Shown: piece by piece, positions 1 through 64,000 of the stretch
Layout of the letters: each line of letters begins with the position of its first letter
Position numbering within the stretch: position 1 is the stretch's first letter
Virus record (IMG/VR): IMGVR_UViG_3300028734_000012
Span: 1-64,000 of that record
DNA from: a virus
Reading direction: 5' to 3' (one strand)
DNA length: 64,000 nt
Made by a program: the position numbers and the translations under genes
The notes under the pieces: generated by a model
Seen by the model: only the letters and a program-made list of their open reading frames with translations
The model's database searches: none
Told to the model about the DNA's origin: nothing

Positions 1-116
1 ATGAATCAAGATTCATATTACAATGTGAACTATCTATATGCAAAAAAATTCCTATTTGATGAACCCAAAAATAATTGAAACCCAAAAAAAGGATGGCTAT
101 TCGCCACCCCTAATTT
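1..116. repeat. 116-bp inverted duplicate of 33176..33291 (terminator + palindrome module); may extend beyond window start
   Basis: Exact reverse complement read directly. Confidence 0.95.
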
Positions 117-571
117 TATCTTATTGCAAGGATATTCATTGCCTTAATTGTAAGCACTTCTGGAACTTTTTCAGTACTAGGAAATGCAGATTTAACACAC
201 AATGGAATACACTGTTCTTTAGTTGCCAATCTGCCATTAATACGATACTCCGTATGAAGTTTCGCTCCGTGAACCAATGCAACCCTCAAATAATGTACAC
301 CCTTATGGGATATAAAGTAGGGATACTCGTCCCATTCTCCCCATTGAAGCCCCGCATTTTTTGTGGGTAATACTCCGAGTTGCCTGTCCACTTTTACAGC
401 ACCAATATTGTCATATTCTACACCACAACGAACAATACCCCTTGTCCTCTTTGTTACAATGTATTCAGATTTTAATGGCGCACGAACATCCAAGTCATGC
501 TCCCAAACAATGCTACTGAACGCACCTTTTTGTTTTTTCATCACAACGCTTTTTAAAGTCCTTAATTCCAT
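116..571 (-). CDS. hypothetical phage protein
   Basis: ORF in co-oriented block, RBS, terminator follows. Confidence 0.75.
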   Translation of the reverse strand: MELRTLKSVVMKKQKGAFSSIVWEHDLDVRAPLKSEYIVTKRTRGIVRCGVEYDNIGAVKVDRQLGVLPTKNAGLQWGEWDEYPYFISHKGVHYLRVALVHGAKLHTEYRINGRLATKEQCIPLCVKSAFPSTEKVPEVLTIKAMNILAIR

Positions 572-575
572 TTTG

Positions 576-938
576 TTACTCCTTTATACTTATGTCAACT
601 ACAGCTACAGTTAATATTGTTTCAAAACTGTTAGCTTCAAAAAAATTGCCATATCCATGATATACTTCTGACAAAATATTGAGATTTTCGTCAATTCTTT
701 GCCAATACCAAAAATTAGATAATCTGCCGTTAGATAACCAATTTCCAGATTTTATTAATGATAAATAAAGTTCCTTACTTTCACTATCATAATAATATAC
801 TGCTGAATTTTGTTTTGGCTCACATTCTGGCTTAATTTCAGTACCGTCATTAAGGACTACAACTTCATGAGTATACCCATAACCATTTTTTTTATCTTGT
901 AAAACAAAATCTGTATTAAGAATCATGGTTTTTTTCAT
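576..938 (-). CDS. hypothetical protein
   Basis: ORF, RBS, overlaps upstream stop. Confidence 0.75.
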   Translation of the reverse strand: MKKTMILNTDFVLQDKKNGYGYTHEVVVLNDGTEIKPECEPKQNSAVYYYDSESKELYLSLIKSGNWLSNGRLSNFWYWQRIDENLNILSEVYHGYGNFFEANSFETILTVAVVDISIKE

Positions 939-1270
939 TTTGCTTCTCCTTTTATCTCGATACGATGACCAAGGGCGATTGAGATTTCATCCAAAGTCAT
1001 TTTTATTGGTTTTAACTGTCTCCATGTGTAGCCCTCTTGATTAAACAAAAGTTTACCGCCAATGCAATGCTCATCAACTTTGTTTTGTGGACGAATAACA
1101 GCTAAGATTTTCTTATCTACGCCGATTTCACCATAATCATTCAAGTTAACCCAATCATATCCATCTTTAGGGTTATAAGCTAAAGTACTTTCTGTGCGGT
1201 AAATCTTTTTTTCATGACGACATTTAATAACAATAAAGTCTCCATTTTGTAAGTCTGCTTTTGTAAACAT
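935..1270 (-). CDS. hypothetical phage protein
   Basis: GAGGT RBS, own promoter, C-terminal MTLDEI..LG..IEI motif common in phage proteins. Confidence 0.75.
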   Translation of the reverse strand: MFTKADLQNGDFIVIKCRHEKKIYRTESTLAYNPKDGYDWVNLNDYGEIGVDKKILAVIRPQNKVDEHCIGGKLLFNQEGYTWRQLKPIKMTLDEISIALGHRIEIKGEAK

Positions 1271-1305
1271 ATTATTTACCTCATATTCTTTTCTTTTGTA
1301 ACCAT

Positions 1306-1334
1306 ATTATAACACCTTAATTCGTATTTGTCAA
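1306..1334 (-). promoter_or_regulatory. SigA-type promoter, representative of dozens of TTTACTTGACAAAT-type promoters
   Basis: TTGACA-N17-TATAAT. Confidence 0.85.
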
Positions 1335-1405
1335 GTAAATATTGATATTATTATATGTATTTTAAAAATAAATATGTAAATAAAAAGTACATTTTATATG
1401 TTAAA

Positions 1406-1795
1406 TTAAGAAACGTATTTATGAGTGTTTAACGTAGCGTGTAAGTCCTTACAAGCGTTCAACCATGCTGTCTTAACGAATATATCATTGTCGTATGTAA
1501 CAAAGTACACGACTGAAATATCATTGAATGCGTTAAAGTTATAACGAACTGCAACTTTTGACACCTTACCATTTTCAATCAGAATTTCAAAAGGTTCTGC
1601 ATCCTTTATATTGTAATATGAAATTACGTCAACATCATACATTCTTCTCCAAGTTGTTTCGTTCATTTGCTTACAATGCATACTAAGGATTATCTTGTGG
1701 TTTAATGCTCTTGTTATGTAATTATCTATCATTTTAGTAAATTCTGGTAGCCATAGTACGTCCTTATGGTATAGTCCATCGGTCATTTTAATCAT
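1406..1795 (-). CDS. hypothetical protein, possibly DUF4258/RelE-like fold
   Basis: S-x-H helix motif and C-terminal VKTAW strand; weak. Confidence 0.45.
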   Translation of the reverse strand: MIKMTDGLYHKDVLWLPEFTKMIDNYITRALNHKIILSMHCKQMNETTWRRMYDVDVISYYNIKDAEPFEILIENGKVSKVAVRYNFNAFNDISVVYFVTYDNDIFVKTAWLNACKDLHATLNTHKYVS

Positions 1796-1841
1796 CCTTT
1801 TATATTATAATATGAATCTATTCTAATAAAAAAAATAGATG

Positions 1842-2102
1842 TTACTCTACTTTTTCTTCTCTGTATGTAATATTAATGCTGTCATCCAAAGTGTGTTTAA
1901 TTACATCAAATGTTATAGATTTGTATCTGTAAACATCCACACTTAATATTGCAAATGTTGCGATAATATTTGATTTGCCGTCACCCTTAAAAAGCTGTCT
2001 CTCGCTATTTTCTTCAACTTGTTCACCGTATTTTTTTAGGAAAGTTTCCGCTTTAAGGAACTCCCCTTTATTGATTAAACTGGTGATTTTTTTTACAGTC
2101 AT
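1842..2102 (-). CDS. hypothetical protein
   Basis: ORF, RBS. Confidence 0.7.
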   Translation of the reverse strand: MTVKKITSLINKGEFLKAETFLKKYGEQVEENSERQLFKGDGKSNIIATFAILSVDVYRYKSITFDVIKHTLDDSINITYREEKVE

Positions 2103-2674
2103 CTGATTACCTCATTATCTCTCATTAATTTATAGAAAGGAATTGAAATTAAATCCTTCCTTAAAACATTATAATACTTATGTATTTTTGGGTCAGAAAA
2201 TTTGCACCAATTTGATTTTTCATCATTGACCAAGAATTTTCTCATCATAGTTGCAGAAATAGGGATACGACCTCTGTTGACAATAAACTCGCCAATATCC
2301 ATGATATCCTCTTTAGCGAACCACTTACTACGGCTTTCATCGTTGCCGTAAATCATGATATCCAAGGGAACATCTGTAATCCTCTTGACACTTGATAGAA
2401 CATATTTACCCCAATCTGGTGTAATGTCATCCTCTGTAGTTAGGTCATTTAAAGGCTTGACTGTTACACAACTATATGGGTAAATTTCTTTAATCATATC
2501 TACCCTTGTGCATACATCATATGGGTTACGCTCTGTGCCGTATTCTTGTGCCGAACCAACCAATATTAAGACGTTCTCACAAAGCTTTAATCCTGTCTCA
2601 ACTAAGTCTTCATGACCAATATGAACATGTTGAAACCTACCGCAAATTAGACCTAAATTATATGGTTTACTCAT
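2099..2674 (-). CDS. nadM: NMN/NaMN adenylyltransferase (NadM-like, HIGH nucleotidyltransferase)
   Basis: GRFQHVHIGH, GSAQ, RNP and ISAT motifs. Confidence 0.85.
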   Translation of the reverse strand: MSKPYNLGLICGRFQHVHIGHEDLVETGLKLCENVLILVGSAQEYGTERNPYDVCTRVDMIKEIYPYSCVTVKPLNDLTTEDDITPDWGKYVLSSVKRITDVPLDIMIYGNDESRSKWFAKEDIMDIGEFIVNRGRIPISATMMRKFLVNDEKSNWCKFSDPKIHKYYNVLRKDLISIPFYKLMRDNEVIR

Positions 2675-2689
2675 TGTTTCATCTCTCCT

Positions 2690-3127
2690 TTAAGAATCGT
2701 GAAAATCTCCAAGTATAACACCGTTTGGTGTTTCAGCAGTTATTTTTGTGATTGTTACGTTTTCTTTAGAAAAATTTCCGAATGCATGGAAACTTTCAAA
2801 TGTGCTTTCATTCGTAGCATAGTCATAGCAGATTTTTTGTGCATCTTCTTCTGAATCAGCCTTCACAACAAAAGCCCTAAATTCATCGTAGCTTGATTCA
2901 TCTTTTCTTCTTACCAAGAAAATTGAGATTTCCTTTGGTCGCTTTTTATAAAGTGTTAAATCTTTAGTTAGCAGTCTTGCTTCTGGATTAAATCCAAAAT
3001 TTACTATTGTAACATCACCACTACTTTGAAACCCAACAACCTTTCCAATATTGTCAAAAATAATAATTTCATCCCCAACTTCGATGTTAGGTTTTTTAAC
3101 ATGAGCCGCAATTTTAATTATCTTCAT
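2690..3127 (-). CDS. hypothetical protein
   Basis: ORF, RBS. Confidence 0.7.
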   Translation of the reverse strand: MKIIKIAAHVKKPNIEVGDEIIIFDNIGKVVGFQSSGDVTIVNFGFNPEARLLTKDLTLYKKRPKEISIFLVRRKDESSYDEFRAFVVKADSEEDAQKICYDYATNESTFESFHAFGNFSKENVTITKITAETPNGVILGDFHDS

Positions 3128-3140
3128 TTTTATCTCCCTT

Positions 3141-3368
3141 TCAAACTCTCCAAATTGGTTCTCTTAATAAATTGTCAGTTCCCATACCTTTTGCTAATTC
3201 TTTTCTGTCAACTGGATTAATTAATTCTAAGTTTTTTACGGCATATTGATGTTCTCCAAATAAGGTTAAACTTTCAATGCTGTCAGCGCTAATAATTCCA
3301 ACGACTATAAATAGTTTTTTACCATTTTTTTCTATATTTGTATCTCTAACAAATACTTCGCCCGTCAT
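3141..3368 (-). CDS. hypothetical protein
   Basis: ORF, AGGAG RBS. Confidence 0.7.
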   Translation of the reverse strand: MTGEVFVRDTNIEKNGKKLFIVVGIISADSIESLTLFGEHQYAVKNLELINPVDRKELAKGMGTDNLLREPIWRV

Positions 3369-3379
3369 TTTTTTTCTCC

Positions 3380-4246
3380 TTATCTTGTGTAGGTTTCTTT
3401 TGAATCAAATGTCATAGGATTTAAAAGAATAATTTGTTCGTGACCTTCTATCATAATTTCATCATCATGGATTTTCTCTGCCGTATGCGGTTCGTAAATG
3501 GTAATCAGATTAGTGAACATATTTGTTTCTTTATCATATTTCATAATAAGCCCAAAATCCTCTTCTATATAAATAGTAAATTCATCAAAATCAAAATTCC
3601 ATCCATGCTCTTTAATTTTAGAAAATTCTAAACCTTTGATATAATCTGTATGTTTACCCCATATATGATTCACTTTTTCTTTAATAGAATCAGTGAATAG
3701 ATTATAAATAAACACTTTGCCCTTTTTGCCGTCAGCAATGTTTTTAATCAATTCTTCTCTGAACTCTTTTGAAATTAACTTGCTTTTAACAAGTTCTGAA
3801 TCTTTAAAATATTTCCTATATGTTCTGAAAAATTTATCAGAAATATTTATATTATCCCAACGATACATATCTGAAATATGACAATCTTCATTCCCATCAT
3901 CATCTTTATAATGAGAAAATACTTCAATAATATCATCTTCTGATAAATCATTTTTGCGAGAACCTACCCAAGAATGTAAAGATATTAGATAGGAACTTTC
4001 ATCAAGAAATTTCATTGCCATTTCTTTATCAATTTTTTTACATGATGCAAAATCAAAACGGCAAGAACCAGTTCTGCTACAATTAGATAATTGTTTTCTA
4101 TATTTATAAATATTTTCTTTTGAAATATTTTCATCAAATATGAATGAACCTTTAAAATGAGAATCTACTTTTTCTTCTATATTAAGATAATCAAAAATCT
4201 TATCACCAATCTCTGCATAAATATCATCGAACATTTCTTTTTTCAT
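3380..4246 (-). CDS. hypothetical protein
   Basis: 288-aa ORF, RBS, own promoter. Confidence 0.75.
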   Translation of the reverse strand: MKKEMFDDIYAEIGDKIFDYLNIEEKVDSHFKGSFIFDENISKENIYKYRKQLSNCSRTGSCRFDFASCKKIDKEMAMKFLDESSYLISLHSWVGSRKNDLSEDDIIEVFSHYKDDDGNEDCHISDMYRWDNINISDKFFRTYRKYFKDSELVKSKLISKEFREELIKNIADGKKGKVFIYNLFTDSIKEKVNHIWGKHTDYIKGLEFSKIKEHGWNFDFDEFTIYIEEDFGLIMKYDKETNMFTNLITIYEPHTAEKIHDDEIMIEGHEQIILLNPMTFDSKETYTR

Positions 4247-4396
4247 TTGACTTACCTCTTTTCTTTTTGTAAGTATATTATAGCATTTATTATGTTATTT
4301 GTCAAGTAAATAAACAAATTAATTTTTTAATTAATATTATAATATGAATATCTAATTCTAAAAAAAAAGATGGAATATCTCTATTCCATCTTTTTG

Positions 4397-5467
4397 TTAT
4401 GCCGCTAATTTAGCTTTTTTATATTGCTGACTTTTCGCTTTCCCATCAGCATATTTCTTGAAAATTTCAATCAGCATTTTGCTTGTAGTCCTTGCTGACA
4501 CGGCATTGTAACTAGGAAGGAAATTTTCAATAATACAATCTAACATTTCCGTCCACATGCAAGTAAGTTCAAAGTATTGGTTGGCATTCACAAATTTAGA
4601 AAGTCTAAACTCAATCCTCTGTGTTTCGCTCAATGCAATCCAAGAACAATGGTCTGTGTAAGACGATTCTTTTTCAGCATAGTCAGTAAAGTATCTGCCG
4701 CATACTCTTTCTGTATCAGCCCTATTTGATTCCATATGGTTATAAAGTGGATTAAACAATTCATATGCATACTGCCTAATTTCAGATGTAGAATAAGCAT
4801 CGATATGTTCTGTGTCACCAATATTGATATGTTGACCACATGATTCATCCTCAAAACTAACATACTTATTGAATGAAGTGAATAGCTTTCTAAGCCCACG
4901 TAAGCCATTGTAAATTGGTGTTTTGAACTCTATGCCACTAGTACTTAAAGAGCCATCACAAGTAGGGATAAGCCCATATACGCTGTTAATCATCGAAAGT
5001 TTATCTTCATTAGAGTTTGGATAACATTCTAATTCAAACCCATATGTTTTATGGCTTTTTGTTGGCTTATGGATTTGATTTGTACTTTTTACGCTAGAAT
5101 TTTTTATTGAAGAACATGTACGGCATACATATTTTCCAGATGACGATTTACCGCAATGCCTTCTAGGTAAAATTTGGCTACAATTAGCGCATTTAACATC
5201 TTTAACTACATTAGAAGAAACAGGATGGACAACGCTTAGATGCTCAATCATATCTGTAGAAAATGTGTATCCAAATGATGGACTTATACTTATACGGCTA
5301 CCACAGATATAAACAATTTCTACCTCTTTCCCACAATATTGTTCCATGTTTGAGACAAAAGTACACCTACATGGGATTTCTCCCCCTCTTTCCCCAAATT
5401 CATTTACCATATCATCCCACTCACGAATACGAACCCTATCTCCAATTGTAAAATTCTTGTCTGTCAT
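4397..5467 (-). CDS. putative amidoligase (COOH-NH2 ligase type 2), subtype B, with N-terminal SH3-like and Zn-ribbon domains
   Basis: YGFELEC, DGSL, EFKTP, CGQHINIG, EFR motifs; CxxC pairs. Confidence 0.8.
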   Translation of the reverse strand: MTDKNFTIGDRVRIREWDDMVNEFGERGGEIPCRCTFVSNMEQYCGKEVEIVYICGSRISISPSFGYTFSTDMIEHLSVVHPVSSNVVKDVKCANCSQILPRRHCGKSSSGKYVCRTCSSIKNSSVKSTNQIHKPTKSHKTYGFELECYPNSNEDKLSMINSVYGLIPTCDGSLSTSGIEFKTPIYNGLRGLRKLFTSFNKYVSFEDESCGQHINIGDTEHIDAYSTSEIRQYAYELFNPLYNHMESNRADTERVCGRYFTDYAEKESSYTDHCSWIALSETQRIEFRLSKFVNANQYFELTCMWTEMLDCIIENFLPSYNAVSARTTSKMLIEIFKKYADGKAKSQQYKKAKLAA

Positions 5468-5726
5468 TTTGTACCTCTTTGTTTTTATTTATTTAATTTA
5501 TGTTTATATTATATATCTTTTCAATTATTTTGTCAAGTAAAATAACAATAAAGATAATATTTTATATATTGTAATATGAATTGAATTATCCCTTTATATT
5601 ATAATATGAAAATATGCATATAAAAAATATAGAGAACCAACATTTCCCTAACGAAAATGCAGTTCTCTATATTCCCAAAAAAGAAAAGAGGTTTTGATAC
5701 CAAAGCGTATCAAGTCTAGTAATAAA

Positions 5727-5813
5727 TGGTAGGCGCGGTGGGACTTGAACCCACAAGGTATTTCTACCACAGGATTTTAAGTCCTGTGCGTTTGCCAATT
5801 TCACCACGCGCCC
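5727..5813 (-). tRNA. tRNA-Leu(TAA)
   Basis: Cloverleaf, CAGGA-CTTAAAA-TCCTG, long variable arm, encoded CCA. Confidence 0.95.
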
Positions 5814-5885
5814 ATATAAAACATAGATTTTGTTCCGTAATCACAATAAAGGTTGGTTGATACGAACAAATAGTTCTATGTTTGT

Positions 5886-5975
5886 TGGCGGAAGATACAG
5901 GATTTGAACCTGTGGATGGTTTTAGCCATCACTTGTTCAGCAAACAAGCGCGATAATCCGCTCTGCCAATCTTCC
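5886..5975 (-). tRNA. tRNA-Ser(GCT)
   Basis: CTTGT-TTGCTGA-ACAAG, long variable arm, GCCA end. Confidence 0.93.
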
Positions 5976-6144
5976 GTATATACGCAACTAATCAGTAATT
6001 GCTACTGTCTACAATCTTAGCTTTGTTTCGATATTTTCGGAACGGCTTACTTGCCACTAAAATCTGATAGAACGACTTGTCATAGTCCATCGTATTCGCC
6101 TTACCATCGGCTTCTATCTATTTTTTACCACCTATGAATGGGGT

Positions 6145-6237
6145 TGGTGGGAAATACAAGATTCGAACTTGTGATGCTTTCGCATACGCTCCGCTTATTC
6201 AGCTAGAGTGTGTATTAACCCGCTCTACCAATTTCCC
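6145..6237 (-). tRNA. atypical type II tRNA with expanded anticodon arm (identity undetermined)
   Basis: Acceptor GGGAAAT/ATTTCCC, D arm, T arm, variable arm and ACCA present; 14-nt anticodon loop. Confidence 0.7.
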
Positions 6238-6437
6238 GTATACACCACAAAAGCAGTTGTGGTCACTGTATCCATTAAATTTTCAAGCACCATTACTGCG
6301 TATGAGCATTCATGTATTTGCACTCATAAACCACAATATTAAGTAACGTTTCCATAAAATTTCAATATTATGTCTGTATCCATAATCCTCGCGCTTACCT
6401 AGCGCATTTAGAAATTTTACCATAATACAGTTGGGGA

Positions 6438-6514
6438 TGGTGGATACTACAGGACTTGAACCTGTGACCTTTACATTATGAGTGTACCGCACTAACCATC
6501 TGTGCTAAGTATCC
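6438..6514 (-). tRNA. tRNA-Ile2/Met(CAT)
   Basis: CT-CAT-AA loop; body resembles Firmicute lysidine tRNA-Ile2; ACCA end. Confidence 0.9.
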
Positions 6515-6599
6515 ATTTGTATAGATAATTAGTAGTAATAACTACCTATAGACGAGAAACAATGAAAAAATAATCTAGCAATTTATAGCTTTAAGCTAT

Positions 6600-6673
6600 T
6601 GGCGGGAGATAGCAGAATCGGACTGCTGTACCACGGGTCAAAGCCGTGTACACTACCATTGTGTTAATCCCCA
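6600..6673 (-). tRNA. tRNA-Gln(TTG)
   Basis: CACGG-CTTTGAC-CCGTG, GCCA end, variant T loop. Confidence 0.88.
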
Positions 6674-6680
6674 TTATAAA

Positions 6681-6781
6681 AGTACATCAAAAGTTTTCCC
6701 TACTTAAACTAAATATCACAAGCCGTATTTACTACAACTTACAGTCACTAAAGGATTCGAACCTTTATTTTTGATGTACCC
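6681..6781 (-). ncRNA. circularly permuted tRNA mimic (YrlA/Y-RNA-like topology)
   Basis: 11-bp terminal stem, then T arm, loop-closed acceptor-like stem, then D arm. Confidence 0.6.
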
Positions 6782-6784
6782 ATT

Positions 6785-6860
6785 TGGTACATTGGTAAGG
6801 TAATATTTCAACCTTTCGGACACGATACTGCCGCGTACCAGATGCCCTATTAACCAATAT
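6785..6860 (-). ncRNA. putative structured small RNA, three-way junction ending in ACCA
   Basis: ATATTGGT/ACCAATGT closing stem, two internal hairpins, abuts CCA of the upstream tRNA. Confidence 0.4.
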
Positions 6861-6935
6861 TGGCGGAAGTATTCGGACTTGAACCGAAAACTTATTGGGT
6901 AAGAACCAATTACTCTACAATTGAGTTATACTTCC
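6861..6935 (-). tRNA. tRNA-Lys(CTT), atypical G discriminator
   Basis: ATTGG-TTCTTAC-CCAAT, GCCA end. Confidence 0.82.
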
Positions 6936-7018
6936 ATTTTGGTTGGCAGTATTTCTACTACTTCCAACCATGCTAAGAAAAACTAAAATATTGTATATAA
7001 CTTATGGGTATTACCCAT

Positions 7019-7093
7019 TGGTGCGCCCACAGAGATTCGAACTCTGATTTGTAGGTTAAAAGCCCACTACTCTAGCCGTTGAGTTATAAGCGC
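7019..7093 (-). tRNA. tRNA-Lys(TTT)
   Basis: GTGGG-CTTTTAA-CCTAC, ACCA end. Confidence 0.93.
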
Positions 7094-7177
7094 ATGTAAA
7101 TTGGTAACAGCCAAATATTACCAATCTCATATCTGTTTCTTTACGGTTGGTTGAAAGAAATAGACAAAGAAAGCGGG

Positions 7178-7265
7178 TGGTGACACAAGATGGATTCGAA
7201 CCATCGTACCTAGTTAAAGGAGCGGGTTTACAGCCCGCCGTAGTTGACCACTGTACCACTGTGCC
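7178..7265 (-). tRNA. tRNA-Tyr(GTA)
   Basis: GCGGG-CTGTAAA-CCCGC, long variable arm, ACCA end. Confidence 0.95.
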
Positions 7266-7272
7266 ATAAAGA

Positions 7273-7345
7273 TGCAAAATATAGGATTCGAACCTATCCC
7301 TGTCGGTCTCCACGACCAACCGCTCTCCCTCTAAGCTATTCTTGC
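7273..7345 (-). tRNA. atypical tRNA with extended anticodon arm, no encoded CCA
   Basis: Normal D and T arms; GTTGGTC-GTGGA-GACCGAC anticodon arm. Confidence 0.65.
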
Positions 7346-7670
7346 AAATATGACGGCATTTAATATATAGGTTACGCTATATATGATGGTTGCCGTCTAA
7401 CCATTTCATTCGGTAACTGGTAGCGGTATAATAAATCGCCACCAAATTGCCCATCTTATAATCTATATTATTATTGTTTTTAATTTATGAACGTATTCAA
7501 AATTTAAATTATAGATACCCAAACAATATTAGATTATATATCCAAGGGGTACATAAGCTATTAGCGCAAGCCATTGTTTACATACTACATGATTCATGAC
7601 AAATATATCGCCATGATACAATTTTTAGGATTGCGAACCTATCTAAACCTTAAACGTGATAGTCCATAAA

Positions 7671-7706
7671 TTAATATGTAGGCGGTGGTCTAATTGTCCT
7701 ATCCAC
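7671..7706 (-). CDS. putative 11-aa leader micro-ORF MDRTIRPPPTY
   Basis: GAGGT RBS 8 nt before GTG, just after the tRNA-operon promoter. Confidence 0.4.
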   Translation of the reverse strand: MDRTIRPPPTY

Positions 7707-7745
7707 TCTTTATTACCTCGTCTTTTCTTTTTTCTCTCTATATAT

Positions 7746-7774
7746 ATTATAGTATAATTTGTGGTGTTTGTCAA
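7746..7774 (-). promoter_or_regulatory. SigA-type promoter of the tRNA cluster
   Basis: TTGACA-N17-TATAAT. Confidence 0.85.
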
Positions 7775-7810
7775 GTAATTAAGTAAAGAATTTAAAAAAC
7801 TTTTTTTTAA

Positions 7811-8302
7811 TTAACCAATTGATTTTTCGTAAGTCTCAATCATTTTCTTTACCATATCTTTGCCGATAGAACTAGCGACTTTGACATTTCCGACAGCTTT
7901 ATCCAAATTAGCGGCTTCAACAACTTTTCTGACGGGTCTAACTTCAAAATCCGCAACCAGTCTTTCATTAATAACCGCCAACCGTTCGCTCAAAACCTCT
8001 TGTTCGGCTTTTTTATCAGCCAAATAACGTGCAATAGCTTTCGCTCTCGCCGTATTTATCTTAATCATCAGACGTTTAAGCGCTCTTTTTTTACCATCTT
8101 CTTCATCGAACACATCACCATCAGAAAAATTGCATCTTGATTTACCTTTGTAAGAATCGTGGATGTAGTATCTCTTATCGAAACATACACCCTCATCAGA
8201 TGTTGCCTTGATAATTGTGCCGATTGCATCATTTCTTGTTCTATCTAGGATTGCTTGTACAACTCCTGTTTCTTTGTTAACGATATAATGGACATTACTC
8301 AT
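7811..8302 (-). CDS. conserved-type phage hypothetical protein
   Basis: SRCNFSDGDVFDEEDGKKRALKR resembles common phage C..D.FD...G...A..R motif. Confidence 0.75.
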   Translation of the reverse strand: MSNVHYIVNKETGVVQAILDRTRNDAIGTIIKATSDEGVCFDKRYYIHDSYKGKSRCNFSDGDVFDEEDGKKRALKRLMIKINTARAKAIARYLADKKAEQEVLSERLAVINERLVADFEVRPVRKVVEAANLDKAVGNVKVASSIGKDMVKKMIETYEKSIG

Positions 8303-8392
8303 TTTGTTTGCTCCTTTATTTGTTTTATTTGGTAATTATATTATAGTATAATTTTACGCGTTTGTCAAGTAAATTAAGAATTTAATTTTTAA

Positions 8393-8587
8393 TTAACGGG
8401 AACAATTATAATAATTTTTAATGCATTGCTCTGTAACATTTAAATCTGTAAACTCGTCAATTACAATCGGCTCTGCATTATCAGCCGTGACCCCTCGTAT
8501 TTGATATCCACCAATTGTCGATTTGACAAATATTTTTGTAAATTCAGCGGCAACTAAGTCACCATCTAATCTAAATAGTACGCGCAT
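8393..8587 (-). CDS. hypothetical protein
   Basis: ORF, RBS. Confidence 0.65.
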   Translation of the reverse strand: MRVLFRLDGDLVAAEFTKIFVKSTIGGYQIRGVTADNAEPIVIDEFTDLNVTEQCIKNYYNCSR

Positions 8588-8608
8588 TTCTTTGTCCTCT
8601 TCTCTTAA

Positions 8609-8887
8609 TTATTTAAGAATAACCATAATCCAACCATTCGGAAATTTTTGGTCTCCGTCAGAACACATAGCGCTTTCAACTTCAACATCAAGAATATCCG
8701 ACAAAAGTTCATTTTGGTCTTTAAGGTCTCCATCTTCGTCAAAGTACTTAGTACAATATTCTGAATCATTATTTATAATTTCGACAGATAAATTTCCTTT
8801 ATCTCCATCAATGTCAAGCCTAATACCTTTATCCTTTGCCAAATAATAAAGTTCTGATTCAGCCAAGAATAATACTTCTTTTTTCAT
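8609..8887 (-). CDS. small acidic hypothetical protein
   Basis: ORF, RBS, own promoter. Confidence 0.7.
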   Translation of the reverse strand: MKKEVLFLAESELYYLAKDKGIRLDIDGDKGNLSVEIINNDSEYCTKYFDEDGDLKDQNELLSDILDVEVESAMCSDGDQKFPNGWIMVILK

Positions 8888-9087
8888 TCCCTTATCCTCT
8901 TCTCTTAATCTCTGTATTTATTATAACATCCTATTTTTCATTTGTCAAGTAAATTAGAAAATAAAATTCAGATTTTATTTTATAATATGAAAATTAAAAT
9001 CAGTTAAAACATTGGGTTTATTCATATTACAATATGAATATTATCAATCAAATAAAAAAGCGGAACATTAATTTGTTCCGCTTCAAT

Positions 9088-9624
9088 TTACTTTAAATCA
9101 GCGCTAAAATCATGTGTAGCCGTACCAACAGGGACATAAATCTTTTCATAATCAACTCTTTCCATATCTCCATAGAACCACGCAAACAATTTGTTTTCAA
9201 CTTTTAATTTGTAAAAATCAACTCTAGGTGTTTGGTTGTCATCTTCTACAAGGTAGGCTGTGCCACTGTCAAGTTTAAGTATAGCTAGACCGTGAATTGA
9301 ATTGTACATAGTATAATAGTATAGCGTTTCTTCAATATAACCGCTTCTGCAATACATGCGACCAGTTACATTCTGGCTGTCTTGTAACGCAACAATATTA
9401 TATGTTTCTGGTGGCTGTTCAACATATAGTTTGTCAACAAATAGATATCCAAAAAGACTAATTATTGATACTATAATTAAGAAAAAGGAAACAAAAAATG
9501 TCATACTAAAAAATTTAGACCTTATTGGATGAACAATCTCACGATTTGTACCCTCTTCACTCATAGCAACAGACAAAATAAACATTGCCATCGAAATAAA
9601 CATAATCAATATAATATTTGGCAT
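9088..9624 (-). CDS. two-TM membrane protein (related to 50002 and 50472)
   Basis: Two hydrophobic segments; start moved to MPNII behind RBS. Confidence 0.7.
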   Translation of the reverse strand: MPNIILIMFISMAMFILSVAMSEEGTNREIVHPIRSKFFSMTFFVSFFLIIVSIISLFGYLFVDKLYVEQPPETYNIVALQDSQNVTGRMYCRSGYIEETLYYYTMYNSIHGLAILKLDSGTAYLVEDDNQTPRVDFYKLKVENKLFAWFYGDMERVDYEKIYVPVGTATHDFSADLK

Positions 9625-9760
9625 TCTTAAAACCTTCTCTTTCTTAATTTCTATAATTATTATAACATATGAATTTTCTATTGTCAAGTAGAATTAAAAT
9701 TTTAATTTTATATTTTCATATTATAATATAAAATATAAATCAACAAAAAAAAGAATGAAC

Positions 9761-10183
9761 TTAATCATTCTTTTTAGGTTTCCATATTGTATTCGTAGGG
9801 TGCGGCTGTAGAAATGGCAAGCCAACATATTTTTTCCATGTTGAATCTTTGCCAATATAGACAAGAACATCTTTCTTTTTCCCTTTGATTTTTAAAGGGA
9901 ATGAGTATATTCCATACAGAGTGCCGACTTGTTCCATTTGGTCTAAATACGGTCTAAGATAATCATGGCAAAGATAAATTTCTCCCAAGGCAATATCTTT
10001 GTCATTACCTATCAATGAAACTGGATAATTCTGTACTGAACCATCGTCTGATTCCTCATAAAAGTTGTATAACTTAATCCCATGCAAAGCATATTCTTGA
10101 ATAAATTTTTCACTTGCAAGAATACCATGCCTTAATTGATTTTCCATAAGAGTGCCATAAGTGAACAAATAGAACATTATCAT
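9761..10183 (-). CDS. gamma-glutamylcyclotransferase (AIG2/GGCT-like)
   Basis: FTYGTLM, GEIY, LDQME, Y motifs. Confidence 0.88.
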   Translation of the reverse strand: MIMFYLFTYGTLMENQLRHGILASEKFIQEYALHGIKLYNFYEESDDGSVQNYPVSLIGNDKDIALGEIYLCHDYLRPYLDQMEQVGTLYGIYSFPLKIKGKKKDVLVYIGKDSTWKKYVGLPFLQPHPTNTIWKPKKND

Positions 10184-10229
10184 TCTCCTTTTCTAAATTA
10201 ATATAAGGGGGAATAATCCCCCTTATAAC

Positions 10230-11600
10230 TTATTCCTCGTTTGGCATTGTAGCTAACTCACAACGTCTTTTCCAGTATTTTTTCATTTCCCGTGTGGTAA
10301 TCAAGTCTTTAAATACCATAGCTTGTACCTCTGCTGTCGTCTTCTCTTTTGCGGCAACAATACAGTTGTTAACAAACTGCAACGTTGCAAAGAACGTATT
10401 GATATTCATTGTGCCCTTAAACATTCTGAACTCAATTGTATTCTCGTTGGCAATGTTGATGCTATAGTAGTGGTCATTGTGATTTCCAGATTTGTTTGCT
10501 TCTTGATAATAGACTGCCAATGGTCTATCAACCTTTTTTGCAAAGTGGTCAAGTCTGCGCTCATTTCTACGAGAAAATATAATAATGTTATCCCAAAACT
10601 TTTCAATAAGGTATAACAATCTCGTAATATATACCTCTTCATTGTCGGCATAATAATCACGGTTGAAATGAACATGCATACCACAAGTTGATGTATCGTG
10701 TGAACAATAGTTAAGCTTCACAAGCCGTGTAAACATATTGCTATAGATACCCTTAATGCTGTTGTGATATTCGAGTGTAGCAGGTTGTGTAATCATTTCA
10801 AAGCCATCACTAATAGAACTATCACTAGAACAGTACATGAAGATATCGTCGTCTTTATTGATGATATCCATTGCAATAGCCGCATTTTCATCACGTTGCC
10901 CACCATCGTCAATTTCCAACTCAATACCCAAATATGGAACGGTTTTTTCATGGTCTTTGCCATAGAATTTTACTACTGGATACCATTTATGGTATGGCAG
11001 AATGAATCTGCGCTTTTGGCAACGGGTACAAAGTTCCTCTGTTGATGTAATGCTATCTCTTTTGAAAGAATGACCGCATTTGCGACAATCACGATAAAGT
11101 TTACGGTAACAGTCAGAACAGATATTTCCTTCATCGTCAGTATGCTTACTGTTGCGCCTATTTAAGCGGCAACCACATAAAGGACACGTTGGGAAGATAT
11201 TGTCAAGCTTAGTTTTAAACGTTGGGTGATGCTCTTTAAGTAAGTTGAAACAAACATCAATAGCTGAATCATTTGCAGAACCGTCCAAGAATCTATCAAT
11301 AAATTTTAGTATGTCTTTTTCAGTTGGGGTGACGACTACAACTTCATCAAGATTTAAGTTATAGCTATCAAACTGGTCAACCAAATAAATCCTGCCCATC
11401 GAATCATCTTGCAAGTTCCAAACAAGCCCAAACCAATTGTTTGCTTGTATCGTATTTAGATATTTTCCACCTAAATTAGCAATCGGAATTACAAAGTCTC
11501 CAACCTCTGGCTCTTTGTCAATAACGGTAAAGTTATGATACAAAGTTGAAGTAATGATATTTTCCGCATTGATTTTAAGATTTAAATTTTCAAAACTCAT
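10230..11600 (-). CDS. putative amidoligase subtype A with Zn-ribbons
   Basis: LGIELEID, DSSI, FEMITQP, CGMHVH, TIEFRMFKGT. Confidence 0.85.
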   Translation of the reverse strand: MSFENLNLKINAENIITSTLYHNFTVIDKEPEVGDFVIPIANLGGKYLNTIQANNWFGLVWNLQDDSMGRIYLVDQFDSYNLNLDEVVVVTPTEKDILKFIDRFLDGSANDSAIDVCFNLLKEHHPTFKTKLDNIFPTCPLCGCRLNRRNSKHTDDEGNICSDCYRKLYRDCRKCGHSFKRDSITSTEELCTRCQKRRFILPYHKWYPVVKFYGKDHEKTVPYLGIELEIDDGGQRDENAAIAMDIINKDDDIFMYCSSDSSISDGFEMITQPATLEYHNSIKGIYSNMFTRLVKLNYCSHDTSTCGMHVHFNRDYYADNEEVYITRLLYLIEKFWDNIIIFSRRNERRLDHFAKKVDRPLAVYYQEANKSGNHNDHYYSINIANENTIEFRMFKGTMNINTFFATLQFVNNCIVAAKEKTTAEVQAMVFKDLITTREMKKYWKRRCELATMPNEE

Positions 11601-11765
11601 TTGTTTATCCTTCTTTTCTTTTTTACTATAGCATTATTATAAACTTATTTATTTAATTTGTCAAGTAAAAAACTATTTTATTTCTAAATAACTTAATTAA
11701 TTAAAAATCAATCACATAAATATAGGAATGGATAATATAATCCACTCCTACACATAATCTATTGA

Positions 11766-12794
11766 TTACAGTTCTGGAAATTGGTCTGGAAATGCCCATT
11801 TATCAGCGACAAATAATCTAACAGCTATTGCGCTGTCATAAACTTTTGCATCACTACCCAATAGGTAATAGTTGCAGTAAGAATCCTCTGATTCAACAAC
11901 CTTAGTGGCAGGAATGTTTTTTATGCCGTCAGTAATCCACAAAGCACCCTCTTTATCAACCCAGTATGTCTCCGCGATACTAGAATCAATTAGCTGTGTC
12001 ATGCCGTCATATTCGACCGTATCTCCAATATTTGCCCTCATTAATCCGATACTCTTGCCGCTATAAGTACTGATTACTTTGTTATTATATTTGGAAGTGG
12101 TCAAATTGTGCTTTCTTGTCCAATCGTATCCGTCGTCGTAATAGTTGTTTTCAATGTCATACTCGCTACCTTTATAGTTAGTTACTTTACTAACTCTCAT
12201 ATAGATATCTTTGTATGTCGTGTTAGAATAGAAAATCCCTTTGTCCTCAACAAAACCTCTGGTGAACATAATCTCGCCCTTATTATTAAGGATTGCCATT
12301 TTGTTGCTACCAATTAATTTTTCAATTAATTCAAGGTTGCATTGTTTGTTAAACCAACCACGATTTTGTCCAATTAAGGTCAAATATTCTTTCACGAAAA
12401 CAGCCGTATCTGATAAATTCTTAGTGGCTTCGGAAGTTGTCAATGAGATTATACCATTGTGGATAACCGCATAGTCCGAAACATATTCTGGCTTACATAA
12501 TGCCCCGTCGTCAGCTTGAATTGGGAATGGATGTGTCATTGTACCATCTTTTGCACCATGAGTTGAAATCCTAAAATGGATAAGCATTCCGCATTTCTTA
12601 AAATTGAATTTCTGGTCATTAAACTTGAAAGAATCCATAAAGGTATCAAATGTCATGAACCCTTTTTTAATATACACCCTACCACCATAGGCGAAGGCAT
12701 ATCCTGCTCCATCATCGTTAGCCGTCCAACAGTTCTGTAAAACTTCATCTGTTGGAAGGTCAACACCCTTTTTCTTAAAAATTGCAATACACAT
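11766..12794 (-). CDS. class II (Ntn) glutamine amidotransferase
   Basis: N-terminal MC, NDDGAG, HFRISTHG, HPF, HNG, SDT. Confidence 0.9.
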   Translation of the reverse strand: MCIAIFKKKGVDLPTDEVLQNCWTANDDGAGYAFAYGGRVYIKKGFMTFDTFMDSFKFNDQKFNFKKCGMLIHFRISTHGAKDGTMTHPFPIQADDGALCKPEYVSDYAVIHNGIISLTTSEATKNLSDTAVFVKEYLTLIGQNRGWFNKQCNLELIEKLIGSNKMAILNNKGEIMFTRGFVEDKGIFYSNTTYKDIYMRVSKVTNYKGSEYDIENNYYDDGYDWTRKHNLTTSKYNNKVISTYSGKSIGLMRANIGDTVEYDGMTQLIDSSIAETYWVDKEGALWITDGIKNIPATKVVESEDSYCNYYLLGSDAKVYDSAIAVRLFVADKWAFPDQFPEL

Positions 12795-12878
12795 TTTTCT
12801 ACCTCTTTATTTCCTTTTTATTGTGTTATTATTATATCACATATTAAATATTTTGTCAAGTAAATTAGAATTTTATTT

Positions 12879-13187
12879 TTATTTTAAATGATATAAATCT
12901 TCTAGGATATTTGATATAATGTCATCTAATTCATCAAATGTTTCATATTTTTCAAACATTACATCTGGTTTACCATCTTTATATTTAATACTAATAATTA
13001 ATTTGTCGTTGTGGACAATGAACTGAACTGAACTTTTTGATACATTAGCGTGTGACCTAAAGTATATATCAAACATATCATTTGAAAGTTGATAACAATG
13101 CCAATTATCTATGTCTACAACATTATCCCTTAAAATTCGTCTGATACAATATAGCGGAATATTATTCTTGTGGTGCTTCTTGCTCAT
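12879..13187 (-). CDS. hypothetical protein
   Basis: ORF, RBS. Confidence 0.65.
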   Translation of the reverse strand: MSKKHHKNNIPLYCIRRILRDNVVDIDNWHCYQLSNDMFDIYFRSHANVSKSSVQFIVHNDKLIISIKYKDGKPDVMFEKYETFDELDDIISNILEDLYHLK

Positions 13188-13497
13188 TTTTGTAATCTCC
13201 TATTATATATTTGAACTCCATTTTTTCCCAACTAACCAAATTCCTTAAAGATTTATAACTGTTACCATATAGAATACGGACAACATTATCGGCATTATTG
13301 AAGGATATTTTTCTTTTAACAATTATACAATTATTGTGAATCTTAATAGATAACGTCATGCCATCTATATCCAATATCGCATAAACAAATGTACTCCAAT
13401 GGTCAACCCCATTTTTCCTAAAAAATAAGCTTACAATATCAAATCCTTCTGATTCAAGTATATCGGTTATTCTGTCCATTTCAAGATTATAAACCAT
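13162..13497 (-). CDS. hypothetical protein
   Basis: ORF, RBS. Confidence 0.65.
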   Translation of the reverse strand: MVYNLEMDRITDILESEGFDIVSLFFRKNGVDHWSTFVYAILDIDGMTLSIKIHNNCIIVKRKISFNNADNVVRILYGNSYKSLRNLVSWEKMEFKYIIGDYKNEQEAPQE

Positions 13498-13518
13498 TTA
13501 TTTCTCCATTTCTATATT

Positions 13519-13779
13519 CTAAAACTTAGATAAATATTTACTAAATTCAGATAGGTCTAACTTATTGTTAATCCTAAAGGTAGAACACATAAACTGATTA
13601 GAGTATCTTATAGATAAGATACACATACTATCAATTACTCTTAGTTCAAGATTATAGAATTTACAAGCTTTAAATGCTTGTATTGATGTGCGTACATGTT
13701 TACAATTGAACCTTGCCTTTCTAATTGAGAACCCTACCGAGTTTAATTTTAGTATTAATTGTTCATTTGTATAATCCAT
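13519..13779 (-). CDS. hypothetical protein
   Basis: Start moved to MDYTNE behind GAGGT RBS. Confidence 0.6.
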   Translation of the reverse strand: MDYTNEQLILKLNSVGFSIRKARFNCKHVRTSIQAFKACKFYNLELRVIDSMCILSIRYSNQFMCSTFRINNKLDLSEFSKYLSKF

Positions 13780-13933
13780 TTTAAGTACCTCTTCTTTTTT
13801 CTTTGTTTTATTATACATCTTATTAAATCTTTTGTCAAGTAAATTAATAAATAAATTATTATATAAAATTCTAAATAAAAAAATATCTAAACTGTTTTAA
13901 AAGTTTAGATATTATAAATCCTTATTTAGAATT

Positions 13934-14188
13934 TTAAAGAACCGTAAATGAAAAATCCTCTTCATTTCTATTCGCTGTAAAGAACACTGGTTTTTCCTTT
14001 TCGTAATCAGCTTTAAAATATCCATTTCCATCGTCTTCCCACAAGATTGTTGGATTAGGAAGATTTATAATCAACCACGATTGCTTTGTAATCATGTTCC
14101 TAGCATGAAAACCTCTGATTGTTCCGTTCTCTAATTTATTGAATAATTCTTTAAATCCTGTTTCACACATAATTTTGTACCCTTTCAT
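13934..14188 (-). CDS. hypothetical protein
   Basis: ORF. Confidence 0.55.
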   Translation of the reverse strand: MKGYKIMCETGFKELFNKLENGTIRGFHARNMITKQSWLIINLPNPTILWEDDGNGYFKADYEKEKPVFFTANRNEEDFSFTVL

Positions 14189-14356
14189 TAATGTATTTTA
14201 TTTGTTATTAGTCTAACATATATTAAACGTTATGTCAAGTACATTTTTAGAAGTTTAATTATTTTTTTTATTAATTCATTATTAAATTGCTATTATAATA
14301 TGAAATATCTAATTAGAATACGGAATTATTGATAACTTAGTTGGCTAGGAATAGCC

Positions 14357-14525
14357 TATAAGATAAGAGGGGCGAAACCACTTTGAAATGCCATTTAGAC
14401 TATATAGAATCAGCCCTAAATGATGTTTTTTTCTTAGCATAGAATTACCGCCCCTATTTTGCCACTTTCACCAGTGTCTATATGGTCTAACCGATTAAAA
14501 TGGGTCAAGCATAGAATTACCGCCC
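14357..14525 (-). repeat. iteron-like element copy 1: two GGGCGGTAATTCTATGCT boxes plus TTCGCCCCTCTTATCTTATA
   Basis: Boxes at 14508-14525 and 14436-14453 (72 bp apart); tail at 14357-14376. Confidence 0.85.
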
Positions 14526-14534
14526 CAAGGATTT

Positions 14535-15437
14535 TCAATGTTTGATTGTGTTTTTAAAACCGCCTAAAACTTCAACGTTTTTATAGTCATTTCCTGCAAA
14601 GTAGACTTTGGGATTGATAAACATCTGCCATGTTTCTACATTAAAGTCATCAACTATATACCTAACTGCTCTTAATTCTTCTTTACCAAAAGTACATGAT
14701 TTAAAAATAGCTTTCAGTTTTCTTGCATTATTTTTGTCATAACCTAATACTTCACAAAGTTCTCCAACAGTTAAAGATTCAATCTTACTGATATCTTCTT
14801 CTTCTGGATTTTTGCAAACGATATTATACTTAGTATTAACGTATGGAATCACCCTAAATAGGTATGATAATTGTTTGTGCCCAGTTGGATTAACCTTTAC
14901 ATATAACTGCCTTACACCGTTAATAAAGAGCCGTATCATGTTGTTGTTCAACTTACTAGGGGTACAGTCTTTAATATCTCCGCGCCTAAAATAATCTTGA
15001 TTCAATGCTATGCTTTCCTCATTTAGAATAAATACACCGTCGTTAATCATCTTATTCCAAAAAATATCAAAAGTGTGCTGATTGATGTTAAGTAGGCTTT
15101 GTAACTTCTCTTTAGTAATTTTTACGTTGTTGTCATATTTTAGAGTATTATCATATCCTGCAAATGTACTAAGAAAAACCAATCTTGTAATCGTAGCATT
15201 GTCAAATTGTGGGAATAATTCTTGACCATAGTTAAATAATAACCATACAAATTTTCCGCATTCAATATTTTGCACCGCTTGCTTTAAATGGCTTTCTTTC
15301 TTCATATTGGAATATGAATCGTTTCTTTTTTGTTGCTTTGGTGTTATGATTTTACTGCCTTTGGGTACACCTTGTAGGACTTCACCAGTCATCTTATCTA
15401 TTAGAATATCATCTTCCATTAATTCACCACCTTTCAT
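14535..15437 (-). CDS. RepL-like / winged-helix DNA-binding protein, candidate replication initiator
   Basis: Two HTH-like segments, C-terminal FINPKVYFAG resembling the RepL NP..F.G motif, N-terminal IDKMTGEV. Confidence 0.55.
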   Translation of the reverse strand: MKGGELMEDDILIDKMTGEVLQGVPKGSKIITPKQQKRNDSYSNMKKESHLKQAVQNIECGKFVWLLFNYGQELFPQFDNATITRLVFLSTFAGYDNTLKYDNNVKITKEKLQSLLNINQHTFDIFWNKMINDGVFILNEESIALNQDYFRRGDIKDCTPSKLNNNMIRLFINGVRQLYVKVNPTGHKQLSYLFRVIPYVNTKYNIVCKNPEEEDISKIESLTVGELCEVLGYDKNNARKLKAIFKSCTFGKEELRAVRYIVDDFNVETWQMFINPKVYFAGNDYKNVEVLGGFKNTIKH

Positions 15438-15499
15438 ATTGTAATATAAAGATATATCATAAAAAATATAGATAGAAATAAAAATATATCTCTATCTAT

Positions 15500-15528
15500 A
15501 TTATAGTATTATTTGTTATCATTGTCAA
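15500..15528 (-). promoter_or_regulatory. SigA promoter of the RepL-like gene, with a palindrome copy downstream at 15433-15450
   Basis: TTGACA-N17-TATAAT. Confidence 0.75.
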
Positions 15529-15683
15529 GTGAATCGGATTTTTCTTTCCATGATTTAGGAATGCAAGCGTAAATTCCGACCGCTATTAAACAAAAAACAT
15601 CTTTTAATGAAGAAAATAGTATATATAAAAAGTATGCCGCCATGAAAAAGAACCCCTAATTTCAATTTGCTATATATTTGTAA

Positions 15684-16130
15684 TCAATGACTTTGCGTTT
15701 CTCTTAGTGCTTCGTAAAAATATCTTCTTGATTCTTCTATATTAACTCTACTGACATTCATTATAGGAGCGTTAGAAATGCCAATATTATTAGTATTTAT
15801 TGTTACCCCATCATAGTTAGTAACTAATGATTGATTAAAATGTCTTCGTGGGGTATAGTCAGATATAACATCATCTAATGGACTTCTAATTCTTTCAGTT
15901 GGTACTTCGTCTTGTTTAACTATAAGATTAGAATCAACGATTGATGAAAGTACATATCCATGACGAAAACCTCTTGCAGTAAATGTCATATCATCACAAG
16001 AATCAACTGTTAATACTTGCTCTAACATATGACTAAAATCTCTTGTAGCAATATGTGTTTGAATAAATATCTGTTGTTTCTCAAAAAGACAATTATATGG
16101 TTTTAGTTTAACCTTTTGATTATAATCCAT
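15684..16130 (-). CDS. LKPxxCL-family small-domain protein
   Basis: KVKLKPYNCL motif shared with 19732, 19946, 24555, 25508. Confidence 0.7.
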   Translation of the reverse strand: MDYNQKVKLKPYNCLFEKQQIFIQTHIATRDFSHMLEQVLTVDSCDDMTFTARGFRHGYVLSSIVDSNLIVKQDEVPTERIRSPLDDVISDYTPRRHFNQSLVTNYDGVTINTNNIGISNAPIMNVSRVNIEESRRYFYEALRETQSH

Positions 16131-16152
16131 TCTTTCTAACCTTTCTTACGCA

Positions 16153-17190
16153 TTATTTTTTGCGTATTTTTCTGTCTTTTACTGTTTCCCAATATGCTTT
16201 AATTTCATCATGTTCGAGTAAGTCTTCCCATTTTAGAGATTGTAATTCAATTTCCGTAACATCTCTTACTTTTCTAACCATTGTGTCAACTAATTGTAGG
16301 GAAGAAATGAACGTATTGTATTTTAAAGTTCCTCTGAATATACGAAATTCAATTGTGTCACAGTTAGTTAGATTGATGGCATAGTATCTGTTTAAATCGT
16401 TACACTTTGATTTACGTACAATTTCATCTGGCTTTTCATCATATTTCTTTGCCCAACTATTGATATTACTAAGACTTCTACGTGAGAATTTACTTAGTTC
16501 TAACCAAAATTTTTCAACAAGATATAAAAGTCTTGTCACGTATAAATCTTCGTCTTTGCTAAAAAAACTTCTGTTGAAATGGATATGTAAACCACAGCTT
16601 GAAGTTTGATGGGAACGGTATCCCTTTTTGATTGCTAATTTAAACATTTCTTTATAGTTGCTTTTTAGTGATGTATGGTATTCAAGGGTAGCAGGTTGCG
16701 TGATATTTTCAAAGCCGTCATCTAAAGAACCGTCATTTTCAAAATGGATAAATTCGTTAGGCATAATAGCTTCAATTGATTCTGCCGTTTCCTCATTTTC
16801 ATCACTATCAAATCCACACCCTTTGTCGTCAGAATCTATTTCCAATTCAATCCCGAGATAAGGAACTTGACGCATTTCATCGTCACCAAAGAATTTAATT
16901 CTGCCATCAAATTCATGGTAATCTTTTATTTTACGGCTGTCTGTTCTATCGTTAAAACAATCACAGCAGTAATAATTATCAGATTCAATATATGCATCGT
17001 CTTTGTAAATCAATATTCCACAGTCTTCGCATTCTACGATATACTTATCTTTACAAGTATCACAAATGTGATGCCCGTTGTCGTCAATAAAATCCTCGTC
17101 TTCATCAGAAATAGTATATCCACAAATATTACAAGTCATTAGTTTCTCCTTTTTTAAATCTTTATTTTTAAAATTAAATATGTTAAGCAA
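16153..17190 (-). CDS. putative amidoligase subtype A with Zn-ribbons
   Basis: LGIELEID, DGSL, FENITQP, CGLHIH, TIEFRIFRGT; true start may be MTCNIC. Confidence 0.85.
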   Translation of the reverse strand: MLNIFNFKNKDLKKEKLMTCNICGYTISDEDEDFIDDNGHHICDTCKDKYIVECEDCGILIYKDDAYIESDNYYCCDCFNDRTDSRKIKDYHEFDGRIKFFGDDEMRQVPYLGIELEIDSDDKGCGFDSDENEETAESIEAIMPNEFIHFENDGSLDDGFENITQPATLEYHTSLKSNYKEMFKLAIKKGYRSHQTSSCGLHIHFNRSFFSKDEDLYVTRLLYLVEKFWLELSKFSRRSLSNINSWAKKYDEKPDEIVRKSKCNDLNRYYAINLTNCDTIEFRIFRGTLKYNTFISSLQLVDTMVRKVRDVTEIELQSLKWEDLLEHDEIKAYWETVKDRKIRKK

Positions 17191-17196
17191 AATTAT

Positions 17197-17313
17197 TTAT
17201 CCTTTATGTTTTAATTTGCGATTGTATTTTTTTTTGTTTTTAACAACTTTAGTAACAGGACAAATATCCCATAGTATTCTAGTTGCATGGACTTTTGTTT
17301 TTTTCTTAACCAT
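17197..17313 (-). CDS. small basic protein (38 aa)
   Basis: MVKKKTKVHATRILWDICPVTKVVKNKKKYNRKLKHKG, behind its own promoter. Confidence 0.55.
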   Translation of the reverse strand: MVKKKTKVHATRILWDICPVTKVVKNKKKYNRKLKHKG

Positions 17314-17456
17314 TTTTTCATCTCTTTTCTAAACATATTATACCATTTATTATACCATTTGTCAAGTAGAAATGGAAACTCATTTTTTTATATTGCAATA
17401 TGAGTATATTATTGGATAAAAATAGGATAATCCCTAATTGAGATTATCCTATTTTT

Positions 17457-18614
17457 TTAAGCTACTCGTTTTTGACAAATAGCTTTCCCGTCGGCATATT
17501 TTTTAAAAATTTCGATAAGTTTTTCACTAACAGATATCCCATCTGCCATCAATTTTGAGTTTTTAATCACTTCGCTACTGCCGTAAGTATATGCATATGA
17601 AACTTTAGCATCGAATGCAGTATTAAACTTTAAGAAATCAGAAATAACAACATCTAACATTTCAGTCCACATCATAGCTAACTCAAAATATTGATTAGGT
17701 GTAACAAATTTAGAAAGCCTAAATTCAAGCCTATTATCATGATTAAAGTTAATCCATGAAGAATGGTCTGAATATGCTTTCAAGTCTGCATACCCAGTAA
17801 AATATCTGCCGCAAACTTTTTTAGTCTTGTCCACATTACTGCGCATATAATGATACAAAGGTGTGAAAATCTCTGGTGCATACACTCTGATTGACTGTAT
17901 GTTGTTATTGTTGATGTATTTAGAATCACCAATGTTAATGTGTTGACCGCAATATTCGCTACTAAAGTCTACGTGAGAATCAAAAGTTTTGAATAACTTT
18001 CTAAGTCCACGGGTACTTTGATAAATTGGTGTCTTAAACTCTACCCCACCAATACTAGAGATAGAGCCGTCCTCTGTTGGAAGTAGGTTGTATTTTGAAC
18101 TGATAATGGAGTTTTTGTGTAATTCATCAATAGGGACACACTCTAATTCAAACCCGTATGTCTTATTGCTTTTAGATGGCTTATGAATTGCAATGTCGTT
18201 AGTGTCGCAATAATCTTTTACTGCGGCACATTCATTGCAAATATATGAGTTATTCATTGTTTTGTTTGCTCTGTGTTTTTTTGTGACCGCTCCACAGTTT
18301 GCACATTTAACTGTTCTTGACAATTGTGCGGCTGTTAGCGGAACTTCATAATATAAGTCAATGCAATCAGTACTTATATATCTTTCCACCATAGTTCCAT
18401 CTTTATCGAAAAGAATTAACTTCCCCATGTTCTCTGAACATTTGATAACCTTTTTAATTTTGAAGATTTCTCCGCAACGTTTTTCCATATTCTCTTCTAA
18501 AGTAATGGCAGTACGGATACCATAGCTACTACCACCATATTTTGTCATAAGTTCATTCCACGGAGATAATTTAACTAAATCGCCAGCATGTAATTCTCTG
18601 TAATCAATACTCAT
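17457..18614 (-). CDS. putative amidoligase subtype B with N-terminal SH3-like and Zn-ribbon domains
   Basis: YGFELEC, DGSI, EFKTP, CGQHINIG, EFRLSKF. Confidence 0.8.
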   Translation of the reverse strand: MSIDYRELHAGDLVKLSPWNELMTKYGGSSYGIRTAITLEENMEKRCGEIFKIKKVIKCSENMGKLILFDKDGTMVERYISTDCIDLYYEVPLTAAQLSRTVKCANCGAVTKKHRANKTMNNSYICNECAAVKDYCDTNDIAIHKPSKSNKTYGFELECVPIDELHKNSIISSKYNLLPTEDGSISSIGGVEFKTPIYQSTRGLRKLFKTFDSHVDFSSEYCGQHINIGDSKYINNNNIQSIRVYAPEIFTPLYHYMRSNVDKTKKVCGRYFTGYADLKAYSDHSSWINFNHDNRLEFRLSKFVTPNQYFELAMMWTEMLDVVISDFLKFNTAFDAKVSYAYTYGSSEVIKNSKLMADGISVSEKLIEIFKKYADGKAICQKRVA

Positions 18615-18715
18615 CTTTTGTTTTTACCTCTTTTTTTTATTTGTGTTGATATTATAATCCTATTTGTTTAATTTGTCAAGTAATTAGTAATTTTATTTAT
18701 TTAATTACTAATTAA

Positions 18716-19537
18716 TTAAGCAACTCGCTGTTGGCATAAAGCACTGTGATTGGCATATTTTTTAAAAATTTCAATTAATTTACTTTGTACCTTTTCCAGT
18801 GCTTTATCCGATGTTCTGTAATCAGTGAAAGGCTTTTTCAAAAGATTGTTAATAATTAAGTCAATCATTTCTGTCCACATACAAGTTAAGTTGAAATATT
18901 GATTAGGTGTAACAAACTTTGAAATTCTAAATTCAATACGGTCGTCATGTGTTAGATTAATCCATGATTTGTGAGTATTATATGTGCTATACATATTAGC
19001 GTAATTAGTAAAATACCTACCACATACACGGATAGTATCGTCAGTGTGAAGTTTCATATAATTTCCCAAACGGTCAAATATTATATTGCCGCAACTTCTA
19101 AGAAAATCCATCGTATGTATATTGATATAGCTAGTATCGCCTATGTTAATATGTTGACCACATTTTGGGCTAGTAAAATTCACATTTTTAATAACCATTT
19201 TGAACAGTTTTCTAAGTCCTCTCATACTATTATATATAGGAGTTTTAAATTCTATCCCCGTCGGTGGCAATGAGCCATCTTTTGTTGGGATAAATTGATA
19301 CTTAGAATTGATTAGAACCCTTTTCTTTTGTGGGCTACGTGGTATACATTCTAACTCAAACCCATATGTCTTATGGTTTTTTGTTGCCTTATGCACTTTA
19401 GTTTCATTTTTAGTATAGTATCCTTTTGTCCTATCACAAGATGGGCAGATGTAGGCATTTTTTTGTCCTACTTTTCTGGCATCACATCTTTGTACCATTA
19501 CACCGCAATTTTGGCATTTTAAAATTCTTCTTGTCAT
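18716..19537 (-). CDS. putative amidoligase subtype B with Zn-ribbon
   Basis: YGFELEC, DGSL, EFKTP, CGQHINIG, EFRISKF. Confidence 0.8.
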   Translation of the reverse strand: MTRRILKCQNCGVMVQRCDARKVGQKNAYICPSCDRTKGYYTKNETKVHKATKNHKTYGFELECIPRSPQKKRVLINSKYQFIPTKDGSLPPTGIEFKTPIYNSMRGLRKLFKMVIKNVNFTSPKCGQHINIGDTSYINIHTMDFLRSCGNIIFDRLGNYMKLHTDDTIRVCGRYFTNYANMYSTYNTHKSWINLTHDDRIEFRISKFVTPNQYFNLTCMWTEMIDLIINNLLKKPFTDYRTSDKALEKVQSKLIEIFKKYANHSALCQQRVA

Positions 19538-19575
19538 TTCTTGTTCTCCTTCTATTATAAACAGTCGTTGGTACT

Positions 19576-19698
19576 ATTATAGTTTCTAATTGTTTATTTG
19601 TCAAGTAATATTAAATATTAGATATTACATATTTGTTACCATATTAAAATAAATAATATTTCAATTTACTTGACAAATTATCCTTATACTATTATAAT
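19576..19698. promoter_or_regulatory. divergent SigA promoters at the strand switch
   Basis: TTGACA-N17-TATAAT at 19604-19576 (-) and 19670-19698 (+). Confidence 0.85.
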
Positions 19699-19731
19699 AA
19701 GGGTCAAACAAAAAAAAGGAGTATATAAAAA

Positions 19732-19944
19732 ATGAATTTAAGTAGAGGTCAAGTTGTTTACCTTAAACCTTATCATTGTTTATTAGATTTAGTACAAGCA
19801 CACGGAATGAATAAAGATACATATGAGCAATACGATAATAAGAAACTATATGTAACGGTTTATAATGATAAAGAATTTTGTATAACTAGTTCATCCTATA
19901 TATATAGTATATCGGCTATTGACCGTAATAGAAAGGGAATTTAA
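19732..19944 (+). CDS. LKPxxCL-family small protein
   Basis: VVYLKPYHCLL...AIDRNRK. Confidence 0.75.
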   Translation: MNLSRGQVVYLKPYHCLLDLVQAHGMNKDTYEQYDNKKLYVTVYNDKEFCITSSSYIYSISAIDRNRKGI

Positions 19945-19945
19945 A

Positions 19946-20158
19946 ATGAAGTTAAGAGATGGTAGTTTAGTATATCTTAAACCTTATAATTGTTTATTAA
20001 GGAAAGAATGCCTTGATGGTAAAGATAAAGAGGATTACAGTATGTTGATTCCTTCCAAACAAAGAATATATGAACATTTCGATGATTCAATACGGTTTGA
20101 AAGATATGGTTGGTATTATGGCGATATGGTAGTTGATATGAATAGGAAGGCAAAATAA
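19946..20158 (+). CDS. LKPxxCL-family small protein
   Basis: LVYLKPYNCLL...VDMNRK; ATG behind RBS. Confidence 0.75.
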   Translation: MKLRDGSLVYLKPYNCLLRKECLDGKDKEDYSMLIPSKQRIYEHFDDSIRFERYGWYYGDMVVDMNRKAK

Positions 20159-20565
20159 TGGATTTTTATTTACAGCAACACAATTGTACTCAACGGCTTA
20201 TAGATGAATGGGTAAAGTATCATGGATTAATCATTGCGCTTGATTTTGATAATACTATATTTGATTATCACAGCGACGGTCAAACATTTGACCAAATTAT
20301 TTCTCTTATAAAAGAATGTAAAAAATACGGATGTAAGGTTGTAATATTTGCGGCAAGAGAAGAAGAGGATTATGATTTTATCAGAAACCATTGTAAGTCA
20401 ATCGGTATCGATATTGATGGCATAAATGAGAACATGCCTTACTTACCTTATAAGACACGTAAGATATACTATAATGTATTGCTTGACGATAGGGCAGGAC
20501 TTAAATCGGCATTTGAATCATTATCGGTTGCGTTATATTATATAAAGGAAAAAATTAGAAAATAA
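20158..20565 (+). CDS. HAD-superfamily hydrolase (minimal, capless)
   Basis: IIALDFDNTI, AARE, K, LLDDRAG motifs. Confidence 0.8.
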   Translation: MDFYLQQHNCTQRLIDEWVKYHGLIIALDFDNTIFDYHSDGQTFDQIISLIKECKKYGCKVVIFAAREEEDYDFIRNHCKSIGIDIDGINENMPYLPYKTRKIYYNVLLDDRAGLKSAFESLSVALYYIKEKIRK

Positions 20566-20650
20566 ATTCTCAATTTACTTGACAAATTAGAATTACAGTG
20601 GTATTATATAAACAACAAATAAACAAGAGAAACAAAAGAAAGGAGAACAG

Positions 20651-22984
20651 ATGAGTTTAGATTTTAAAGTTGGGGATAAAGCAAGAGTAGTTATAGGTAC
20701 TCACTTTGATTTCGGTGAAATTGTTACCATTGATAGTGTTGATAAAATGGATGTTAATTATCCTTATCATTGTGATAGTAACTGCGGAATGAGTTGGTGG
20801 GTTAAGGCTGATGAAATTGAAAAAATCGCAACATCTACTAAACCAAAATTGTTTAAAGTTGGGGATAAAGCAAGAGTAGTTATAGATACTCACTTTAACT
20901 TTGGTGCAGTTGTTACTATTGATACTGTTAACAAGGGTGGTTTTTATTATCCGTACCGTTGTGTCGATGATTCTGGCACATGTGAATGGATTCAAGCTGA
21001 TGAAATCGAAGCCGTTGCTGAATCAAAACTGTTCAAAGTTGGTGACAAAATTCGGATTCGTTCTTGGGAATCAATGGAGAAAGAATTTGGATTTGATGGG
21101 AAAATAATCAAATGTAAGTGTGGATTTACCTCTAATATGAAAACATTATGTGGACATACCGCTTACATTAAATCGTTAGATGAATGGACAACAAACGTTG
21201 TATCCCTTGAAAGATGGGATTCGGGGCTTGATACTTGTTATTCGTTTTCGACAGATATGATTGAACATGTTTGCGAAGAAGAAGACAATAAAAAGGAAGT
21301 GAAAGACACGGATAGGCAATTTAAAATTGGCGATAGAGTTAGATTAACGCGTGATTTTCAACATGCTGAAAAAGGTGCAATTGGAATTATTAAGTCACTT
21401 AGTAATCCTAGAGTTGGAGTAGAGTTTGAAGATTTTAGTGAAGGTCATTCATGTGATGGTAATTGTAAAAGTGGGAGTGGTTATTGGGTAGATACGACTG
21501 CTCTTGAAATTGTTCCATCTTCTAACAGCAAATTTTACGATTACTTAATGACCTATTCAGAAGCTAATTTGGAGAAATTCATTAGCTATCTCTACAGTAA
21601 CTCTGTATCATTCTTAGAGCATTATCATACTAAAGAGAAAATTGCTAATGCGATTGATACTTGGGTAAGGTCTTCATCAAATGTTCAACCACGTAAGGCA
21701 ATCTTAAACGAGATGTGTAAGCACGTTGGTATCCGCGACGGTTACAGAACTAATATGTTAGCGGAAGTTGACAAAATTGCGAAAAGTTCATCTCATAGTT
21801 GTTTTTATGATTTTCTTTTAACGCTATCACATGATAAGTTAATAGGGATTTATGCCTATCTTGATGAGTATGAATTTTTGGTTGATGTTACCAGAGTTGG
21901 TAGCGAATTAACAGATTACGCAACGGTACTTGATGAATGGTGTAATTGCAACGACGAAACAGATATTGATGAAGTTAAACACATTTTTAAGATGGCATTA
22001 AAAGAAAATGGTTTATCAGATTTTAACGACAAAGCTATGTCGGCAATTAATAAGAACTTTGGTATTACTGATGCCAAAAAAAGTTCAACTGATGATATTG
22101 GTTCGCTTGCTGTTACAACAAGCACAAACGATAAAACAAAATTTAAAGAAAAGAAAGAGGACACAAACATGTTTAATACTACAAACTTAATGGAGAACTT
22201 CATGCCATCCTTCGCAACTGGTGACAAATTTGCATTCACAATGGGCGGAAAAACAGCCGTAAAACGTGCAAATGGCGAATACGTCGTTTACAACTTCGAG
22301 ACCGAAACAATCGAAAATCAAGCTGATTTCGTTCTCAAAGATGAGGATTTTTCCAAAATGTTCATCTTAATGCCAACCTTGGGTAGCAAATTGGTCGCAG
22401 GAGATTTAATCAACAACAAGGAAACGTTCTACACTGTTCTCGGACAGAGCAGAGGTAAAATTTCTACTGTGAACATGAACACAAGCGCAAACAGTTCTAT
22501 TTCCAAAGAAACCAATATCATCTTTGGCGAAAAGATGTACAAGAAAGTGGTATCTTTGTTCAACATGAACGGCACAGCAGACAGCGCATTCGGTGGCGGT
22601 GCAACTGGTGGCATGAATCCTATGATGATGGCTATGATGATGGGTAAAGGCGACGGCGACGGAGACAGCATGATGAAAAACGTAATGCTTATGCAGATGA
22701 TGGGTGGTGGCATGGGTGGTGCAACTGGTGCTATGAATCCTATGGTGATGGCAATGATGATGAGTGGAAAAGATGGCGGTTCAAGTGACAGCATGATGAA
22801 AATGCTTATGATGACTTCCATGATGGGCGGCGGTGCTAATCCATTTGCCGCTATGATGGGTGGAGCAACTACCCCTGTTGTTGCCCCTGTTAAATCGACA
22901 GTTAAATCCCCTAAGAAAATTACGCAGAAGACGGACAAAGCGGCTACAGAAAAGGTAACTACCCCAATTGCAGAAAAAGCTTAA
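20651..22984 (+). CDS. multidomain protein: four FKVGD SH3/KOW-like repeats plus Met/Gly-rich C-terminal domain
   Basis: Internal repeats, MNPMMM tracts, internal RBS+ATG at 22169. Confidence 0.8.
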   Translation: MSLDFKVGDKARVVIGTHFDFGEIVTIDSVDKMDVNYPYHCDSNCGMSWWVKADEIEKIATSTKPKLFKVGDKARVVIDTHFNFGAVVTIDTVNKGGFYYPYRCVDDSGTCEWIQADEIEAVAESKLFKVGDKIRIRSWESMEKEFGFDGKIIKCKCGFTSNMKTLCGHTAYIKSLDEWTTNVVSLERWDSGLDTCYSFSTDMIEHVCEEEDNKKEVKDTDRQFKIGDRVRLTRDFQHAEKGAIGIIKSLSNPRVGVEFEDFSEGHSCDGNCKSGSGYWVDTTALEIVPSSNSKFYDYLMTYSEANLEKFISYLYSNSVSFLEHYHTKEKIANAIDTWVRSSSNVQPRKAILNEMCKHVGIRDGYRTNMLAEVDKIAKSSSHSCFYDFLLTLSHDKLIGIYAYLDEYEFLVDVTRVGSELTDYATVLDEWCNCNDETDIDEVKHIFKMALKENGLSDFNDKAMSAINKNFGITDAKKSSTDDIGSLAVTTSTNDKTKFKEKKEDTNMFNTTNLMENFMPSFATGDKFAFTMGGKTAVKRANGEYVVYNFETETIENQADFVLKDEDFSKMFILMPTLGSKLVAGDLINNKETFYTVLGQSRGKISTVNMNTSANSSISKETNIIFGEKMYKKVVSLFNMNGTADSAFGGGATGGMNPMMMAMMMGKGDGDGDSMMKNVMLMQMMGGGMGGATGAMNPMVMAMMMSGKDGGSSDSMMKMLMMTSMMGGGANPFAAMMGGATTPVVAPVKSTVKSPKKITQKTDKAATEKVTTPIAEKA

Positions 22985-23152
22985 TTAATATATTAACACG
23001 GTATAGTCGATTGATTATATCGTGTTAATTTTTAGAATTGTGTTTCATATTATAATATTAATATAAATAAATAAAAATTAATTTTGTATTTTACTTGACA
23101 AAATAATAAGACTGTGGTATTATATAAACAACAAATAAAGAAAGGAAATCAC

Positions 23153-23425
23153 ATGAAAAGAGCAACTATAGTTAAAACGGTAATTTGGGCTTTTATCTTC
23201 CTTATCATTGGTTTGGTAACGCGAGTATGTGGTGCTATTATTAGTAATAATGTAGCAATGACACAAATGCAAATCAATGATGAATCTTATGCAATCTCGC
23301 AGTTGTATAACAATGTCACATTCTACGCACCGTACATATTGGCACTAATTTGTTTGGCAACCTATACTAAGGAAATCAAAATCTTAATTAAATTTATAAG
23401 GAGTAAACTGAATGAAAACAATTAA
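23153..23425 (+). CDS. two-TM membrane protein, likely partner of SPFH
   Basis: Two hydrophobic segments, overlaps the SPFH start. Confidence 0.7.
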   Translation: MKRATIVKTVIWAFIFLIIGLVTRVCGAIISNNVAMTQMQINDESYAISQLYNNVTFYAPYILALICLATYTKEIKILIKFIRSKLNENN

Positions 23426-24359
23426 AAAAATCCTACTATCCTTCTTTGTTGTGGCACTGATGGTGCTAAGTTTTACGGGCTGTATGAAGCCGTATGAGAA
23501 ACCAGAAATCAAAACCATTGAAGCATCACAGACCGCCTTTCTGATTCCGCTTGTTGGTGATACGGCAAATCAAGCAACCTTTTCAAGTGAAAAAATGCTT
23601 GAAACTGCCAAAGTAGCGGCAAAAGAAATTACAATTCCTCACCGTTGGGTACAAACAGGCAGAATGCCAAATGACGGAGAGTGGAGAGCATCATCTCGTC
23701 TAATCGTTGTAGAACGTAAGCCAGAGACACGCGAATGGACAAATACCGCTGAAACTGGAACTACAAATAAAAATCAAGCTATTTCAGCCGAAAGTAAAGA
23801 ATCTATTGGGTTTAGTGTTGGTATGAACTGTTCGGCACAGATTGATGAACCAGATGCGGTTAAATTCCTATATAGATACAATAACAAGCCGCTTGCTGAA
23901 ATCATGGACACTGAAATTCGAGCAAGAGTTGAATCAGACTTTGTTGACCAGTGTTCTAAATTCGCCCTCACAGACCTTCTATTAAATAAAGAGAAGATTA
24001 TGACCGTCGTTCGTGATGATGTTACTACATATTTTAAAGACCGCGGCATCACGATTAATGTTATTGGTATGAAAGACGGTATTGAGTATGATTCAAAATC
24101 TATTCAAGAATCAATTGATTTAAAATTCTCGTCAGAGCAAAAAGTCGTCAGCCAGATGAATTAAAACGACCGTGTAATTTCCGAAGCTAAAGCAAAAGCC
24201 GAAGCTAATAATATTATTACTAATTCTATCACAGATAAGTTAATTCAGCAACAAGTTATTGAAAAATGGAACGGCACACTTCCTACTGTTACGGCAGGAA
24301 GTAGCGGAAATGTATTATTCTCCGTTGGTGGAGCAAATGCGGCTACAACTACTAAATAA
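23412..24359 (+). pseudogene. SPFH/band-7 lipoprotein with in-frame TAA at 24162-24164
   Basis: Lipobox FTGC, SPFH core; frame continues for 64 aa with AEAN and IEKWNGTLP. Confidence 0.85.
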
Positions 24360-24369
24360 TTAAAACACC

Positions 24370-24408
24370 AGAACCGAACGTTATTTTAAACGTTCGGTTC
24401 TTTTTTTT
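24370..24408 (+). terminator. Rho-independent terminator (representative)
   Basis: AGAACCGAACGTT/AACGTTCGGTTCT stem plus T run. Confidence 0.85.
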
Positions 24409-24554
24409 ATATACTTATTTTTATATTATAATATGAATTGGAAATAGAATTTTCATATTGCAATATAAAAGTTAGATTTTATTTCTCAATTTACTTGACA
24501 AATAAAGAATAAAAGACTATAATATATATAGAATAATAAAGGGGATGTATAGTT

Positions 24555-24872
24555 TTGAATAATTTTTGTGAGGGGCAGATATTTTATCTAAAGCCATTAG
24601 GATGTGTTTTGGGTAATAAAATAGTTAATAGGTCACAAAGAGTGTATGTTAAATTTTTTGATAATAACCAAATGATAAAAATCACAGGATATAGTGGAGA
24701 TATATTCAATTCAAATGACTTTTTTGATTGTGATGTTATATTAGATGTTTCGGCTATTGATAAAAACAGAAAGGTAAATGATAAAAAATATGTAGCAAAA
24801 AAAAGACTAGGATACGAAGAACATCAAAGATTGAATCATGAAATTGAAGAACAGGATTCATTGTTTTTTTAG
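24555..24872 (+). CDS. LKPxxCL-family small protein
   Basis: IFYLKPLGCV...AIDKNRK. Confidence 0.7.
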   Translation: MNNFCEGQIFYLKPLGCVLGNKIVNRSQRVYVKFFDNNQMIKITGYSGDIFNSNDFFDCDVILDVSAIDKNRKVNDKKYVAKKRLGYEEHQRLNHEIEEQDSLFF

Positions 24873-24950
24873 TTTCTAAATTTACTTGACAAATTAAAAA
24901 ATTGAGTATATAATTAATACATAAAATAAAAAAATAATAGGAGATATATT

Positions 24951-25493
24951 ATGAAAAAATTATTGGTTGTTGTAGATATGCAAAATGACTTTATTGATGG
25001 TTCTCTTGGTACAAAAGAAGCGCAAGCAATCGTACCAAATGTTATTGCAAAGATTAAGGAAACGGAATTGAATGGCGGCTTTGTTGTGTTTACTAGAGAT
25101 ACTCATCTTTCTGATTATCTTAAAAAACAAGAAGGTCAAGTTCTACCAGTCAAGCATTGCATTAAAGATTCACAAGGATGGTTAATACCTACTAATATCA
25201 TTGAATCAAGTCATTCTTTCGGGGAATCAAAAAAACACGTTATTTTTAATAAAGGAACTTTTGGGAGTTCTAAATTAATAGCGTATGTTAATCAAAGCAA
25301 ATATGGAGAAGTTGAACTTGTTGGATTATGTACTGATATTTGCGTTATTTCTAATGCTATTGGTATTAAAATTCTTTCGCCAGAAGTCATAATTACAGTT
25401 GATTCTTCATGTTGCGCAGGAGTTACACCAGAAAGCCATAAGAATGCTTTGAATGTTATGAAGATGTGCCAAATTAATATCATCAATGAATAA
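24951..25493 (+). CDS. pncA: nicotinamidase (isochorismatase family)
   Basis: VVDMQNDF, D-T-H, HC, K, GLCTDICV. Confidence 0.88.
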   Translation: MKKLLVVVDMQNDFIDGSLGTKEAQAIVPNVIAKIKETELNGGFVVFTRDTHLSDYLKKQEGQVLPVKHCIKDSQGWLIPTNIIESSHSFGESKKHVIFNKGTFGSSKLIAYVNQSKYGEVELVGLCTDICVISNAIGIKILSPEVIITVDSSCCAGVTPESHKNALNVMKMCQINIINE

Positions 25494-25507
25494 GTAAGGC
25501 GGTAAAC

Positions 25508-25744
25508 ATGAGTAGAAATACTGGTAGCAAGATTTTCTTTAAGCCAATTAATTGTTTGATATCTAAAGCCCCTTTAGAAGATATTGGTAGACGTCAATAT
25601 GATGCATGTTTAGATATGCGTTTAACTGTAGCGGGTGAAGATGCAAATGACCCATACACAAAGATACGGTATCAAGAAGCTGATGGTTATGAGGACACGC
25701 TTTGGATTAAAAACGAAGCACTTGATTACAATCGAATAATTTAA
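25508..25744 (+). CDS. LKPxxCL-family small protein
   Basis: IFFKPINCL...ALDYNR. Confidence 0.65.
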   Translation: MSRNTGSKIFFKPINCLISKAPLEDIGRRQYDACLDMRLTVAGEDANDPYTKIRYQEADGYEDTLWIKNEALDYNRII

Positions 25745-25820
25745 TTCCATTATTTACTTGACAAATACCATAAAATATGGTAAGATATAATCATAAAGAA
25801 AAGAAATTGAGGTAAAAAAA

Positions 25821-26642
25821 ATGAGCGTATTACTTAATGGCAAAATGATTGGCAACAGATGTTATCCGAACAATGAGCGCATTTTTGATAAAAAGGACAC
25901 AGGAATCGGCAAGTTTAACATTATCACTTTGAATTACGAAACAGACATTGATATTACTATCTTGTCTATTATCGTAAGATTTCTAAGGGATGAATATCCG
26001 CAATCATTTAATCGCCTTATCATGAGGTATATCCCATATGAGCGTATGGACAGAAAAATCGGTGGGTACATTTTTAGCTTAAAGTATTTCTGCCAAATGA
26101 TTAACGAACTTCATTTCGATGAAGTCTATGTGATGAATGCTCATTCGAGTGTTTCCACGGCATTGCTTGACAGAGTTAAAGAAATGGATATCAGCCAACA
26201 CATCCATGATGTGATTACGCAACAGTCAATTGATTGTCTTTTCTATCCAGACAACGGCGCGCAGAAGAGATATTCTGAATTGTTTACAGAAAACAAAGGT
26301 AGCTACATCAATCGAAAAATCAGTGAACTTCCGCACTTCTTTGGTGATAAGAAAAGAGATTTAGACACAGGACATATCTTGTATTATAATCTAATTGAAG
26401 CACCAGACTTGACGGATAAGAACGTTCTTATCGTTGATGACCTTTGTAGTATGGGTTATACCTTTCTTATGGCGGCAAAGTCGCTCAAAGAAGCAGGAGC
26501 GAAGACAGTATCGCTCTATGTAAGCCATTGTGAAAATTCAGTCTTCAAGGGCGAATTGCTTACCACTGACTATGTTAACAGAATCTTTACTACATACAGC
26601 CTTTCCCCTTCTTCACATGAAAAAATTACCCTTATGGATTGA
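25821..26642 (+). CDS. prs: ribose-phosphate pyrophosphokinase-like (Prs/Adps-like)
   Basis: YPNNE, YIPYERMDR, HS, PDNGA, K.R, LIVDDLCSMGYTF. Confidence 0.88.
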   Translation: MSVLLNGKMIGNRCYPNNERIFDKKDTGIGKFNIITLNYETDIDITILSIIVRFLRDEYPQSFNRLIMRYIPYERMDRKIGGYIFSLKYFCQMINELHFDEVYVMNAHSSVSTALLDRVKEMDISQHIHDVITQQSIDCLFYPDNGAQKRYSELFTENKGSYINRKISELPHFFGDKKRDLDTGHILYYNLIEAPDLTDKNVLIVDDLCSMGYTFLMAAKSLKEAGAKTVSLYVSHCENSVFKGELLTTDYVNRIFTTYSLSPSSHEKITLMD

Positions 26643-26652
26643 GGTAATTTGA

Positions 26653-26838
26653 ATGGAAACTTTTATGATATACAAGAACGATATTAAGATAGGCATAATG
26701 AGAAGCCCGTTACCGAGAGTTGGAGATTATCTATGTTATGACGATAAAGCGTTTATTGTTAAACAAGTAATCCTTTCTTATGGTGATAAAAAAGTTGATG
26801 GCATTCGTTATCTAAATGCCATTATGGTAAATGTGTAA
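26653..26838 (+). CDS. hypothetical protein
   Basis: ORF, RBS. Confidence 0.65.
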   Translation: METFMIYKNDIKIGIMRSPLPRVGDYLCYDDKAFIVKQVILSYGDKKVDGIRYLNAIMVNV

Positions 26839-26977
26839 AATTAGTAACCGCCTTAATTGGCGGCTATTTTTTTTATGTGTGCTAATTTTCATATTATAAT
26901 ATTAAATAATAATTTATTTTTTAATTTACTTGACAAATATAAATAAACATGTTATTATATAAATAAGAAATGAGGTA

Positions 26978-27283
26978 ATGAATATGGAAGAGATTACTAT
27001 AGAAAAAAGAAAATTAGATTGTTTGCTTAGAAGAGCAAATATTTCTAATAAAGATTTAGATTTTTATTTTAAAGAAATAGACCGTAAGATGAAAGATATA
27101 AAAATAGGAGATAAAGTTTACGAAATTGGAACTTACGGAGATGTTTTTGAAAAAATAGTCATTAGAATTGTTGATAAAGACAACGGCACGATAGAAACAC
27201 AAGAAAGAAGTATTAATAAAACGGAAATAAGGAATATACTTTCGTATTGTGATTGGACTACTGTAAAGAAAATAACATATTAA
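26978..27283 (+). CDS. hypothetical protein
   Basis: ORF, RBS, promoter. Confidence 0.65.
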   Translation: MNMEEITIEKRKLDCLLRRANISNKDLDFYFKEIDRKMKDIKIGDKVYEIGTYGDVFEKIVIRIVDKDNGTIETQERSINKTEIRNILSYCDWTTVKKITY

Positions 27284-27310
27284 TATAAATAAGAAATGGG
27301 GTAGTCATAA

Positions 27311-27844
27311 ATGGAAAAAGTTATATTTAATACTATGTACGTTGATGTAATGATTAAGGTTAATGGTAAAAACGATTGTTTAAGAATCTTTGATAATAGA
27401 CTTGGCAAAAATCCCACCTACATTGAGATACAAGATTTTTTAAGCAACCGAGATGTTAATGAAAATATTACCATTGATTTAACATCAACATTTTGGCATA
27501 CTTTTCATATATATACAAAAGAAACAGATTTTTTCACAGTTGATAATGTGAGTGTACTTCCAAAAAAATTTATGATAGCATTAGAGTTAAAGAAAATTAC
27601 CGAGAAACTATATCAAATAAAATCAGATGGTTGTTTCTCAAAATTTGTATTAGTAGAAAAAAATAATGACGGTGAATTTATTGATACAGAAATTGATTAT
27701 GATTATTGTAAAGTCGTTAATGATACTATGATTTGCATATTTGATGATTCAGAATATGGATACCAATGTGTTTCTGCTATTATCGATTTGTTAACAGAAG
27801 AATGCGTTATGGCTAAACAATTAAAAGAAGAAAATAAAAAATAA
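27311..27844 (+). CDS. hypothetical protein
   Basis: ORF, RBS. Confidence 0.7.
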   Translation: MEKVIFNTMYVDVMIKVNGKNDCLRIFDNRLGKNPTYIEIQDFLSNRDVNENITIDLTSTFWHTFHIYTKETDFFTVDNVSVLPKKFMIALELKKITEKLYQIKSDGCFSKFVLVEKNNDGEFIDTEIDYDYCKVVNDTMICIFDDSEYGYQCVSAIIDLLTEECVMAKQLKEENKK

Positions 27845-27931
27845 TAATTAAATTTCCAATATTTACTTGACAAATGCTATAAAATATGGTATTATATAAA
27901 CATAGAAAAGAAAGAACGAGGTACACAAAAG

Positions 27932-29641
27932 ATGAGTTTTATTCCAACACCGACATTATGCACAGATTTTTACAAAGAGTGCCATTTTGACCAGTACAAT
28001 CCTAAGATGACAAGATTGGTATCTTACTACACACCGCGTATGAGCAGAACTTCCGATAAAACTGTTGTCAATTTCGGTTTACAGTATTATATCAAAAGCT
28101 ATTTGATTGACGATTTTTCCGAACATTTCTTCAAACTTTCAAAAGCAAAAGCCGTTGCACCGTATGCAAGAATGATGGCTTTTACAATGGGCAAACGCTT
28201 CGCTGATACCACACGTTGGGAACAGCTATGGGAATACGGGCGGCTACCTTTAGAGTTCGCAGAAGTGCCAGAGGGTACGAAAGTTCCAATGGGTTGCCCG
28301 TCAATCAGAATTTCTAATATTGTGCCAATGGATGCGTTGTTCTTTATGTGGTTGGTTAACTTTATTGAAACTGGTATGAGTACTACTTTGTGGCATATGG
28401 GTGCTTCTGCTAATGTTGGTAATACCTATTACGGTATTGTCAAAGAGCATTTTGCAAAATCCGTTGAAGATAGCGTCCCAATTCATTCTGCTATTGGTGA
28501 TTTTTCTATGCGTGGACAGCAAGGTATTGAAAGTTCCGCAAAATCAAGCGCGGCATTTTTACTTTCTTCTACAAAAACTGCAACAATTCCCGCAATTGAA
28601 TTTTTGGAGAAATATTACAATTGCAACATCGAAACAGAACTTGTCGCAACTGGACTTGCAAGCACAGAGCATTCCGTTGAAACAAGTAATGCCGCTATTG
28701 ATGGCGATGAAAAGACCCACGTAATTAAGTTGTTATCAGAAACATATCCAGAGGATAATTTCGTAAGGGTATGGGATAGCTACGATTATTTTGGCAGATT
28801 TGATATCTTGGAAGACCCGCAAGTTAAAGCGTTAATTTTGGCGCATAAGGGCTTTATGGGTATCCGTGGAGATAGTGGAGACCCTGTTGAAATTGTTTGC
28901 GGTAAGCCTTGCATGATTTTCAAAGATGAAGAAGAATTTTATAATTATGTCAATCATATGTGGGATAATTACTATGCTGATGATTCTGCGCTTATCGTTC
29001 ACAATGGAGATACGGTCAGAATTGCGACAGAATACAAGACGGTAATTCCTAATAAAGGCAAGCTATGTCTTCATGACACGACTGTTACCAGAGAATTTAT
29101 GGGTACTATTGAATCTGTTGACAAGATTTTTGGACATACCATTAATTCAAAGGGCTACAAAGTTCTCAATGAACATGTTAAAGTCGTGTATGGCGACGGC
29201 ATCACACCAGACCGCGCAAGAACAATTTATTCTATTGCAGAAGCAAAAGGTTATGCGGCAAACAATGTTATCTTGGGCATGGGTTCTTATTCTTTAGAAT
29301 CCGCAGAAGGTAACACACCGCTAACAAGAGACACGTATTCTGTTGCTATTAAATCTACCTATGGTGAGTATACAGATGAAAACGGCAAAACTCAACCATT
29401 GATGATTTTCAAAGACCCTATTTCGGACACAGGGCATTTCAAGAAATCTCAAAAGGGTTGTATCGTTGTGAAAAAAGCAGAAGACGGTACTCTTTCCTTC
29501 AAAGACCAATACAATTGGGAAGAATCAGAAGCGTTAAAATCTGAAAATCTTTTGCAAACAGTTTTCTATGATGGTGTCTTGGTAAAAGAACAGTCATTGA
29601 AAGAAATCAGAAATGTACTGCATGAGGGATTTTATGAATGA
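27932..29641 (+). CDS. nadV: NAMPT/NadV-fold phosphoribosyltransferase (Namat-like), probably nicotinate-utilising
   Basis: TDFYK, DFSMRG, TEHS, DSYD, RGDSGDP, YGDGI, KKSQKG. Confidence 0.9.
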   Translation: MSFIPTPTLCTDFYKECHFDQYNPKMTRLVSYYTPRMSRTSDKTVVNFGLQYYIKSYLIDDFSEHFFKLSKAKAVAPYARMMAFTMGKRFADTTRWEQLWEYGRLPLEFAEVPEGTKVPMGCPSIRISNIVPMDALFFMWLVNFIETGMSTTLWHMGASANVGNTYYGIVKEHFAKSVEDSVPIHSAIGDFSMRGQQGIESSAKSSAAFLLSSTKTATIPAIEFLEKYYNCNIETELVATGLASTEHSVETSNAAIDGDEKTHVIKLLSETYPEDNFVRVWDSYDYFGRFDILEDPQVKALILAHKGFMGIRGDSGDPVEIVCGKPCMIFKDEEEFYNYVNHMWDNYYADDSALIVHNGDTVRIATEYKTVIPNKGKLCLHDTTVTREFMGTIESVDKIFGHTINSKGYKVLNEHVKVVYGDGITPDRARTIYSIAEAKGYAANNVILGMGSYSLESAEGNTPLTRDTYSVAIKSTYGEYTDENGKTQPLMIFKDPISDTGHFKKSQKGCIVVKKAEDGTLSFKDQYNWEESEALKSENLLQTVFYDGVLVKEQSLKEIRNVLHEGFYE

Positions 29642-29981
29642 ATTTGGGTATGAAATAGTCCCTGTTAAAAGTAAAAAGCCGTATTTCATAGTTTATATAA
29701 ATGCTGATTCTAACGACGGGGATTATATTTCAAGAGAAACAAGATATACCGTTAAAGATTTTAATAAGCGTGGTATTAAGGCAGTAAAGATTATTAAGAA
29801 AAAACTATCTGATAACCATGCGCTTGAAAATATGGAAGACATTTTGACAGAAGAAGAATCGGAATTTTTGGAAGATGCAATCGAATTTCCTTATTCTGAT
29901 TGGGGAATTTGCCATTCTATTGAAGACATTGAAGTGTATTATTTCGATGAAAATAACAAAAAATGTAATGTGAAATTCTAA
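29634..29981 (+). CDS. hypothetical acidic protein
   Basis: ORF; start at MNEFG. Confidence 0.65.
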   Translation: MNEFGYEIVPVKSKKPYFIVYINADSNDGDYISRETRYTVKDFNKRGIKAVKIIKKKLSDNHALENMEDILTEEESEFLEDAIEFPYSDWGICHSIEDIEVYYFDENNKKCNVKF

Positions 29982-30007
29982 TAAAAAAAATATAAGGGGA
30001 ACAAAAA

Positions 30008-30751
30008 ATGAGAAAATTTAACGCTACAAAAACTACGCAGGATTTAATCGTATGGATTAAGAATTTCTTTGAGGAAAACGCAAAGACAAACTCAAAAGCA
30101 ATCGTTGCCATTAGTGGTGGCAAAGACAGTTCGGTAGTTGCGGCATTGTGTGTTGCCGCCTTGGGTGTCGAAAATGTATTCGGAGTTCTTCTTCCAAACG
30201 GTGTCCAAACAGACATTGACTACTCAAAGCAGTTGGTTGACTTCTTGGGTATTGAAAATGTCACAGTCAATATCAAAGATACCGTTGATGCACTTACGCT
30301 TGCTATTGTTGAACGTGGCGGCATTGTAGAAACGGCACAGATGAAGACAAATCTTCCTGCCAGAATCAGAATGACAACACTATATGCAATTGCGGCAAGT
30401 ATCGGTGGCAGAGTTGCCAATACTTGTAATCTATCAGAAGATTATGTGGGTTACGCTACGAAGTTTGGTGATGCGGCAGGGGACTTTTCCCCATTGTCAA
30501 ACCTTACAGTGCAAGAGGTAAAAGCGGTTGGCAGAGAGTTAAAACTGCCAGAGACCTTGATTGAAAAAGTCCCTACAGACGGCTTGTGTGGCAAAACTGA
30601 TGAAGACAATCTTGGTTTCACGTATGCTACACTTGATACATATATCAGAACTGGTGTATGTAAAGATGCGGCAGTAAAAGCAAAAATTGATTCTATGCAC
30701 AATAACAACTTACATAAGTTACTTCCAATGCCATCATTCATGCCTATTTAA
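30008..30751 (+). CDS. nadE: NH3-dependent NAD+ synthetase
   Basis: ISGGKDS, ARIRMTTLY, NLSE, GYATKFGD, KVPTDGL, DEDNLG, HK. Confidence 0.93.
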   Translation: MRKFNATKTTQDLIVWIKNFFEENAKTNSKAIVAISGGKDSSVVAALCVAALGVENVFGVLLPNGVQTDIDYSKQLVDFLGIENVTVNIKDTVDALTLAIVERGGIVETAQMKTNLPARIRMTTLYAIAASIGGRVANTCNLSEDYVGYATKFGDAAGDFSPLSNLTVQEVKAVGRELKLPETLIEKVPTDGLCGKTDEDNLGFTYATLDTYIRTGVCKDAAVKAKIDSMHNNNLHKLLPMPSFMPI

Positions 30752-30920
30752 ATAAGCAAAATTTAGGGGTAGGCAATAGCCTATCCTATAATTTTGTAGA
30801 GATATATTTCATATTGTAATATTAATTAAAGTCATAATTATAAACATAAAATCATATAATGAATAAGAAACAGAATTAAGGCAACAATATTTATATCAAA
30901 ATTAAAAAGGAGTTTTTCAA

Positions 30921-31430
30921 ATGAAACGTAAATTAATATCATTGTGTTTGGTTCTAATTGTTAGCATAGGGCTTTCATTTTCCGCAGGATGCGATAGCAA
31001 GAGTATTAAGACAAATACTAATGGCGGTTCTACTGTAAGTGCCAGTGAGGTTGTATCCGCTACTGATAGCAAGGTTGTAATTGCCGCAGTTGAGAAACTC
31101 TTCAATGATGCTAATATTGATAATAATATCACAGAATTTGATAGTGAGACTTTATATGTTGGCTTGCCTTACCATCTTAATGATACGGATAAGTTGGTAG
31201 ACTTATTTTCTCAAATGACTACATCTCAAAAAAATTCAGCGAGATACCAAATGGGTTGGGTTGGTTTATCAGATACGATTAGTGGACTTGATAAGACAGT
31301 AAGTAAGGCAACTAAAGATAGCAAATATAAGCATATAGTATGTCATATGTATGATAGCAAAGATACTTCAAAAACATATCTATTATATAAAGATGGGGTT
31401 CTTGTTACAGATATGTTTGGAATTGAATAA
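30921..31430 (+). CDS. lipoprotein
   Basis: Signal peptide with SAGC lipobox. Confidence 0.75.
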   Translation: MKRKLISLCLVLIVSIGLSFSAGCDSKSIKTNTNGGSTVSASEVVSATDSKVVIAAVEKLFNDANIDNNITEFDSETLYVGLPYHLNDTDKLVDLFSQMTTSQKNSARYQMGWVGLSDTISGLDKTVSKATKDSKYKHIVCHMYDSKDTSKTYLLYKDGVLVTDMFGIE

Positions 31431-31608
31431 ATTTAAAGCCGCTGATGCGGCTTTTTTTTTGCCCATTTATTTTTATATTATAATATGAATTTAATATTTT
31501 TATATTATAATATGAATGTTTAATTGAAAAATAATTATTTTATACCTATTGACATTCACAAAAAAATATGATATAATAAGTTATAGAAAAAGAAAAGGAT
31601 GTGCCAAT

Positions 31609-31980
31609 ATGTTTATTAAAGAAAACGTAAATCCTAAGAAAAAAGTAACTGGTGACTGTGTAATTAGGGCAATATCTAAGGCAGAGGGCAAGGAATGGTT
31701 GACTGTATTCGATTCATTGGTGGCAATATCAAGAGAGATTTTTTCAGTGCCTAACTACAAGGATACGATTGTAAGGTATCTATCTAAATATCCCAAAATA
31801 GATGTAATGCATATGGTAGGGGATAAGCGCAAAAGGTACACAGTCAATGATGTTAGTAAGTGGAGTGGCACATATCTTATTGACGTAGCCAATCATATGA
31901 CGATGACTTGCAACGGTAACAATTATGATACTTGGGATTGCGGAAATAAATGTGCTTATAGAATTTGGAAAGTAAAATAA
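31609..31980 (+). CDS. conserved-type phage protein (DCVIRA motif, papain-like fold possible)
   Basis: GDCVIRAI, H, YDTWD. Confidence 0.65.
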   Translation: MFIKENVNPKKKVTGDCVIRAISKAEGKEWLTVFDSLVAISREIFSVPNYKDTIVRYLSKYPKIDVMHMVGDKRKRYTVNDVSKWSGTYLIDVANHMTMTCNGNNYDTWDCGNKCAYRIWKVK

Positions 31981-32186
31981 AGTTTCCATTTTACTTGACA
32001 AATGTTGGAAATAAGAGTATAATAAAATTACAAAATAAATCAATTGAGGTAAAAGATGAAGTTTAAATATTATGTACACAAGAAATACGCTCAAATAAAT
32101 GACCGTATTAAATACTTGCCAGTTAAAAAAGAAGAAATTCCTAAAGAACAAGTTCCAGAAGTTTATGTGTCCAGAAAATCTATGAA

Positions 32187-32387
32187 ATGAGAGGTAAATA
32201 TATGAAAATCAAAAGACTTTTAAAATTTCTATTCTACTGCATATTCCCAATTCTTGTTGGAGTTGTTGTTACTCTATGGTGTACTTATCAGAATATCTTT
32301 GTGTACATAATCTATTTATTAGGGGTTTTTGTTTGGTGTGGTATGATTTATAAGCTTTTGTTAAAAGCAGAAGAAAATACAAAATAA
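32187..32387 (+). CDS. small two-TM membrane protein
   Basis: Hydrophobic segments. Confidence 0.65.
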   Translation: MRGKYMKIKRLLKFLFYCIFPILVGVVVTLWCTYQNIFVYIIYLLGVFVWCGMIYKLLLKAEENTK

Positions 32388-32402
32388 AAAGGGGTATTCA
32401 AA

Positions 32403-32849
32403 ATGGATGTAGCAGGACAAATTAACAGTGTGGTCAACAACATTTCAAGCAAATTGGGTGACATTGCAAAACAACTCGGTGTGGCAGTCAACATGGTTTA
32501 TCCAATGTTCGTACAGAAGGCATTTACGGATGGAATCGTTGGGCTTATCTTTGCTATAATTTCAGTTATAGTAATCTTATTTACGCTTACATATGCGTAT
32601 AAAGTCTTTTACAAATCTAATAAAGATGGGCTTTCAAAGTATGAAATTGCTGTTCACAGTAATAATTATAGTTCAGACGAACATGAAGCAAAATATGCGA
32701 TTATGATTATTGTACTCGGTATTATTTCATTTATATTTGGTGTGTATTTGTTGGTTTCACTTGGCGATACAATTAATCATTTGGTAAATCCGCAGTATTG
32801 CGCGTTAAAAGAACTTACGGACTTAGTTAAAAATACAACATCAAAATAA
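32403..32849 (+). CDS. two-TM membrane protein
   Basis: Two TMs, C-terminal NPQY motif. Confidence 0.75.
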   Translation: MDVAGQINSVVNNISSKLGDIAKQLGVAVNMVYPMFVQKAFTDGIVGLIFAIISVIVILFTLTYAYKVFYKSNKDGLSKYEIAVHSNNYSSDEHEAKYAIMIIVLGIISFIFGVYLLVSLGDTINHLVNPQYCALKELTDLVKNTTSK

Positions 32850-32870
32850 AAAAGAATGAGGTAATCAACA

Positions 32871-33146
32871 ATGGCTGAACAAAAAAAATATTACGGAGCA
32901 GTACTGGAAACTGGTAAAATATTTGGTGCGCTGATTGATGCTTACAAGGGCTGTAAAAAGCAAGGAATTTATGAAGCAGACGGCAACAAGATGAACGTTG
33001 TTGATATCTTCACGGGCAAGCTAAAGAGCGCAACAATGGTTGATGGGGTTGTCACGGAATTTAAAATCCTCAACCACAATCTCACCGCAGAAATGAAAAT
33101 CACGAATGGTGAACTGACAGTTGTTTCCATAAGAGCAGTAGCGTAA
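32871..33146 (+). CDS. hypothetical protein
   Basis: ORF, GAGGT RBS. Confidence 0.7.
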   Translation: MAEQKKYYGAVLETGKIFGALIDAYKGCKKQGIYEADGNKMNVVDIFTGKLKSATMVDGVVTEFKILNHNLTAEMKITNGELTVVSIRAVA

Positions 33147-33175
33147 CCTTACAAATATAAATCTTACAGATAAGC

Positions 33176-33291
33176 AAATTAGGGGTGGCGAATAGCCATC
33201 CTTTTTTTGGGTTTCAATTATTTTTGGGTTCATCAAATAGGAATTTTTTTGCATATAGATAGTTCACATTGTAATATGAATCTTGATTCAT
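33176..33291. repeat. inverted duplicate of 1..116
   Basis: Exact reverse complement. Confidence 0.95.
33181..33208 (+). terminator. Rho-independent terminator
   Basis: AGGGGTGGC/GCCATCCT stem plus T run. Confidence 0.85.
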
Positions 33292-33761
33292 CAAATAGGA
33301 AAAAAGTTGCATATACAAGGTTCACATGGGTTGCTATGCAATTGATATTCGCTACGCTCAACTGATATGAGACAAACATTCACTTCATTTCATATTGTAA
33401 TATGAATTAATACGTTTCACATTATAATATAATCTCATATTGGTTGCTTCGCAACTAATACAAAACGCAAAGCGTTTCATATTGTAATATAAGGTTAATA
33501 CGTTCATATTATAATATGAATCTCACTACGTTCGATTTATATTCTATGAGTTTTAATATTTCACATTATAATATGAGGTATATATTTTCATATTATAATA
33601 TGACTTAATATATTTAATTCCAAAAAGAATTTTCCATTTCTCTTGACAAAATTGCTGTGCAATTTTTTGAAGAATATTAAAATAAATATTTTAATATTCT
33701 TGACAAATTGAGAATACTATTATATAATATAGACAGACAAAAAAGAAATGGCGGTAAATTA

Positions 33762-33809
33762 ATGATTGTGATGTTCTTAATACTATTATTTTCACCTAAG
33801 AAAAAATAA
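33762..33809 (+). CDS. 15-aa hydrophobic micropeptide MIVMFLILLFSPKKK
   Basis: Own promoter at 33700, GGCGGT RBS, two paralogs. Confidence 0.65.
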   Translation: MIVMFLILLFSPKKK

Positions 33810-33825
33810 GGAAGAGGTTATTAAA

Positions 33826-34014
33826 ATGAAAAACAAAACTATAGAGCGTGTCTTAATTATACTGATAGCAATTCAAGTTGTGTTAATCATTTTAGGGTTC
33901 GTACTTTACGCAGGGAAACCATTCGATGTATTAAGATATACGGTCATGAATGCATCGTTACTTGTTATGAATGCTTATACGCTACATAACTGTAAGAAAG
34001 AGGAAAGCAAATGA
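33826..34014 (+). CDS. small membrane protein
   Basis: Hydrophobic, RBS. Confidence 0.65.
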   Translation: MKNKTIERVLIILIAIQVVLIILGFVLYAGKPFDVLRYTVMNASLLVMNAYTLHNCKKEESK

Positions 34015-34407
34015 AATACTTAAATGAAAGAATATCCTTGGTTATCCTAATTATCACAGCAATCATATTCCTAAAGAATAGCATAATTACCGCGCCTATA
34101 TTTTTCATTACAATAATACTGATATTCATAGCAGATGAACTTATAGACATAAAATGCGCTATAGATAAGAAAGGGGATAACAAATGATGATACTTGAAGC
34201 GCATTGCCTATTAAAAAATTGGTGGTCGGTCACTAAGAATATGGTTGTAAAAGGGTTTTTAATTTTAGACATTAGTATCGAAAATGAATTTGTTAATTTA
34301 GTATTCGGTAGAATAATGTAATTTCTAAATAAATATTTTAATAGTCTTGACAATTAATAAATAGTGATATATAATAGAGATACAAACAAAAGAAAAGAGG
34401 ACAAAAA

Positions 34408-34752
34408 ATGGAAAAGAGATATATTATGCTTAGTCGTTCTAAAGAGACAATCACTGAAAAGACATTGGCATTTCTGAAAGACGGCTACGAATTAGTAGGG
34501 GTAGATGACCGCGGTGAATCCCTTGAATTTCAAAAAGAACATCCTGTGTGGAAAATCATTAATCCAATATGGGAAATTACCAATCCAAACGGTGCATATA
34601 CCAAAGAGGGCGCTAAAAACATCGAAGGTATATACAATTTCATTGAAGGAACAATTTCAGAAATTGGGGTCAGCGATGCAAAATCACTTTACCGTCATCT
34701 TACTGAAAATCCAACGGAGACATTAGCAATATTAAAATCATTATCTGAATAA
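34408..34752 (+). CDS. hypothetical protein
   Basis: ORF, RBS, promoter. Confidence 0.7.
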   Translation: MEKRYIMLSRSKETITEKTLAFLKDGYELVGVDDRGESLEFQKEHPVWKIINPIWEITNPNGAYTKEGAKNIEGIYNFIEGTISEIGVSDAKSLYRHLTENPTETLAILKSLSE

Positions 34753-34802
34753 ACAAAAGATAAACAAAACATACGACAACAAAATAAAAAGGAGAATTAA
34801 AT

Positions 34803-35120
34803 ATGTTCAAGATTTATTGGATAAATATGTCAAAAGCAACGGGTGACACAAGAATTGGGACAAGACCAGTCGTGTCGGTCGAACAAGTCGGTAAAAAGCT
34901 AACAGTCTATGAGATTACAAGCCGCAACAAGGGAGACAGATATCATGCGCACATGAACAACTACCTCATAAGGGGTTATTGCGATTGCGGAACTGCATAT
35001 AGGGTCGATGAGAAGTACATCAAGAGTTATGTCAGAGATTGCACACTAACAGAATATAAGGCTATTTCAGATACTATAGCGGCACTAAAACCTAGAGATT
35101 CAAATAAACAGGCTGTATAA
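34803..35120 (+). CDS. PemK/MazF-like protein
   Basis: IYW, GTRPVV, V..ITS motifs; 105 aa. Confidence 0.6.
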   Translation: MFKIYWINMSKATGDTRIGTRPVVSVEQVGKKLTVYEITSRNKGDRYHAHMNNYLIRGYCDCGTAYRVDEKYIKSYVRDCTLTEYKAISDTIAALKPRDSNKQAV

Positions 35121-35135
35121 AAAGAAGGAGCAAAA

Positions 35136-35534
35136 ATGCAATTTATCAATAAAACAACGGGCGAAGTTATCTCAACTAATAATAGAAGAATACTGCTTCA
35201 TACGGTTCTTTCATCGGTGTATCTTCAATTCATGTTGGAGAGTGACACCTTGGCAAAAGAGACAGCGAAATATAAAAATGTTCCACTTCTGCCATACATC
35301 ATGACGGATAAGGATAAAGAGAAAATTGCCTTAAATCCAGATACCATTGAGGATATCCCACGGTTTATTGTAAAGGGCTATGATAAGGCGGTCAGCGCCA
35401 GTTACTTTGACCAAAAGGTTTGGGATGAATTTATCACCAGATATAACCAGAATGATGAACGGCTGTGTACATTCATAAACCGCTATCATCCTGTGTTCAA
35501 AGCAACCTTAGATGTTTCATCTATGGCTTCATAA
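35136..35534 (+). CDS. hypothetical protein
   Basis: ORF, AGGAG RBS. Confidence 0.7.
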   Translation: MQFINKTTGEVISTNNRRILLHTVLSSVYLQFMLESDTLAKETAKYKNVPLLPYIMTDKDKEKIALNPDTIEDIPRFIVKGYDKAVSASYFDQKVWDEFITRYNQNDERLCTFINRYHPVFKATLDVSSMAS

Positions 35535-35752
35535 AGCAATCAAGGTGGGTTTATTCACATCTTCCCACATTGATATATTAGGGTGACAGCGTAGCTAACT
35601 GCCATCCTATTTTTTTAAGATATATAAGTTCATATTATAATATGAATCTATTATTTAGAAATTGAGATTCTAAAATAAACTTTAAAATACTATTGACATT
35701 CTTATTTTATGGGGTTATAATGTAATTACAAAAGAAAAGGATGTGTAACAAT

Positions 35753-36266
35753 ATGAATTATTTTACAGACTGCAAATGTATTGAAGAGGTTAAGGAAATT
35801 TACCGCAAGATGGCTTGCTTGCTCCATCCAGACATTAATCACGCGCCAGATGCAACACAGCAAATGCAAGCTTTAAACAGCCAGTATGAGCATATATTCG
35901 CACTTCTAAAGAACACTCATAGGTCAATCAACAACGCAGAGGAAGTCTATACGGCAACAGGAGATAAGGAAACCAAAGAAGTACCAGAAGACTTCATCGG
36001 AATCATTAGCGTAATCATTGGTTTAGTCGGTATCAAAATCGAATTGATGTCGTTGGGTTTGGGTAACAGGTGAAACCAAACAATATAAGGACATTTTTAA
36101 GGGTCACGGCTTCATGTGGAGCAATCCAAAACAAGCATGGTCATGGCATAAAGCAGAGGATGCAACACACAGCAGAAAGCGTATTCCACTTGATAAGATA
36201 AGGGAAATGTACGGGTCACAAGAAATCACCCAAGAACGCAATAACAGGGCGGCTTTAAATAGTTAA
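35753..36266 (+). pseudogene. DnaJ-domain protein with frameshift near 36050
   Basis: HPD motif; shifted frame continues WVWVTGETKQYKD...W...W.W...IREMYGS. Confidence 0.8.
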
Positions 36267-36452
36267 TCATTACGGGGCAGTAGAAATACTGCTCCATTTT
36301 TTTTAGAATATAATCTTCATATTATAATATGAAGCGTTATATAATATAATTCACATTATAATATGATATAATATATTAAATAAAAAATAAACTTCTCTTA
36401 TATCTTGACATTAGAAAAATACCGTGTTATAATATAATTACAAAATAAAGAA

Positions 36453-36797
36453 ATGAGGAAATACAAAATGATTTACGAAAAACTACAGAAGACAACGGTT
36501 GAGGACAAGTTCTTAAAAGCAGAGATATATTATAGTAAGGGTGGATATCATGCCAAACGTGGCTATTATCTAAGGGTTACACCAGTAAAGGTTAAAAAAG
36601 GAAACGGCTATACAAGCGAGGAATCAAGCCTGTTCGGCAATGAAAGTGGAGATGTAATGTTCATCCATGAAGTGGGTCGTCAGTCAGACAAGCAGTTCCA
36701 GATTGCTTGCAGTATCGCAGAGGATAAAGCGAACAACTTAGTCGAGAAGCTAACCGCTAAAGTATCTGCTCAAAGTGGATGGATTCTAAAAGAATAA
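36453..36797 (+). CDS. hypothetical protein
   Basis: ORF; probable start 36468. Confidence 0.7.
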   Translation: MRKYKMIYEKLQKTTVEDKFLKAEIYYSKGGYHAKRGYYLRVTPVKVKKGNGYTSEESSLFGNESGDVMFIHEVGRQSDKQFQIACSIAEDKANNLVEKLTAKVSAQSGWILKE

Positions 36798-36973
36798 ATT
36801 GTAAAAGGGTGTTCGGTAACGGATGCCCTTTATTTTATATGGAGTTATTTCATATTATAATATGAATGTTTAATTTAGAAATTCAATTCTTAAAAATAAA
36901 GTTTAATTAACTATTGACATTAATTATTTATAGTGTTATAATATAATTACAAAAGAAAGAGAGGTATTAATTA

Positions 36974-37171
36974 ATGAGTTGTCCAAATTGCGGTCACGAA
37001 GAATATGTATGCATCGAAGTTTCAGATTCTTCTGGTTCTTGCGCATTAGTGGTTGGTTGTACTGGTTCGGTAAGACCAAGGGTTTGTTTAAATTGTGGGG
37101 TTGTTTATTTGTCAAAAGAGCGCTTAGAAGAGATTAAGGATTGCGAAAATAGATTAAAAAGAGCGAAGTAA
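36974..37171 (+). CDS. small Zn-ribbon protein
   Basis: CPNC and CLNC. Confidence 0.7.
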   Translation: MSCPNCGHEEYVCIEVSDSSGSCALVVGCTGSVRPRVCLNCGVVYLSKERLEEIKDCENRLKRAK

Positions 37172-37509
37172 AATTCGCTCTTTTTATTTTAGAATGTGAT
37201 TTCATATTATAATATAAAACTATTAATTATAAATTCAATTTCTAAAAATAAAGTTTAATAAAGTATTGACATTGATTATTTACCATGTTATAATGTAATC
37301 ACAAAGAAAAGAGGTAAGCAATATGAAAGAAAATCCGTGGTACAATGGTTCAAATGGTCAAAGAGAATGGATAGACAAATGGAATCAAGAGTATGCAGTT
37401 TGCATAAAATGTCCTAAATATCCAAACTGTAATGCCATTGACCGTACAGATGAAAATACATGTGGCTTGCTAACACTACCAATACTAAATAAATAAGAGG
37501 TAAAATAAA

Positions 37510-37788
37510 ATGACAGTAGAACAAATTAAAGAGATGAAACCGTTTGAGGTATGCATGGAGTTAGAGTGTGGAAACTTACTAGACCAGATTGACACTGTTG
37601 ACAAGGCACAAGCAATCTTGGACAAGGTAAGTTGTCTACGTCGTTCACAGGGGTTTTATACACGCTTATGTGAAAGCTTGGAAGATTTTATTGCAAGCTT
37701 TGATGATGACAGCGATGATATGCCATATGATGACGGTGAAGAATGCGACGGAGAATGTGACGGTGGCTGTAGCGAGGGTGAAGATTAA
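37510..37788 (+). CDS. acidic hypothetical protein
   Basis: Asp/Glu-rich tail. Confidence 0.7.
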   Translation: MTVEQIKEMKPFEVCMELECGNLLDQIDTVDKAQAILDKVSCLRRSQGFYTRLCESLEDFIASFDDDSDDMPYDDGEECDGECDGGCSEGED

Positions 37789-37790
37789 TT

Positions 37791-38063
37791 ATGGATAACG
37801 ACAGCTATATTCTGAACAATGGACTTGGGGAAATCCTTCATATACAATTGTATAATGATGGATATTATTTAGCTAGTGTACCATATGTATGCAAAAAAGA
37901 CGGCAAAATTTATATTCAAGGATTTTGGAGTGAAGATGAAGCAACTATTGATAAATACGAAATTTTAAACGGCAAAATTAGGATATTGCATTATATCCAA
38001 TATTATCGCGGTATTGAAATAAAGAATTGTGAATGTGATGTTACCGTAGATTGGATTATATAG
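37791..38063 (+). CDS. hypothetical protein
   Basis: ORF. Confidence 0.6.
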   Translation: MDNDSYILNNGLGEILHIQLYNDGYYLASVPYVCKKDGKIYIQGFWSEDEATIDKYEILNGKIRILHYIQYYRGIEIKNCECDVTVDWII

Positions 38064-38264
38064 TTTTAAAAAGGATAGTCGGCTCTATCCTTTTTTTTAT
38101 AGACAATTATTTCATATTATAATATGAATAGCTTATAATTCTTGTCATATTATAATATGACTTAACATATAAACCTAAAAATAAAGATTAAAATTAGCTT
38201 GACATTATATATAATAGATGTTATAATATATTTAGAAACTAAAAGAAAAGGACGTGTAAACAAT

Positions 38265-38558
38265 ATGAATGAAAGAGCAAAGATTATCTTAGAGCAACTT
38301 GGTGGGAATCATTTCATGGTGATGACAGGCGCAAAGCTTATCACATATGATGATAATTCTATTTCCTTATCACTACCACGTAATATCTCAAAAGCGAACA
38401 AATTTTCGGTGACACTTGATGGTGACGATACTTACACAATGAAGTTCTATTCCACTACACGTAAAGAGCCGATGATATGCGCTCAAAGTGGATTGTACTT
38501 CAATATGTTACAGCCAGAGTTTACCAGAGTGACAGGGATGGACACTAAATTATTCTAA
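38265..38558 (+). CDS. conserved-type phage/mobile-element protein
   Basis: ILEQLGG..F..MTGAK and DTYTM motifs. Confidence 0.7.
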   Translation: MNERAKIILEQLGGNHFMVMTGAKLITYDDNSISLSLPRNISKANKFSVTLDGDDTYTMKFYSTTRKEPMICAQSGLYFNMLQPEFTRVTGMDTKLF

Positions 38559-38967
38559 AGGAGTAAACAACATGTTTGATTCAAGAGAGTTACACAATAT
38601 TGCCGTTGGCATTGCAGAGATGGAGAGCGCACACAGCGAGGACACCGACAAAGACATAGCAATCGTTAATGCTATTGATGGCGCAGTAGATGCACTAAGG
38701 AGACTTTCAAATCTATTGCTTACAGAAGAAGCTTAATAAATGGGGTGGAGAAATCCATCCTATTTTTTTTATCCAATTCATTTTATATTATAATATGAAA
38801 AATAACTATACTTCTCTTCATATGAGTTGCAAAGCAACTGGATATAAAACGCTCCGCGTTTCATATTACAATATGATTAAAATATTGAATTAATTATTTA
38901 GTATATTTACTTGACATTCGCATATAAATATAGTATAATAATTAAACAAAGAAAAGGGGATTAACGA

Positions 38968-39015
38968 ATGTTTATGATGTTTCTTTATTTACTATTTTTT
39001 GGAAAAAAGAAATGA
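38968..39015 (+). CDS. 15-aa hydrophobic micropeptide MFMMFLYLLFFGKKK
   Basis: Own promoter at 38912, AGGGGA RBS. Confidence 0.65.
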   Translation: MFMMFLYLLFFGKKK

Positions 39016-39100
39016 AAACGCTTGACAAATGACGAAAACAATGGTATACTAGTAACAGAGATTAAGAGAAGAACGACAAAAGAAAGAGAGGTATTTCAAC

Positions 39101-39345
39101 ATGAAACTTATTTACTTCGGTCGATGTAGTTGCTCAACTAAAAAAAATATTATTAAATAATTAACGACAGCCGCGGCAGTTTGGCGCACAGCCAAAGAAG
39201 GAGATATGACGATGTTTCATAGTGGATTTGTTTAGCTAGACATTATAAATTAGAACGTATTAGATGAGAACAGCGCGGCTACAGCCGCACGAACCAAACG
39301 TTATTAGGGGGATTTGTGATGAGATTTACAACTGGATTTACTTAG
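39101..39345 (+). other. micro-ORF array: MKLIYFGRCSCSTKKNIIK (39101-39160), MFHSGFV (39212-39235), MRFTTGFT (39319-39345)
   Basis: Each behind a strong RBS; repeated GGATTT...TAGCTA and CGCGGC. Confidence 0.5.
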
Positions 39346-39588
39346 CTAAACTATGATAATTAAAAATTAGATTGTATATATAAATAAATAAATAATACGC
39401 GGCGACGGGGTTATTTTATATCCCGCCGCCGCCTTTTTATTTAGGAATGAATTTCATATTATAATATGAATATAAGAAGCGAATTGTTATATTATAATAT
39501 GAATTAGAATATTTATTTTTAAATAAGATTGACAATTAAAAAAACGTATGTTATAATATAATTACAAAAGAAAAGAGGGTATATAATT

Positions 39589-39777
39589 ATGAAATTTATT
39601 GTTGATGAATTACCGAACGGTTGTTCTGAATGCCCCATAAGTAAAAAAGAATACCATGGAAAATTTGGTACTTTTTATAGTTGCCCATTAACTGGTGAAT
39701 CAACTATTGGTGGCTGTAGTTGGATGCAAGGGCAATTAAAAATATGTAAAAGTTGCCCATTAGCTATACTAAAATAA
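39589..39777 (+). CDS. small Cys-rich protein
   Basis: P..C.ECP...CPL motifs. Confidence 0.7.
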   Translation: MKFIVDELPNGCSECPISKKEYHGKFGTFYSCPLTGESTIGGCSWMQGQLKICKSCPLAILK

Positions 39778-40422
39778 AAGAAAAGAGAACCTAATTATGA
39801 AAGATATGATTAAAAGACTTGTAGTATTCACAATCGTTATTCTGGTTGTTATAGCTTGCACTTGGAGACTAACCATGTTATCATTAGGAATAGTAGTCAA
39901 TGACGACACTTGCTACATTACAAGTTACGGGCAAGTAGATGCATATGATTACACACCAAATTTTTAAAGGTGGGTACATATAATGAAACGGAAGTTTATA
40001 TTCTGGTTACTGGTTGATGTTTTCACAATCGGTTTGTTTATCTGGTTTGTTTGGTCTTGCTTGGATGTAAACGCTCATAATAACCTTGGTGATACAAGTA
40101 CCATCAGTACATACAATCTATTCTACATGGCAGAGAGGGCAAGAGATAGCATAATGAGTTGACTTAGTAGGCGGCAGAAATGCCGCCTATTTTTTACCTA
40201 TAGTTGTTTCATATTACAATATGAATCGTTTTATATTATAATATGAGTTTCACTTCGTTCAACTGATATTTTATGAATCTGCTGTAAAAATCTGTTTTCA
40301 TATTCTAATATGAGTTGATTATATAAAAATACAATTTCTAAAATAAAGTTTTAATATCTATTGACAATGATTATTTTTCATGTTATTATATATATAGAAA
40401 AGAAAAGGAAGTGCAATAATAA

Positions 40423-40716
40423 ATGAGTAAAAGTATATTAATCATTGGGGAGTTCAAGACTAGGAGAAAAGATGTTGCCGTTGGTATTCATATTCCAACT
40501 GATAGGCTGATAACGGAGTTAGACATTGAGGAGATACAAACTAAATTCGTATCGACATTCAATCCTATAAAGGATAAAATCAAGAGATATATTGTTGATG
40601 TTGTACACTGTACGAATACAGAAGAAGAAAAAGACTTGGCTATATCATTCAACAGTATATCTTATAATCAAATGGTTCTACATCTGGAACAGTACGCAAG
40701 AATTGCTAACTTATAA
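40423..40716 (+). CDS. hypothetical protein
   Basis: ORF, RBS, promoter. Confidence 0.7.
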   Translation: MSKSILIIGEFKTRRKDVAVGIHIPTDRLITELDIEEIQTKFVSTFNPIKDKIKRYIVDVVHCTNTEEEKDLAISFNSISYNQMVLHLEQYARIANL

Positions 40717-40735
40717 AATAAAGGAGAAAAATATT

Positions 40736-40891
40736 ATGGTAAAAGTTTGTGTTAATGTAATCGGCGCTGATAATCTGACAATGGGTAAGAGGTACGAAAT
40801 AAAAAAAGCAACGCACTCGGATTATGTCAAGGTCAAGAACGATAATGGAAAAGATAAGTGCTATCATAAAATGAGATTTGCGGCTGAATAA
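40736..40891 (+). CDS. small SH3-like protein
   Basis: LTMGKRYEI...VKNDNG...Y...RF; AGGAG RBS. Confidence 0.65.
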   Translation: MVKVCVNVIGADNLTMGKRYEIKKATHSDYVKVKNDNGKDKCYHKMRFAAE

Positions 40892-41183
40892 GCCGCATTT
40901 TTCTTTATATAAACGTTTCATATTACAATATGAATACTTATAATTCTTATCATATTCTAATATGAATTGATAAAATAAAGTTTTAATTAGTGTTGACAAT
41001 TGTTATTTTCCATGTTATAATAAATATAGAAATTAAAGAGAGAAGGATTTAAAAATGACAGTTTACAGAAAAGGTTTGAGGAAAAATTTCATCTATTTGT
41101 ACGAGATGACAATGAAAGAATATCTGGTCAACCGCTACATCTATGGAAGTAAAATATTTAGGAAATAAAAGGAGTGCAACATT

Positions 41184-41414
41184 ATGTATAAAAAATCAAT
41201 AGCAATATTAGAATTGACAAATTTTAGCGGCATTAAGATTCTAGGCATTGAATACGGAATCAATGATAAGGTAAAATTTTGTTATACTGATGATGAAAAG
41301 GGCGATGGTAGGACTATAACGGCAAAAATCAGATATGATGATGAGGGCAAAAGTTATTTCATATCCTATGGTCATCGTTATGATATTGATGAATTTATAA
41401 GAACAAATTCATAA
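41184..41414 (+). CDS. hypothetical protein
   Basis: ORF, RBS. Confidence 0.7.
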   Translation: MYKKSIAILELTNFSGIKILGIEYGINDKVKFCYTDDEKGDGRTITAKIRYDDEGKSYFISYGHRYDIDEFIRTNS

Positions 41415-41673
41415 TTAATAAGCCCGTGAGGGCTTATTTTTTTACCTATAAATGAGTTTCATATTACAATATGAAATAGATTAATCTTTATCACATTACA
41501 ATATGAAATACCCTTCACTTCAATTCATATTAGAATATGAAATATAAATTGAAAATTCAATTCTAAAATAAATATTTTAATTCGCTTGACAAATGTCATA
41601 AAACATGGTAATATATATATAGACCTAAAAGAAAAGACGTAAAAAATAAAGAATAGAAAAGAAGGATTTTAAA

Positions 41674-42009
41674 ATGTTTGGATTACCTACAAAATTTACA
41701 AAGCACGAAGTTATGGTTGGACTTAATGATAAGGTCACTAAAACGCAGTTAGTTCCTACAATCGAAGCTTTTAAGGCGGCATCAAGTATCGTAGCAAGAT
41801 ACTACGACGGAGCGAGTATATATCAAGGCAACGGAGTTTATAAGCACGACGACGGCACAGTCGTATTTGAGGAATCACTCAAAATTGATATTCTGGTATT
41901 CGATAAAAAGAATGATAACATTGACGGGCTGATTGAGGAATTGAAATTAAAACTGAATCAAGAGAGCGTAGCAATCCAAACAAGCCGAGTTTCAAGCCGC
42001 TTAATGTAA
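41674..42009 (+). CDS. DUF3574/PII-like protein, candidate SAM lyase
   Basis: VGL, G.GVYK, E.S, LNQESV pattern. Confidence 0.55.
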   Translation: MFGLPTKFTKHEVMVGLNDKVTKTQLVPTIEAFKAASSIVARYYDGASIYQGNGVYKHDDGTVVFEESLKIDILVFDKKNDNIDGLIEELKLKLNQESVAIQTSRVSSRLM

Positions 42010-42197
42010 TTATAAGGCATACGGAAAATAAACCGTATGCCTTATTTTTGGGTTCATGTGTTAAAACATTAACAATCATATGGGTAATTTCATATTACAA
42101 TATGAATCATGGGCTGTAAAAATTTCCAAAACTTTATCCCTCAAAAGTTTCCATAGACTAAGCGTTTCATATTACAATATGAATTATGAATCGTTAA

Positions 42198-42277
42198 GGT
42201 AAAACGGTAATATGGTAATATGGTAACGCTTTAAAGTAGTAACGCTTTAACTTGATAAAGTGGTAAATCATTAAAAC
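42198..42277. repeat. ten contiguous 8-bp degenerate repeats NNTAANNN
   Basis: ggtaaaac ggtaatat ggtaatat ggtaacgc tttaaagt agtaacgc tttaactt gataaagt ggtaaatc attaaaac. Confidence 0.8.
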
Positions 42278-42366
42278 ATATTTACTTACTATGTTAATTT
42301 CATATTACAATATGAATCGTTTTGGGCAAAAAAAATAAGCCGCATATTTCAGCGGCTTATTTTCAA

Positions 42367-42504
42367 TTATCTGCCTAATAATATGTCAGAATCATATTCC
42401 TCATTATTATTGAATGCTATCCATTCAGCGGCTTTTTCTTCACTCATACCCTGTTCCATCCAATAATCAATTTTTTCAAGGTAATTCATTTCATCATAGT
42501 TCAT
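42367..42504 (-). CDS. small acidic protein (45 aa)
   Basis: MNYDEMNYLEKIDYWMEQGMSEEKAAEW..., followed by terminator. Confidence 0.6.
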   Translation of the reverse strand: MNYDEMNYLEKIDYWMEQGMSEEKAAEWIAFNNNEEYDSDILLGR

Positions 42505-42558
42505 AATAATAACCATCTTTCAAATTAAAATTAAGCCGCCCGTAGGCGGCTTATTGGA

Positions 42559-42603
42559 TTACTTTTTTTTACCGAATAACAAATACAATGCCATTAAAAA
42601 CAA
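42559..42603 (-). CDS. 14-aa hydrophobic micropeptide MFLMALYLLFGKKK
   Basis: TTG start, AAGGCGGTG RBS, paralog of 33762 and 38968. Confidence 0.6.
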   Translation of the reverse strand: MFLMALYLLFGKKK

Positions 42604-42637
42604 AACATCACCGCCTTATAAGAATAAGCGCGGTTAT

Positions 42638-43543
42638 TCACCGCGCTTTGCTGTTGTTGCGTTCGCTTCTCATACATAATGCTTTACCAGTTGCGTATTT
42701 TTTGAAAAGTTCAATAAGTTCATTCGCAGTTTCATCAATGTCGTTAAAATAATCATCTTTGCAGAATTGGTCAACCAATAACATTATCTCTTTACACATG
42801 TTCATAAGATAAAAATATTGATTGACGTTATTGAATTTTGCAAGTCTAAATTCTAAACAACATTCATTTTTGAAAGTATCGTTTCTAATGTTTAACCAAT
42901 ACCCATGCGTAAATGAAATACTTGTAAATTCAGCATAATTTGTAAAGTATCTACCGAACACCCGTTCTGTTAGATATCTGTTTTCTTTCATATAATATGA
43001 AAGTGGTGCAAATAATTTTTCCGAGTTAGCTTTTAAAATTCTTGCGAACCGATTATCCCATGTGGTGCGGCTAATGTTGATATGATGACCACAGTTACTA
43101 GCGGTTAAGTCAACTATTTCGGATATTCCTTGAATACGATTTTTGTATCCGTGTAGTGAAGTCCGTCGCTCTTCTTTATATTCACAATCGACGGTGCAAT
43201 CATGAGTAGGTAATAAATGATATTGGCTTGCCATATATGCATTTATTTCCTCTTGTGTTTCAAGGTGAACGCCATTTACATTTGTACCGTTGTATTTATA
43301 AGCGCATTCCCATTCTACAGCAATTTGCATTTTTGACTTTGTTTCAAGTCCTATGAGATTATCAACCTCATCATTATAGGATGATGAGCCGTTGCGCGTG
43401 TCATTATTTGCGCATTCGTTACAAGTGTAACGAGTTTCGCCGCAACCCTTTGTAGGAATTGCAATGTAGTCAATTCCCTTTGTTCCCGTGATTTGTTTAC
43501 CGCATTTACGGCAAAACGTACCGATTCTAATTTTTGCGTTCAT
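42638..43543 (-). CDS. putative amidoligase, divergent subtype B, with Zn-ribbon
   Basis: AVEWEC, DCTV, EYK, CGHHINIS, VFGRYFT, EFRLAKF, QYF. Confidence 0.75.
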   Translation of the reverse strand: MNAKIRIGTFCRKCGKQITGTKGIDYIAIPTKGCGETRYTCNECANNDTRNGSSSYNDEVDNLIGLETKSKMQIAVEWECAYKYNGTNVNGVHLETQEEINAYMASQYHLLPTHDCTVDCEYKEERRTSLHGYKNRIQGISEIVDLTASNCGHHINISRTTWDNRFARILKANSEKLFAPLSYYMKENRYLTERVFGRYFTNYAEFTSISFTHGYWLNIRNDTFKNECCLEFRLAKFNNVNQYFYLMNMCKEIMLLVDQFCKDDYFNDIDETANELIELFKKYATGKALCMRSERNNSKAR

Positions 43544-43578
43544 TTTAATTTTTCATTCCTTTATTTTTTAATTTTTGC

Positions 43579-43896
43579 CCATATGAGATTATATAAGCGG
43601 ATATTTTTTTTATTTGATTATGCTACAGTCAATGTGTAAATACCATCATAAGTGACCTTGCAATTGACTACAGATTGAATTTGCTCAACTTGTGAACGCT
43701 TGAAACAATATGTTTCTTTTTTGTGTTTTAGTTCTGTAATACAATCTTTTACAATTTGCTCAAAATAGTTATAACCTTTATTCTCTGTTTGTTCGCTCTT
43801 ATCGGTATCTAATATGCTATCTACTAACTCTTCAATATTAACATCTTTATTCATCTTTAAACATCCTTTATTATCCGCTTATATAATCTCATATGG
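43579..43896. repeat. 25-bp perfect inverted repeats enclosing one gene
   Basis: CCATATGAGATTATATAAGCGGATA at 43579-43603; reverse complement at 43872-43896. Confidence 0.92.
43618..43854 (-). CDS. hypothetical protein inside the inverted repeats
   Basis: ORF, AAGGA RBS. Confidence 0.7.
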   Translation of the reverse strand: MNKDVNIEELVDSILDTDKSEQTENKGYNYFEQIVKDCITELKHKKETYCFKRSQVEQIQSVVNCKVTYDGIYTLTVA

Positions 43897-43899
43897 TAA

Positions 43900-45300
43900 C
43901 ATTAATTTGTCGTAACTACCTTGCACTTATGGCATGAAGTAGGACTATAACACTACAGTCACAGTTACACGCTATACACTCTCGTTACTCATTAATGCTT
44001 ATTCTATTATCAAAGTACAATGGCGCTTATTAGACCATGTGAATGTGAATCACTTCCCTTGCTTATTCGTTTTTTGGAATATCTTAATAATAAACTGTTT
44101 TCATTTGTTCGTCAATAGTTATTTCAAATATTTTTTTATTTATTCGTAATTTATTTTTTTATTTATTTCATTAATTAAGAATACAATTTAGATATAACAA
44201 TAGTTAATTAACAATGTCATTACAAGCCCGTAAAGGGTCATTGTAGGCATTATGTATCATACATGCCATTAGTTACACCCATGATAACAACGTGCCTTGC
44301 AAGCCCTATGTAAAGCCCTATTGTAAAGGACTTATGTTAAACAATTAACAACGTGTTATATGTTACATTACATCTCATATTATAATGTGATGAGTACTAG
44401 TTATTGATATTACATTACTAACAAACAATTAGTTAAACTAAATATCTTTTAGGTCAACCCGTATCATGCTATGCTACAATGCTATGATGACCACATGCAA
44501 GGCATGTTGTAACAATGTTGCTACGTGTGTGTGTAACAATGATTACAAGTCACTAGAATAATACAAACAGTGTTAAAACAGTTTAGGGTATAGATTATAC
44601 TCTAAAATAAAAATGCCTTAATGAGCCGTTTAAACGCTCGTAATCGCATGTTGTTATAATGGCACGTTGTAACACATGCCTTTCAAGCCGTACGATAGTA
44701 TCAATACAGCGTGTAATACTGTGATTATACAATGCGTATAATTCCCTCAACTGTATTACTGTAGTACTGTATTAAGTATATGATACAACACATTGAAGAG
44801 TGTCAATGTATATTTATGTAATGCATATACATTTGTATGATTATACATTATGATTGTATGTGTTTATGCATATTGCATATACAAACAATGTATTATTGTA
44901 CAATGTCACCACGGGGGACGGGTGCGAACCCAAAATGAATAAATATTCATGTATATTCAATGTATATTTATGCATGGGGGGCTTTAGCACTTTAGCGTGT
45001 TGAAGCGCGGAACAGGGCATAGTAGCTACTAAGCATACATACTATAAAACGATATAGTCCATATAAGACAGTATACAGACACATGAACGATATACCCTAT
45101 ATACATACTGGCTAACGATATCAACCATAAGCCATAGAATCAACCGATATACTATATATACATTCAATTTATTTCACTTTTATTCCCTATATACTGTATA
45201 TACCCTATTTTAAAAAATACTGGGACTGTTTTTCAAAACGATATACCATATAAATGTATTAATAAAGAATTGAATTAAATATATTAAAAGTTTATTTAAA
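43900..45300. other. long non-coding region; candidate origin or genome-end/packaging region
   Basis: No ORFs, distinct composition, G tracts, five A(A/C)CGATAT copies. Confidence 0.5.
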
Positions 45301-45306
45301 AACTAC

Positions 45307-45335
45307 TTGACAAATTAATTCGTTTGATATATAAT
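45307..45335 (+). promoter_or_regulatory. SigA promoter
   Basis: TTGACA-N17-TATAAT. Confidence 0.85.
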
Positions 45336-45377
45336 ATGAGCAAGTAGAAAAGAGAGAAAAAAAGGGGAAACAAAAAA

Positions 45378-45944
45378 ATGGAATATATGATAACGGATGG
45401 CATCAATTACATAGCCGTTTCGTCTAGCGGTTCAGTTGCTACAGATGACTTTACACTCGCACAGCACTTTTCCTTTTTAAAGGCAAACAATTTTGTAAAA
45501 GCATTACCCATTGTGCTTAGAGATTATCAATGGAGAGTTGAACCCCTAAGTGTATCAGCAGACGGTAGCGCCTTTACTAATCCGTTTGGTGATGATTCTT
45601 ATAGTATATCTGATAAGGTAGATGAACTTTCAGATTTCTCTAAGAAACTTATTGAATATGAAAAATACCTACTAGCGGAACTATCTAAAACAGATTTAGC
45701 AATTGTTGATATTGAACATGCCGCTGAATTTCAAAATCTCAATGTTGTAAAAGGATACAAACTTTATAAGTTGTTACAAGAAAAAAGAATTAGGCGCAGA
45801 CATATCAAGAATGAGATAGAAGGAACAAGAATTGTTATGAGTAATAAAATGACAGCCTATGCTTCTGATGCAATTTCAAAATCAATTGCAAAATTGGATG
45901 AAAAAAAATATGCCCCTAGAGTTTTAAAAGAACTCTTTATATAA
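45378..45944 (+). CDS. conserved-type phage protein (coiled-coil)
   Basis: DIEH..E...LN...GYK...R.RRR.IK.E and C-terminal Y.PRVL..LF. Confidence 0.75.
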   Translation: MEYMITDGINYIAVSSSGSVATDDFTLAQHFSFLKANNFVKALPIVLRDYQWRVEPLSVSADGSAFTNPFGDDSYSISDKVDELSDFSKKLIEYEKYLLAELSKTDLAIVDIEHAAEFQNLNVVKGYKLYKLLQEKRIRRRHIKNEIEGTRIVMSNKMTAYASDAISKSIAKLDEKKYAPRVLKELFI

Positions 45945-45955
45945 GGAGAAGTAAA

Positions 45956-46345
45956 ATGAGTACTATTATTTATTTTATTATTATCGCATTGTTGTCCATA
46001 GGTTTTATAACATTTGTCATCATAAGCTATTTAAGAGCAGATTATGATATTCATAAAAGCATGGTAGTTTGGTTATGTAATCTTCGGAATTATGGAACTA
46101 TTCATGCAGATTTTGACGAATTTAAACGTAAGTTTGATAGTACGGATTGGTATCAATATGAAGATGGTATGTTTCCAGAGAGTTTATTCGTACATGGAGA
46201 TGGTTACTTTAGCAAAAGTGAAATTCACGCTTTTGTTATCCTATTTGACAATGTAGGTATGATAATGAAGAGCAACAAGGATTTTAAAAAGGCTATGAAA
46301 TACACAAAACAATATATAATTAATTTAAGGAAAGGTAACAAATAA
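45956..46345 (+). CDS. membrane-anchored protein, paralog family member 1
   Basis: N-terminal TM, F..FK..FD...W, F...GM.MK. Confidence 0.75.
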   Translation: MSTIIYFIIIALLSIGFITFVIISYLRADYDIHKSMVVWLCNLRNYGTIHADFDEFKRKFDSTDWYQYEDGMFPESLFVHGDGYFSKSEIHAFVILFDNVGMIMKSNKDFKKAMKYTKQYIINLRKGNK

Positions 46346-46346
46346 A

Positions 46347-46586
46347 ATGAATTTATTTAAAACGTACACAGGATTCGATACAGAGGTTCTAAAAACTGGA
46401 ACAATCGTAAAAATGTTTTATGCGGGAGTAGGTACACAAACCCTTTGGTTGGTGCATGAAGTAAGACCAGATTCTATCAAGCTTATTGATTACACGGGCA
46501 ACATCAAAGAGTTACTTCCTGCTCAATTCCTAAGTATTGAGGGCAGAAAACCATCTTACTCATTCGAAATTTTAGATATAAAATAA
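46347..46586 (+). CDS. hypothetical protein
   Basis: ORF, RBS. Confidence 0.65.
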   Translation: MNLFKTYTGFDTEVLKTGTIVKMFYAGVGTQTLWLVHEVRPDSIKLIDYTGNIKELLPAQFLSIEGRKPSYSFEILDIK

Positions 46587-46598
46587 GGAGAAAACACA

Positions 46599-46958
46599 AT
46601 GGGTTTAATTATATTTCTTATAATGGTTTTTGTAGTTACCATGATTATAACGTTACTTATTTGGCATTCGCATATTGACATAACTAAGTATGAAAATAAA
46701 AAATGCGGATGGGCATCATTCAAATCTTTTAAAAAGAATTTTGATGCCGCTAAATGGGAAGATGTAGAGGATGAAGACGATTGTTTATGTGAATATAACG
46801 GCAAACTTTTAGTCAGTTGTATTGCTGACCTTAGTTTTAAGTTTAATAATATTGGAATGCTTATGAGAACCCCAATATCATTTATTAGGGCTAAATTATA
46901 TGCTAACAAATATATAAAACTTCAACTTAAAAAAAATATATTATATAAATGGGATTAA
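46599..46958 (+). CDS. membrane-anchored protein, paralog family member 2
   Basis: Same motifs, ends LYKWD. Confidence 0.8.
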   Translation: MGLIIFLIMVFVVTMIITLLIWHSHIDITKYENKKCGWASFKSFKKNFDAAKWEDVEDEDDCLCEYNGKLLVSCIADLSFKFNNIGMLMRTPISFIRAKLYANKYIKLQLKKNILYKWD

Positions 46959-46970
46959 GGAGAAAACACA

Positions 46971-47336
46971 ATGGGTTTAATTATATTTATGCTAATACTT
47001 TTTACGATTTTCATAACGATATATGAATATATCGAATGGATTTGTCATGCTCAAACGGTAAAAGAAATCCACAAACCTTATGGGTATGCATCATTTAATA
47101 CCTTTAAAAAGCATTTCGATGCTACCGAATGGGATGCTGATAGAAATAATATGAAATATTGTCTTTACAAATATTACCATGGTGATTGTATTAGTAAAAC
47201 TGATACTTATTCTATTAGGTTTAATGATGTAGGAATGATTTTAAAATCACCATTATCACTTTTCAGAGCCAGAAGATATATAAGAAAATATCAAAAATCT
47301 CGAATTAAAAAAGAAGAATTATATAAATGGGATTAA
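46971..47336 (+). CDS. membrane-anchored protein, paralog family member 3
   Basis: Same motifs, ends LYKWD. Confidence 0.8.
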   Translation: MGLIIFMLILFTIFITIYEYIEWICHAQTVKEIHKPYGYASFNTFKKHFDATEWDADRNNMKYCLYKYYHGDCISKTDTYSIRFNDVGMILKSPLSLFRARRYIRKYQKSRIKKEELYKWD

Positions 47337-47345
47337 GGAGAAAAA

Positions 47346-47714
47346 ATGGTAGGAATAGAAATAATTATAACTTTAATCATTATGTCTATATTTGTATTTA
47401 TAGGAACGCAATGTCTTGAATGGAGTTCTCATATTGATATAGTAAAATCCTATACCGAAAAATACGGATGGTCATCGTTCAAAACGTTTAAGAAAAATTT
47501 CGATGCTACTGAATGGACTGATATGGATAATGATAAATACTACGTCAGTAGATATCTTAATAAGAATTTAATTAGCAAAACTTCTCAATATATTTTTAAG
47601 TTTAATAATATCGGAATGATTATGAAAACACCACTTGCATTTTTTAGAGCAAGAAGATATATAATAAAATATAAAAAAGCTATGAACAAAAAAGAATTAT
47701 ATAAATGGGAATAA
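47346..47714 (+). CDS. membrane-anchored protein, paralog family member 4
   Basis: Same motifs, ends LYKWE. Confidence 0.8.
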   Translation: MVGIEIIITLIIMSIFVFIGTQCLEWSSHIDIVKSYTEKYGWSSFKTFKKNFDATEWTDMDNDKYYVSRYLNKNLISKTSQYIFKFNNIGMIMKTPLAFFRARRYIIKYKKAMNKKELYKWE

Positions 47715-47727
47715 TGAGGTAACACAA

Positions 47728-47934
47728 ATGATAGATTTAACAAAAGAGAATACTCACACGCTATTAAAATGGATGCTATACACAAGACAATTTAGCGGTA
47801 AGTTTAACCCACATAATGGTGATGTATATGTCACATATGATGAGTTAAAAGCTGAACTAGCTAAACGTGAACACGTCCCTAGCCACGCTGAATCAAAAAG
47901 AAAAAGAATTGAAAAAATTAAAAGGGGTATCTAA
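47728..47934 (+). CDS. hypothetical protein
   Basis: LKAELAKREHVP motif, RBS. Confidence 0.7.
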   Translation: MIDLTKENTHTLLKWMLYTRQFSGKFNPHNGDVYVTYDELKAELAKREHVPSHAESKRKRIEKIKRGI

Positions 47935-47935
47935 G

Positions 47936-48178
47936 ATGTTTAAAAAAATATGGACTGCCATCAAGAAGTTTTTCGCAGAGCCGCAAACAACATGGAGTGT
48001 TACATTGACTGATAGGTTAGACCTTCACCCTTGTGTACAATGCCAATATGGGGTACAAGGTGAGCCTTGCAATCGTTGTACACACCCACAAAGCGGCTTA
48101 TTACTAGTTCCTCATGATTATTGGGTCTATGATAGACCAAGTTTTTGCCCACTCATCAAAAATGAGGTAAAAGATTGA
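47936..48178 (+). CDS. Cys-rich hypothetical protein
   Basis: Start at MFKKIW; CxxC and P.FCPL. Confidence 0.65.
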   Translation: MFKKIWTAIKKFFAEPQTTWSVTLTDRLDLHPCVQCQYGVQGEPCNRCTHPQSGLLLVPHDYWVYDRPSFCPLIKNEVKD

Positions 48179-48360
48179 AGTATGGAATATAAAATAAATT
48201 TCTAACGCATATCTTTATATTATACCCACAATTCAATTTGGAGATTATTATTTAAATTAGAAATTAATTTTTCAATTTACTTGACAATCTCCTTTTTTTA
48301 TTGTATAATAGAAACACCAGAAAAAGACGGAAGTAAAGATGTTTAACAAGGAGTAATATA

Positions 48361-48582
48361 ATGATTTTAAAACCAGTATACAATATTATTGACGAGTATT
48401 CAGTTGAAGTATTTCTTAGGGCACATATTTGGGATAATAAAAAAGAGCCTTATTTTTGGTGTCTACAAGGTCACAGAAGGTCTACCGATGGTTGGACTAA
48501 TGAAGGTAGCGGATGGGCTGTATCGCCAGAACAAGCATTCAAAGATGCTACGGCATACCATGAAAGGATAATTAAGCTATGA
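48361..48582 (+). CDS. hypothetical protein
   Basis: ORF, RBS. Confidence 0.7.
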   Translation: MILKPVYNIIDEYSVEVFLRAHIWDNKKEPYFWCLQGHRRSTDGWTNEGSGWAVSPEQAFKDATAYHERIIKL

Positions 48583-48998
48583 CAACAGAAGTAATGACAG
48601 TAGAAACACCGATTATGCAACAAATACAAGTCGGTACTAAATCATCCAAACAATTAAGATACGTTGCAGAGGATGGTAAAGATTTTAAATATGCATCAGA
48701 TTGTGAAAAATATGAGCATAAGTTAGCAATTGATAAAATCCTTGCCGACGTTAAACATGTAAGAGCATATTGTGATGATTTTAACGATTGGTATCTATTC
48801 AAGGATGAGGATACTCTAAGAAGATATATTCTACTAATCAGCAAAGAAAATATTGGATTTTTAGAGGATATTTTCTTCCCACAATGGATTGGCATTAGAC
48901 TAAATGAAAGCCAAAATTCAAGAGATTGGTATAGCTTTACAACGTTAGATATGGCTAAATCGGAGTTTAAATTATTTGAAGACACATTAAATAGTTAA
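48579..48998 (+). CDS. hypothetical protein
   Basis: Y.A.DG..F....C..YE motif. Confidence 0.7.
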   Translation: MTTEVMTVETPIMQQIQVGTKSSKQLRYVAEDGKDFKYASDCEKYEHKLAIDKILADVKHVRAYCDDFNDWYLFKDEDTLRRYILLISKENIGFLEDIFFPQWIGIRLNESQNSRDWYSFTTLDMAKSEFKLFEDTLNS

Positions 48999-49008
48999 GG
49001 AGAATATT

Positions 49009-49449
49009 ATGGATAATTGTAGTTTGGTCAATGCAGACCTTAGATATCTAGGCAACCTACCCTCATTCATTTCAGAAGATAAGAAAGTCTACGCAACAAA
49101 ATTCGGAACAGGCATTGTAAAAAACGGCACGATATTTAACGGCGAATGCAGAATTGAAAACATTACTTTTTATCTGTATAGTGACGGTTTCCTTGCTACT
49201 TATAGACACCCCGTTTCAAGAGTTGAAACGAATATGGTACTAGGCGAAGAGGTTAAACTATACAAAAAGAGTACAACGTATAAATTAACCGTCAGCCAAA
49301 TTTTAACAACCATGTACAGAAACAGATGTAACAGCTATTATGTCAATATGTTTAAAAATGCGGTGTGCAATACCTTAAAATCGTATTTTATTCTTACATC
49401 ATTTCAAGAGAAATTAATCACGATGATTAAGGTTTCAACTTTTAATTAA
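49009..49449 (+). CDS. hypothetical protein
   Basis: ORF, RBS. Confidence 0.7.
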   Translation: MDNCSLVNADLRYLGNLPSFISEDKKVYATKFGTGIVKNGTIFNGECRIENITFYLYSDGFLATYRHPVSRVETNMVLGEEVKLYKKSTTYKLTVSQILTTMYRNRCNSYYVNMFKNAVCNTLKSYFILTSFQEKLITMIKVSTFN

Positions 49450-49669
49450 TTAATTGTATATTTAATTGGAAATTGGGCATAATATTATTAATATTATATT
49501 TTAAATAAATTATCAATTTACTTGACAAATTCTATTTAGTATAGTATAATAAATTATAGAAAGAGATTCAAAAAAATGACAATTGATATCATCGAAACCG
49601 AAGACAAGCCATTAACGGAAGAAGAGATATTGGAAATTCTCGAACTACTATGCAAGTAATATTTAAGGA

Positions 49670-50005
49670 ATGATTTATTTGGGGTTTTTTATATTTTTAG
49701 GATTAGCTATTGTTTGCGTGTTAATCTATACTGTGTACACTAAATACTCAACGTACACAGTAACACGCAACATACATAATAAAGTAAAAGAAATACTGGA
49801 AACGAATAGAAAAGAAGAGGAAAATATGAAAGATGTTTTAGTAAAATTAAAGAGCGAACTGGATTCTTATCAGAAAGTTAACGATACATTCTGTACTCCA
49901 TGTGATAAAAAAGATTGTAAAGAGTGTTTGCATAATCAAGAAAAAGATGATATTGACGATAGATATATGGAAATTATCAAATTGATTAGGGGGAATAAAC
50001 AGTGA
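49670..50005 (+). CDS. membrane-anchored hypothetical protein
   Basis: N-terminal TM, Cys cluster. Confidence 0.6.
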   Translation: MIYLGFFIFLGLAIVCVLIYTVYTKYSTYTVTRNIHNKVKEILETNRKEEENMKDVLVKLKSELDSYQKVNDTFCTPCDKKDCKECLHNQEKDDIDDRYMEIIKLIRGNKQ

Positions 50006-50457
50006 TTTTTATTTTAATTACTTTTATCCTGTTTTTAGCTTATGCATTTGAAACTCATAAAAAGGAAACGAAAAAAACGGCTACTGAACACGTTACTACT
50101 TTTTTTGCAATGTTATGTGACGGCATACTTGGATTCTTCGTTGGCATTTTAATCTATCTACTCTTAGGGAATACCATAGGTTCTTTACTTCCATATAATA
50201 CAAAGTTATTAGAAACATATAAAATTGTTAATATTGATGAAACTCATATGGAGTACGTAGTAAAGACAAACGATGGATTTGATATTTTTAATACAAAAGA
50301 TAAGAACGTACATATCAATTATATAACCACTGGGGTAGCCCACATTGACAGCTATTACGCTACATATGATAATGACTTTGATATAAGATATTTAATCGCA
50401 TACCCATCTGATTACGGCAAAAGAAACTGTTACGAATTATACATACCGAAACATTAA
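50002..50457 (+). CDS. two-TM membrane protein
   Basis: Paralog of 50472 and 9088 (two TMs, IV motif, C-terminal Y.[LI]Y[IV]). Confidence 0.7.
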   Translation: MIFILITFILFLAYAFETHKKETKKTATEHVTTFFAMLCDGILGFFVGILIYLLLGNTIGSLLPYNTKLLETYKIVNIDETHMEYVVKTNDGFDIFNTKDKNVHINYITTGVAHIDSYYATYDNDFDIRYLIAYPSDYGKRNCYELYIPKH

Positions 50458-50471
50458 AGGAGAAAAGAAAA

Positions 50472-50903
50472 ATGATTTATTTATTTATAGGAACTATTGG
50501 TGGAATAGTAGTAGCTTTTCTTGCAGATGCTTTTACTCATGAGAAGTTTATAGATTGGGTTAAGACTATCTTCAACGCACTTTTTTGCGCTATTGTCGGT
50601 TTTGCAATGGGTGCAATGGCTACTATTGCATTTAGTATAGGTGCTGGGCTTGCTATTCCCGCAGAAGTCCATGCGGTAAGCACAACCAATATCGTTGCAT
50701 ATGATACACACTCATACCAAACCACAGAGGGTAACTACATACTGCTCCATGATATAACTGATAAAACGGTTCATATTGAGAAAACAGATGGTCAACAGCA
50801 TGTTACACACTATGAATCATACTACAAAGATACATGGAAATATATCTTTTTTATACCCAACATCAATATTGATTACTACACTTTATATGTGAATAAAACA
50901 TGA
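50472..50903 (+). CDS. two-TM membrane protein
   Basis: Paralog of 50002. Confidence 0.7.
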   Translation: MIYLFIGTIGGIVVAFLADAFTHEKFIDWVKTIFNALFCAIVGFAMGAMATIAFSIGAGLAIPAEVHAVSTTNIVAYDTHSYQTTEGNYILLHDITDKTVHIEKTDGQQHVTHYESYYKDTWKYIFFIPNINIDYYTLYVNKT

Positions 50904-50931
50904 CTTTTATGTTGAAAGGAAACTAAACGGA

Positions 50932-51198
50932 ATGGATAAAAATATAGCAATTTACTTTGAATATGATGACGGATGGATGATTGTTTTATACTGTAATGGT
51001 AAAAATGTAAAATATTGGAACTGCGACGAACACTATTGGGATGATGCCTGTGAATATATTAACTTACTTAATAAGTATGAAAAAGTGTTAAAGCTACATC
51101 TAAAACTTAAAGCCCACGAAGATATAGATAAATATGATATCTTTGATTTAACTGAATCAGATATTGAAGAATTAAAATCTATTAGTCGAGAAAGATGA
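50932..51198 (+). CDS. hypothetical protein
   Basis: ORF. Confidence 0.6.
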   Translation: MDKNIAIYFEYDDGWMIVLYCNGKNVKYWNCDEHYWDDACEYINLLNKYEKVLKLHLKLKAHEDIDKYDIFDLTESDIEELKSISRER

Positions 51199-51204
51199 TA
51201 AAAA

Positions 51205-51399
51205 ATGAAATGCTATAAATATGAAGGAAATTCTACAGTTTGGGAAGGATATTCTTATATTATCTTTGCGGATAATTTAGACGAAGCTAAACAAATGTTT
51301 AAAGATTCTTGTGGAGAGAAATTTATAGAAGCAGACGAAAATTGGATAGAAATCCAAATGACTAAGCATATTGAATTATTCAGCGAATGGTGTGATTAA
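51205..51399 (+). CDS. hypothetical protein
   Basis: IIFADNLDEAK motif. Confidence 0.6.
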   Translation: MKCYKYEGNSTVWEGYSYIIFADNLDEAKQMFKDSCGEKFIEADENWIEIQMTKHIELFSEWCD

Positions 51400-51420
51400 A
51401 AAAAATAGGGAGTAAATTCG

Positions 51421-52452
51421 ATGATAAATGTATATAACGCAGAAGACATATTGGCTGTAAAAAAAGTTGGAGATTTATTTGCCAACGATGTAAACTCACT
51501 AAAAAAGGATTACAGACTGCTTGTAAAAATATGGCATCCAGATGTAAATTCAGATAAACAAGCAGGAAGTGTCATGAATTATATCAACACGTTATATGAA
51601 CATGCCAACTTACTAATCAAAAATAACCAATGGGAAGTAAGTAATCAAGCCCAGTACATTTCTAATAAAGATGAAGTTATTTCAATTAACTTTCAACTTG
51701 AAAAGAATTTTGAATTAGGCAAGTATTACGTTTGTTCTAATAAAGTAGTATATGTTATTGATAAGAGCAAAGAAAATCTTGCCAATAATGCCGTGAAAAT
51801 GATGGCATCATTTAGTTTTGCAGACGATGAAATGGAAAGAGAAATTAGAAAACTTCTTCCCAAAGTAATCCATTATTACTTGACGAAAGACGGAAAATAC
51901 GTTATAATTGAAATAGAGAAAACGAATGACTTACTTCCGTTATCAGAGATATTAAAACATTACAATGGTATAATTCCGCACAAACATGTGGCATGGATAA
52001 TGAGTAGGCTAAATAACCTTATTTGTTATCTGCAATGGTCGGGATTAGCACACAATGGTATTTCTTTAGATACTTGTTTCATATCCCCAATGTATCACAG
52101 CGTAGTTGTTTATGGTGGTTGGTGGTATGCTAGACCACTTGGCGAATCTCTAAAAGCAACGTCGAAAGATGTTTACGATATAATTCCTTTCTCTGTTAAG
52201 AACAAAAAGGTTTCAAGCATTCTTACTGACATCGAATCCGTTAAAGCTTTAGGTAGACAGCTATTGGGTGACAGAAGTGGTTATCGCATGGACAACACTA
52301 CCCCTAAATCCTTTACTGATTTTCTAAGCAAAACTAACGCTAAAAACGGATTCGAGAATTACAATAATTGGTCTAAAGTACTACACGAATCATATGGTGT
52401 ACGTAAATTTATACCAATGGAGATAAATGAAAACGAACTGTACACAGGATGA
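51421..52452 (+). CDS. J-domain + kinase-like (pseudokinase) protein
   Basis: YR.L.K.WHPD; kinase-like C-lobe with AHNGIS and GGWWY replacing HRD/DFG. Confidence 0.7.
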   Translation: MINVYNAEDILAVKKVGDLFANDVNSLKKDYRLLVKIWHPDVNSDKQAGSVMNYINTLYEHANLLIKNNQWEVSNQAQYISNKDEVISINFQLEKNFELGKYYVCSNKVVYVIDKSKENLANNAVKMMASFSFADDEMEREIRKLLPKVIHYYLTKDGKYVIIEIEKTNDLLPLSEILKHYNGIIPHKHVAWIMSRLNNLICYLQWSGLAHNGISLDTCFISPMYHSVVVYGGWWYARPLGESLKATSKDVYDIIPFSVKNKKVSSILTDIESVKALGRQLLGDRSGYRMDNTTPKSFTDFLSKTNAKNGFENYNNWSKVLHESYGVRKFIPMEINENELYTG

Positions 52453-52477
52453 CGTAAAATATTAAGGAGCAACAAAA

Positions 52478-52744
52478 ATGCAGACGATATCGAACAGAGA
52501 GTACTACGAAGGAATAAAAGATAAAGCCGTTATTATTTATGATAAAGGACAAAACACAGAAGAATTAAGCAAAACAAAAACCGTTATCCTACGTTGCAGA
52601 GATGGGTATGCCCATTCGGACTATCTTGTTCTAAGTAATATGTGGGAACTGGAAGAGTTTGAATTGGCTTTAATCTGTGATGGCGGCAATCTATGTTTTG
52701 GTTATAGGGCTTCTGGAAATATGATATCAGTCTATAATGATTAA
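52478..52744 (+). CDS. hypothetical protein
   Basis: ELALICDGGNLCFG motif. Confidence 0.7.
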   Translation: MQTISNREYYEGIKDKAVIIYDKGQNTEELSKTKTVILRCRDGYAHSDYLVLSNMWELEEFELALICDGGNLCFGYRASGNMISVYND

Positions 52745-53060
52745 GGAGAAAAAAATGGCTAAATTAATTAAAACCTTTGAAAAAGGAATTGACAAAACCG
52801 AGTTAACTTTCATGGGCGGCACATTTACTGTTACTATGATTCCAACGGACTATGGCTCTAAAAGTATCGAAAAATCGTTAGATATACAAATTAAGGCATA
52901 TCTTAATAGTTCTTACACAGACATTGATACAGAATCAAAGTTAATGGAAGAAGTTTTCGATGTTCTTGATATAATTGATTCTGACGAAGATGAAGATAGA
53001 TTGGACGACCTAGAAGTCCTTGATAAATTTGAAGCAGAGGTTGGATATCATGCTGATTAG
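52737..53060 (+). CDS. acidic hypothetical protein
   Basis: ORF; probable start MAKL. Confidence 0.65.
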   Translation: MIKEKKMAKLIKTFEKGIDKTELTFMGGTFTVTMIPTDYGSKSIEKSLDIQIKAYLNSSYTDIDTESKLMEEVFDVLDIIDSDEDEDRLDDLEVLDKFEAEVGYHAD

Positions 53061-53334
53061 GTCACAAGATAAAACGATGCTGATTCCAATGGATAAGTTT
53101 ATTATAGGATTATATAATTATCAAGGTAATTATTCCGTTGGACTATATTCTATAGAATCAGATGAATGTATCTCTACAATTGGGTCATATGATTCTGTAG
53201 AAAGAGCAATTAAGATTATTGATAAAATTCAACTTGCTTATATGAACTGTAACTTTTTTACTGCAAATCCATTGAACGGAGTAAGAACTGCCGTTAGCAT
53301 CCAAAACTCGGTGTTTGAAATGCCAGAAAGGTAG
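53050..53334 (+). CDS. conserved-type phage protein
   Basis: MLIRSQDK...G.Y...ERA...FEMP. Confidence 0.7.
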   Translation: MLIRSQDKTMLIPMDKFIIGLYNYQGNYSVGLYSIESDECISTIGSYDSVERAIKIIDKIQLAYMNCNFFTANPLNGVRTAVSIQNSVFEMPER

Positions 53335-53341
53335 TAACAAA

Positions 53342-54007
53342 ATGAAATTTAAAGGCGATATTATTATCACAGACCCATGTTATGTCACGAAAAAAAGATA
53401 TGATTTTTGGAGTGACCCAACGTATCCTAAATGGAAAGATTATATGATAGACGATAAGCTATGTCTAATTAAAAACACAGAAATTTTTATTAATGAATCA
53501 AAAGATGCAGAACAAAAAAAATTCAGAAAAATTTGGGTGAGTGCGTGTAGGGATGCATTAGATTTAGCAGAAGAAAAATGGAAAAAAGACCATAAAGAAT
53601 TAATGAAAGATGATTGGGAAGACTGTGGATTCGGAGAAGATATGTCCGTTTTAGGATTTACCACTTTTATTTCAGAAGATACGTTATATGGTGATTGGTC
53701 ATGCACTACATATGAAACTGATTCTAAAAAAGAATTAGGTAATTTTTGTGCTGATGCAGGAATGGTTTGTGTATTATTACTTGATGAAGTTTTAAAATAC
53801 AATCCAGACTTTAATTATCATATTACAAAACCTTGGACTACTACTTTAATTAAAGATTTCGACGGAGATATTTATACGGAAGTTTCCCCTGTTGAAGATT
53901 ATTCAGATGAAGAATTTGATTCAGAAGACGAAAGTTGTGAATTAGAATTACTTAAAGTAATTGGTGTGGGTAATGTGAATTTTTATACCTCACAGACAGG
54001 ATACTAA
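53342..54007 (+). CDS. conserved-type phage protein
   Basis: IIITDPCY, YGDWSC, FCADAGMVCV. Confidence 0.75.
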   Translation: MKFKGDIIITDPCYVTKKRYDFWSDPTYPKWKDYMIDDKLCLIKNTEIFINESKDAEQKKFRKIWVSACRDALDLAEEKWKKDHKELMKDDWEDCGFGEDMSVLGFTTFISEDTLYGDWSCTTYETDSKKELGNFCADAGMVCVLLLDEVLKYNPDFNYHITKPWTTTLIKDFDGDIYTEVSPVEDYSDEEFDSEDESCELELLKVIGVGNVNFYTSQTGY

Positions 54008-54272
54008 TATGGGTAATGACAACGGAGATTCTAAAATAAGTAAGGATAAATGCCCTTATCTTTCAAGCAAAGAGGACTATTGGGGAACTACTAGCTATCC
54101 AATATGTACTTGCGGCTTCAAGCATTGCAAAGAAGACGTTGGGTATTGTCCGATAAAAGATAATTAATTTAATTAATTAAAAATAAAATTCTTAATTACT
54201 TGACAAATAGTATTAATAGTACTATAATATATATAGATTAAAAAATAAATAAATTTAAAGGGGTAATGACAA

Positions 54273-55208
54273 ATGTCTTCAAAAGGCAGTTGGACTAGTT
54301 CTGCATGGGATACCTATTCTAAATCAACTGGTGTAAAAAGTGTCACCGCGGCAACTGTAAGTTCTGTTTATAAATCTACGGGGTTAAAAGATTCATTAAA
54401 TCCGCTAAAATTCAAGCTAAGAGAATCAAGGGATAGCGCAGAGTATCCAAATAGTACACCAATTTTTATTGGTCTCGATGTCACAGGCTCAATGGCAGGA
54501 GTAATTACAGAGGTAATTAAAGGATTAGATACTCTTGTTACAGAAGTATACAGTCGAAAACCTATCACAGATGCACAGATTGCTTTTGGTGGTATTGGTG
54601 ATTTCGTATACGATAAAGCACCAATTCAGATTTCTCAATTTGAATCTGATATCAAAATTGCAGAAGCATTGCAGGAAATTTACTACGAAAGCTGTGGCGG
54701 TGGCAACGATTCCGAGGGTTACATTGGCGCATGGTATTATGCCGCTAATCATATCGTAAGCGATAACTACGAAAAACGTGGTAAAAAGGGTATCTTATTC
54801 ACTATTGGTGATGAATGCCCAACACCTCGTTTGACTAAGGAACAGATTAAGAAATTCATTGGCGACGATGTTCAAGTGGACAGCTATACCGCAGAGGAAC
54901 TTTTGGATGAAGTTTCTAAGAAATGGGAAGTTTATCATTTGATTATCGAACAGGGTAATTATATCAGAAACCACGGCAACAGAGATAAGGTTATTGAAAA
55001 GTGGTCATCCCTTATGGGACAGAATGCAATTCCTGTTGATGACTATACTAAGATTTCCGAAATTATCGTGTCTATTCTTCAAGCGTATGCAGGAGAAAGC
55101 ATTGATAAGATTGTATCAAGTTGGGATGGCTCAACTAGTTTGACGGTCAAGAGAGCAATTTCTGGACTAAAAACTACCGATACATCTTCTGGTTTAGTCG
55201 AATTTTAA
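54273..55208 (+). CDS. von Willebrand factor A (vWA) domain protein
   Basis: LDVTGSM MIDAS-like motif, GGGN..E.Y, FTIGDE. Confidence 0.85.
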   Translation: MSSKGSWTSSAWDTYSKSTGVKSVTAATVSSVYKSTGLKDSLNPLKFKLRESRDSAEYPNSTPIFIGLDVTGSMAGVITEVIKGLDTLVTEVYSRKPITDAQIAFGGIGDFVYDKAPIQISQFESDIKIAEALQEIYYESCGGGNDSEGYIGAWYYAANHIVSDNYEKRGKKGILFTIGDECPTPRLTKEQIKKFIGDDVQVDSYTAEELLDEVSKKWEVYHLIIEQGNYIRNHGNRDKVIEKWSSLMGQNAIPVDDYTKISEIIVSILQAYAGESIDKIVSSWDGSTSLTVKRAISGLKTTDTSSGLVEF

Positions 55209-55310
55209 TTAAATAATTAATTTAAAAATAGATTTGTCAATTACTTGACAAATCTATTTTTTTGTTGTATAATTAATACACAAGATAAAAGAATTAGAGA
55301 GGTAATTAAA

Positions 55311-56528
55311 ATGAAAAAAATTAAAATCGTTATTGGAGCAAATTTCGGTGATGAGGGCAAAGGATTAATGACAGATTATTTCTCAACTAGCCCAAATACA
55401 ATTGTAGTTTGTCACAATGGTGGCGCACAAAAAGGGCATACTGTTGTCACACCAGATGGTAAACGTCACGTTTTTAACCATTTTGGTTCTGGTACATTAG
55501 CAAATGCAGAAACCTATTTGAGCGAGGATTACATCGTTAACCCTATGTTATTTCATAGAGAATACAACGAATTGTCAGATATGGGATATTTAATAGACTG
55601 TGCCCCTATGGTATTCGTAAATGAAAAATGCTTAATCACTACACCTTATGATATGATGATTAATCAAATCGTTGAAGAACAACGTAGTGGAGATAAACAC
55701 GGCTCATGCGGCACTGGTATTTTTGAAACAATTGTTCGTAACAGAAATGAAACTTTTAACCTAAATGCAAAGAAAGTTTTCAGCGATAATCTGTGGATGG
55801 ATTCATATGTTTCTTCAATGATGAACCGTATTAAAACTATTTATACCTCTAAAAGACTTTCAGAACTTAACGTAAATATTAAAGATACAAAATGGGAACA
55901 TTTAATTTATGATGACAACGAGATTATAAGCAACTATATGAAAGATATTCAATTCATGAAAGAGCATGTTATTATCGTTAATGACAGTCAAGAAAAATCA
56001 TTGTTAAATGGTCATGACAACATTGTGTTTGAAGGCGCACAGGGACTACTACTTGACCAAAACAACACAGATTACTTCCCTAACCTTACACCATCCAACA
56101 CTGGACTTACCAATCCCGTCAAGATTTTGAAAGCCAACGGACTTACCAGTGAGGATATCGAAGTGTGCTACGTAACGCGCAGTTACGCTACCAGACACGG
56201 CGCAGGACGCTTTGAAACGGAATGCGAGAGTAAACTTATAGCCGAAGATTTAGTCGATTCTACGAACATACAGAACCCCTTTCAAGATACAATCCGCTAC
56301 GGCAAGTTGGACGTAGACTTAATGATGAAAAATATCAAGAATGATTTAAGTATTGTGGACTTTGAAATCAAAACTTCAATAGCAATTACGCATCTTGATG
56401 AAACTAGGGGATTTATTCGTTGCAAAGATTATGATAGACTTCCAGTTGATTCAAAGTTTTCTAAATTTAATCATACGTATGCATCATGGGGTGCATCAAG
56501 AGTTAAAATAACTAAAACTGTGAGGTAA
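55311..56528 (+). CDS. purA: adenylosuccinate synthetase-like protein (divergent PurA family)
   Basis: GANFGDEGKG, GG...GHT, HGSCG.GI, FEGAQG.LLD, TRHGAG. Confidence 0.85.
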   Translation: MKKIKIVIGANFGDEGKGLMTDYFSTSPNTIVVCHNGGAQKGHTVVTPDGKRHVFNHFGSGTLANAETYLSEDYIVNPMLFHREYNELSDMGYLIDCAPMVFVNEKCLITTPYDMMINQIVEEQRSGDKHGSCGTGIFETIVRNRNETFNLNAKKVFSDNLWMDSYVSSMMNRIKTIYTSKRLSELNVNIKDTKWEHLIYDDNEIISNYMKDIQFMKEHVIIVNDSQEKSLLNGHDNIVFEGAQGLLLDQNNTDYFPNLTPSNTGLTNPVKILKANGLTSEDIEVCYVTRSYATRHGAGRFETECESKLIAEDLVDSTNIQNPFQDTIRYGKLDVDLMMKNIKNDLSIVDFEIKTSIAITHLDETRGFIRCKDYDRLPVDSKFSKFNHTYASWGASRVKITKTVR

Positions 56529-56532
56529 AACA

Positions 56533-56856
56533 ATGCTTATATTAGAGGGTAGCCCCTATAAATCAAAAGTGGTACAAGACCTAATTACCGCAAGTTCAAA
56601 TTCTTTAGCATTTGTTCAAGACAATCCAAATATCTTATCGCCTTGTAGAAACGTTTGGAATATTGGAAGTGGTAAAATTTCGATATCTAATGTTATATCA
56701 TATGTCAAGGCTTTATATATTCTAAAATATGAATATATCATCATCTATACTAATCAAGAGAGAGATAATATAGATTTTGAAGGTTTCAAAGAACTTGAAC
56801 AGTACTGCAATTGTTTAATTATTACTTGCAAATCAAATAAAATTAAGGAGAACTAA
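56533..56856 (+). CDS. hypothetical protein
   Basis: ORF, RBS. Confidence 0.65.
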   Translation: MLILEGSPYKSKVVQDLITASSNSLAFVQDNPNILSPCRNVWNIGSGKISISNVISYVKALYILKYEYIIIYTNQERDNIDFEGFKELEQYCNCLIITCKSNKIKEN

Positions 56857-57033
56857 TCATGAATGAAGACGAACAAATGAGCAAAGAGGAACTTATTTTG
56901 GAACTGGTATTGTCTTTAAATAAAGGTGGGGCATATTGGGAAACTACCGTACCTCATGCGATAAAACAATATGAGCAATTAATTTCTTACGGAATTATCA
57001 CAGAAGCAGAATAAAAGAAAGGATGATAGACAA

Positions 57034-57330
57034 ATGGATTTTTTAATATTTTACATTATCAGCACAATTATAGTTTTATTAATTAAAGCTATAATTATCA
57101 AATCAGTATCCAATCAATTAAAGAGAGAACTTCCAGATTTTAAAGAAAAGCAAAAAAAAATTACAATTTCTGAAAAGATAGCTAATAATTTAATGCTTCT
57201 TTTGCCATTGATAAATATAGGTATTATTATTATACTTATATTTAGTCAAGATGACGTTAAAAATGATGTCAGAATAGACGTTTATGGGAAAGAAAAGAAG
57301 GAAGAGACAAATGAGAGATACTACCATTAA
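57034..57330 (+). CDS. two-TM membrane protein (paralog of 59132)
   Basis: MDFLIFYIISTII...P.IN. Confidence 0.7.
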   Translation: MDFLIFYIISTIIVLLIKAIIIKSVSNQLKRELPDFKEKQKKITISEKIANNLMLLLPLINIGIIIILIFSQDDVKNDVRIDVYGKEKKEETNERYYH

Positions 57331-57859
57331 TTATAGACCAGAAGTTTCTAAACAATTACAAGAGATTCAAAGTTTAGCTTTGAGGGCTTATAGACAAGAT
57401 TCTCAAAAGTTTTATCTTAATGCAATTATGTTTCGCTTGGAAAAAATAGACAAAGAAAAAGCTAAAAGATTAAAGACTGTATTAAGCCAAATCGATAAAA
57501 ATTGCACAAACTATATTCCATACAGATTTAAGAAGGAATTTGGGTTTGAAATTATTTCAGCTACGCATTCAGCCCCAATCATGTTTAAAGTAATTGAAGC
57601 TGTTATCGATGATGATATTGCTAAAATTGATACAAGTGATTTTAACGAATTTGAAAAATTCATGTTAACCCAATTTATTTACTCGCTTAAAATGCCTAAT
57701 CGTAATATAAATTTAAAGCCAGATGAAAATGGATTATGCTATTATGATAAAAATCAATATCCAACATTTCAATCATCTTTAATATCGGACTTAAATTATC
57801 TTGAATATGCTACTAATATTTTAATTGACATAATGAATACACCAGATGAGGAAGGATAA
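57284..57859 (+). CDS. hypothetical protein
   Basis: ORF; probable start MRDT. Confidence 0.65.
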   Translation: MGKKRRKRQMRDTTINYRPEVSKQLQEIQSLALRAYRQDSQKFYLNAIMFRLEKIDKEKAKRLKTVLSQIDKNCTNYIPYRFKKEFGFEIISATHSAPIMFKVIEAVIDDDIAKIDTSDFNEFEKFMLTQFIYSLKMPNRNINLKPDENGLCYYDKNQYPTFQSSLISDLNYLEYATNILIDIMNTPDEEG

Positions 57860-58029
57860 ACAATGTTTTTATTTATTGCTTTTATATTAATTGTCATTGG
57901 AGCGATATTACGAAATCATGTTTCAGAAAAATATCAATATTTGTTTGGCTATACAGTTGGTAGTATAGTAATTTTTTTAATTTGTACCCAAAATTATTTT
58001 TTTTCGTAAAAATAAAAGTTTAGTTTTGT

Positions 58030-58371
58030 TTGAAGAAGGTGATATATTTGTCAGAAATTTTGATTGATTTTAATGATAATTGGAATAAGGATATTTGCCC
58101 ACATAGTCCATCGTATTTTATTAATGACAATTTTTCAAAATATAATATCGATGGAAGGAAAATTATTTTATCTCAAATTCCTTTGATATGGATTGATACT
58201 ACTAAAAATAATAAGGTTTATTGTATCTTTTGGGGGAGTACAGAATGTGTTGGCAGAATTTCTGCTAGAAATAATAATAAACAAAACAAGTTTAAAAAAT
58301 TAAGAGAAGAAATTATACAAGTAAACCAAAAAAGACAAGAGTTGTCTTTCGCTGTAAAAGCAATTCGATGA
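58030..58371 (+). CDS. hypothetical protein
   Basis: ORF; start uncertain. Confidence 0.5.
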   Translation: MKKVIYLSEILIDFNDNWNKDICPHSPSYFINDNFSKYNIDGRKIILSQIPLIWIDTTKNNKVYCIFWGSTECVGRISARNNNKQNKFKKLREEIIQVNQKRQELSFAVKAIR

Positions 58372-58555
58372 AACTTTGATTTTATTCTCAAAATTTTTCA
58401 AATTCGGTAGATTTTAGTGAAATCGTGTCCACAGGAGACACTTTTTTATAGGGGGTAGGGTAATCTTATACCCAAAATTATCGTGTCATACAGAGCCTTC
58501 TAGGGCATCTAAAAATCATGATAAAATAATACAATGAATTAAAGGGGTAAATGTC

Positions 58556-58771
58556 ATGGCAATGGGTAATTTTTGTTACATTGAGGGTACGGAGTGCCCC
58601 TACGCGACAGTTATGGGTAGTTGCAAGTATGAGGACAGTGGACTGTGTACCATGCATGGTGACGATATGCCAGATGAAAAGAAAAATAAAGCAAGCGAAG
58701 AAAATAAAGTTTTTAAGTTAAGAGATTATGGAATGTCAATGTTATTTAATATAAATTTTGGTAAAATATAA
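58556..58771 (+). CDS. small Cys-rich protein
   Basis: ORF, RBS. Confidence 0.6.
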   Translation: MAMGNFCYIEGTECPYATVMGSCKYEDSGLCTMHGDDMPDEKKNKASEENKVFKLRDYGMSMLFNINFGKI

Positions 58772-58800
58772 TAACAAAACCAAATGAAAGGAGAAACAAG

Positions 58801-59118
58801 ATGAACGAAGAAAATCTAAAAAAATATATAAAACTACAGCAAATAGGAATTGATACATTTAAGTCATTGGAAGAACAAAATAGGATATACGATTTTACAA
58901 ATGAAATCAATAATCATCAAGAAATCATTGATTGCATTTCAAAACAAATATCCGAAAAACCAGTTTCTGGATTAGGGTTAAGTAGTGTTTTTATTCATGA
59001 TGATGGCGGTGCAGATGATTTATTGAAATTTACATTACACTGTAAGCGGTGTGGTCATGCACTAGAGATAGGCGAAGATTACTGCATGAAATGCGGTCAA
59101 AAAATAGATAAAAATTAA
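58801..59118 (+). CDS. Zn-ribbon protein
   Basis: CKRCG and YCMKCGQKID. Confidence 0.75.
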   Translation: MNEENLKKYIKLQQIGIDTFKSLEEQNRIYDFTNEINNHQEIIDCISKQISEKPVSGLGLSSVFIHDDGGADDLLKFTLHCKRCGHALEIGEDYCMKCGQKIDKN

Positions 59119-59131
59119 AGGAGAAATTCAA

Positions 59132-59422
59132 ATGGAATTTTTAATGTTCTATATCATTAGCACAATTATTACTTTAATAATAGCGTTTATTGTCTTAAAA
59201 GGTACTTGCGTTAGTTTGCAACGTCAAAATGAAAAGTTCAAAAAGGCAACAAAAAGTGTATCTTTTTGGGAGAAGCTAATGTTTTCACTTCCTTGTTTCG
59301 TGCCGTGTATTAATTGCTTACTTGCATTGTTTTTAATTTGCGGTGGCTTTTTAACAATTAAATATGTTGTCAATTACATAGTATACGGTGATACCGACGG
59401 CGAACCATATTCCTATAGATAA
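59132..59422 (+). CDS. two-TM membrane protein (paralog of 57034)
   Basis: MEFLMFYIISTII...P.IN. Confidence 0.7.
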   Translation: MEFLMFYIISTIITLIIAFIVLKGTCVSLQRQNEKFKKATKSVSFWEKLMFSLPCFVPCINCLLALFLICGGFLTIKYVVNYIVYGDTDGEPYSYR

Positions 59423-59474
59423 TAATCATAATTTATTTTAAATTGCATATAATATAAAATAAGGTGGTGATATT

Positions 59475-59885
59475 TTGAAAGTATGTACTGTATGTTGGGA
59501 TAAGAGTTGTAATCATAGCTATCAATATAAAGCAGAGATTGATGATAATATTTCGGATATTATTTGTATTCTAAATAGAAAAGGATACAAAACGTTGTAT
59601 TGTTGTGGTGGTCACATTTCGGAAGATAATATATTGCAAGGTTATCTTCCGAATATTTATATAGCTTTTAATAAATATAATAGCAAAGTAATTAATATGG
59701 ATACTAGCCCATTGGGTGAAAATTGGACTTGGAATAAAACGAATGCTACACTAAGATATTTTTTAAAAGAAGCAAAACAATTTAAAAATAAATCAATGAA
59801 TGATAAAGATATTTTATTAGTAACTGATATTTTAAATAACGAGATAAATAGACTAAAAGAATTTGTTATATTACTTGACAAATAA
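59475..59885 (+). CDS. conserved-type phage protein
   Basis: ID..I...I..LN.KGY.T..CC.GH motif. Confidence 0.7.
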   Translation: MKVCTVCWDKSCNHSYQYKAEIDDNISDIICILNRKGYKTLYCCGGHISEDNILQGYLPNIYIAFNKYNSKVINMDTSPLGENWTWNKTNATLRYFLKEAKQFKNKSMNDKDILLVTDILNNEINRLKEFVILLDK

Positions 59886-59942
59886 ACAAATCTAAGGTAT
59901 AATACATCTACAAGATAAGACACAATAAAAGGAGAAAGAGAA

Positions 59943-61067
59943 ATGGGAAAATTAGCTTATATACCCGAACTTGAAAAAGCAACATTAGTTAGAAAATTTA
60001 TACCTAGACTTATTAATATAGATGAAAGTATTGAAAGCGCTTATGGGTATTATTACAAAAATAATGGTAGTGATGGATTACACTATCAGCCAAAAGATGC
60101 AACCTTTTTAATAGAAGACGGTAATCCACGCACAGCTTTTAAAAAATGCGAAGAATACATTAATTCGTTGCCAGTACAAGCTACTATTCCACAAACAAGA
60201 AGAATGTATAATGCCTATGCTCCATATTATGACAGTTATGATATTGCATGGAAACCAATCCTTGTCGATGCTAAAGAAGATAAGGATGATATCTATACTT
60301 ATTCATATCTTGCGAACACCTACAAAATTCCTAAAAAATTTGTATTCTTCTTTGATAATTTTGAATATGCAACTGGTCGCGAGGGCTGTGTAGCAATTAT
60401 TAATAAATATCTTAACAAAAATATCTGTAATACATGTGATTACAGAGATATCGATATTAATTTAAAATGCAATAGTTGTATCAATGCTGGATATGTTGAT
60501 GGGGTCGGCACAATTTGCAGACTGGTCAAAAAAGAAAAAAATGTAACGTTGTGCGTTAATCCTAATGTAAACTTAAATGAGAACGTTATTTGTAAAGACT
60601 ATATCCCCGTTTCTGCTGTCAGATGGGATGGATTTGACCGTTACATGAAAGCTATGAAGGACTGCTACTATAATCCTAGCTGTGGCTATATAAGGTCACA
60701 TATGCTAACTGGTAATACCTTTGAGGGTAATTTCCCACAAGCTGTAAAGGTCGAAGTGAAAAACCTATATCTTAAAGGCAGATTAATTGAATCAATTTGG
60801 ATTCCTGTTGATAAATGGACAAGTAGAACGTTCATCGACGATGAAAAAATCTACACTAAATTCATTAAGTATAAAGAAATCAAGGGTTCAACCTTAAATC
60901 ATTTAGGACTTGTCTATGTATCTGAAATTCCCTACGTTAAGGATATTACTTTTATAGAAACAAGATTAAAGTTTATTCAATCAATTACTTATAAAGATAG
61001 TGATAAACCGCCATTTGATGCTGATGAAAATTATGCCGAATATATAGACAGTTTAATAAGAGACTAA
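59943..61067 (+). CDS. Cys-rich hypothetical protein
   Basis: 374-aa ORF, RBS, promoter. Confidence 0.75.
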   Translation: MGKLAYIPELEKATLVRKFIPRLINIDESIESAYGYYYKNNGSDGLHYQPKDATFLIEDGNPRTAFKKCEEYINSLPVQATIPQTRRMYNAYAPYYDSYDIAWKPILVDAKEDKDDIYTYSYLANTYKIPKKFVFFFDNFEYATGREGCVAIINKYLNKNICNTCDYRDIDINLKCNSCINAGYVDGVGTICRLVKKEKNVTLCVNPNVNLNENVICKDYIPVSAVRWDGFDRYMKAMKDCYYNPSCGYIRSHMLTGNTFEGNFPQAVKVEVKNLYLKGRLIESIWIPVDKWTSRTFIDDEKIYTKFIKYKEIKGSTLNHLGLVYVSEIPYVKDITFIETRLKFIQSITYKDSDKPPFDADENYAEYIDSLIRD

Positions 61068-61087
61068 TGTTTCATTGGATTTTATGA

Positions 61088-61256
61088 GGGCGGTAATTCT
61101 ATGCTAGACCCTATTTCGCAAGTTACGCTAATGTTTATATGGTCTAAGTGCCAAAAAGGGGGTGGTAATTCTATGCTAACTTTTTATCAACGTTTAAGCC
61201 ATATTTGATATGAGCAAAACAATGATTTTAAGAGAGTTCGCCCCTCTTATCTTATA
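61088..61256 (+). repeat. iteron-like element copy 2
   Basis: Boxes at 61088 and 61160 (72 bp apart), tail at 61237-61256. Confidence 0.85.
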
Positions 61257-61314
61257 CGCATCTTTCGTCCCATTCCTAATAACAAATAAATATAATACAT
61301 AAAAGGAGAAACAC

Positions 61315-62085
61315 ATGTTTTTTGATAAAAATAAAGTTAAAGAATCTATGAAAGAGTATGATAAAAATCCAATATTTAAAGGTGACACAACAGAAGAAAA
61401 AAGTATTTTAACTTCTTCTCCTACAACACAAGAAGATTGGCAATGGGTGGAAGGGTTTAAAGCTACGGATTTAGACCTACGTTGCTATGGTAAATTTCAG
61501 TATGAGGTAGGAAAGCAATCCGATATTACAAATGATAGACCTATTAAGTTATGTTCTAATGGTTTTCATTTCTGTAAAGAATTGCCTCATGTATTTTATT
61601 CTATTGGTAATTATTATAATTGTAGATACTTTAAATGTAAAGCTTTAGTAGACGTTAATAGCAATACATATAAAGATTACGGTAAAATTTCTGAATCACA
61701 CGATTACTATTTTGGTAAAAAAATAAGCTGTGTACTTGTAGCTAAATCTATTATTCTAACAGAAGAAATAGCTATTAAAGATACATATAGTGATTTCTTT
61801 AAATCTTTAGAACTTTGTTTGTCTTTACAATGTGCAACACAGTATCGTGAAGTAAACTCTTTAGAAATGTATTTATTAGTGTATAAATATAAAAGTGTTT
61901 ATAACGCACATCATCATTTATTTAAAGAATATATGGTTAGTTTAGGATTTAGTGAAACCTTTTCAACAATACTACATCCTAAAAACTTTGATATAATTAA
62001 AAAATTTGCTAAAGCTATGGTAGATGAAGGTGTCTCAAAAGATATGGCTGTTTACCTAATTTTAGAGAAATGTAGGGAATCTTAA
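61315..62085 (+). CDS. conserved-type phage protein
   Basis: GFK..D..L.C..FQYEVG...C.NGFHFC domain. Confidence 0.75.
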   Translation: MFFDKNKVKESMKEYDKNPIFKGDTTEEKSILTSSPTTQEDWQWVEGFKATDLDLRCYGKFQYEVGKQSDITNDRPIKLCSNGFHFCKELPHVFYSIGNYYNCRYFKCKALVDVNSNTYKDYGKISESHDYYFGKKISCVLVAKSIILTEEIAIKDTYSDFFKSLELCLSLQCATQYREVNSLEMYLLVYKYKSVYNAHHHLFKEYMVSLGFSETFSTILHPKNFDIIKKFAKAMVDEGVSKDMAVYLILEKCRES

Positions 62086-62786
62086 TGTTTGGAGTAACTA
62101 ATGATTTTATGGATTTAGATAAGGACTTAGGTTTGTTTGAGCCTTTTGGTAATCCTAAAGGTTTTATTAAAAAGGATGCCGCAGAGACTACATATAGAAC
62201 TAAATCTTCCGAAAGTTTTATGGGGTTGCAATTCCTCAATAAATATCTTAAAAGTTATAGGTGCTTTATTGCGGGTGGCTGTTTTAAGAACATCTTCACG
62301 TCGCAAAAATTTAAAGATATCGATATGTTTTTCTTTGATGAAGCGGCATTCAACGAAGTAGATTTATTAATAAAAGCTGATTCGGATTACACGTTACGTT
62401 ATGAGAATGACAAAGTAATTGCCTATAACCATAAAGATAATGACGTTGTTTTAGAATTGATTAGGTCAACATTCGGTTTTTATGAAGAGGTTATGAATCG
62501 GTTTGATTGGACTATAACTAAATTCGCTTATTACAAAATAGCTAACGGTGAAACAGACCAGTATCAAACTGTTTATCATAAGGATTTCTTTGAACACTTG
62601 CTACAGCATAGATTAGTAGCGGATAATATACTGCCATACCCTGTTAGTTCATTTGAGAGAGCATTACGCTACAAAGGATATGGATATAGTATGTGTAGGG
62701 AAACAAAGGTAAAACTGATTCAAGCAATTAAGGATTCGCAATTAGACGAAGATTTATCTGCAAGTTTATACGATGGGGTAGATTGA
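62085..62786 (+). CDS. Pol-beta superfamily nucleotidyltransferase
   Basis: IAGGC, KDID.FF, FDWT, R..RY..YGY. Confidence 0.8.
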   Translation: MFGVTNDFMDLDKDLGLFEPFGNPKGFIKKDAAETTYRTKSSESFMGLQFLNKYLKSYRCFIAGGCFKNIFTSQKFKDIDMFFFDEAAFNEVDLLIKADSDYTLRYENDKVIAYNHKDNDVVLELIRSTFGFYEEVMNRFDWTITKFAYYKIANGETDQYQTVYHKDFFEHLLQHRLVADNILPYPVSSFERALRYKGYGYSMCRETKVKLIQAIKDSQLDEDLSASLYDGVD

Positions 62787-63133
62787 TTTTTATACTCATT
62801 TTTACATAAGACCACTTTTTTATACTTGCCCCCGTCCCCCACCCACACTTCAAAACGATATGGTCAAATTTTAATTTTTATTTTTTTTAAAAAATTGAAT
62901 TTGCAATTAATCAATTAAATTAAGAATTAAATTACCATATATCCTATTTATATGCAAAATCAATACCGCATATGCCAAATAAATGAATAAACCTCTACAA
63001 AATTACATCTCACTCATACTGTGAACAGTTTATGAACGAATTTATAAACTACGTTTATGAACTAATTGATAAACTATGTTTATGAACTACACAGTAAATC
63101 ATATTAAATATAAAGAATATAGAGGATAATATA

Positions 63134-63355
63134 ATGAATGAATTTAACGTTCCGTTGGATAATAATGCAAGAGTAAATCTAGTTACTGCAAGCGCACCAG
63201 AAGTCGTCTTTAGCAATAATAATATCAATGGAATTAATGCAATTAAAGAACTTAATGATACATTGAAAACTGCAAACGATGGCATCTCTAAAATGTACGC
63301 ACAATATAAGGATATGATAAATTCCATAATATGGGAAAAATATGGTCGCACATAG
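63134..63355 (+). CDS. hypothetical protein
   Basis: ORF, GAGGA RBS. Confidence 0.5.
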   Translation: MNEFNVPLDNNARVNLVTASAPEVVFSNNNINGINAIKELNDTLKTANDGISKMYAQYKDMINSIIWEKYGRT

Positions 63356-63452
63356 CAAAAGATATGCACTTTTATCACTTTAAATTAATAAAATAATAAA
63401 ATATACATATCTTTTTGTTCAAATTTATTAAGTTTTACTTGAATTAATGCTA

Positions 63453-63674
63453 TTATTCTTCAATAATGTTAAAAATCTTGCCATTTAATTGTTTTTCAAA
63501 GCCATATTGCTTAAATTTAACTTCTTTTTTGATTTTTTCTTGATTTTTTACGTCATAATCAATATAAAACGTATCATTATCTTCATTCAAAATTAAATAT
63601 TTTTTATCCATTTTTAATTCAATTCCAGTAACACCATCTGTAATATCTTCTGTGAACACCATATACTTATTCAT
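63453..63674 (-). CDS. hypothetical protein
   Basis: ORF, RBS. Confidence 0.6.
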   Translation of the reverse strand: MNKYMVFTEDITDGVTGIELKMDKKYLILNEDNDTFYIDYDVKNQEKIKKEVKFKQYGFEKQLNGKIFNIIEE

Positions 63675-63691
63675 GTAATCCCCTTATTGTT

Positions 63692-63994
63692 TTAATATAT
63701 TACTATTTTAATTTTATTAGAATTATCAACTATAGTTTCCTTTATGTCATTTACAGTTGATTTAGAGAATACACCAATATCTCCATAATTATCAATGTTA
63801 GGTATTCCACCATATCTATCTGTAAAAATCGCAGGTAATAATACAGCATTTAGATTTTCAAACTTATGTCTTACAGTGCTTTTAATATTACGATATTTGT
63901 TTGCATTGATAGAATCTTGATATACAAATACACCATATAATTTATTATTATATTTTATAGATATATCTATACCATCAAATATATCTGTTCTCAA
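63692..63994 (-). CDS. hypothetical protein (may be truncated by window end)
   Basis: ORF. Confidence 0.55.
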   Translation of the reverse strand: MRTDIFDGIDISIKYNNKLYGVFVYQDSINANKYRNIKSTVRHKFENLNAVLLPAIFTDRYGGIPNIDNYGDIGVFSKSTVNDIKETIVDNSNKIKIVIY

Positions 63995-64000
63995 ATCGTA

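Follow-up and report, generated by a model that had tools for sequence, protein, structure and literature searches.

Do the ligase-like genes of this uncultured phage form one enzymatic system, and which chemistry would their products carry out? The window analysed here, a stretch of 64,000 nucleotides, belongs to a 176-kb phage record that is 89% complete and whose host is probably a gut member of the Firmicutes (Bacillota). An earlier note on this DNA read six amide-ligase ORFs, together with a glutamine amidotransferase (GATase) and a gamma-glutamyl cyclotransferase (GGCT), as a write-and-erase toolkit for glutamylation. All six ORFs were found on the minus strand where they had been placed; they are real and intact homologues of one another, and in their alignment the E-x-E, D, E, C-G-x-H, E-F-R and N columns are invariant. 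They are shown here as predicted cytoplasmic ATP-dependent carboxylate-amine ligases of the glutamine synthetase (GS), gamma-glutamylcysteine ligase and PafA fold, and the predicted catalytic residues are intact in all six. The ligases fall into the conserved orthogroups A1, A2, B1 (three copies) and B2, and a search of the remaining 112 kb found no further copy.

Two types of ligase

The type A genes, A1 (10230..11600, minus strand, 456 aa) and A2 (16153..17190, minus strand), encode an Amidoligase_2 core with two zinc ribbons (CxxC...CxxC) ahead of it. Both pass the PF12224 Amidoligase_2 cut-off of 22 bits (24.3 and 32.1 bits, respectively) and match phrog_16683 (E 1e-58 and 8e-64, respectively). 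The subtype motif CG[ML]H[VI]HFNR was as previously described, being CGMHVHFNR in A1 and CGLHIHFNR in A2. Across 40 type A homologues, the residues equivalent to the type B catalytic set are invariant and the zinc-ribbon cysteines are invariant or almost so. The double zinc ribbon of A1 is weakly LIM-like (E 0.005), and its N-domain (residues 1 to about 130) is possibly SH3/KOW-like, a weak structural lead with TM of 0.40–0.45 only. The true start of A2 is likely the ATG at 17139, which has AGGAG in front and gives a product of 328 aa.

The type B genes, all on the minus strand, comprise three B1 copies and the single B2. The B1 gene at 4397..5467 (356 aa), directly downstream of a nine-tRNA array, encodes an SH3-like barrel (residues 1–80), a zinc ribbon (93–118) and a GS-fold core (135–356); by alignment, the copy at 17457..18614 (385 aa) has the same order with a C-terminal insert in the core, while that at 18716..19537 (273 aa) has a single zinc ribbon and the GS-fold core, scores 398 bits with a ligase-family profile and forms a clade with the 17457 copy and the homologue P0007 (support 96*). 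B2 (42638..43543, 301 aa) is a divergent, isolated copy in a minus-strand islet, with 249 bits to that profile and every invariant catalytic column retained; its positional orthologues lie at about 118–120 kb in the related phages G001 and G002, with 30–31% identity over the full length. The motif CG[QH]HIN, noted before for these four genes, occurs three times as CGQHINI and once as CGHHINI.

An Amidoligase_2 HMM search had been suggested as a check on all six ligases, and it recovers type A only: no type B gene passes PF12224, with the 4397 copy at 19.6 bits, below the cut-off of 22, and no match for the 17457, 18716 and 42638 copies. The relationship emerges at the profile and fold levels. 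The catalytic profiles of types A and B are homologous (hhalign probability 96.1%, E 3e-9), and an AF2 model of the 4397 product (pLDDT 89.5) matches the GS fold (Foldseek E 9e-6, probability 1.0) and annotated phage amidoligases (E 1.8e-11). Its structural matches include GS (Z 9.5), GmaS (Z 9.1), Dop (Z 8.2) and PafA (Z 7.0), with the 1-naphthylamine GS NpaA1 between 9.5 and 7.0. In 41 type B homologues E145, E147, D171, E180, K182, H213, E286 and R288 are invariant. Because the profile-profile match, the fold model and the invariant catalytic residues agree, type B is, on sequence and predicted structure, a divergent sister clade of type A; it was absent from 50,697 GenBank phages. In type B the GS/GCS fold and every putative ligand of metal or ATP are present, so neither loss of the fold nor loss of the metal ligands, the two findings expected to undo the proposal, is seen.

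N-terminal zinc ribbons had been reported for all six ligases, and this was borne out, with one per type B protein and two per type A protein. The type B ribbon cysteines are invariant or almost so in the 41 homologues; since the ribbon is also modelled at pLDDT 94–96 and packed beside the core, its role may be a structural one and not that of a targeting module.

Accessory enzymes and promoters

The reported adjacency of the GATase gene (11766..12794, minus strand), A1 and the cyclotransferase gene (9761..10183, minus strand) was confirmed, with all three in the same direction, and the family assignments hold, the cyclotransferase being of the GGACT type. The 342-aa GATase-like protein consists of a class-II (Ntn) domain (2–198), a disordered Tyr/Asn/Asp-rich linker (200–245) and a small beta-rich C-terminal domain (249–334). 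Its Pfam match is below the cut-off (16.7 vs 27), and the class-II identity is confirmed instead by the predicted structure and motifs: the protein begins MC, with C2 (Cys1) conserved in at least 90% of 46 homologues and R75, N113, G114 and D129 invariant, and its model (pLDDT 82.8) matches the GlmS glutaminase domain (Z 15.0), the gamma-glutamyl hydrolase EgtC (Z 13.4) and PurF (Z 12.9). The 140-aa GGACT/AIG2-like gamma-glutamyl(amine) cyclotransferase matches PF06094 (40.9 bits vs a cut-off of 22.8) and phrog_2520 and has YGTL and GEIY motifs. No significant sequence similarity was found between the terminal domains of A1, B1 and the GATase.

Most ligases had been credited with their own promoter, which is true for five of the six and also for the GATase. 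Perfect TTGACA-N17-TATAAT sites, of which the window has 35 against 0.06 expected by chance, lie 30–35 nt upstream of four ligase starts and of the GATase start, all on the minus strand: at 5508..5536 for 4397-5467, at 11636..11664 for A1, at 18651..18679 for 17457-18614, at 19576..19604 for 18716-19537 (sigma-70-type, 12/12 match, 17-nt spacer) and at 12831..12859 for the GATase gene. The promoter of A2 (17337..17365, minus strand) is about 200 nt upstream of the likely start, and a 39-aa basic leader ORF (17194-17313) stands between them. No consensus promoter was found for B2, which has no strong promoter, or for the GGACT gene, which would be read through from the A1 promoter; past the A1 stop and ahead of the GGACT RBS, a GC-rich hairpin of 11 bp (10202..10227, minus strand) is probably a partial terminator or stabiliser, as its T-tract is weak. 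Ribosome-binding sites are good, and TAG stop codons are absent from these genes. The five promoter-bearing ligases and the GATase lie in a divergent early region, and all ligases except the isolated B2 copy are shown to be in the early genome arm read by the host RNA polymerase; from the promoters, the eight genes are predicted to be expressed early in infection.

Occurrence in relatives and likeness to known systems

Both ligase types and the GATase are clustered in four other contigs (L006, L009, L010 and L012), with GGACT as well in L006 and L010. A type A ligase follows the GATase in 5/5 loci, A1 adjoins it in 4/5, and A2 orthologues are present in L006, L009 and L010. Two natural fusions, each seen on a single contig only, join a GGACT domain, a zinc ribbon and a type B ligase (metagenomic protein P0386) or a pentapeptide repeat and a type B ligase (P0444). 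Among type B relatives, SH3-like (Z 8.9 for that of the 4397 model), LIM-like, pentapeptide-repeat or GGACT domains precede the same zinc ribbon and core, with SH3_12 and LIM matches among family members, and type B duplications arose independently in two phage lineages. Such swapped N-terminal domains and independent duplications lend family-level support to the earlier picture of one catalytic core with varied N-termini. The six genes as one system are, on the other hand, not obligatory: the CheckV-complete sister phage G001 carries two ligases, both of type B, and lacks type A, the GATase and GGACT altogether, while in Clostridioides phage AR1086-1 one type A ligase stands alone, without GATase or GGACT. 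The toolkit reading is supported in part only: since the complete sister phage carries type B ligases only, there is no single obligatory write-and-erase system.

The association of phage amidoligases with class-II GATase and GGCT is real (PMC3890496, PMC5498523); the cassette of the phiEco32, LUZ24, PaP3 and RIO-1 type (Iyer, Abhiman, Burroughs and Aravind 2009) appears in these papers. As in that cassette, an early phage region here groups GS-like Amidoligase_2 ligases with a class-II GATase and an AIG2/GGCT cyclotransferase. The differences are that its ATP-grasp ligase is absent from the present cluster, that there are six Amidoligase_2-lineage genes instead of one, including the Pfam-invisible type B clade, that every ligase has a zinc ribbon and some an SH3-like domain, that the genes are not coupled in one operon but driven from promoters as separate units, and that the carrier is a large phage (about 150–176 kb) and not a podovirus, with a host that is probably a member of the Bacillota. 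The label COOH-NH2 ligase type 2 did not carry over: PF14395 was unmatched in a search run without a positive control, and the proteins are Amidoligase_2 and its divergent sister clade. The Pfam description of Amidoligase_2 gives neighbourhoods with an AIG2-family cyclotransferase in Firmicutes, and such a neighbour is present here.

PafA and Dop of pupylation likewise have a GS-like fold that lacks the N-terminal oligomerisation domain of GS, and there, too, a ligase has as its partner an enzyme for deamidation or removal of the gamma-glutamyl-linked group. However, sequence identity is about 11–13%, no small tag-like protein comparable to Pup is conserved beside the ligases across loci, and the accessory folds are Ntn-GATase and GGACT instead of a PafA paralogue.

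Candidate chemistry and targets

A literature search on the family returned no experimental paper and no reported substrate, product or partner. The GATase and GGACT families would both act on an L-gamma-glutamyl amide with free alpha-amino and alpha-carboxyl groups, and the enzymes that the ligases resemble best in structure (GS, GmaS, 1-naphthylamine GS, PafA/Dop) all couple an amine to the gamma-carboxyl of glutamate by way of an acyl-phosphate. Because these two lines agree, the most likely chemistry would be the making of gamma-glutamyl-type amides on amine acceptors. We tentatively favour, as the best overall explanation, such ligation with type B effectors and a type A and accessory core, although a simple eraser role would hardly call for two separate enzymes that cleave gamma-glutamyl groups. 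The GS-type fold itself does not discriminate between protein and small-molecule substrates.

The next candidate, which we consider rather unlikely, is that the substrates of the ligases are cytoplasmic peptidoglycan precursors (UDP-MurNAc-peptide or lipid II), to which they add residues or whose residues they amidate, or that they assemble a small gamma-glutamyl peptide or amine metabolite in steps, with the GATase giving ammonia or removing a gamma-glutamyl protecting group and GGACT removing the group as 5-oxoproline; superinfection exclusion or altered lysis would result. Precedents for such a route are MurT/GatD, PuuA/PuuD and BtrJ/BtrG. A stepwise pathway fits several different ligases per cluster, and in the GmaS, PuuA/PuuD, NpaA1 and EgtA/EgtC (ergothioneine) pathways the gamma-glutamyl amide made by a GS/GCS-fold ligase is later removed by a GATase-fold hydrolase; GmaS and NpaA1, both small-amine enzymes, rank with the best structural matches here, as does EgtC, a class-II GATase-like enzyme that takes off a transiently attached gamma-glutamyl group during a small-molecule pathway. 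These pathways, however, serve small molecules in host metabolism, whereas no metabolic context is visible around the phage genes, whose ligases also bear zinc-ribbon and SH3-like modules. MurT/GatD shares an ATP-dependent ligase, a separate glutaminase and a cytoplasmic precursor as substrate, but as an analogy only, since MurT has the Mur-ligase fold and GatD is a class-I GATase. For the homologous podovirus cassette, peptidoglycan modification is the prevailing hypothesis (PMC5498523, PMC10580990, PMC11318856); the ATP-grasp ligase of that cassette is nevertheless missing from the present cluster, its PF14395 ligase went undetected, and no Mur-type, transporter or other wall gene was present among the cluster ORFs scanned. 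The components are also not inherited together as a pathway, given G001 and AR1086-1, and lineage-specific duplication with N-terminal module swapping is unusual for pathway enzymes.

Less probable still is amidation, in which the GATase would hydrolyse glutamine and pass ammonia to the adjoining type A ligase, converting a target carboxylate via an acyl-phosphate to an amide, as in MurT/GatD or asparagine synthetase, with GGACT an unrelated housekeeping or side-product enzyme. Every residue for binding and hydrolysing free glutamine is kept in the GATase, its nearest folds (GlmS and PurF) are true glutaminase domains, its extra C-terminal domain could dock on a partner, and a type A ligase always comes directly after it. 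Six ligases nonetheless face one GATase, a complete genome has type B ligases without any GATase, and GGACT is linked and even fused to ligases, which speaks for a gamma-glutamyl amide, and against a simple carboxamide, as the product. Nucleic-acid hypermodification, in which bases of phage DNA or phage tRNAs that bear a carboxyl or amine group would receive amino acids or ammonia, by analogy with CmoY on 5-carboxymethylcytosine or with amidoligase/GATase genes near thymidine-hypermodification clusters, is highly improbable. In its favour, Lee et al. describe domains of the amidoligase and GATase kinds beside 5-HMUDK/aGPT-Pplase genes in viral contigs (PMC8989533), one ATP-dependent ligase does work on a carboxyl handle in DNA (PMC12783734), nucleic acids are often bound by zinc ribbons and by SH3/KOW/Tudor-like barrels, and one B1 gene directly follows the tRNA array. 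Against it, the record has no thymidylate-synthase-type hydroxymethylase, 5-HMUDK or C5 DNA methylase, although at 89% completeness such a gene might lie in the missing part; the record also gave no TET/JBP match in a search run without a positive control, and it encodes GS-like ligases whereas CmoY is asparagine-synthetase-like.

Under the favoured gamma-glutamyl-type ligation, the GATase, with a type A ligase after it, and GGACT would trim, recycle or reverse the adduct, or alternatively the GATase would supply ammonia to the neighbouring ligase. The type A ligases, GATase and GGACT would represent a conserved core matching the known phage amidoligase module. Because of their independent duplications, swappable N-terminal modules and occurrence without accessory enzymes, the type B copies would be stand-alone early effectors, each modifying a different macromolecule, most likely a protein, of host or phage. 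The gene set expands and rearranges a phage enzyme module that has been known since 2009.

Six ligase genes and two accessory enzymes

All six ligase ORFs claimed in the earlier note (named here by start coordinate: 4397, 10230, 16153, 17457, 18716 and 42638) were found on the minus strand, and their alignment matched exactly the two motif subtypes proposed for them. Here we refer to 10230 and 16153 as type A (A1 and A2, respectively), and to 4397, 17457 and 18716 (B1) together with 42638 (B2) as type B. The invariant columns across the six were E-x-E, D, E, C-G-x-H, E-F-R and N. In each copy a CxxC...CxxC zinc ribbon precedes the catalytic domain, as had also been claimed; type B carries one ribbon and type A two, with the cysteines invariant or nearly so in 41 type B and 40 type A homologues. 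The double ribbon of type A showed a weak resemblance to LIM domains (E 0.005). The paralogues were ruled out as decayed or pseudo-enzymes because all catalytic columns are intact, even in the long-branch copy 42638. A type B profile search of the record recovered the four type B genes and, weakly, type A 10230, with no additional copy in the record's other 112 kb.

The GATase gene (11766-12794), ligase 10230 and the GGCT-family cyclotransferase gene (GGACT, 9761-10183) are adjacent as first described, running contiguously from 12794 to 9761. The GATase protein begins with MC, its C2 being at least 90% conserved, while R75, N113, G114 and D129 are invariant in 46 sequences. Its modelled residues 2-198 aligned with the glutaminase domain of GlmS (1xff: Z 15.0, 176 aligned, rmsd 3.4), and also with EgtC (Z 13.4) and PurF (Z 12.9); beyond this domain come a linker predicted to be disordered and, at the C-terminus, a small beta-rich fold of no assigned kind. 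The Pfam GATase_6 score fell below the cut-off. By its cysteine, modelled fold and Arg/Asn-Gly/Asp residues, the protein is a predicted class-II (Ntn) glutamine amidotransferase. The 9761 protein scored 40.9 bits against PF06094 (cut-off 22.8) and has the motifs YGTL (residues 9-12) and GEIY (67-70), the Glu of the latter being putatively catalytic by analogy; a PDB search with this protein alone returned no match. Structure and residues in the first case, and Pfam in the second, thus bore out the family calls of the two accessory enzymes.

Family placement and predicted fold of the ligases

Amidoligase_2 membership held for type A and failed for type B. Against the curated PF12224 cut-off of 22 bits (whole-protein score), 10230 scored 24.3 and 16153 scored 32.1 bits, whereas 4397 remained under it with 19.6 bits and no match at all was found for 17457, 18716 and 42638. 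Only 7 of the 41 type B family members attained an E of 0.01. As type B misses the cut-off, it was placed as a sister clade and not as a PF12224 member. Type A also matched phrog_16683 strongly, and the catalytic profiles of the two types aligned to each other in hhalign with a probability of 96.1% (E 3e-9).

The AlphaFold model of the 4397 protein (pLDDT 89.5) matched glutamine synthetases in Foldseek (E 9e-6, probability 1.0), with GS 8oow at Z 9.5 (191 aligned, rmsd 5.3). Other matching folds were GmaS (Z 9.1), Dop (8.2), PafA (7.0) and GCL (6.2-6.6), with 1-naphthylamine GS also among the matches (Z within 9.5 to 6.2), and E values down to 1.8e-11 were reached with phage proteins annotated as amidoligases, that of Pseudomonas phage tf among them. 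The putative metal/ATP-phosphate ligands (E-x-E, E, H and E-x-R), mapped onto the GS metal ligands by motif order and not by residue-level superposition, are invariant in the six paralogues and in the 41 type B and 40 type A homologues. The hhalign match to type A, the fold matches of the model and these invariant putative ligands are three independent grounds for placing type B in the GS/GCS/PafA-like carboxylate-amine ligase superfamily; type A is placed there by Pfam and by its profile match to type B. The modelled type B protein shows a GS-type fold and, judging from the aligned sequences, type B has kept all the putative metal ligands, in line with the glutamine-synthetase-like motifs first noticed.

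Residues 1-80 of the 4397 model form an SH3/KOW/Tudor-like barrel (Z 8.9 to the Mind bomb REP), and two type B relatives matched Pfam SH3_12. Sequence-profile searches of the PDB with type B, A1 and the GATase gave weak zinc-finger/LIM matches or nothing, and the assignment of the A1 N-domain is weak. B1, A1 and the C-terminal part of the GATase all start with x-G-D-x-V, but a common SH3-like domain found no support in hhalign (probabilities of 0.5-2.9%). Elsewhere, a 777-aa protein (20651-22984, plus strand) with no Pfam family weakly matches the profile of the type B SH3-like N-domain at about residues 128-214 (E 0.002).

Relatives, genomic setting and promoters

In the word-indexed collection we found 84 type B clusters, none of them annotated, and searching 1.84 billion representatives exhaustively with the profile returned 804 proteins at E <=1e-3, 180 of which were at <=1e-30. 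No type B match was found among 50,697 GenBank phage records, only three loci were recovered in a scan of IMG/VR for type B relatives, and the GATase was matched by only five distant GenBank phage records. Both ligase types and the GATase are clustered in four other contigs, two of which (L006 and L010) also have GGACT. The gene orders are GATase, A3, A2, GGACT, A1, B in L006; A2, B, GATase, A1 in L009; A1, GATase, A3, A2, GGACT, B in L010; and B, B, GATase, A1 in L012. In each of the five loci, the gene next after the GATase is a type A ligase, namely A1 in four cases.

The trees split type A from type B with a support of 100 and resolved orthogroups A1, A2, A3, B1 and B2, with A3 absent from this phage. 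Its three B1 copies fall in one 8-row subclade (support 86), in which 17457 and 18716 are grouped with P0007, a family-member protein (96); the type B pair of L012 is a separate duplication within a clade supported at 99. Ligase 42638 is a long branch, with positional orthologues standing alone at ~118-120 kb in two 150-kb phages. One of these sister phages, G002 (149.8 kb, CheckV 100%), has five ligases, one GATase and one GGACT, while the other, G001 (148.6 kb, 100%, same sample), has B1 and B2 only, with the type A ligases, GATase and GGACT all missing. The complete circular record of Clostridioides phage AR1086-1 has just one ligase, of type A, and lacks both accessory enzymes. The parts of the module are separable.

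Two fusions, each from one contig, were detected. P0386 (JGI 3300029305, 4-kb contig) unites GGACT with a type B ligase and its zinc ribbon (Pfam 37.5 bits; BLASTP E 9e-31 against 18716), and in P0444 (L017, 1298-2965) pentapeptide repeats stand ahead of a zinc ribbon and a type B-like ligase. As a separate observation, in the locus at 87.8-112.7 kb of the AR1086-1 record, the type A ligase lies within a block of unannotated genes that also holds NrdD/NrdG, RtcB and the RNA 2'-phosphotransferase KptA.

The record, of which the window is the first 64 kb, is 176,332 bp long, with an estimated completeness of 89% and a G+C content of ~31%. Transcription runs leftward from ~19.6 kb and rightward from ~19.7 kb. 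Across the whole window, 35 perfect TTGACA-N17-TATAAT promoters were observed against 0.06 expected from shuffles, facing left up to 19.6 kb and right beyond 19.67 kb, most of them starting with TTGACAAAT or TTGACATT. With such an excess, this layout marks a divergently transcribed early region, made of single-gene cassettes and read by the host polymerase.

Most ligases had been said to possess their own promoter, and perfect sites indeed occur at five of them and at the GATase. The site is 30-35 nt ahead of the start codon in four ligases and the GATase; that of 16153 is ~200 nt upstream of the gene, whose likely start is the ATG at 17139. Between promoter and start lies a 39-aa leader ORF (17194-17313, minus strand), very basic and Lys-rich, with its own RBS. 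No perfect promoter of its own was found for the GGACT gene, nor a consensus promoter for the isolated ligase 42638. A GC-rich hairpin with a poor T-tract lies between the A1 ligase and GGACT genes. All eight genes (six ligases, GATase and GGACT) end in TAA or TGA and are preceded by good ribosome-binding sites.

Nine tRNA genes (5727-7346, minus strand) form an array in the stretch that separates ORF 7811 from ligase 4397, and this array has a perfect promoter to itself at 7746-7774. Among the nine, the gene at 6145-6237 (93 nt, minus strand) has a CUA anticodon and is thus of the amber-suppressor type; it was labelled Pyl by ARAGORN, with no Rfam call at gathering score.

The host is probably a member of Bacillota, since among cultured phages AR1086-1 has the nearest relative to a type A ligase, the relatives of the neighbouring gene 14535-15437 are mostly from Bacillota, and one related contig (L012) comes from a human gut metagenome. 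In the 163-aa product of 7811-8302 (minus strand), the last 20 residues bear a weak similarity (E 0.002) to small acid-soluble spore proteins, which may be a faint hint at a spore-forming host.

Four further genes in the window look like a phage set for NAD reconstitution (salvage): a NadM/NadD-type cytidylyltransferase-like gene (2099-2674), a Prs-like phosphoribosyltransferase (25821-26642), a NAMPT-like gene (27932-29641) and an NH3-type NAD synthase (30008-30751). There is also an adenylosuccinate-synthetase-like gene (55245-56528, plus strand; PF00709, E 3e-40), a homologue of which is present in L012 (15500-16879), where it is the fourth gene downstream from the ligases.

Possible substrates and comparison with known cassettes

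The two accessory families share a type of substrate, an L-gamma-glutamyl amide whose alpha groups are free. As no other bond is recognised by both, and as the nearest structural relatives of the ligases make this very bond, the ligases would carry out ATP-dependent gamma-glutamyl-type amide formation. The phage module already known has its counterpart in the type A ligases, GATase and GGACT; the type B ligases would be stand-alone early effectors. Since the N-terminal modules and copy number of type B vary by lineage, macromolecular targets, probably proteins, fit better than a fixed pathway. Against protein targets, the zinc ribbon may serve structurally, as a lid, the A1 N-domain is only weakly assigned, there is no conserved partner resembling a tag, and the fold has no power to separate substrate classes. 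A cell-wall or small-molecule role of the ligase cluster, as guessed in publications on the podovirus cassette (PMC10580990, PMC5498523), is a serious rival.

Perhaps the type B enzymes, a so far undescribed family of ~180 to 800 clusters (at 50% identity) from uncultured phages only, are early effectors of the kind of tag-free PafA-like protein ligases, in which swappable N-terminal modules (SH3-like, LIM-like or a pentapeptide-repeat DNA mimic) would direct a fixed zinc-ribbon/GS-fold core to different host proteins (for example translation, DNA-handling or defence factors), to be glutamylated or otherwise aminoacylated, with GGACT and the Ntn-GATase as dedicated erasers. We consider this detailed proposal rather unlikely. 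What the earlier note observed stands, while its write-and-erase interpretation is only partly supported.

In pupylation, a small tag protein with a C-terminal Glu/Gln is encoded with the ligase, whereas no conserved counterpart was found near these ligases: none of the small ORFs of the cluster is conserved in the four related clusters. As candidates for a small protein substrate, the small ORFs nearby, ORF 9088, ORF 14535 and the 39-aa leader ORF were all discarded, being absent from the related clusters. A nucleic-acid role of the ligase cluster is unlikely, as the record has no enzyme to equip a base with a handle: dUMP/dCMP hydroxymethylase, 5-HMUDK, C5 methyl/carboxymethyltransferase and TET/JBP were sought, and no match in this 89% complete record was obtained for PF00303, PF18723 or PF00145, for which controls worked, or for PF12851, searched without a control.

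Gene clusters with PF14395, PF12224, class-II GATase, ATP-grasp and AIG2 are known in LUZ24-like, phiEco32-like and RIO-1-like podoviruses (PMC3890496, PMC5498523). The phiEco32-type cassette shares with our clusters the co-occurrence of Amidoligase_2, class-II GATase and AIG2/GGCT, the same set being present in L006 and L010. The description of these phage clusters is credited to Iyer et al. 2009. However, the phiEco32-type cassette has ATP-grasp and PF14395 ligases, whereas ours has no ATP-grasp and PF14395 (COOH-NH2_lig) was undetected: a search of the 176-kb record at E 0.1, which had no positive control, came back empty, and so did the Pfam scans of the six ligase proteins for this family. 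Among the cluster ORFs of at least 60 aa, the neighbours of 13162-13497 excepted, there was no Pfam match to ATP-grasp. A hidden ATP-grasp in 14535-15437 (minus strand, inside the ligase block) was ruled out, as this 300-aa protein (phrog_9501) is RepL/winged-helix-like, with a TM of 0.83 to Bacillota proteins; its orthologue lies at L015 4244-5068 in sister phage G001. The cluster described here further differs in having six Amidoligase_2-lineage genes, the additional unannotated type B clade, zinc-ribbon and SH3-like modules on the genes, and own promoters for five ligases and the GATase, all in large phages, probably of Firmicutes, instead of podoviruses.

The amidoligase-GATase-GGCT module has been found in hundreds of phages since 2009, and to our knowledge no substrate has ever been identified; nor did we find in the literature any experimental determination of the cassette product. 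This lineage offers an unusually dissected form of the module, with single-gene units under strong promoters and distinguishable orthogroups A1, A2, B1 and B2, with relatives that amount to natural 'knock-outs' (the first keeps only type B ligases, the second a lone type A ligase), and with fusions that join GGACT to a ligase and add recognisable targeting domains, which together give concrete handles on the target. As the present Pfam models fail to recognise type B, this large clade of ligases goes systematically unannotated in gut phage genomes. Should its members be protein ligases with dedicated erasers, doubtful as we hold this to be, they would constitute a phage arsenal for reversible protein modification, growing by gene duplication in an arms race.

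Follow-up and report, generated by a model that had tools for sequence, protein, structure and literature searches.

A four-gene phage cassette as a candidate nicotinate-type variant of the NARP1 pathway of NAD+ reconstitution

The closest described system is NARP1, which consists of Adps and Namat and is known from the phages SPbetaL1, Bas63 and ICP1, and also from Paenibacillus foliorum (bioRxiv 10.1101/2024.02.11.579819; PMC12774641; PMC13586617). In the crystal structure of Namat, Asp215 and Ala242 are among the nicotinamide contacts; the D215A mutation lowers NAD+ formation 8-fold, and the double mutation of R40 and F392 in the SPbetaL1 enzyme abolishes the use of ADPR-PP (PMC12774641). 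In human NAPRT, the residue equivalent to Asp219 of NAMPT is a serine, which is taken to direct the specificity for nicotinate (PMC4442680). Another phage route, NARP3, is formed by PnuC and NadR (PMC13464706), and the label of a "third route", given by the first-pass annotation to the locus described here, is therefore already taken. In Clostridium acetobutylicum, Preiss-Handler (pyridine nucleotide cycle) salvage is encoded by a pncA-pncB-nadD-nadE operon regulated by NrtR, an ADPR-responsive repressor (PMC2330246). The genes of the gut phage phAss-1 (OQ749652.1) that resemble those of the present locus have been annotated singly, with nadE labelled as hypothetical, and the pathway is not discussed (PMC10607447).

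The window, which is the whole stretch of 64,000 nucleotides analysed here (positions 1 to 64,000 of IMG/VR record IMGVR_UViG_3300028734_000012), belongs to a phage genome of 176 kb in which a cassette of four enzymes is encoded: a nicotinamidase, a Prs-like protein, a Namat-like transferase and an NAD synthetase. The features are as follows.

24886..24914, + strand: sigma-70-type promoter-like site, TTGACA-17-TATAAT, 12/12 (consensus scan only)
24951..25493, + strand: pncA, PncA-type nicotinamidase, 180 aa (PF00857, 4e-23)
25821..26642, + strand: Adps-like PRPS (prs) paralogue, 273 aa (phrog_619, 2e-60)
27932..29641, + strand: Namat-like transferase of the NAMPT fold, 569 aa (phrog_448, 1e-130)
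30008..30751, + strand: nadE, NH3-dependent NAD+ synthetase, single domain, 247 aa (PF02540, 3.5e-51)
30766..30787, + strand: terminator-like hairpin, 15 bases 3' of the nadE stop codon
25508-25744, 26653-26838, 26978-27283, 27311-27844 and 29613-29981, + strand: five small ORFs among the cassette genes
2099..2674, - strand: NadM/NMNAT-like adenylyltransferase, 191 aa (PF01467, 3.6e-11)

The clustering of pncA, the Prs-like gene, the NAMPT-fold gene and nadE, seen in the first-pass annotation, is borne out, the four being intact ORFs on one strand at these coordinates, and so is the NadM-like gene near 2099, which is an intact ORF as well. The promoter-like site lies 37 bases 5' of pncA, and another perfect TTGACA-17-TATAAT site is found at 24495-24523, in a consensus scan whose overall site count is no higher than that of shuffled sequences. 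The five small ORFs have no Pfam matches, and the only match among them is that of 29613-29981 to phrog_29711, a family of unassigned function. A conserved fifth cassette gene was considered and dropped, as these ORFs have no relatives in the other 249 loci, and they are probably unrelated passengers. Recoding of TAG was also considered, as a suppressor tRNA is present, yet reading TAG as Gln gives no longer ORFs (32-50 kb), and with table 11 every cassette gene reads through intact. Nudix and Macro genes were not found in the phage genome; a NADAR gene is present, 150 kb from the cassette.

It is probable, on the evidence of homology and gene content, that the cassette rebuilds NAD+ from ADPR and nicotinamide by way of nicotinate, ADPR-PP and NaAD, and that it is thus a nicotinate-type (deamidated) variant of NARP1. 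In this scheme, NADase defences of the TIR, SIR2 and DSR types would split NAD+ into ADP-ribose and nicotinamide, after which PncA would convert nicotinamide into nicotinate and NH3, and the Adps-like enzyme would convert ADP-ribose and ATP into ADPR-PP and AMP. The transferase, which has Ala in place of the amide-binding Asp and in which Ser244 and Lys215 would be available for binding the carboxylate, would join nicotinate to ADPR-PP, directly generating NaAD and PPi, and NadE would form NAD+ from NaAD, ATP and NH3. We infer the substrates of the Adps-like enzyme and of the transferase and, by analogy with NARP1, the counter-defence role. NADases may leave the intermediates of this route uncleaved, as suggested in the first-pass annotation.

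The first and last enzymes of this scheme are recognized by family matches and sequence motifs. When aligned with 1im5 and 6a8l, PncA has the nicotinamidase triad (D9/K101/C131) and keeps the metal ligands (D50/H52/H69) on the isochorismatase fold, and its closest solved structure is the P. horikoshii nicotinamidase 1im5. It scores 82.7 bits against PF00857 (cut-off 27) and only 33 bits against the PncA equivalog NF008623 (cut-off 174). NadE scores 173.8 bits against TIGR00552 (cut-off 63.65) and is a PP-loop ATP pyrophosphatase domain with the P-loop SGGKDS and without a glutaminase domain. Its closest structures are 2e18 and 3fiu, and the top 16 of its 19 solved relatives are short single-domain proteins named NH3-dependent NAD+ synthetase. 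Such genes are rare in phages, with NadE being found in 43 of 50,697 phage records.

The Prs-like gene is, by its sequence, a member of the Adps family. The protein shares 38% of its residues with SPbetaL1 Adps, an assayed enzyme (E 4e-51) that is its top match among the 50,697 phage records, whereas its match to PRPS structures reaches only 3e-9. Its PP loop is DDLCSMGYTF, as in Adps, not DDMIDTAGT; it is also short, has a deletion at the N-terminus and carries a PHS-type His motif, all as in Adps. A phylogenetic comparison with Adps and Namat, suggested earlier for this locus, places the transferase clade as sister to the Namats and the Prs-like protein in the Adps clade; in the latter case, this is a quick tree (disregarding the housekeeping row L254, a wrongly picked ORF) in which the protein groups with SPbetaL1 Adps in a 98* clade and the housekeeping Prs proteins fall outside. 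Its closest relative, with 50% identity, is an Adps paired with an Asp-type Namat. A separate housekeeping Prs is kept in five cultured cassette-bearing bacteria.

The closest solved structure of the transferase is SPbetaL1 Namat (9w5x, 3.8e-91), to which its homology is unambiguous, and its nearest relatives are Namats, not Nampts. It has neither the Asp219 of canonical Nampt nor a score above the NadV cut-off (365.5 bits against the equivalog NF006629, cut-off 405). The core is kept (D12, Y14, F191, R194, H247, R312, D314, G421-D422 and T465-R466-D467), matching the catalytic-core set of Namat (Asp13', Tyr15', Phe189, Arg192, the catalytic His, Arg306 and Asp308), and there is an insertion of ~60 aa at residues 324-390. 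The clamp residues R39 and Y453 are present; R39, in the motif TPRMSR, corresponds to the stacking Arg of the clamp loop (Arg40 of SPbetaL1 Namat) and is invariant in alignment A1. Among the 164 changed-pocket loci described below, the Arg of this pair is found in 146 and the aromatic residue in 160. The clamp helix, GSYSLESAEGNTPLTRD, does not match the Namat consensus G-S-X-phi-X-phi-X-phi-T-R-D, in which X is aromatic at positions 3 and 7: the aromatic residue at position 3 and the TRD are kept, the motif is lengthened from 11 residues to 17, and the position-7 aromatic residue, the second to stack on the adenine, is gone. The preference for ADPR-PP may have changed with this remodelling. 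In the basal members of the clade, from Clostridium species, the Namat clamp motif is intact and the Ala, pncA and nadE are already there.

The base pocket of the transferase is formed by K215, A217 and S244. The segment FLLSSTKTAT comprises residues 208-217, and HMMER pairs LLSSTKTAT with LLSFTGTDT of Namat, so that Ala217 takes the place of Namat Asp215 (Asp219 of human NAMPT), as claimed in the first-pass annotation for the nicotinamide-selecting Asp. This is not a chance change, as the residue is Ala in all of the 120 nearest homologues. Related loci were taken from IMG/VR, GTDB genomes and assemblies (n=253), of which 89 are of the classical Asp type and 164 of the Ala/Ser type. All 89 Asp-type loci have Asp at position 217, Ala at 244 and Gly at 215. 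Loci of the changed type have Ala (147) or Ser (17) at 217, Ser at 244 (164/164), and Asn (125), Lys (21) or Gly (15) at 215. The three positions thus change jointly over the 253 loci, from Gly-x-Asp plus Ala242 to Asn/Lys-x-Ala/Ser plus Ser.

The pocket change tracks the presence of pncA and nadE across the 249 loci that are scorable for context (161 Ala/Ser-type and 88 Asp-type). One or both of these genes lie within 6 kb of the transferase gene in 157 of the 161, versus none of the 88, 75 of which have Adps alone, and pncA homologues (36-60% identity) adjoin the transferase gene in 150 of the 164 Ala/Ser-pocket loci. A Fisher test over loci gives p ~3e-63, which is not taken as a probability since the tree has only ~1-3 underlying events, and the 157 loci are not independent cases. 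The cassette genes occur in three kinds of order, and nadE, with or without pncA, is also found in the outlying lineages P0137 and P0171 and in phAss-1. In Clostridia and Methanomassiliicoccales, the cassette is an NrtR-linked operon, and the phage cassette looks acquired from such cellular operons. Its relatives are picked up by protein and profile comparisons alone: none is found at the DNA level by megablast against the 50,697 phage records, and none by a single-protein scan of IMG/VR. The earlier proposal, that nicotinate made by PncA is used by an Asp-less transferase whose product is amidated by NadE, is supported by this tracking and by the conservation of the cassette, both among phages and in the cellular operons linked to NrtR.

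The same proposal had left the donor as ADPR-PP or PRPP. ADPR-PP, with NaAD formed directly, is favoured because the Prs-like gene is an Adps and because cassette phages normally have no adenylyltransferase. The main rival, which we regard as rather unlikely, is a Preiss-Handler-like salvage pathway with a NAPRT of the NAMPT fold: PncA would make nicotinate, the Prs-like enzyme PRPP and the transferase NaMN, which host NadD or the phage NMNAT-like enzyme would convert into NaAD, with NadE acting last and ADP-ribose not being recycled. The remodelled clamp motif is in its favour, as is the PRPP activity retained by Namat (PMC12774641). NadD is present in each of the five cultured bacteria with the cassette, and three of them lack a second gene of the NAPRTase family (PF04095), which fits the transferase being their ordinary nicotinate phosphoribosyltransferase and counts against the ADPR-PP reading, as does the NMNAT-like gene of this phage. 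This rival does not account well for a Prs-like gene that groups with the Adps, has their specific loops and, in the window, is closest to an Adps paired with a classical Namat, when the cassette-bearing cells already own a housekeeping Prs, nor for the basal Clostridium members, which combine the intact clamp motif with Ala, pncA and nadE. The NMNAT-like gene itself lies 23 kb from the cassette on the opposite strand; its protein has the NadM/NMNAT-type motifs GRFQHVHIGH and ISATMMR and scores above the PF01467 cut-off, and every NMNAT-specific NCBIfam model, including the NadM type, stays under its own cut-off. Of 36 phage records with the cassette, 3 contain a relative of this gene by protein search; by family search, a PF01467 adenylyltransferase is found in none of the 20 cassette phages whose records have a completeness of 90% or more. 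This distribution rules out NMNAT as a member of the module; the gene, which the first-pass annotation had included in the pathway, is accessory and outside the conserved set.

The absence of an NMNAT from 33 of the 36 cassette phages also argues against a Francisella-type route, in which the transferase would make NaMN, NadE would act as an NMN synthetase (NaMN to NMN) and the NadM-like enzyme of 2099-2674 would convert NMN into NAD+. This route would draw on the NadM-type NMNAT-like gene, as judged from its motifs, and on the second-best solved relative of NadE, the similarly short 3fiu of Francisella tularensis (9e-31), which we take to be an NMN synthetase. The best matches of NadE are ordinary NAD synthetase models, although its substrate preference is not predictable from sequence alone. 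We consider this route very improbable. It is also quite improbable that the transferase still uses nicotinamide, either as an ordinary NARP1 with pncA and nadE as a co-transferred host salvage module, or in a cassette that is a general metabolic booster and not a counter-defence. The residual activity of Namat D215A after its 8-fold loss (PMC12774641) and the apparent origin from cellular NrtR operons would agree with this, but the joint switch of three pocket positions tracks pncA/nadE, PncA would consume the substrate of a nicotinamide-using transferase, and an amidated route leaves NadE without a substrate.

Returning to the ADPR-PP reading, its extension beyond this phage is, in our estimate, slightly more likely than not: Ala/Ser-pocket Namats would make NaAD in a self-contained four-enzyme loop, free of adenylyltransferase, that restores NAD+ from the two products of NADases, serving counter-defence in phages and NrtR-controlled recycling of ADP-ribose in cells. 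Its scope would include many gut and rumen phages, and the operon in Clostridia, Methanomassiliicoccales, Elusimicrobia and others. The route was found described nowhere in literature searches covering NARP4, the pairing of ADPR-PP and nicotinic acid, and Adps/Namat together with NaAD, PncA or NadE. If true, it would be a new enzyme activity, an NaAD-forming nicotinate ADP-ribosyltransferase, and a further NAD+ reconstitution route in the counter-defence repertoire of phages, by which the phages that infect gut anaerobes would restore NAD+ along the deamidated branch used in their hosts' own metabolism; a widespread operon annotated as "prs, nicotinate phosphoribosyltransferase" would become an ADP-ribose recycling pathway. 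The pocket signature would then be a practical marker separating both types in genome annotation and in anti-defence prediction.

Among the known systems, phAss-1 (PMC10607447) shares the nicotinamidase, the Prs-like gene, an Ala-type transferase and NadE, although its transferase is only 28% identical to that of the window and forms a separate long branch in the tree. The cassette resembles the Preiss-Handler pathway (PncA-PncB-NadD-NadE) in having PncA first and NadE last, deamidated intermediates and NrtR-linked cellular copies, and differs from it in having a transferase of the NadV/Namat fold instead of the PncB fold, no NadD and an Adps paralogue. With NARP2 (Nampt and Nmnat) and NARP3, it shares the phage-encoded restoration of NAD+, and this phage too has an NMNAT-like gene; NARP2, however, needs an Asp-type Nampt making NMN, where the cassette transferase has Ala217, NARP3 imports nicotinamide riboside, and neither uses nicotinate or NadE. 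The likeness to NARP1 is seen in the Adps-family PRPS-like enzyme encoded beside a Namat-clade transferase, in the conserved catalytic core, clamp Arg and first clamp aromatic residue, and in the presumed purpose, by analogy, of rebuilding NAD+ from ADP-ribose and a pyridine base. Unlike NARP1, the cassette has a transferase with Asp215 changed to Ala, Ala242 to Ser and Gly213 to Lys and with a clamp loop of 17 residues (11 in Namat), pncA and nadE are obligatory partners, and the product of the transferase would be NaAD, not NAD+, with one additional ATP, as well as ammonia, being needed.

The full virus record measures 176,332 bp, with a CheckV completeness of 89%, and the window, its first 64 kb, has a G+C content of about 31%. 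The first-pass annotation had recognized candidate genes for the rebuilding of NAD+ and an Ala at the equivalent of Asp219 of human NAMPT, and this observation is right in every point, as the genes are located and HMMER alignment identifies this residue as Ala217:

24951-25493 (+), PncA (isochorismatase fold), 180 aa (PF00857, 4e-23)
25821-26642 (+), Prs-like protein, 273 aa (phrog_619, 2e-60)
27932-29641 (+), NAMPT-fold transferase, 569 aa (phrog_448, 1e-130)
30008-30751 (+), NAD synthetase NadE, 247 aa (PF02540, 3.5e-51; TIGR00552 above cut-off)
2099-2674 (-), cytidylyltransferase-like protein with NadM/NMNAT-type motifs, 191 aa

The cassette (the genes for PncA, Prs-like protein, transferase and NadE) is dispersed across 5.8 kb by five small ORFs, which show no conservation with the cassette at the other loci compared. 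A perfect match to a sigma-70-type promoter ends 37 bases upstream of pncA, a terminator-like hairpin lies 15 bases downstream of nadE, and more good sites resembling promoters lie ahead of the transferase gene, all of these being consensus matches only.

The closest solved structure to the window transferase is 9w5x (3.8e-91), whose numbering agrees with that of the SPbetaL1 Namat (PMC12774641). In the HMMER alignment LLSSTKTAT of the window is paired with LLSFTGTDT of Namat, such that Ala217 occupies the position of Asp215. The catalytic core of Namat/Nampt is fully retained (D12, Y14, F191, R194, H247, R312, D314, GD421-422 and TRD465-467), as are the clamp residues R39 and Y453, the counterparts of Namat R40 and F392, whose double mutation abolishes ADPR-PP-dependent synthesis (PMC12774641). 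The clamp motif has 17 residues (GSYSLESAEGNTPLTRD) versus 11 in the Namat consensus, and there is an insertion of about 60 aa (residues ~324-390), with unrelated insertions at the same site in other long homologues (564-588 aa). Residue 213 is Ser, where Phe stands in 162 of the 164 relatives of the Ala/Ser type and in 86 of the 89 of the Asp type. Three Asp-type Namat homologues (P0156, P0186 and P0226) have insertions of about 300 aa, with Cys at the start and His-Asn at the end, which look intein-like and interrupt precisely the adenine-clamp motif, after G-S-aromatic and before T-Y-Q-x-x-T-R-D.

Ala is found at the Asp position in all 120 nearest homologues, and of 162 sequences, mostly cluster representatives, 97 have Asp here, 44 Ala and 17 Ser. 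An Ala/Ser-type profile retrieved 80 viral and 80 cellular loci and an Asp-type profile 79 more viral loci, and each locus was searched with the window PncA, Adps-like protein and NadE. In 157 of 161 Ala/Ser-type loci pncA and/or nadE is present within 6 kb (in most, both together with an Adps-like gene), and neither is found in any of the 88 Asp-type loci, 75 of which have Adps alone; these locus counts are not independent, because the transferase tree shows two sister clades. Three pocket positions change in concert, without exception in the loci compared.

Pocket residues of the transferases, by window position
217: Asp-type, Asp 89/89; Ala/Ser-type, Ala 147, Ser 17
244: Asp-type, Ala 89/89; Ala/Ser-type, Ser 164/164
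215: Asp-type, Gly 89/89; Ala/Ser-type, Asn 125, Lys 21, Gly 15

Asp215 and Ala242 are both among the nicotinamide contacts listed for the Namat structure (PMC12774641), and human NAPRT has Ser at the Asp219 equivalent, a residue taken to make the enzyme specific for nicotinate (PMC4442680).

In the tree, the Asp types form one clade (support 96) and the others its sister clade (support 96), the basal members of which, from cultured Clostridium species, have Ala, pncA, Adps and nadE and still keep the short Namat clamp motif. Among the outlying sequences, phAss-1 (a gut phage) and P0137 have pncA and nadE, and P0171 has nadE. Given this clade structure and these outlying lineages, we put the evolutionary events behind the association between pocket and genes at about one to three. 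P0259, an Ala-type sequence branching beside the Asp clade (L264:3236-6418, a short bacterial contig), departs from the pattern: upstream of it lie a cytidylyltransferase-like gene and a gene of Prs size (272 aa, without a Pfam hit), and no pncA is in view on this contig, which stops 400 bases downstream.

The Prs-like protein is distinct from the housekeeping PRPP synthases. Among 50,697 phage records it matches best the experimentally characterized SPbetaL1 Adps (38% identity, pairwise E 4e-51), and PRPS structures match no better than 3e-9. In a quick maximum-likelihood tree one well-supported clade (98) holds every cassette Prs-like protein and SPbetaL1 Adps, with the housekeeping Prs of five cassette-bearing bacteria outside it, and the window protein groups (99) with an Adps partnering a classical Asp-type Namat (50% identity). 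The PP loop, which has been put forward as an annotation rule for Adps (PMC13586617), is of the Adps type (DDLCSMGYTF, compare DDLSSFGGTF) versus DDMIDTAGT in Prs, and the PHS-type His motif, the K-K-R-D-x-x-T-G loop, the N-terminal deletion and the short length are further Adps traits.

PncA aligns best with the Pyrococcus horikoshii nicotinamidase and has the triad Asp9/Lys101/Cys131 and the metal site Asp50/His52/His69; such an Asp/His/His site is the mark of nicotinamidases among isochorismatase-like hydrolases. NadE, uncommon in phages (43 of 50,697 records), is a single-domain protein of the ammonia-dependent type with an SGGKDS loop. Two related phage contigs have a gene with a CinA domain (PF02464; L003:5163-5645 and L004:5141-5623) between the transferase gene and nadE; PF02464 is the family to which the NMN deamidase PncC belongs, and this gene would encode a further deamidating enzyme within the same cassette.

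The transferase probably joins nicotinate to ADPR-PP, giving NaAD directly. Its partner enzyme is Adps, the window Adps is evolutionarily interchangeable with that of classical NARP1, the clamp pair is kept, and cassette-bearing cells keep a separate Prs. The cellular cassette operons are also flanked by NrtR, which responds to ADP-ribose (PMC2330246). A reaction of nicotinate with PRPP, giving NaMN, is consistent with the remodelled clamp loop, with the NMNAT-like gene of the window phage, and with cultured cassette-bearing bacteria, where three of five are without another NAPRTase-family gene and all five have NadD. This route is nevertheless unlikely, as a PF01467 adenylyltransferase is found in 0 of 20 cassette phage records at least 90% complete and a relative of the window NMNAT-like gene in just 3 of 36 cassette phage records, which both argue for ADPR-PP. 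That nicotinamide remains the transferase substrate is improbable, and least probable is a Francisella-like NMN-synthetase route, for which the sole hint is the likeness of NadE to 3fiu, a Francisella tularensis structure.

Several other features of this phage were observed. A nine-tRNA array (5727-7346, -) includes a 93-nt tRNA (6145-6237) with a long variable arm and anticodon CTA, which reads TAG, and the related phAss-1 is placed in the 'code 15 clade'; the ORFs at 32-50 kb of the window become no longer when TAG is read as Gln, and recoding, if any, would involve genes beyond the window. About 9 kb (33000-42000) is dense in small genes of unknown function, with no ORF of at least 140 aa on either strand, with table 11 or with TAG as Gln. 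A 427-aa adenylosuccinate-synthetase-family protein (55245-56528, +; PF00709 3.3e-40, phrog_1211) could be PurA or else a PurZ-like enzyme for making modified bases; the genes next to it are without Pfam match. A phrog_16683 paralogue pair (E 8e-64 and 1e-58) with weak amidoligase similarity and a third ORF with a weak Amidoligase_2 match lie at 16153-17190 (-), 10230-11600 (-) and 4397-5467 (-). Outside the window, at ~169.7-174.7 kb of the same genome (L261:3687-8747, -), an RNA-repair-like module encodes a gp30.3/NADAR-related protein, an RNA ligase with OB domain, a 'Swiss Army Knife' HAD domain protein, a NADAR-domain protein and a dual-specificity phosphatase-like protein. Two other loci (L006 and L007) have NADAR genes within the cassette itself.

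The cassette is real and shows good conservation, and it is apparently not described in the searchable literature; its proposed chemistry is unproven. Literature searches for the combination found no description, the original NARP preprint (bioRxiv 10.1101/2024.02.11.579819) is silent on nicotinate, pncA and nadE, and the 2008 NrtR survey has prs-nadV and pncA-pncB-nadD-nadE operons but not the cassette operon (PMC2330246). The published phage phAss-1 has the same gene set, annotated singly and not discussed in its paper (PMC10607447). NARP2 requires an Asp-type Nampt, and NARP3 is already PnuC+NadR (PMC13464706), so that the earlier label of a third route is outdated. The nearest system is NARP1, of which the cassette is not classed as a member because two defining features, both tested, are missing, namely the Asp that binds nicotinamide and the consensus of the clamp motif. 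We call it a nicotinate-type variant, which would be NARP1-like in its working with two extra steps.
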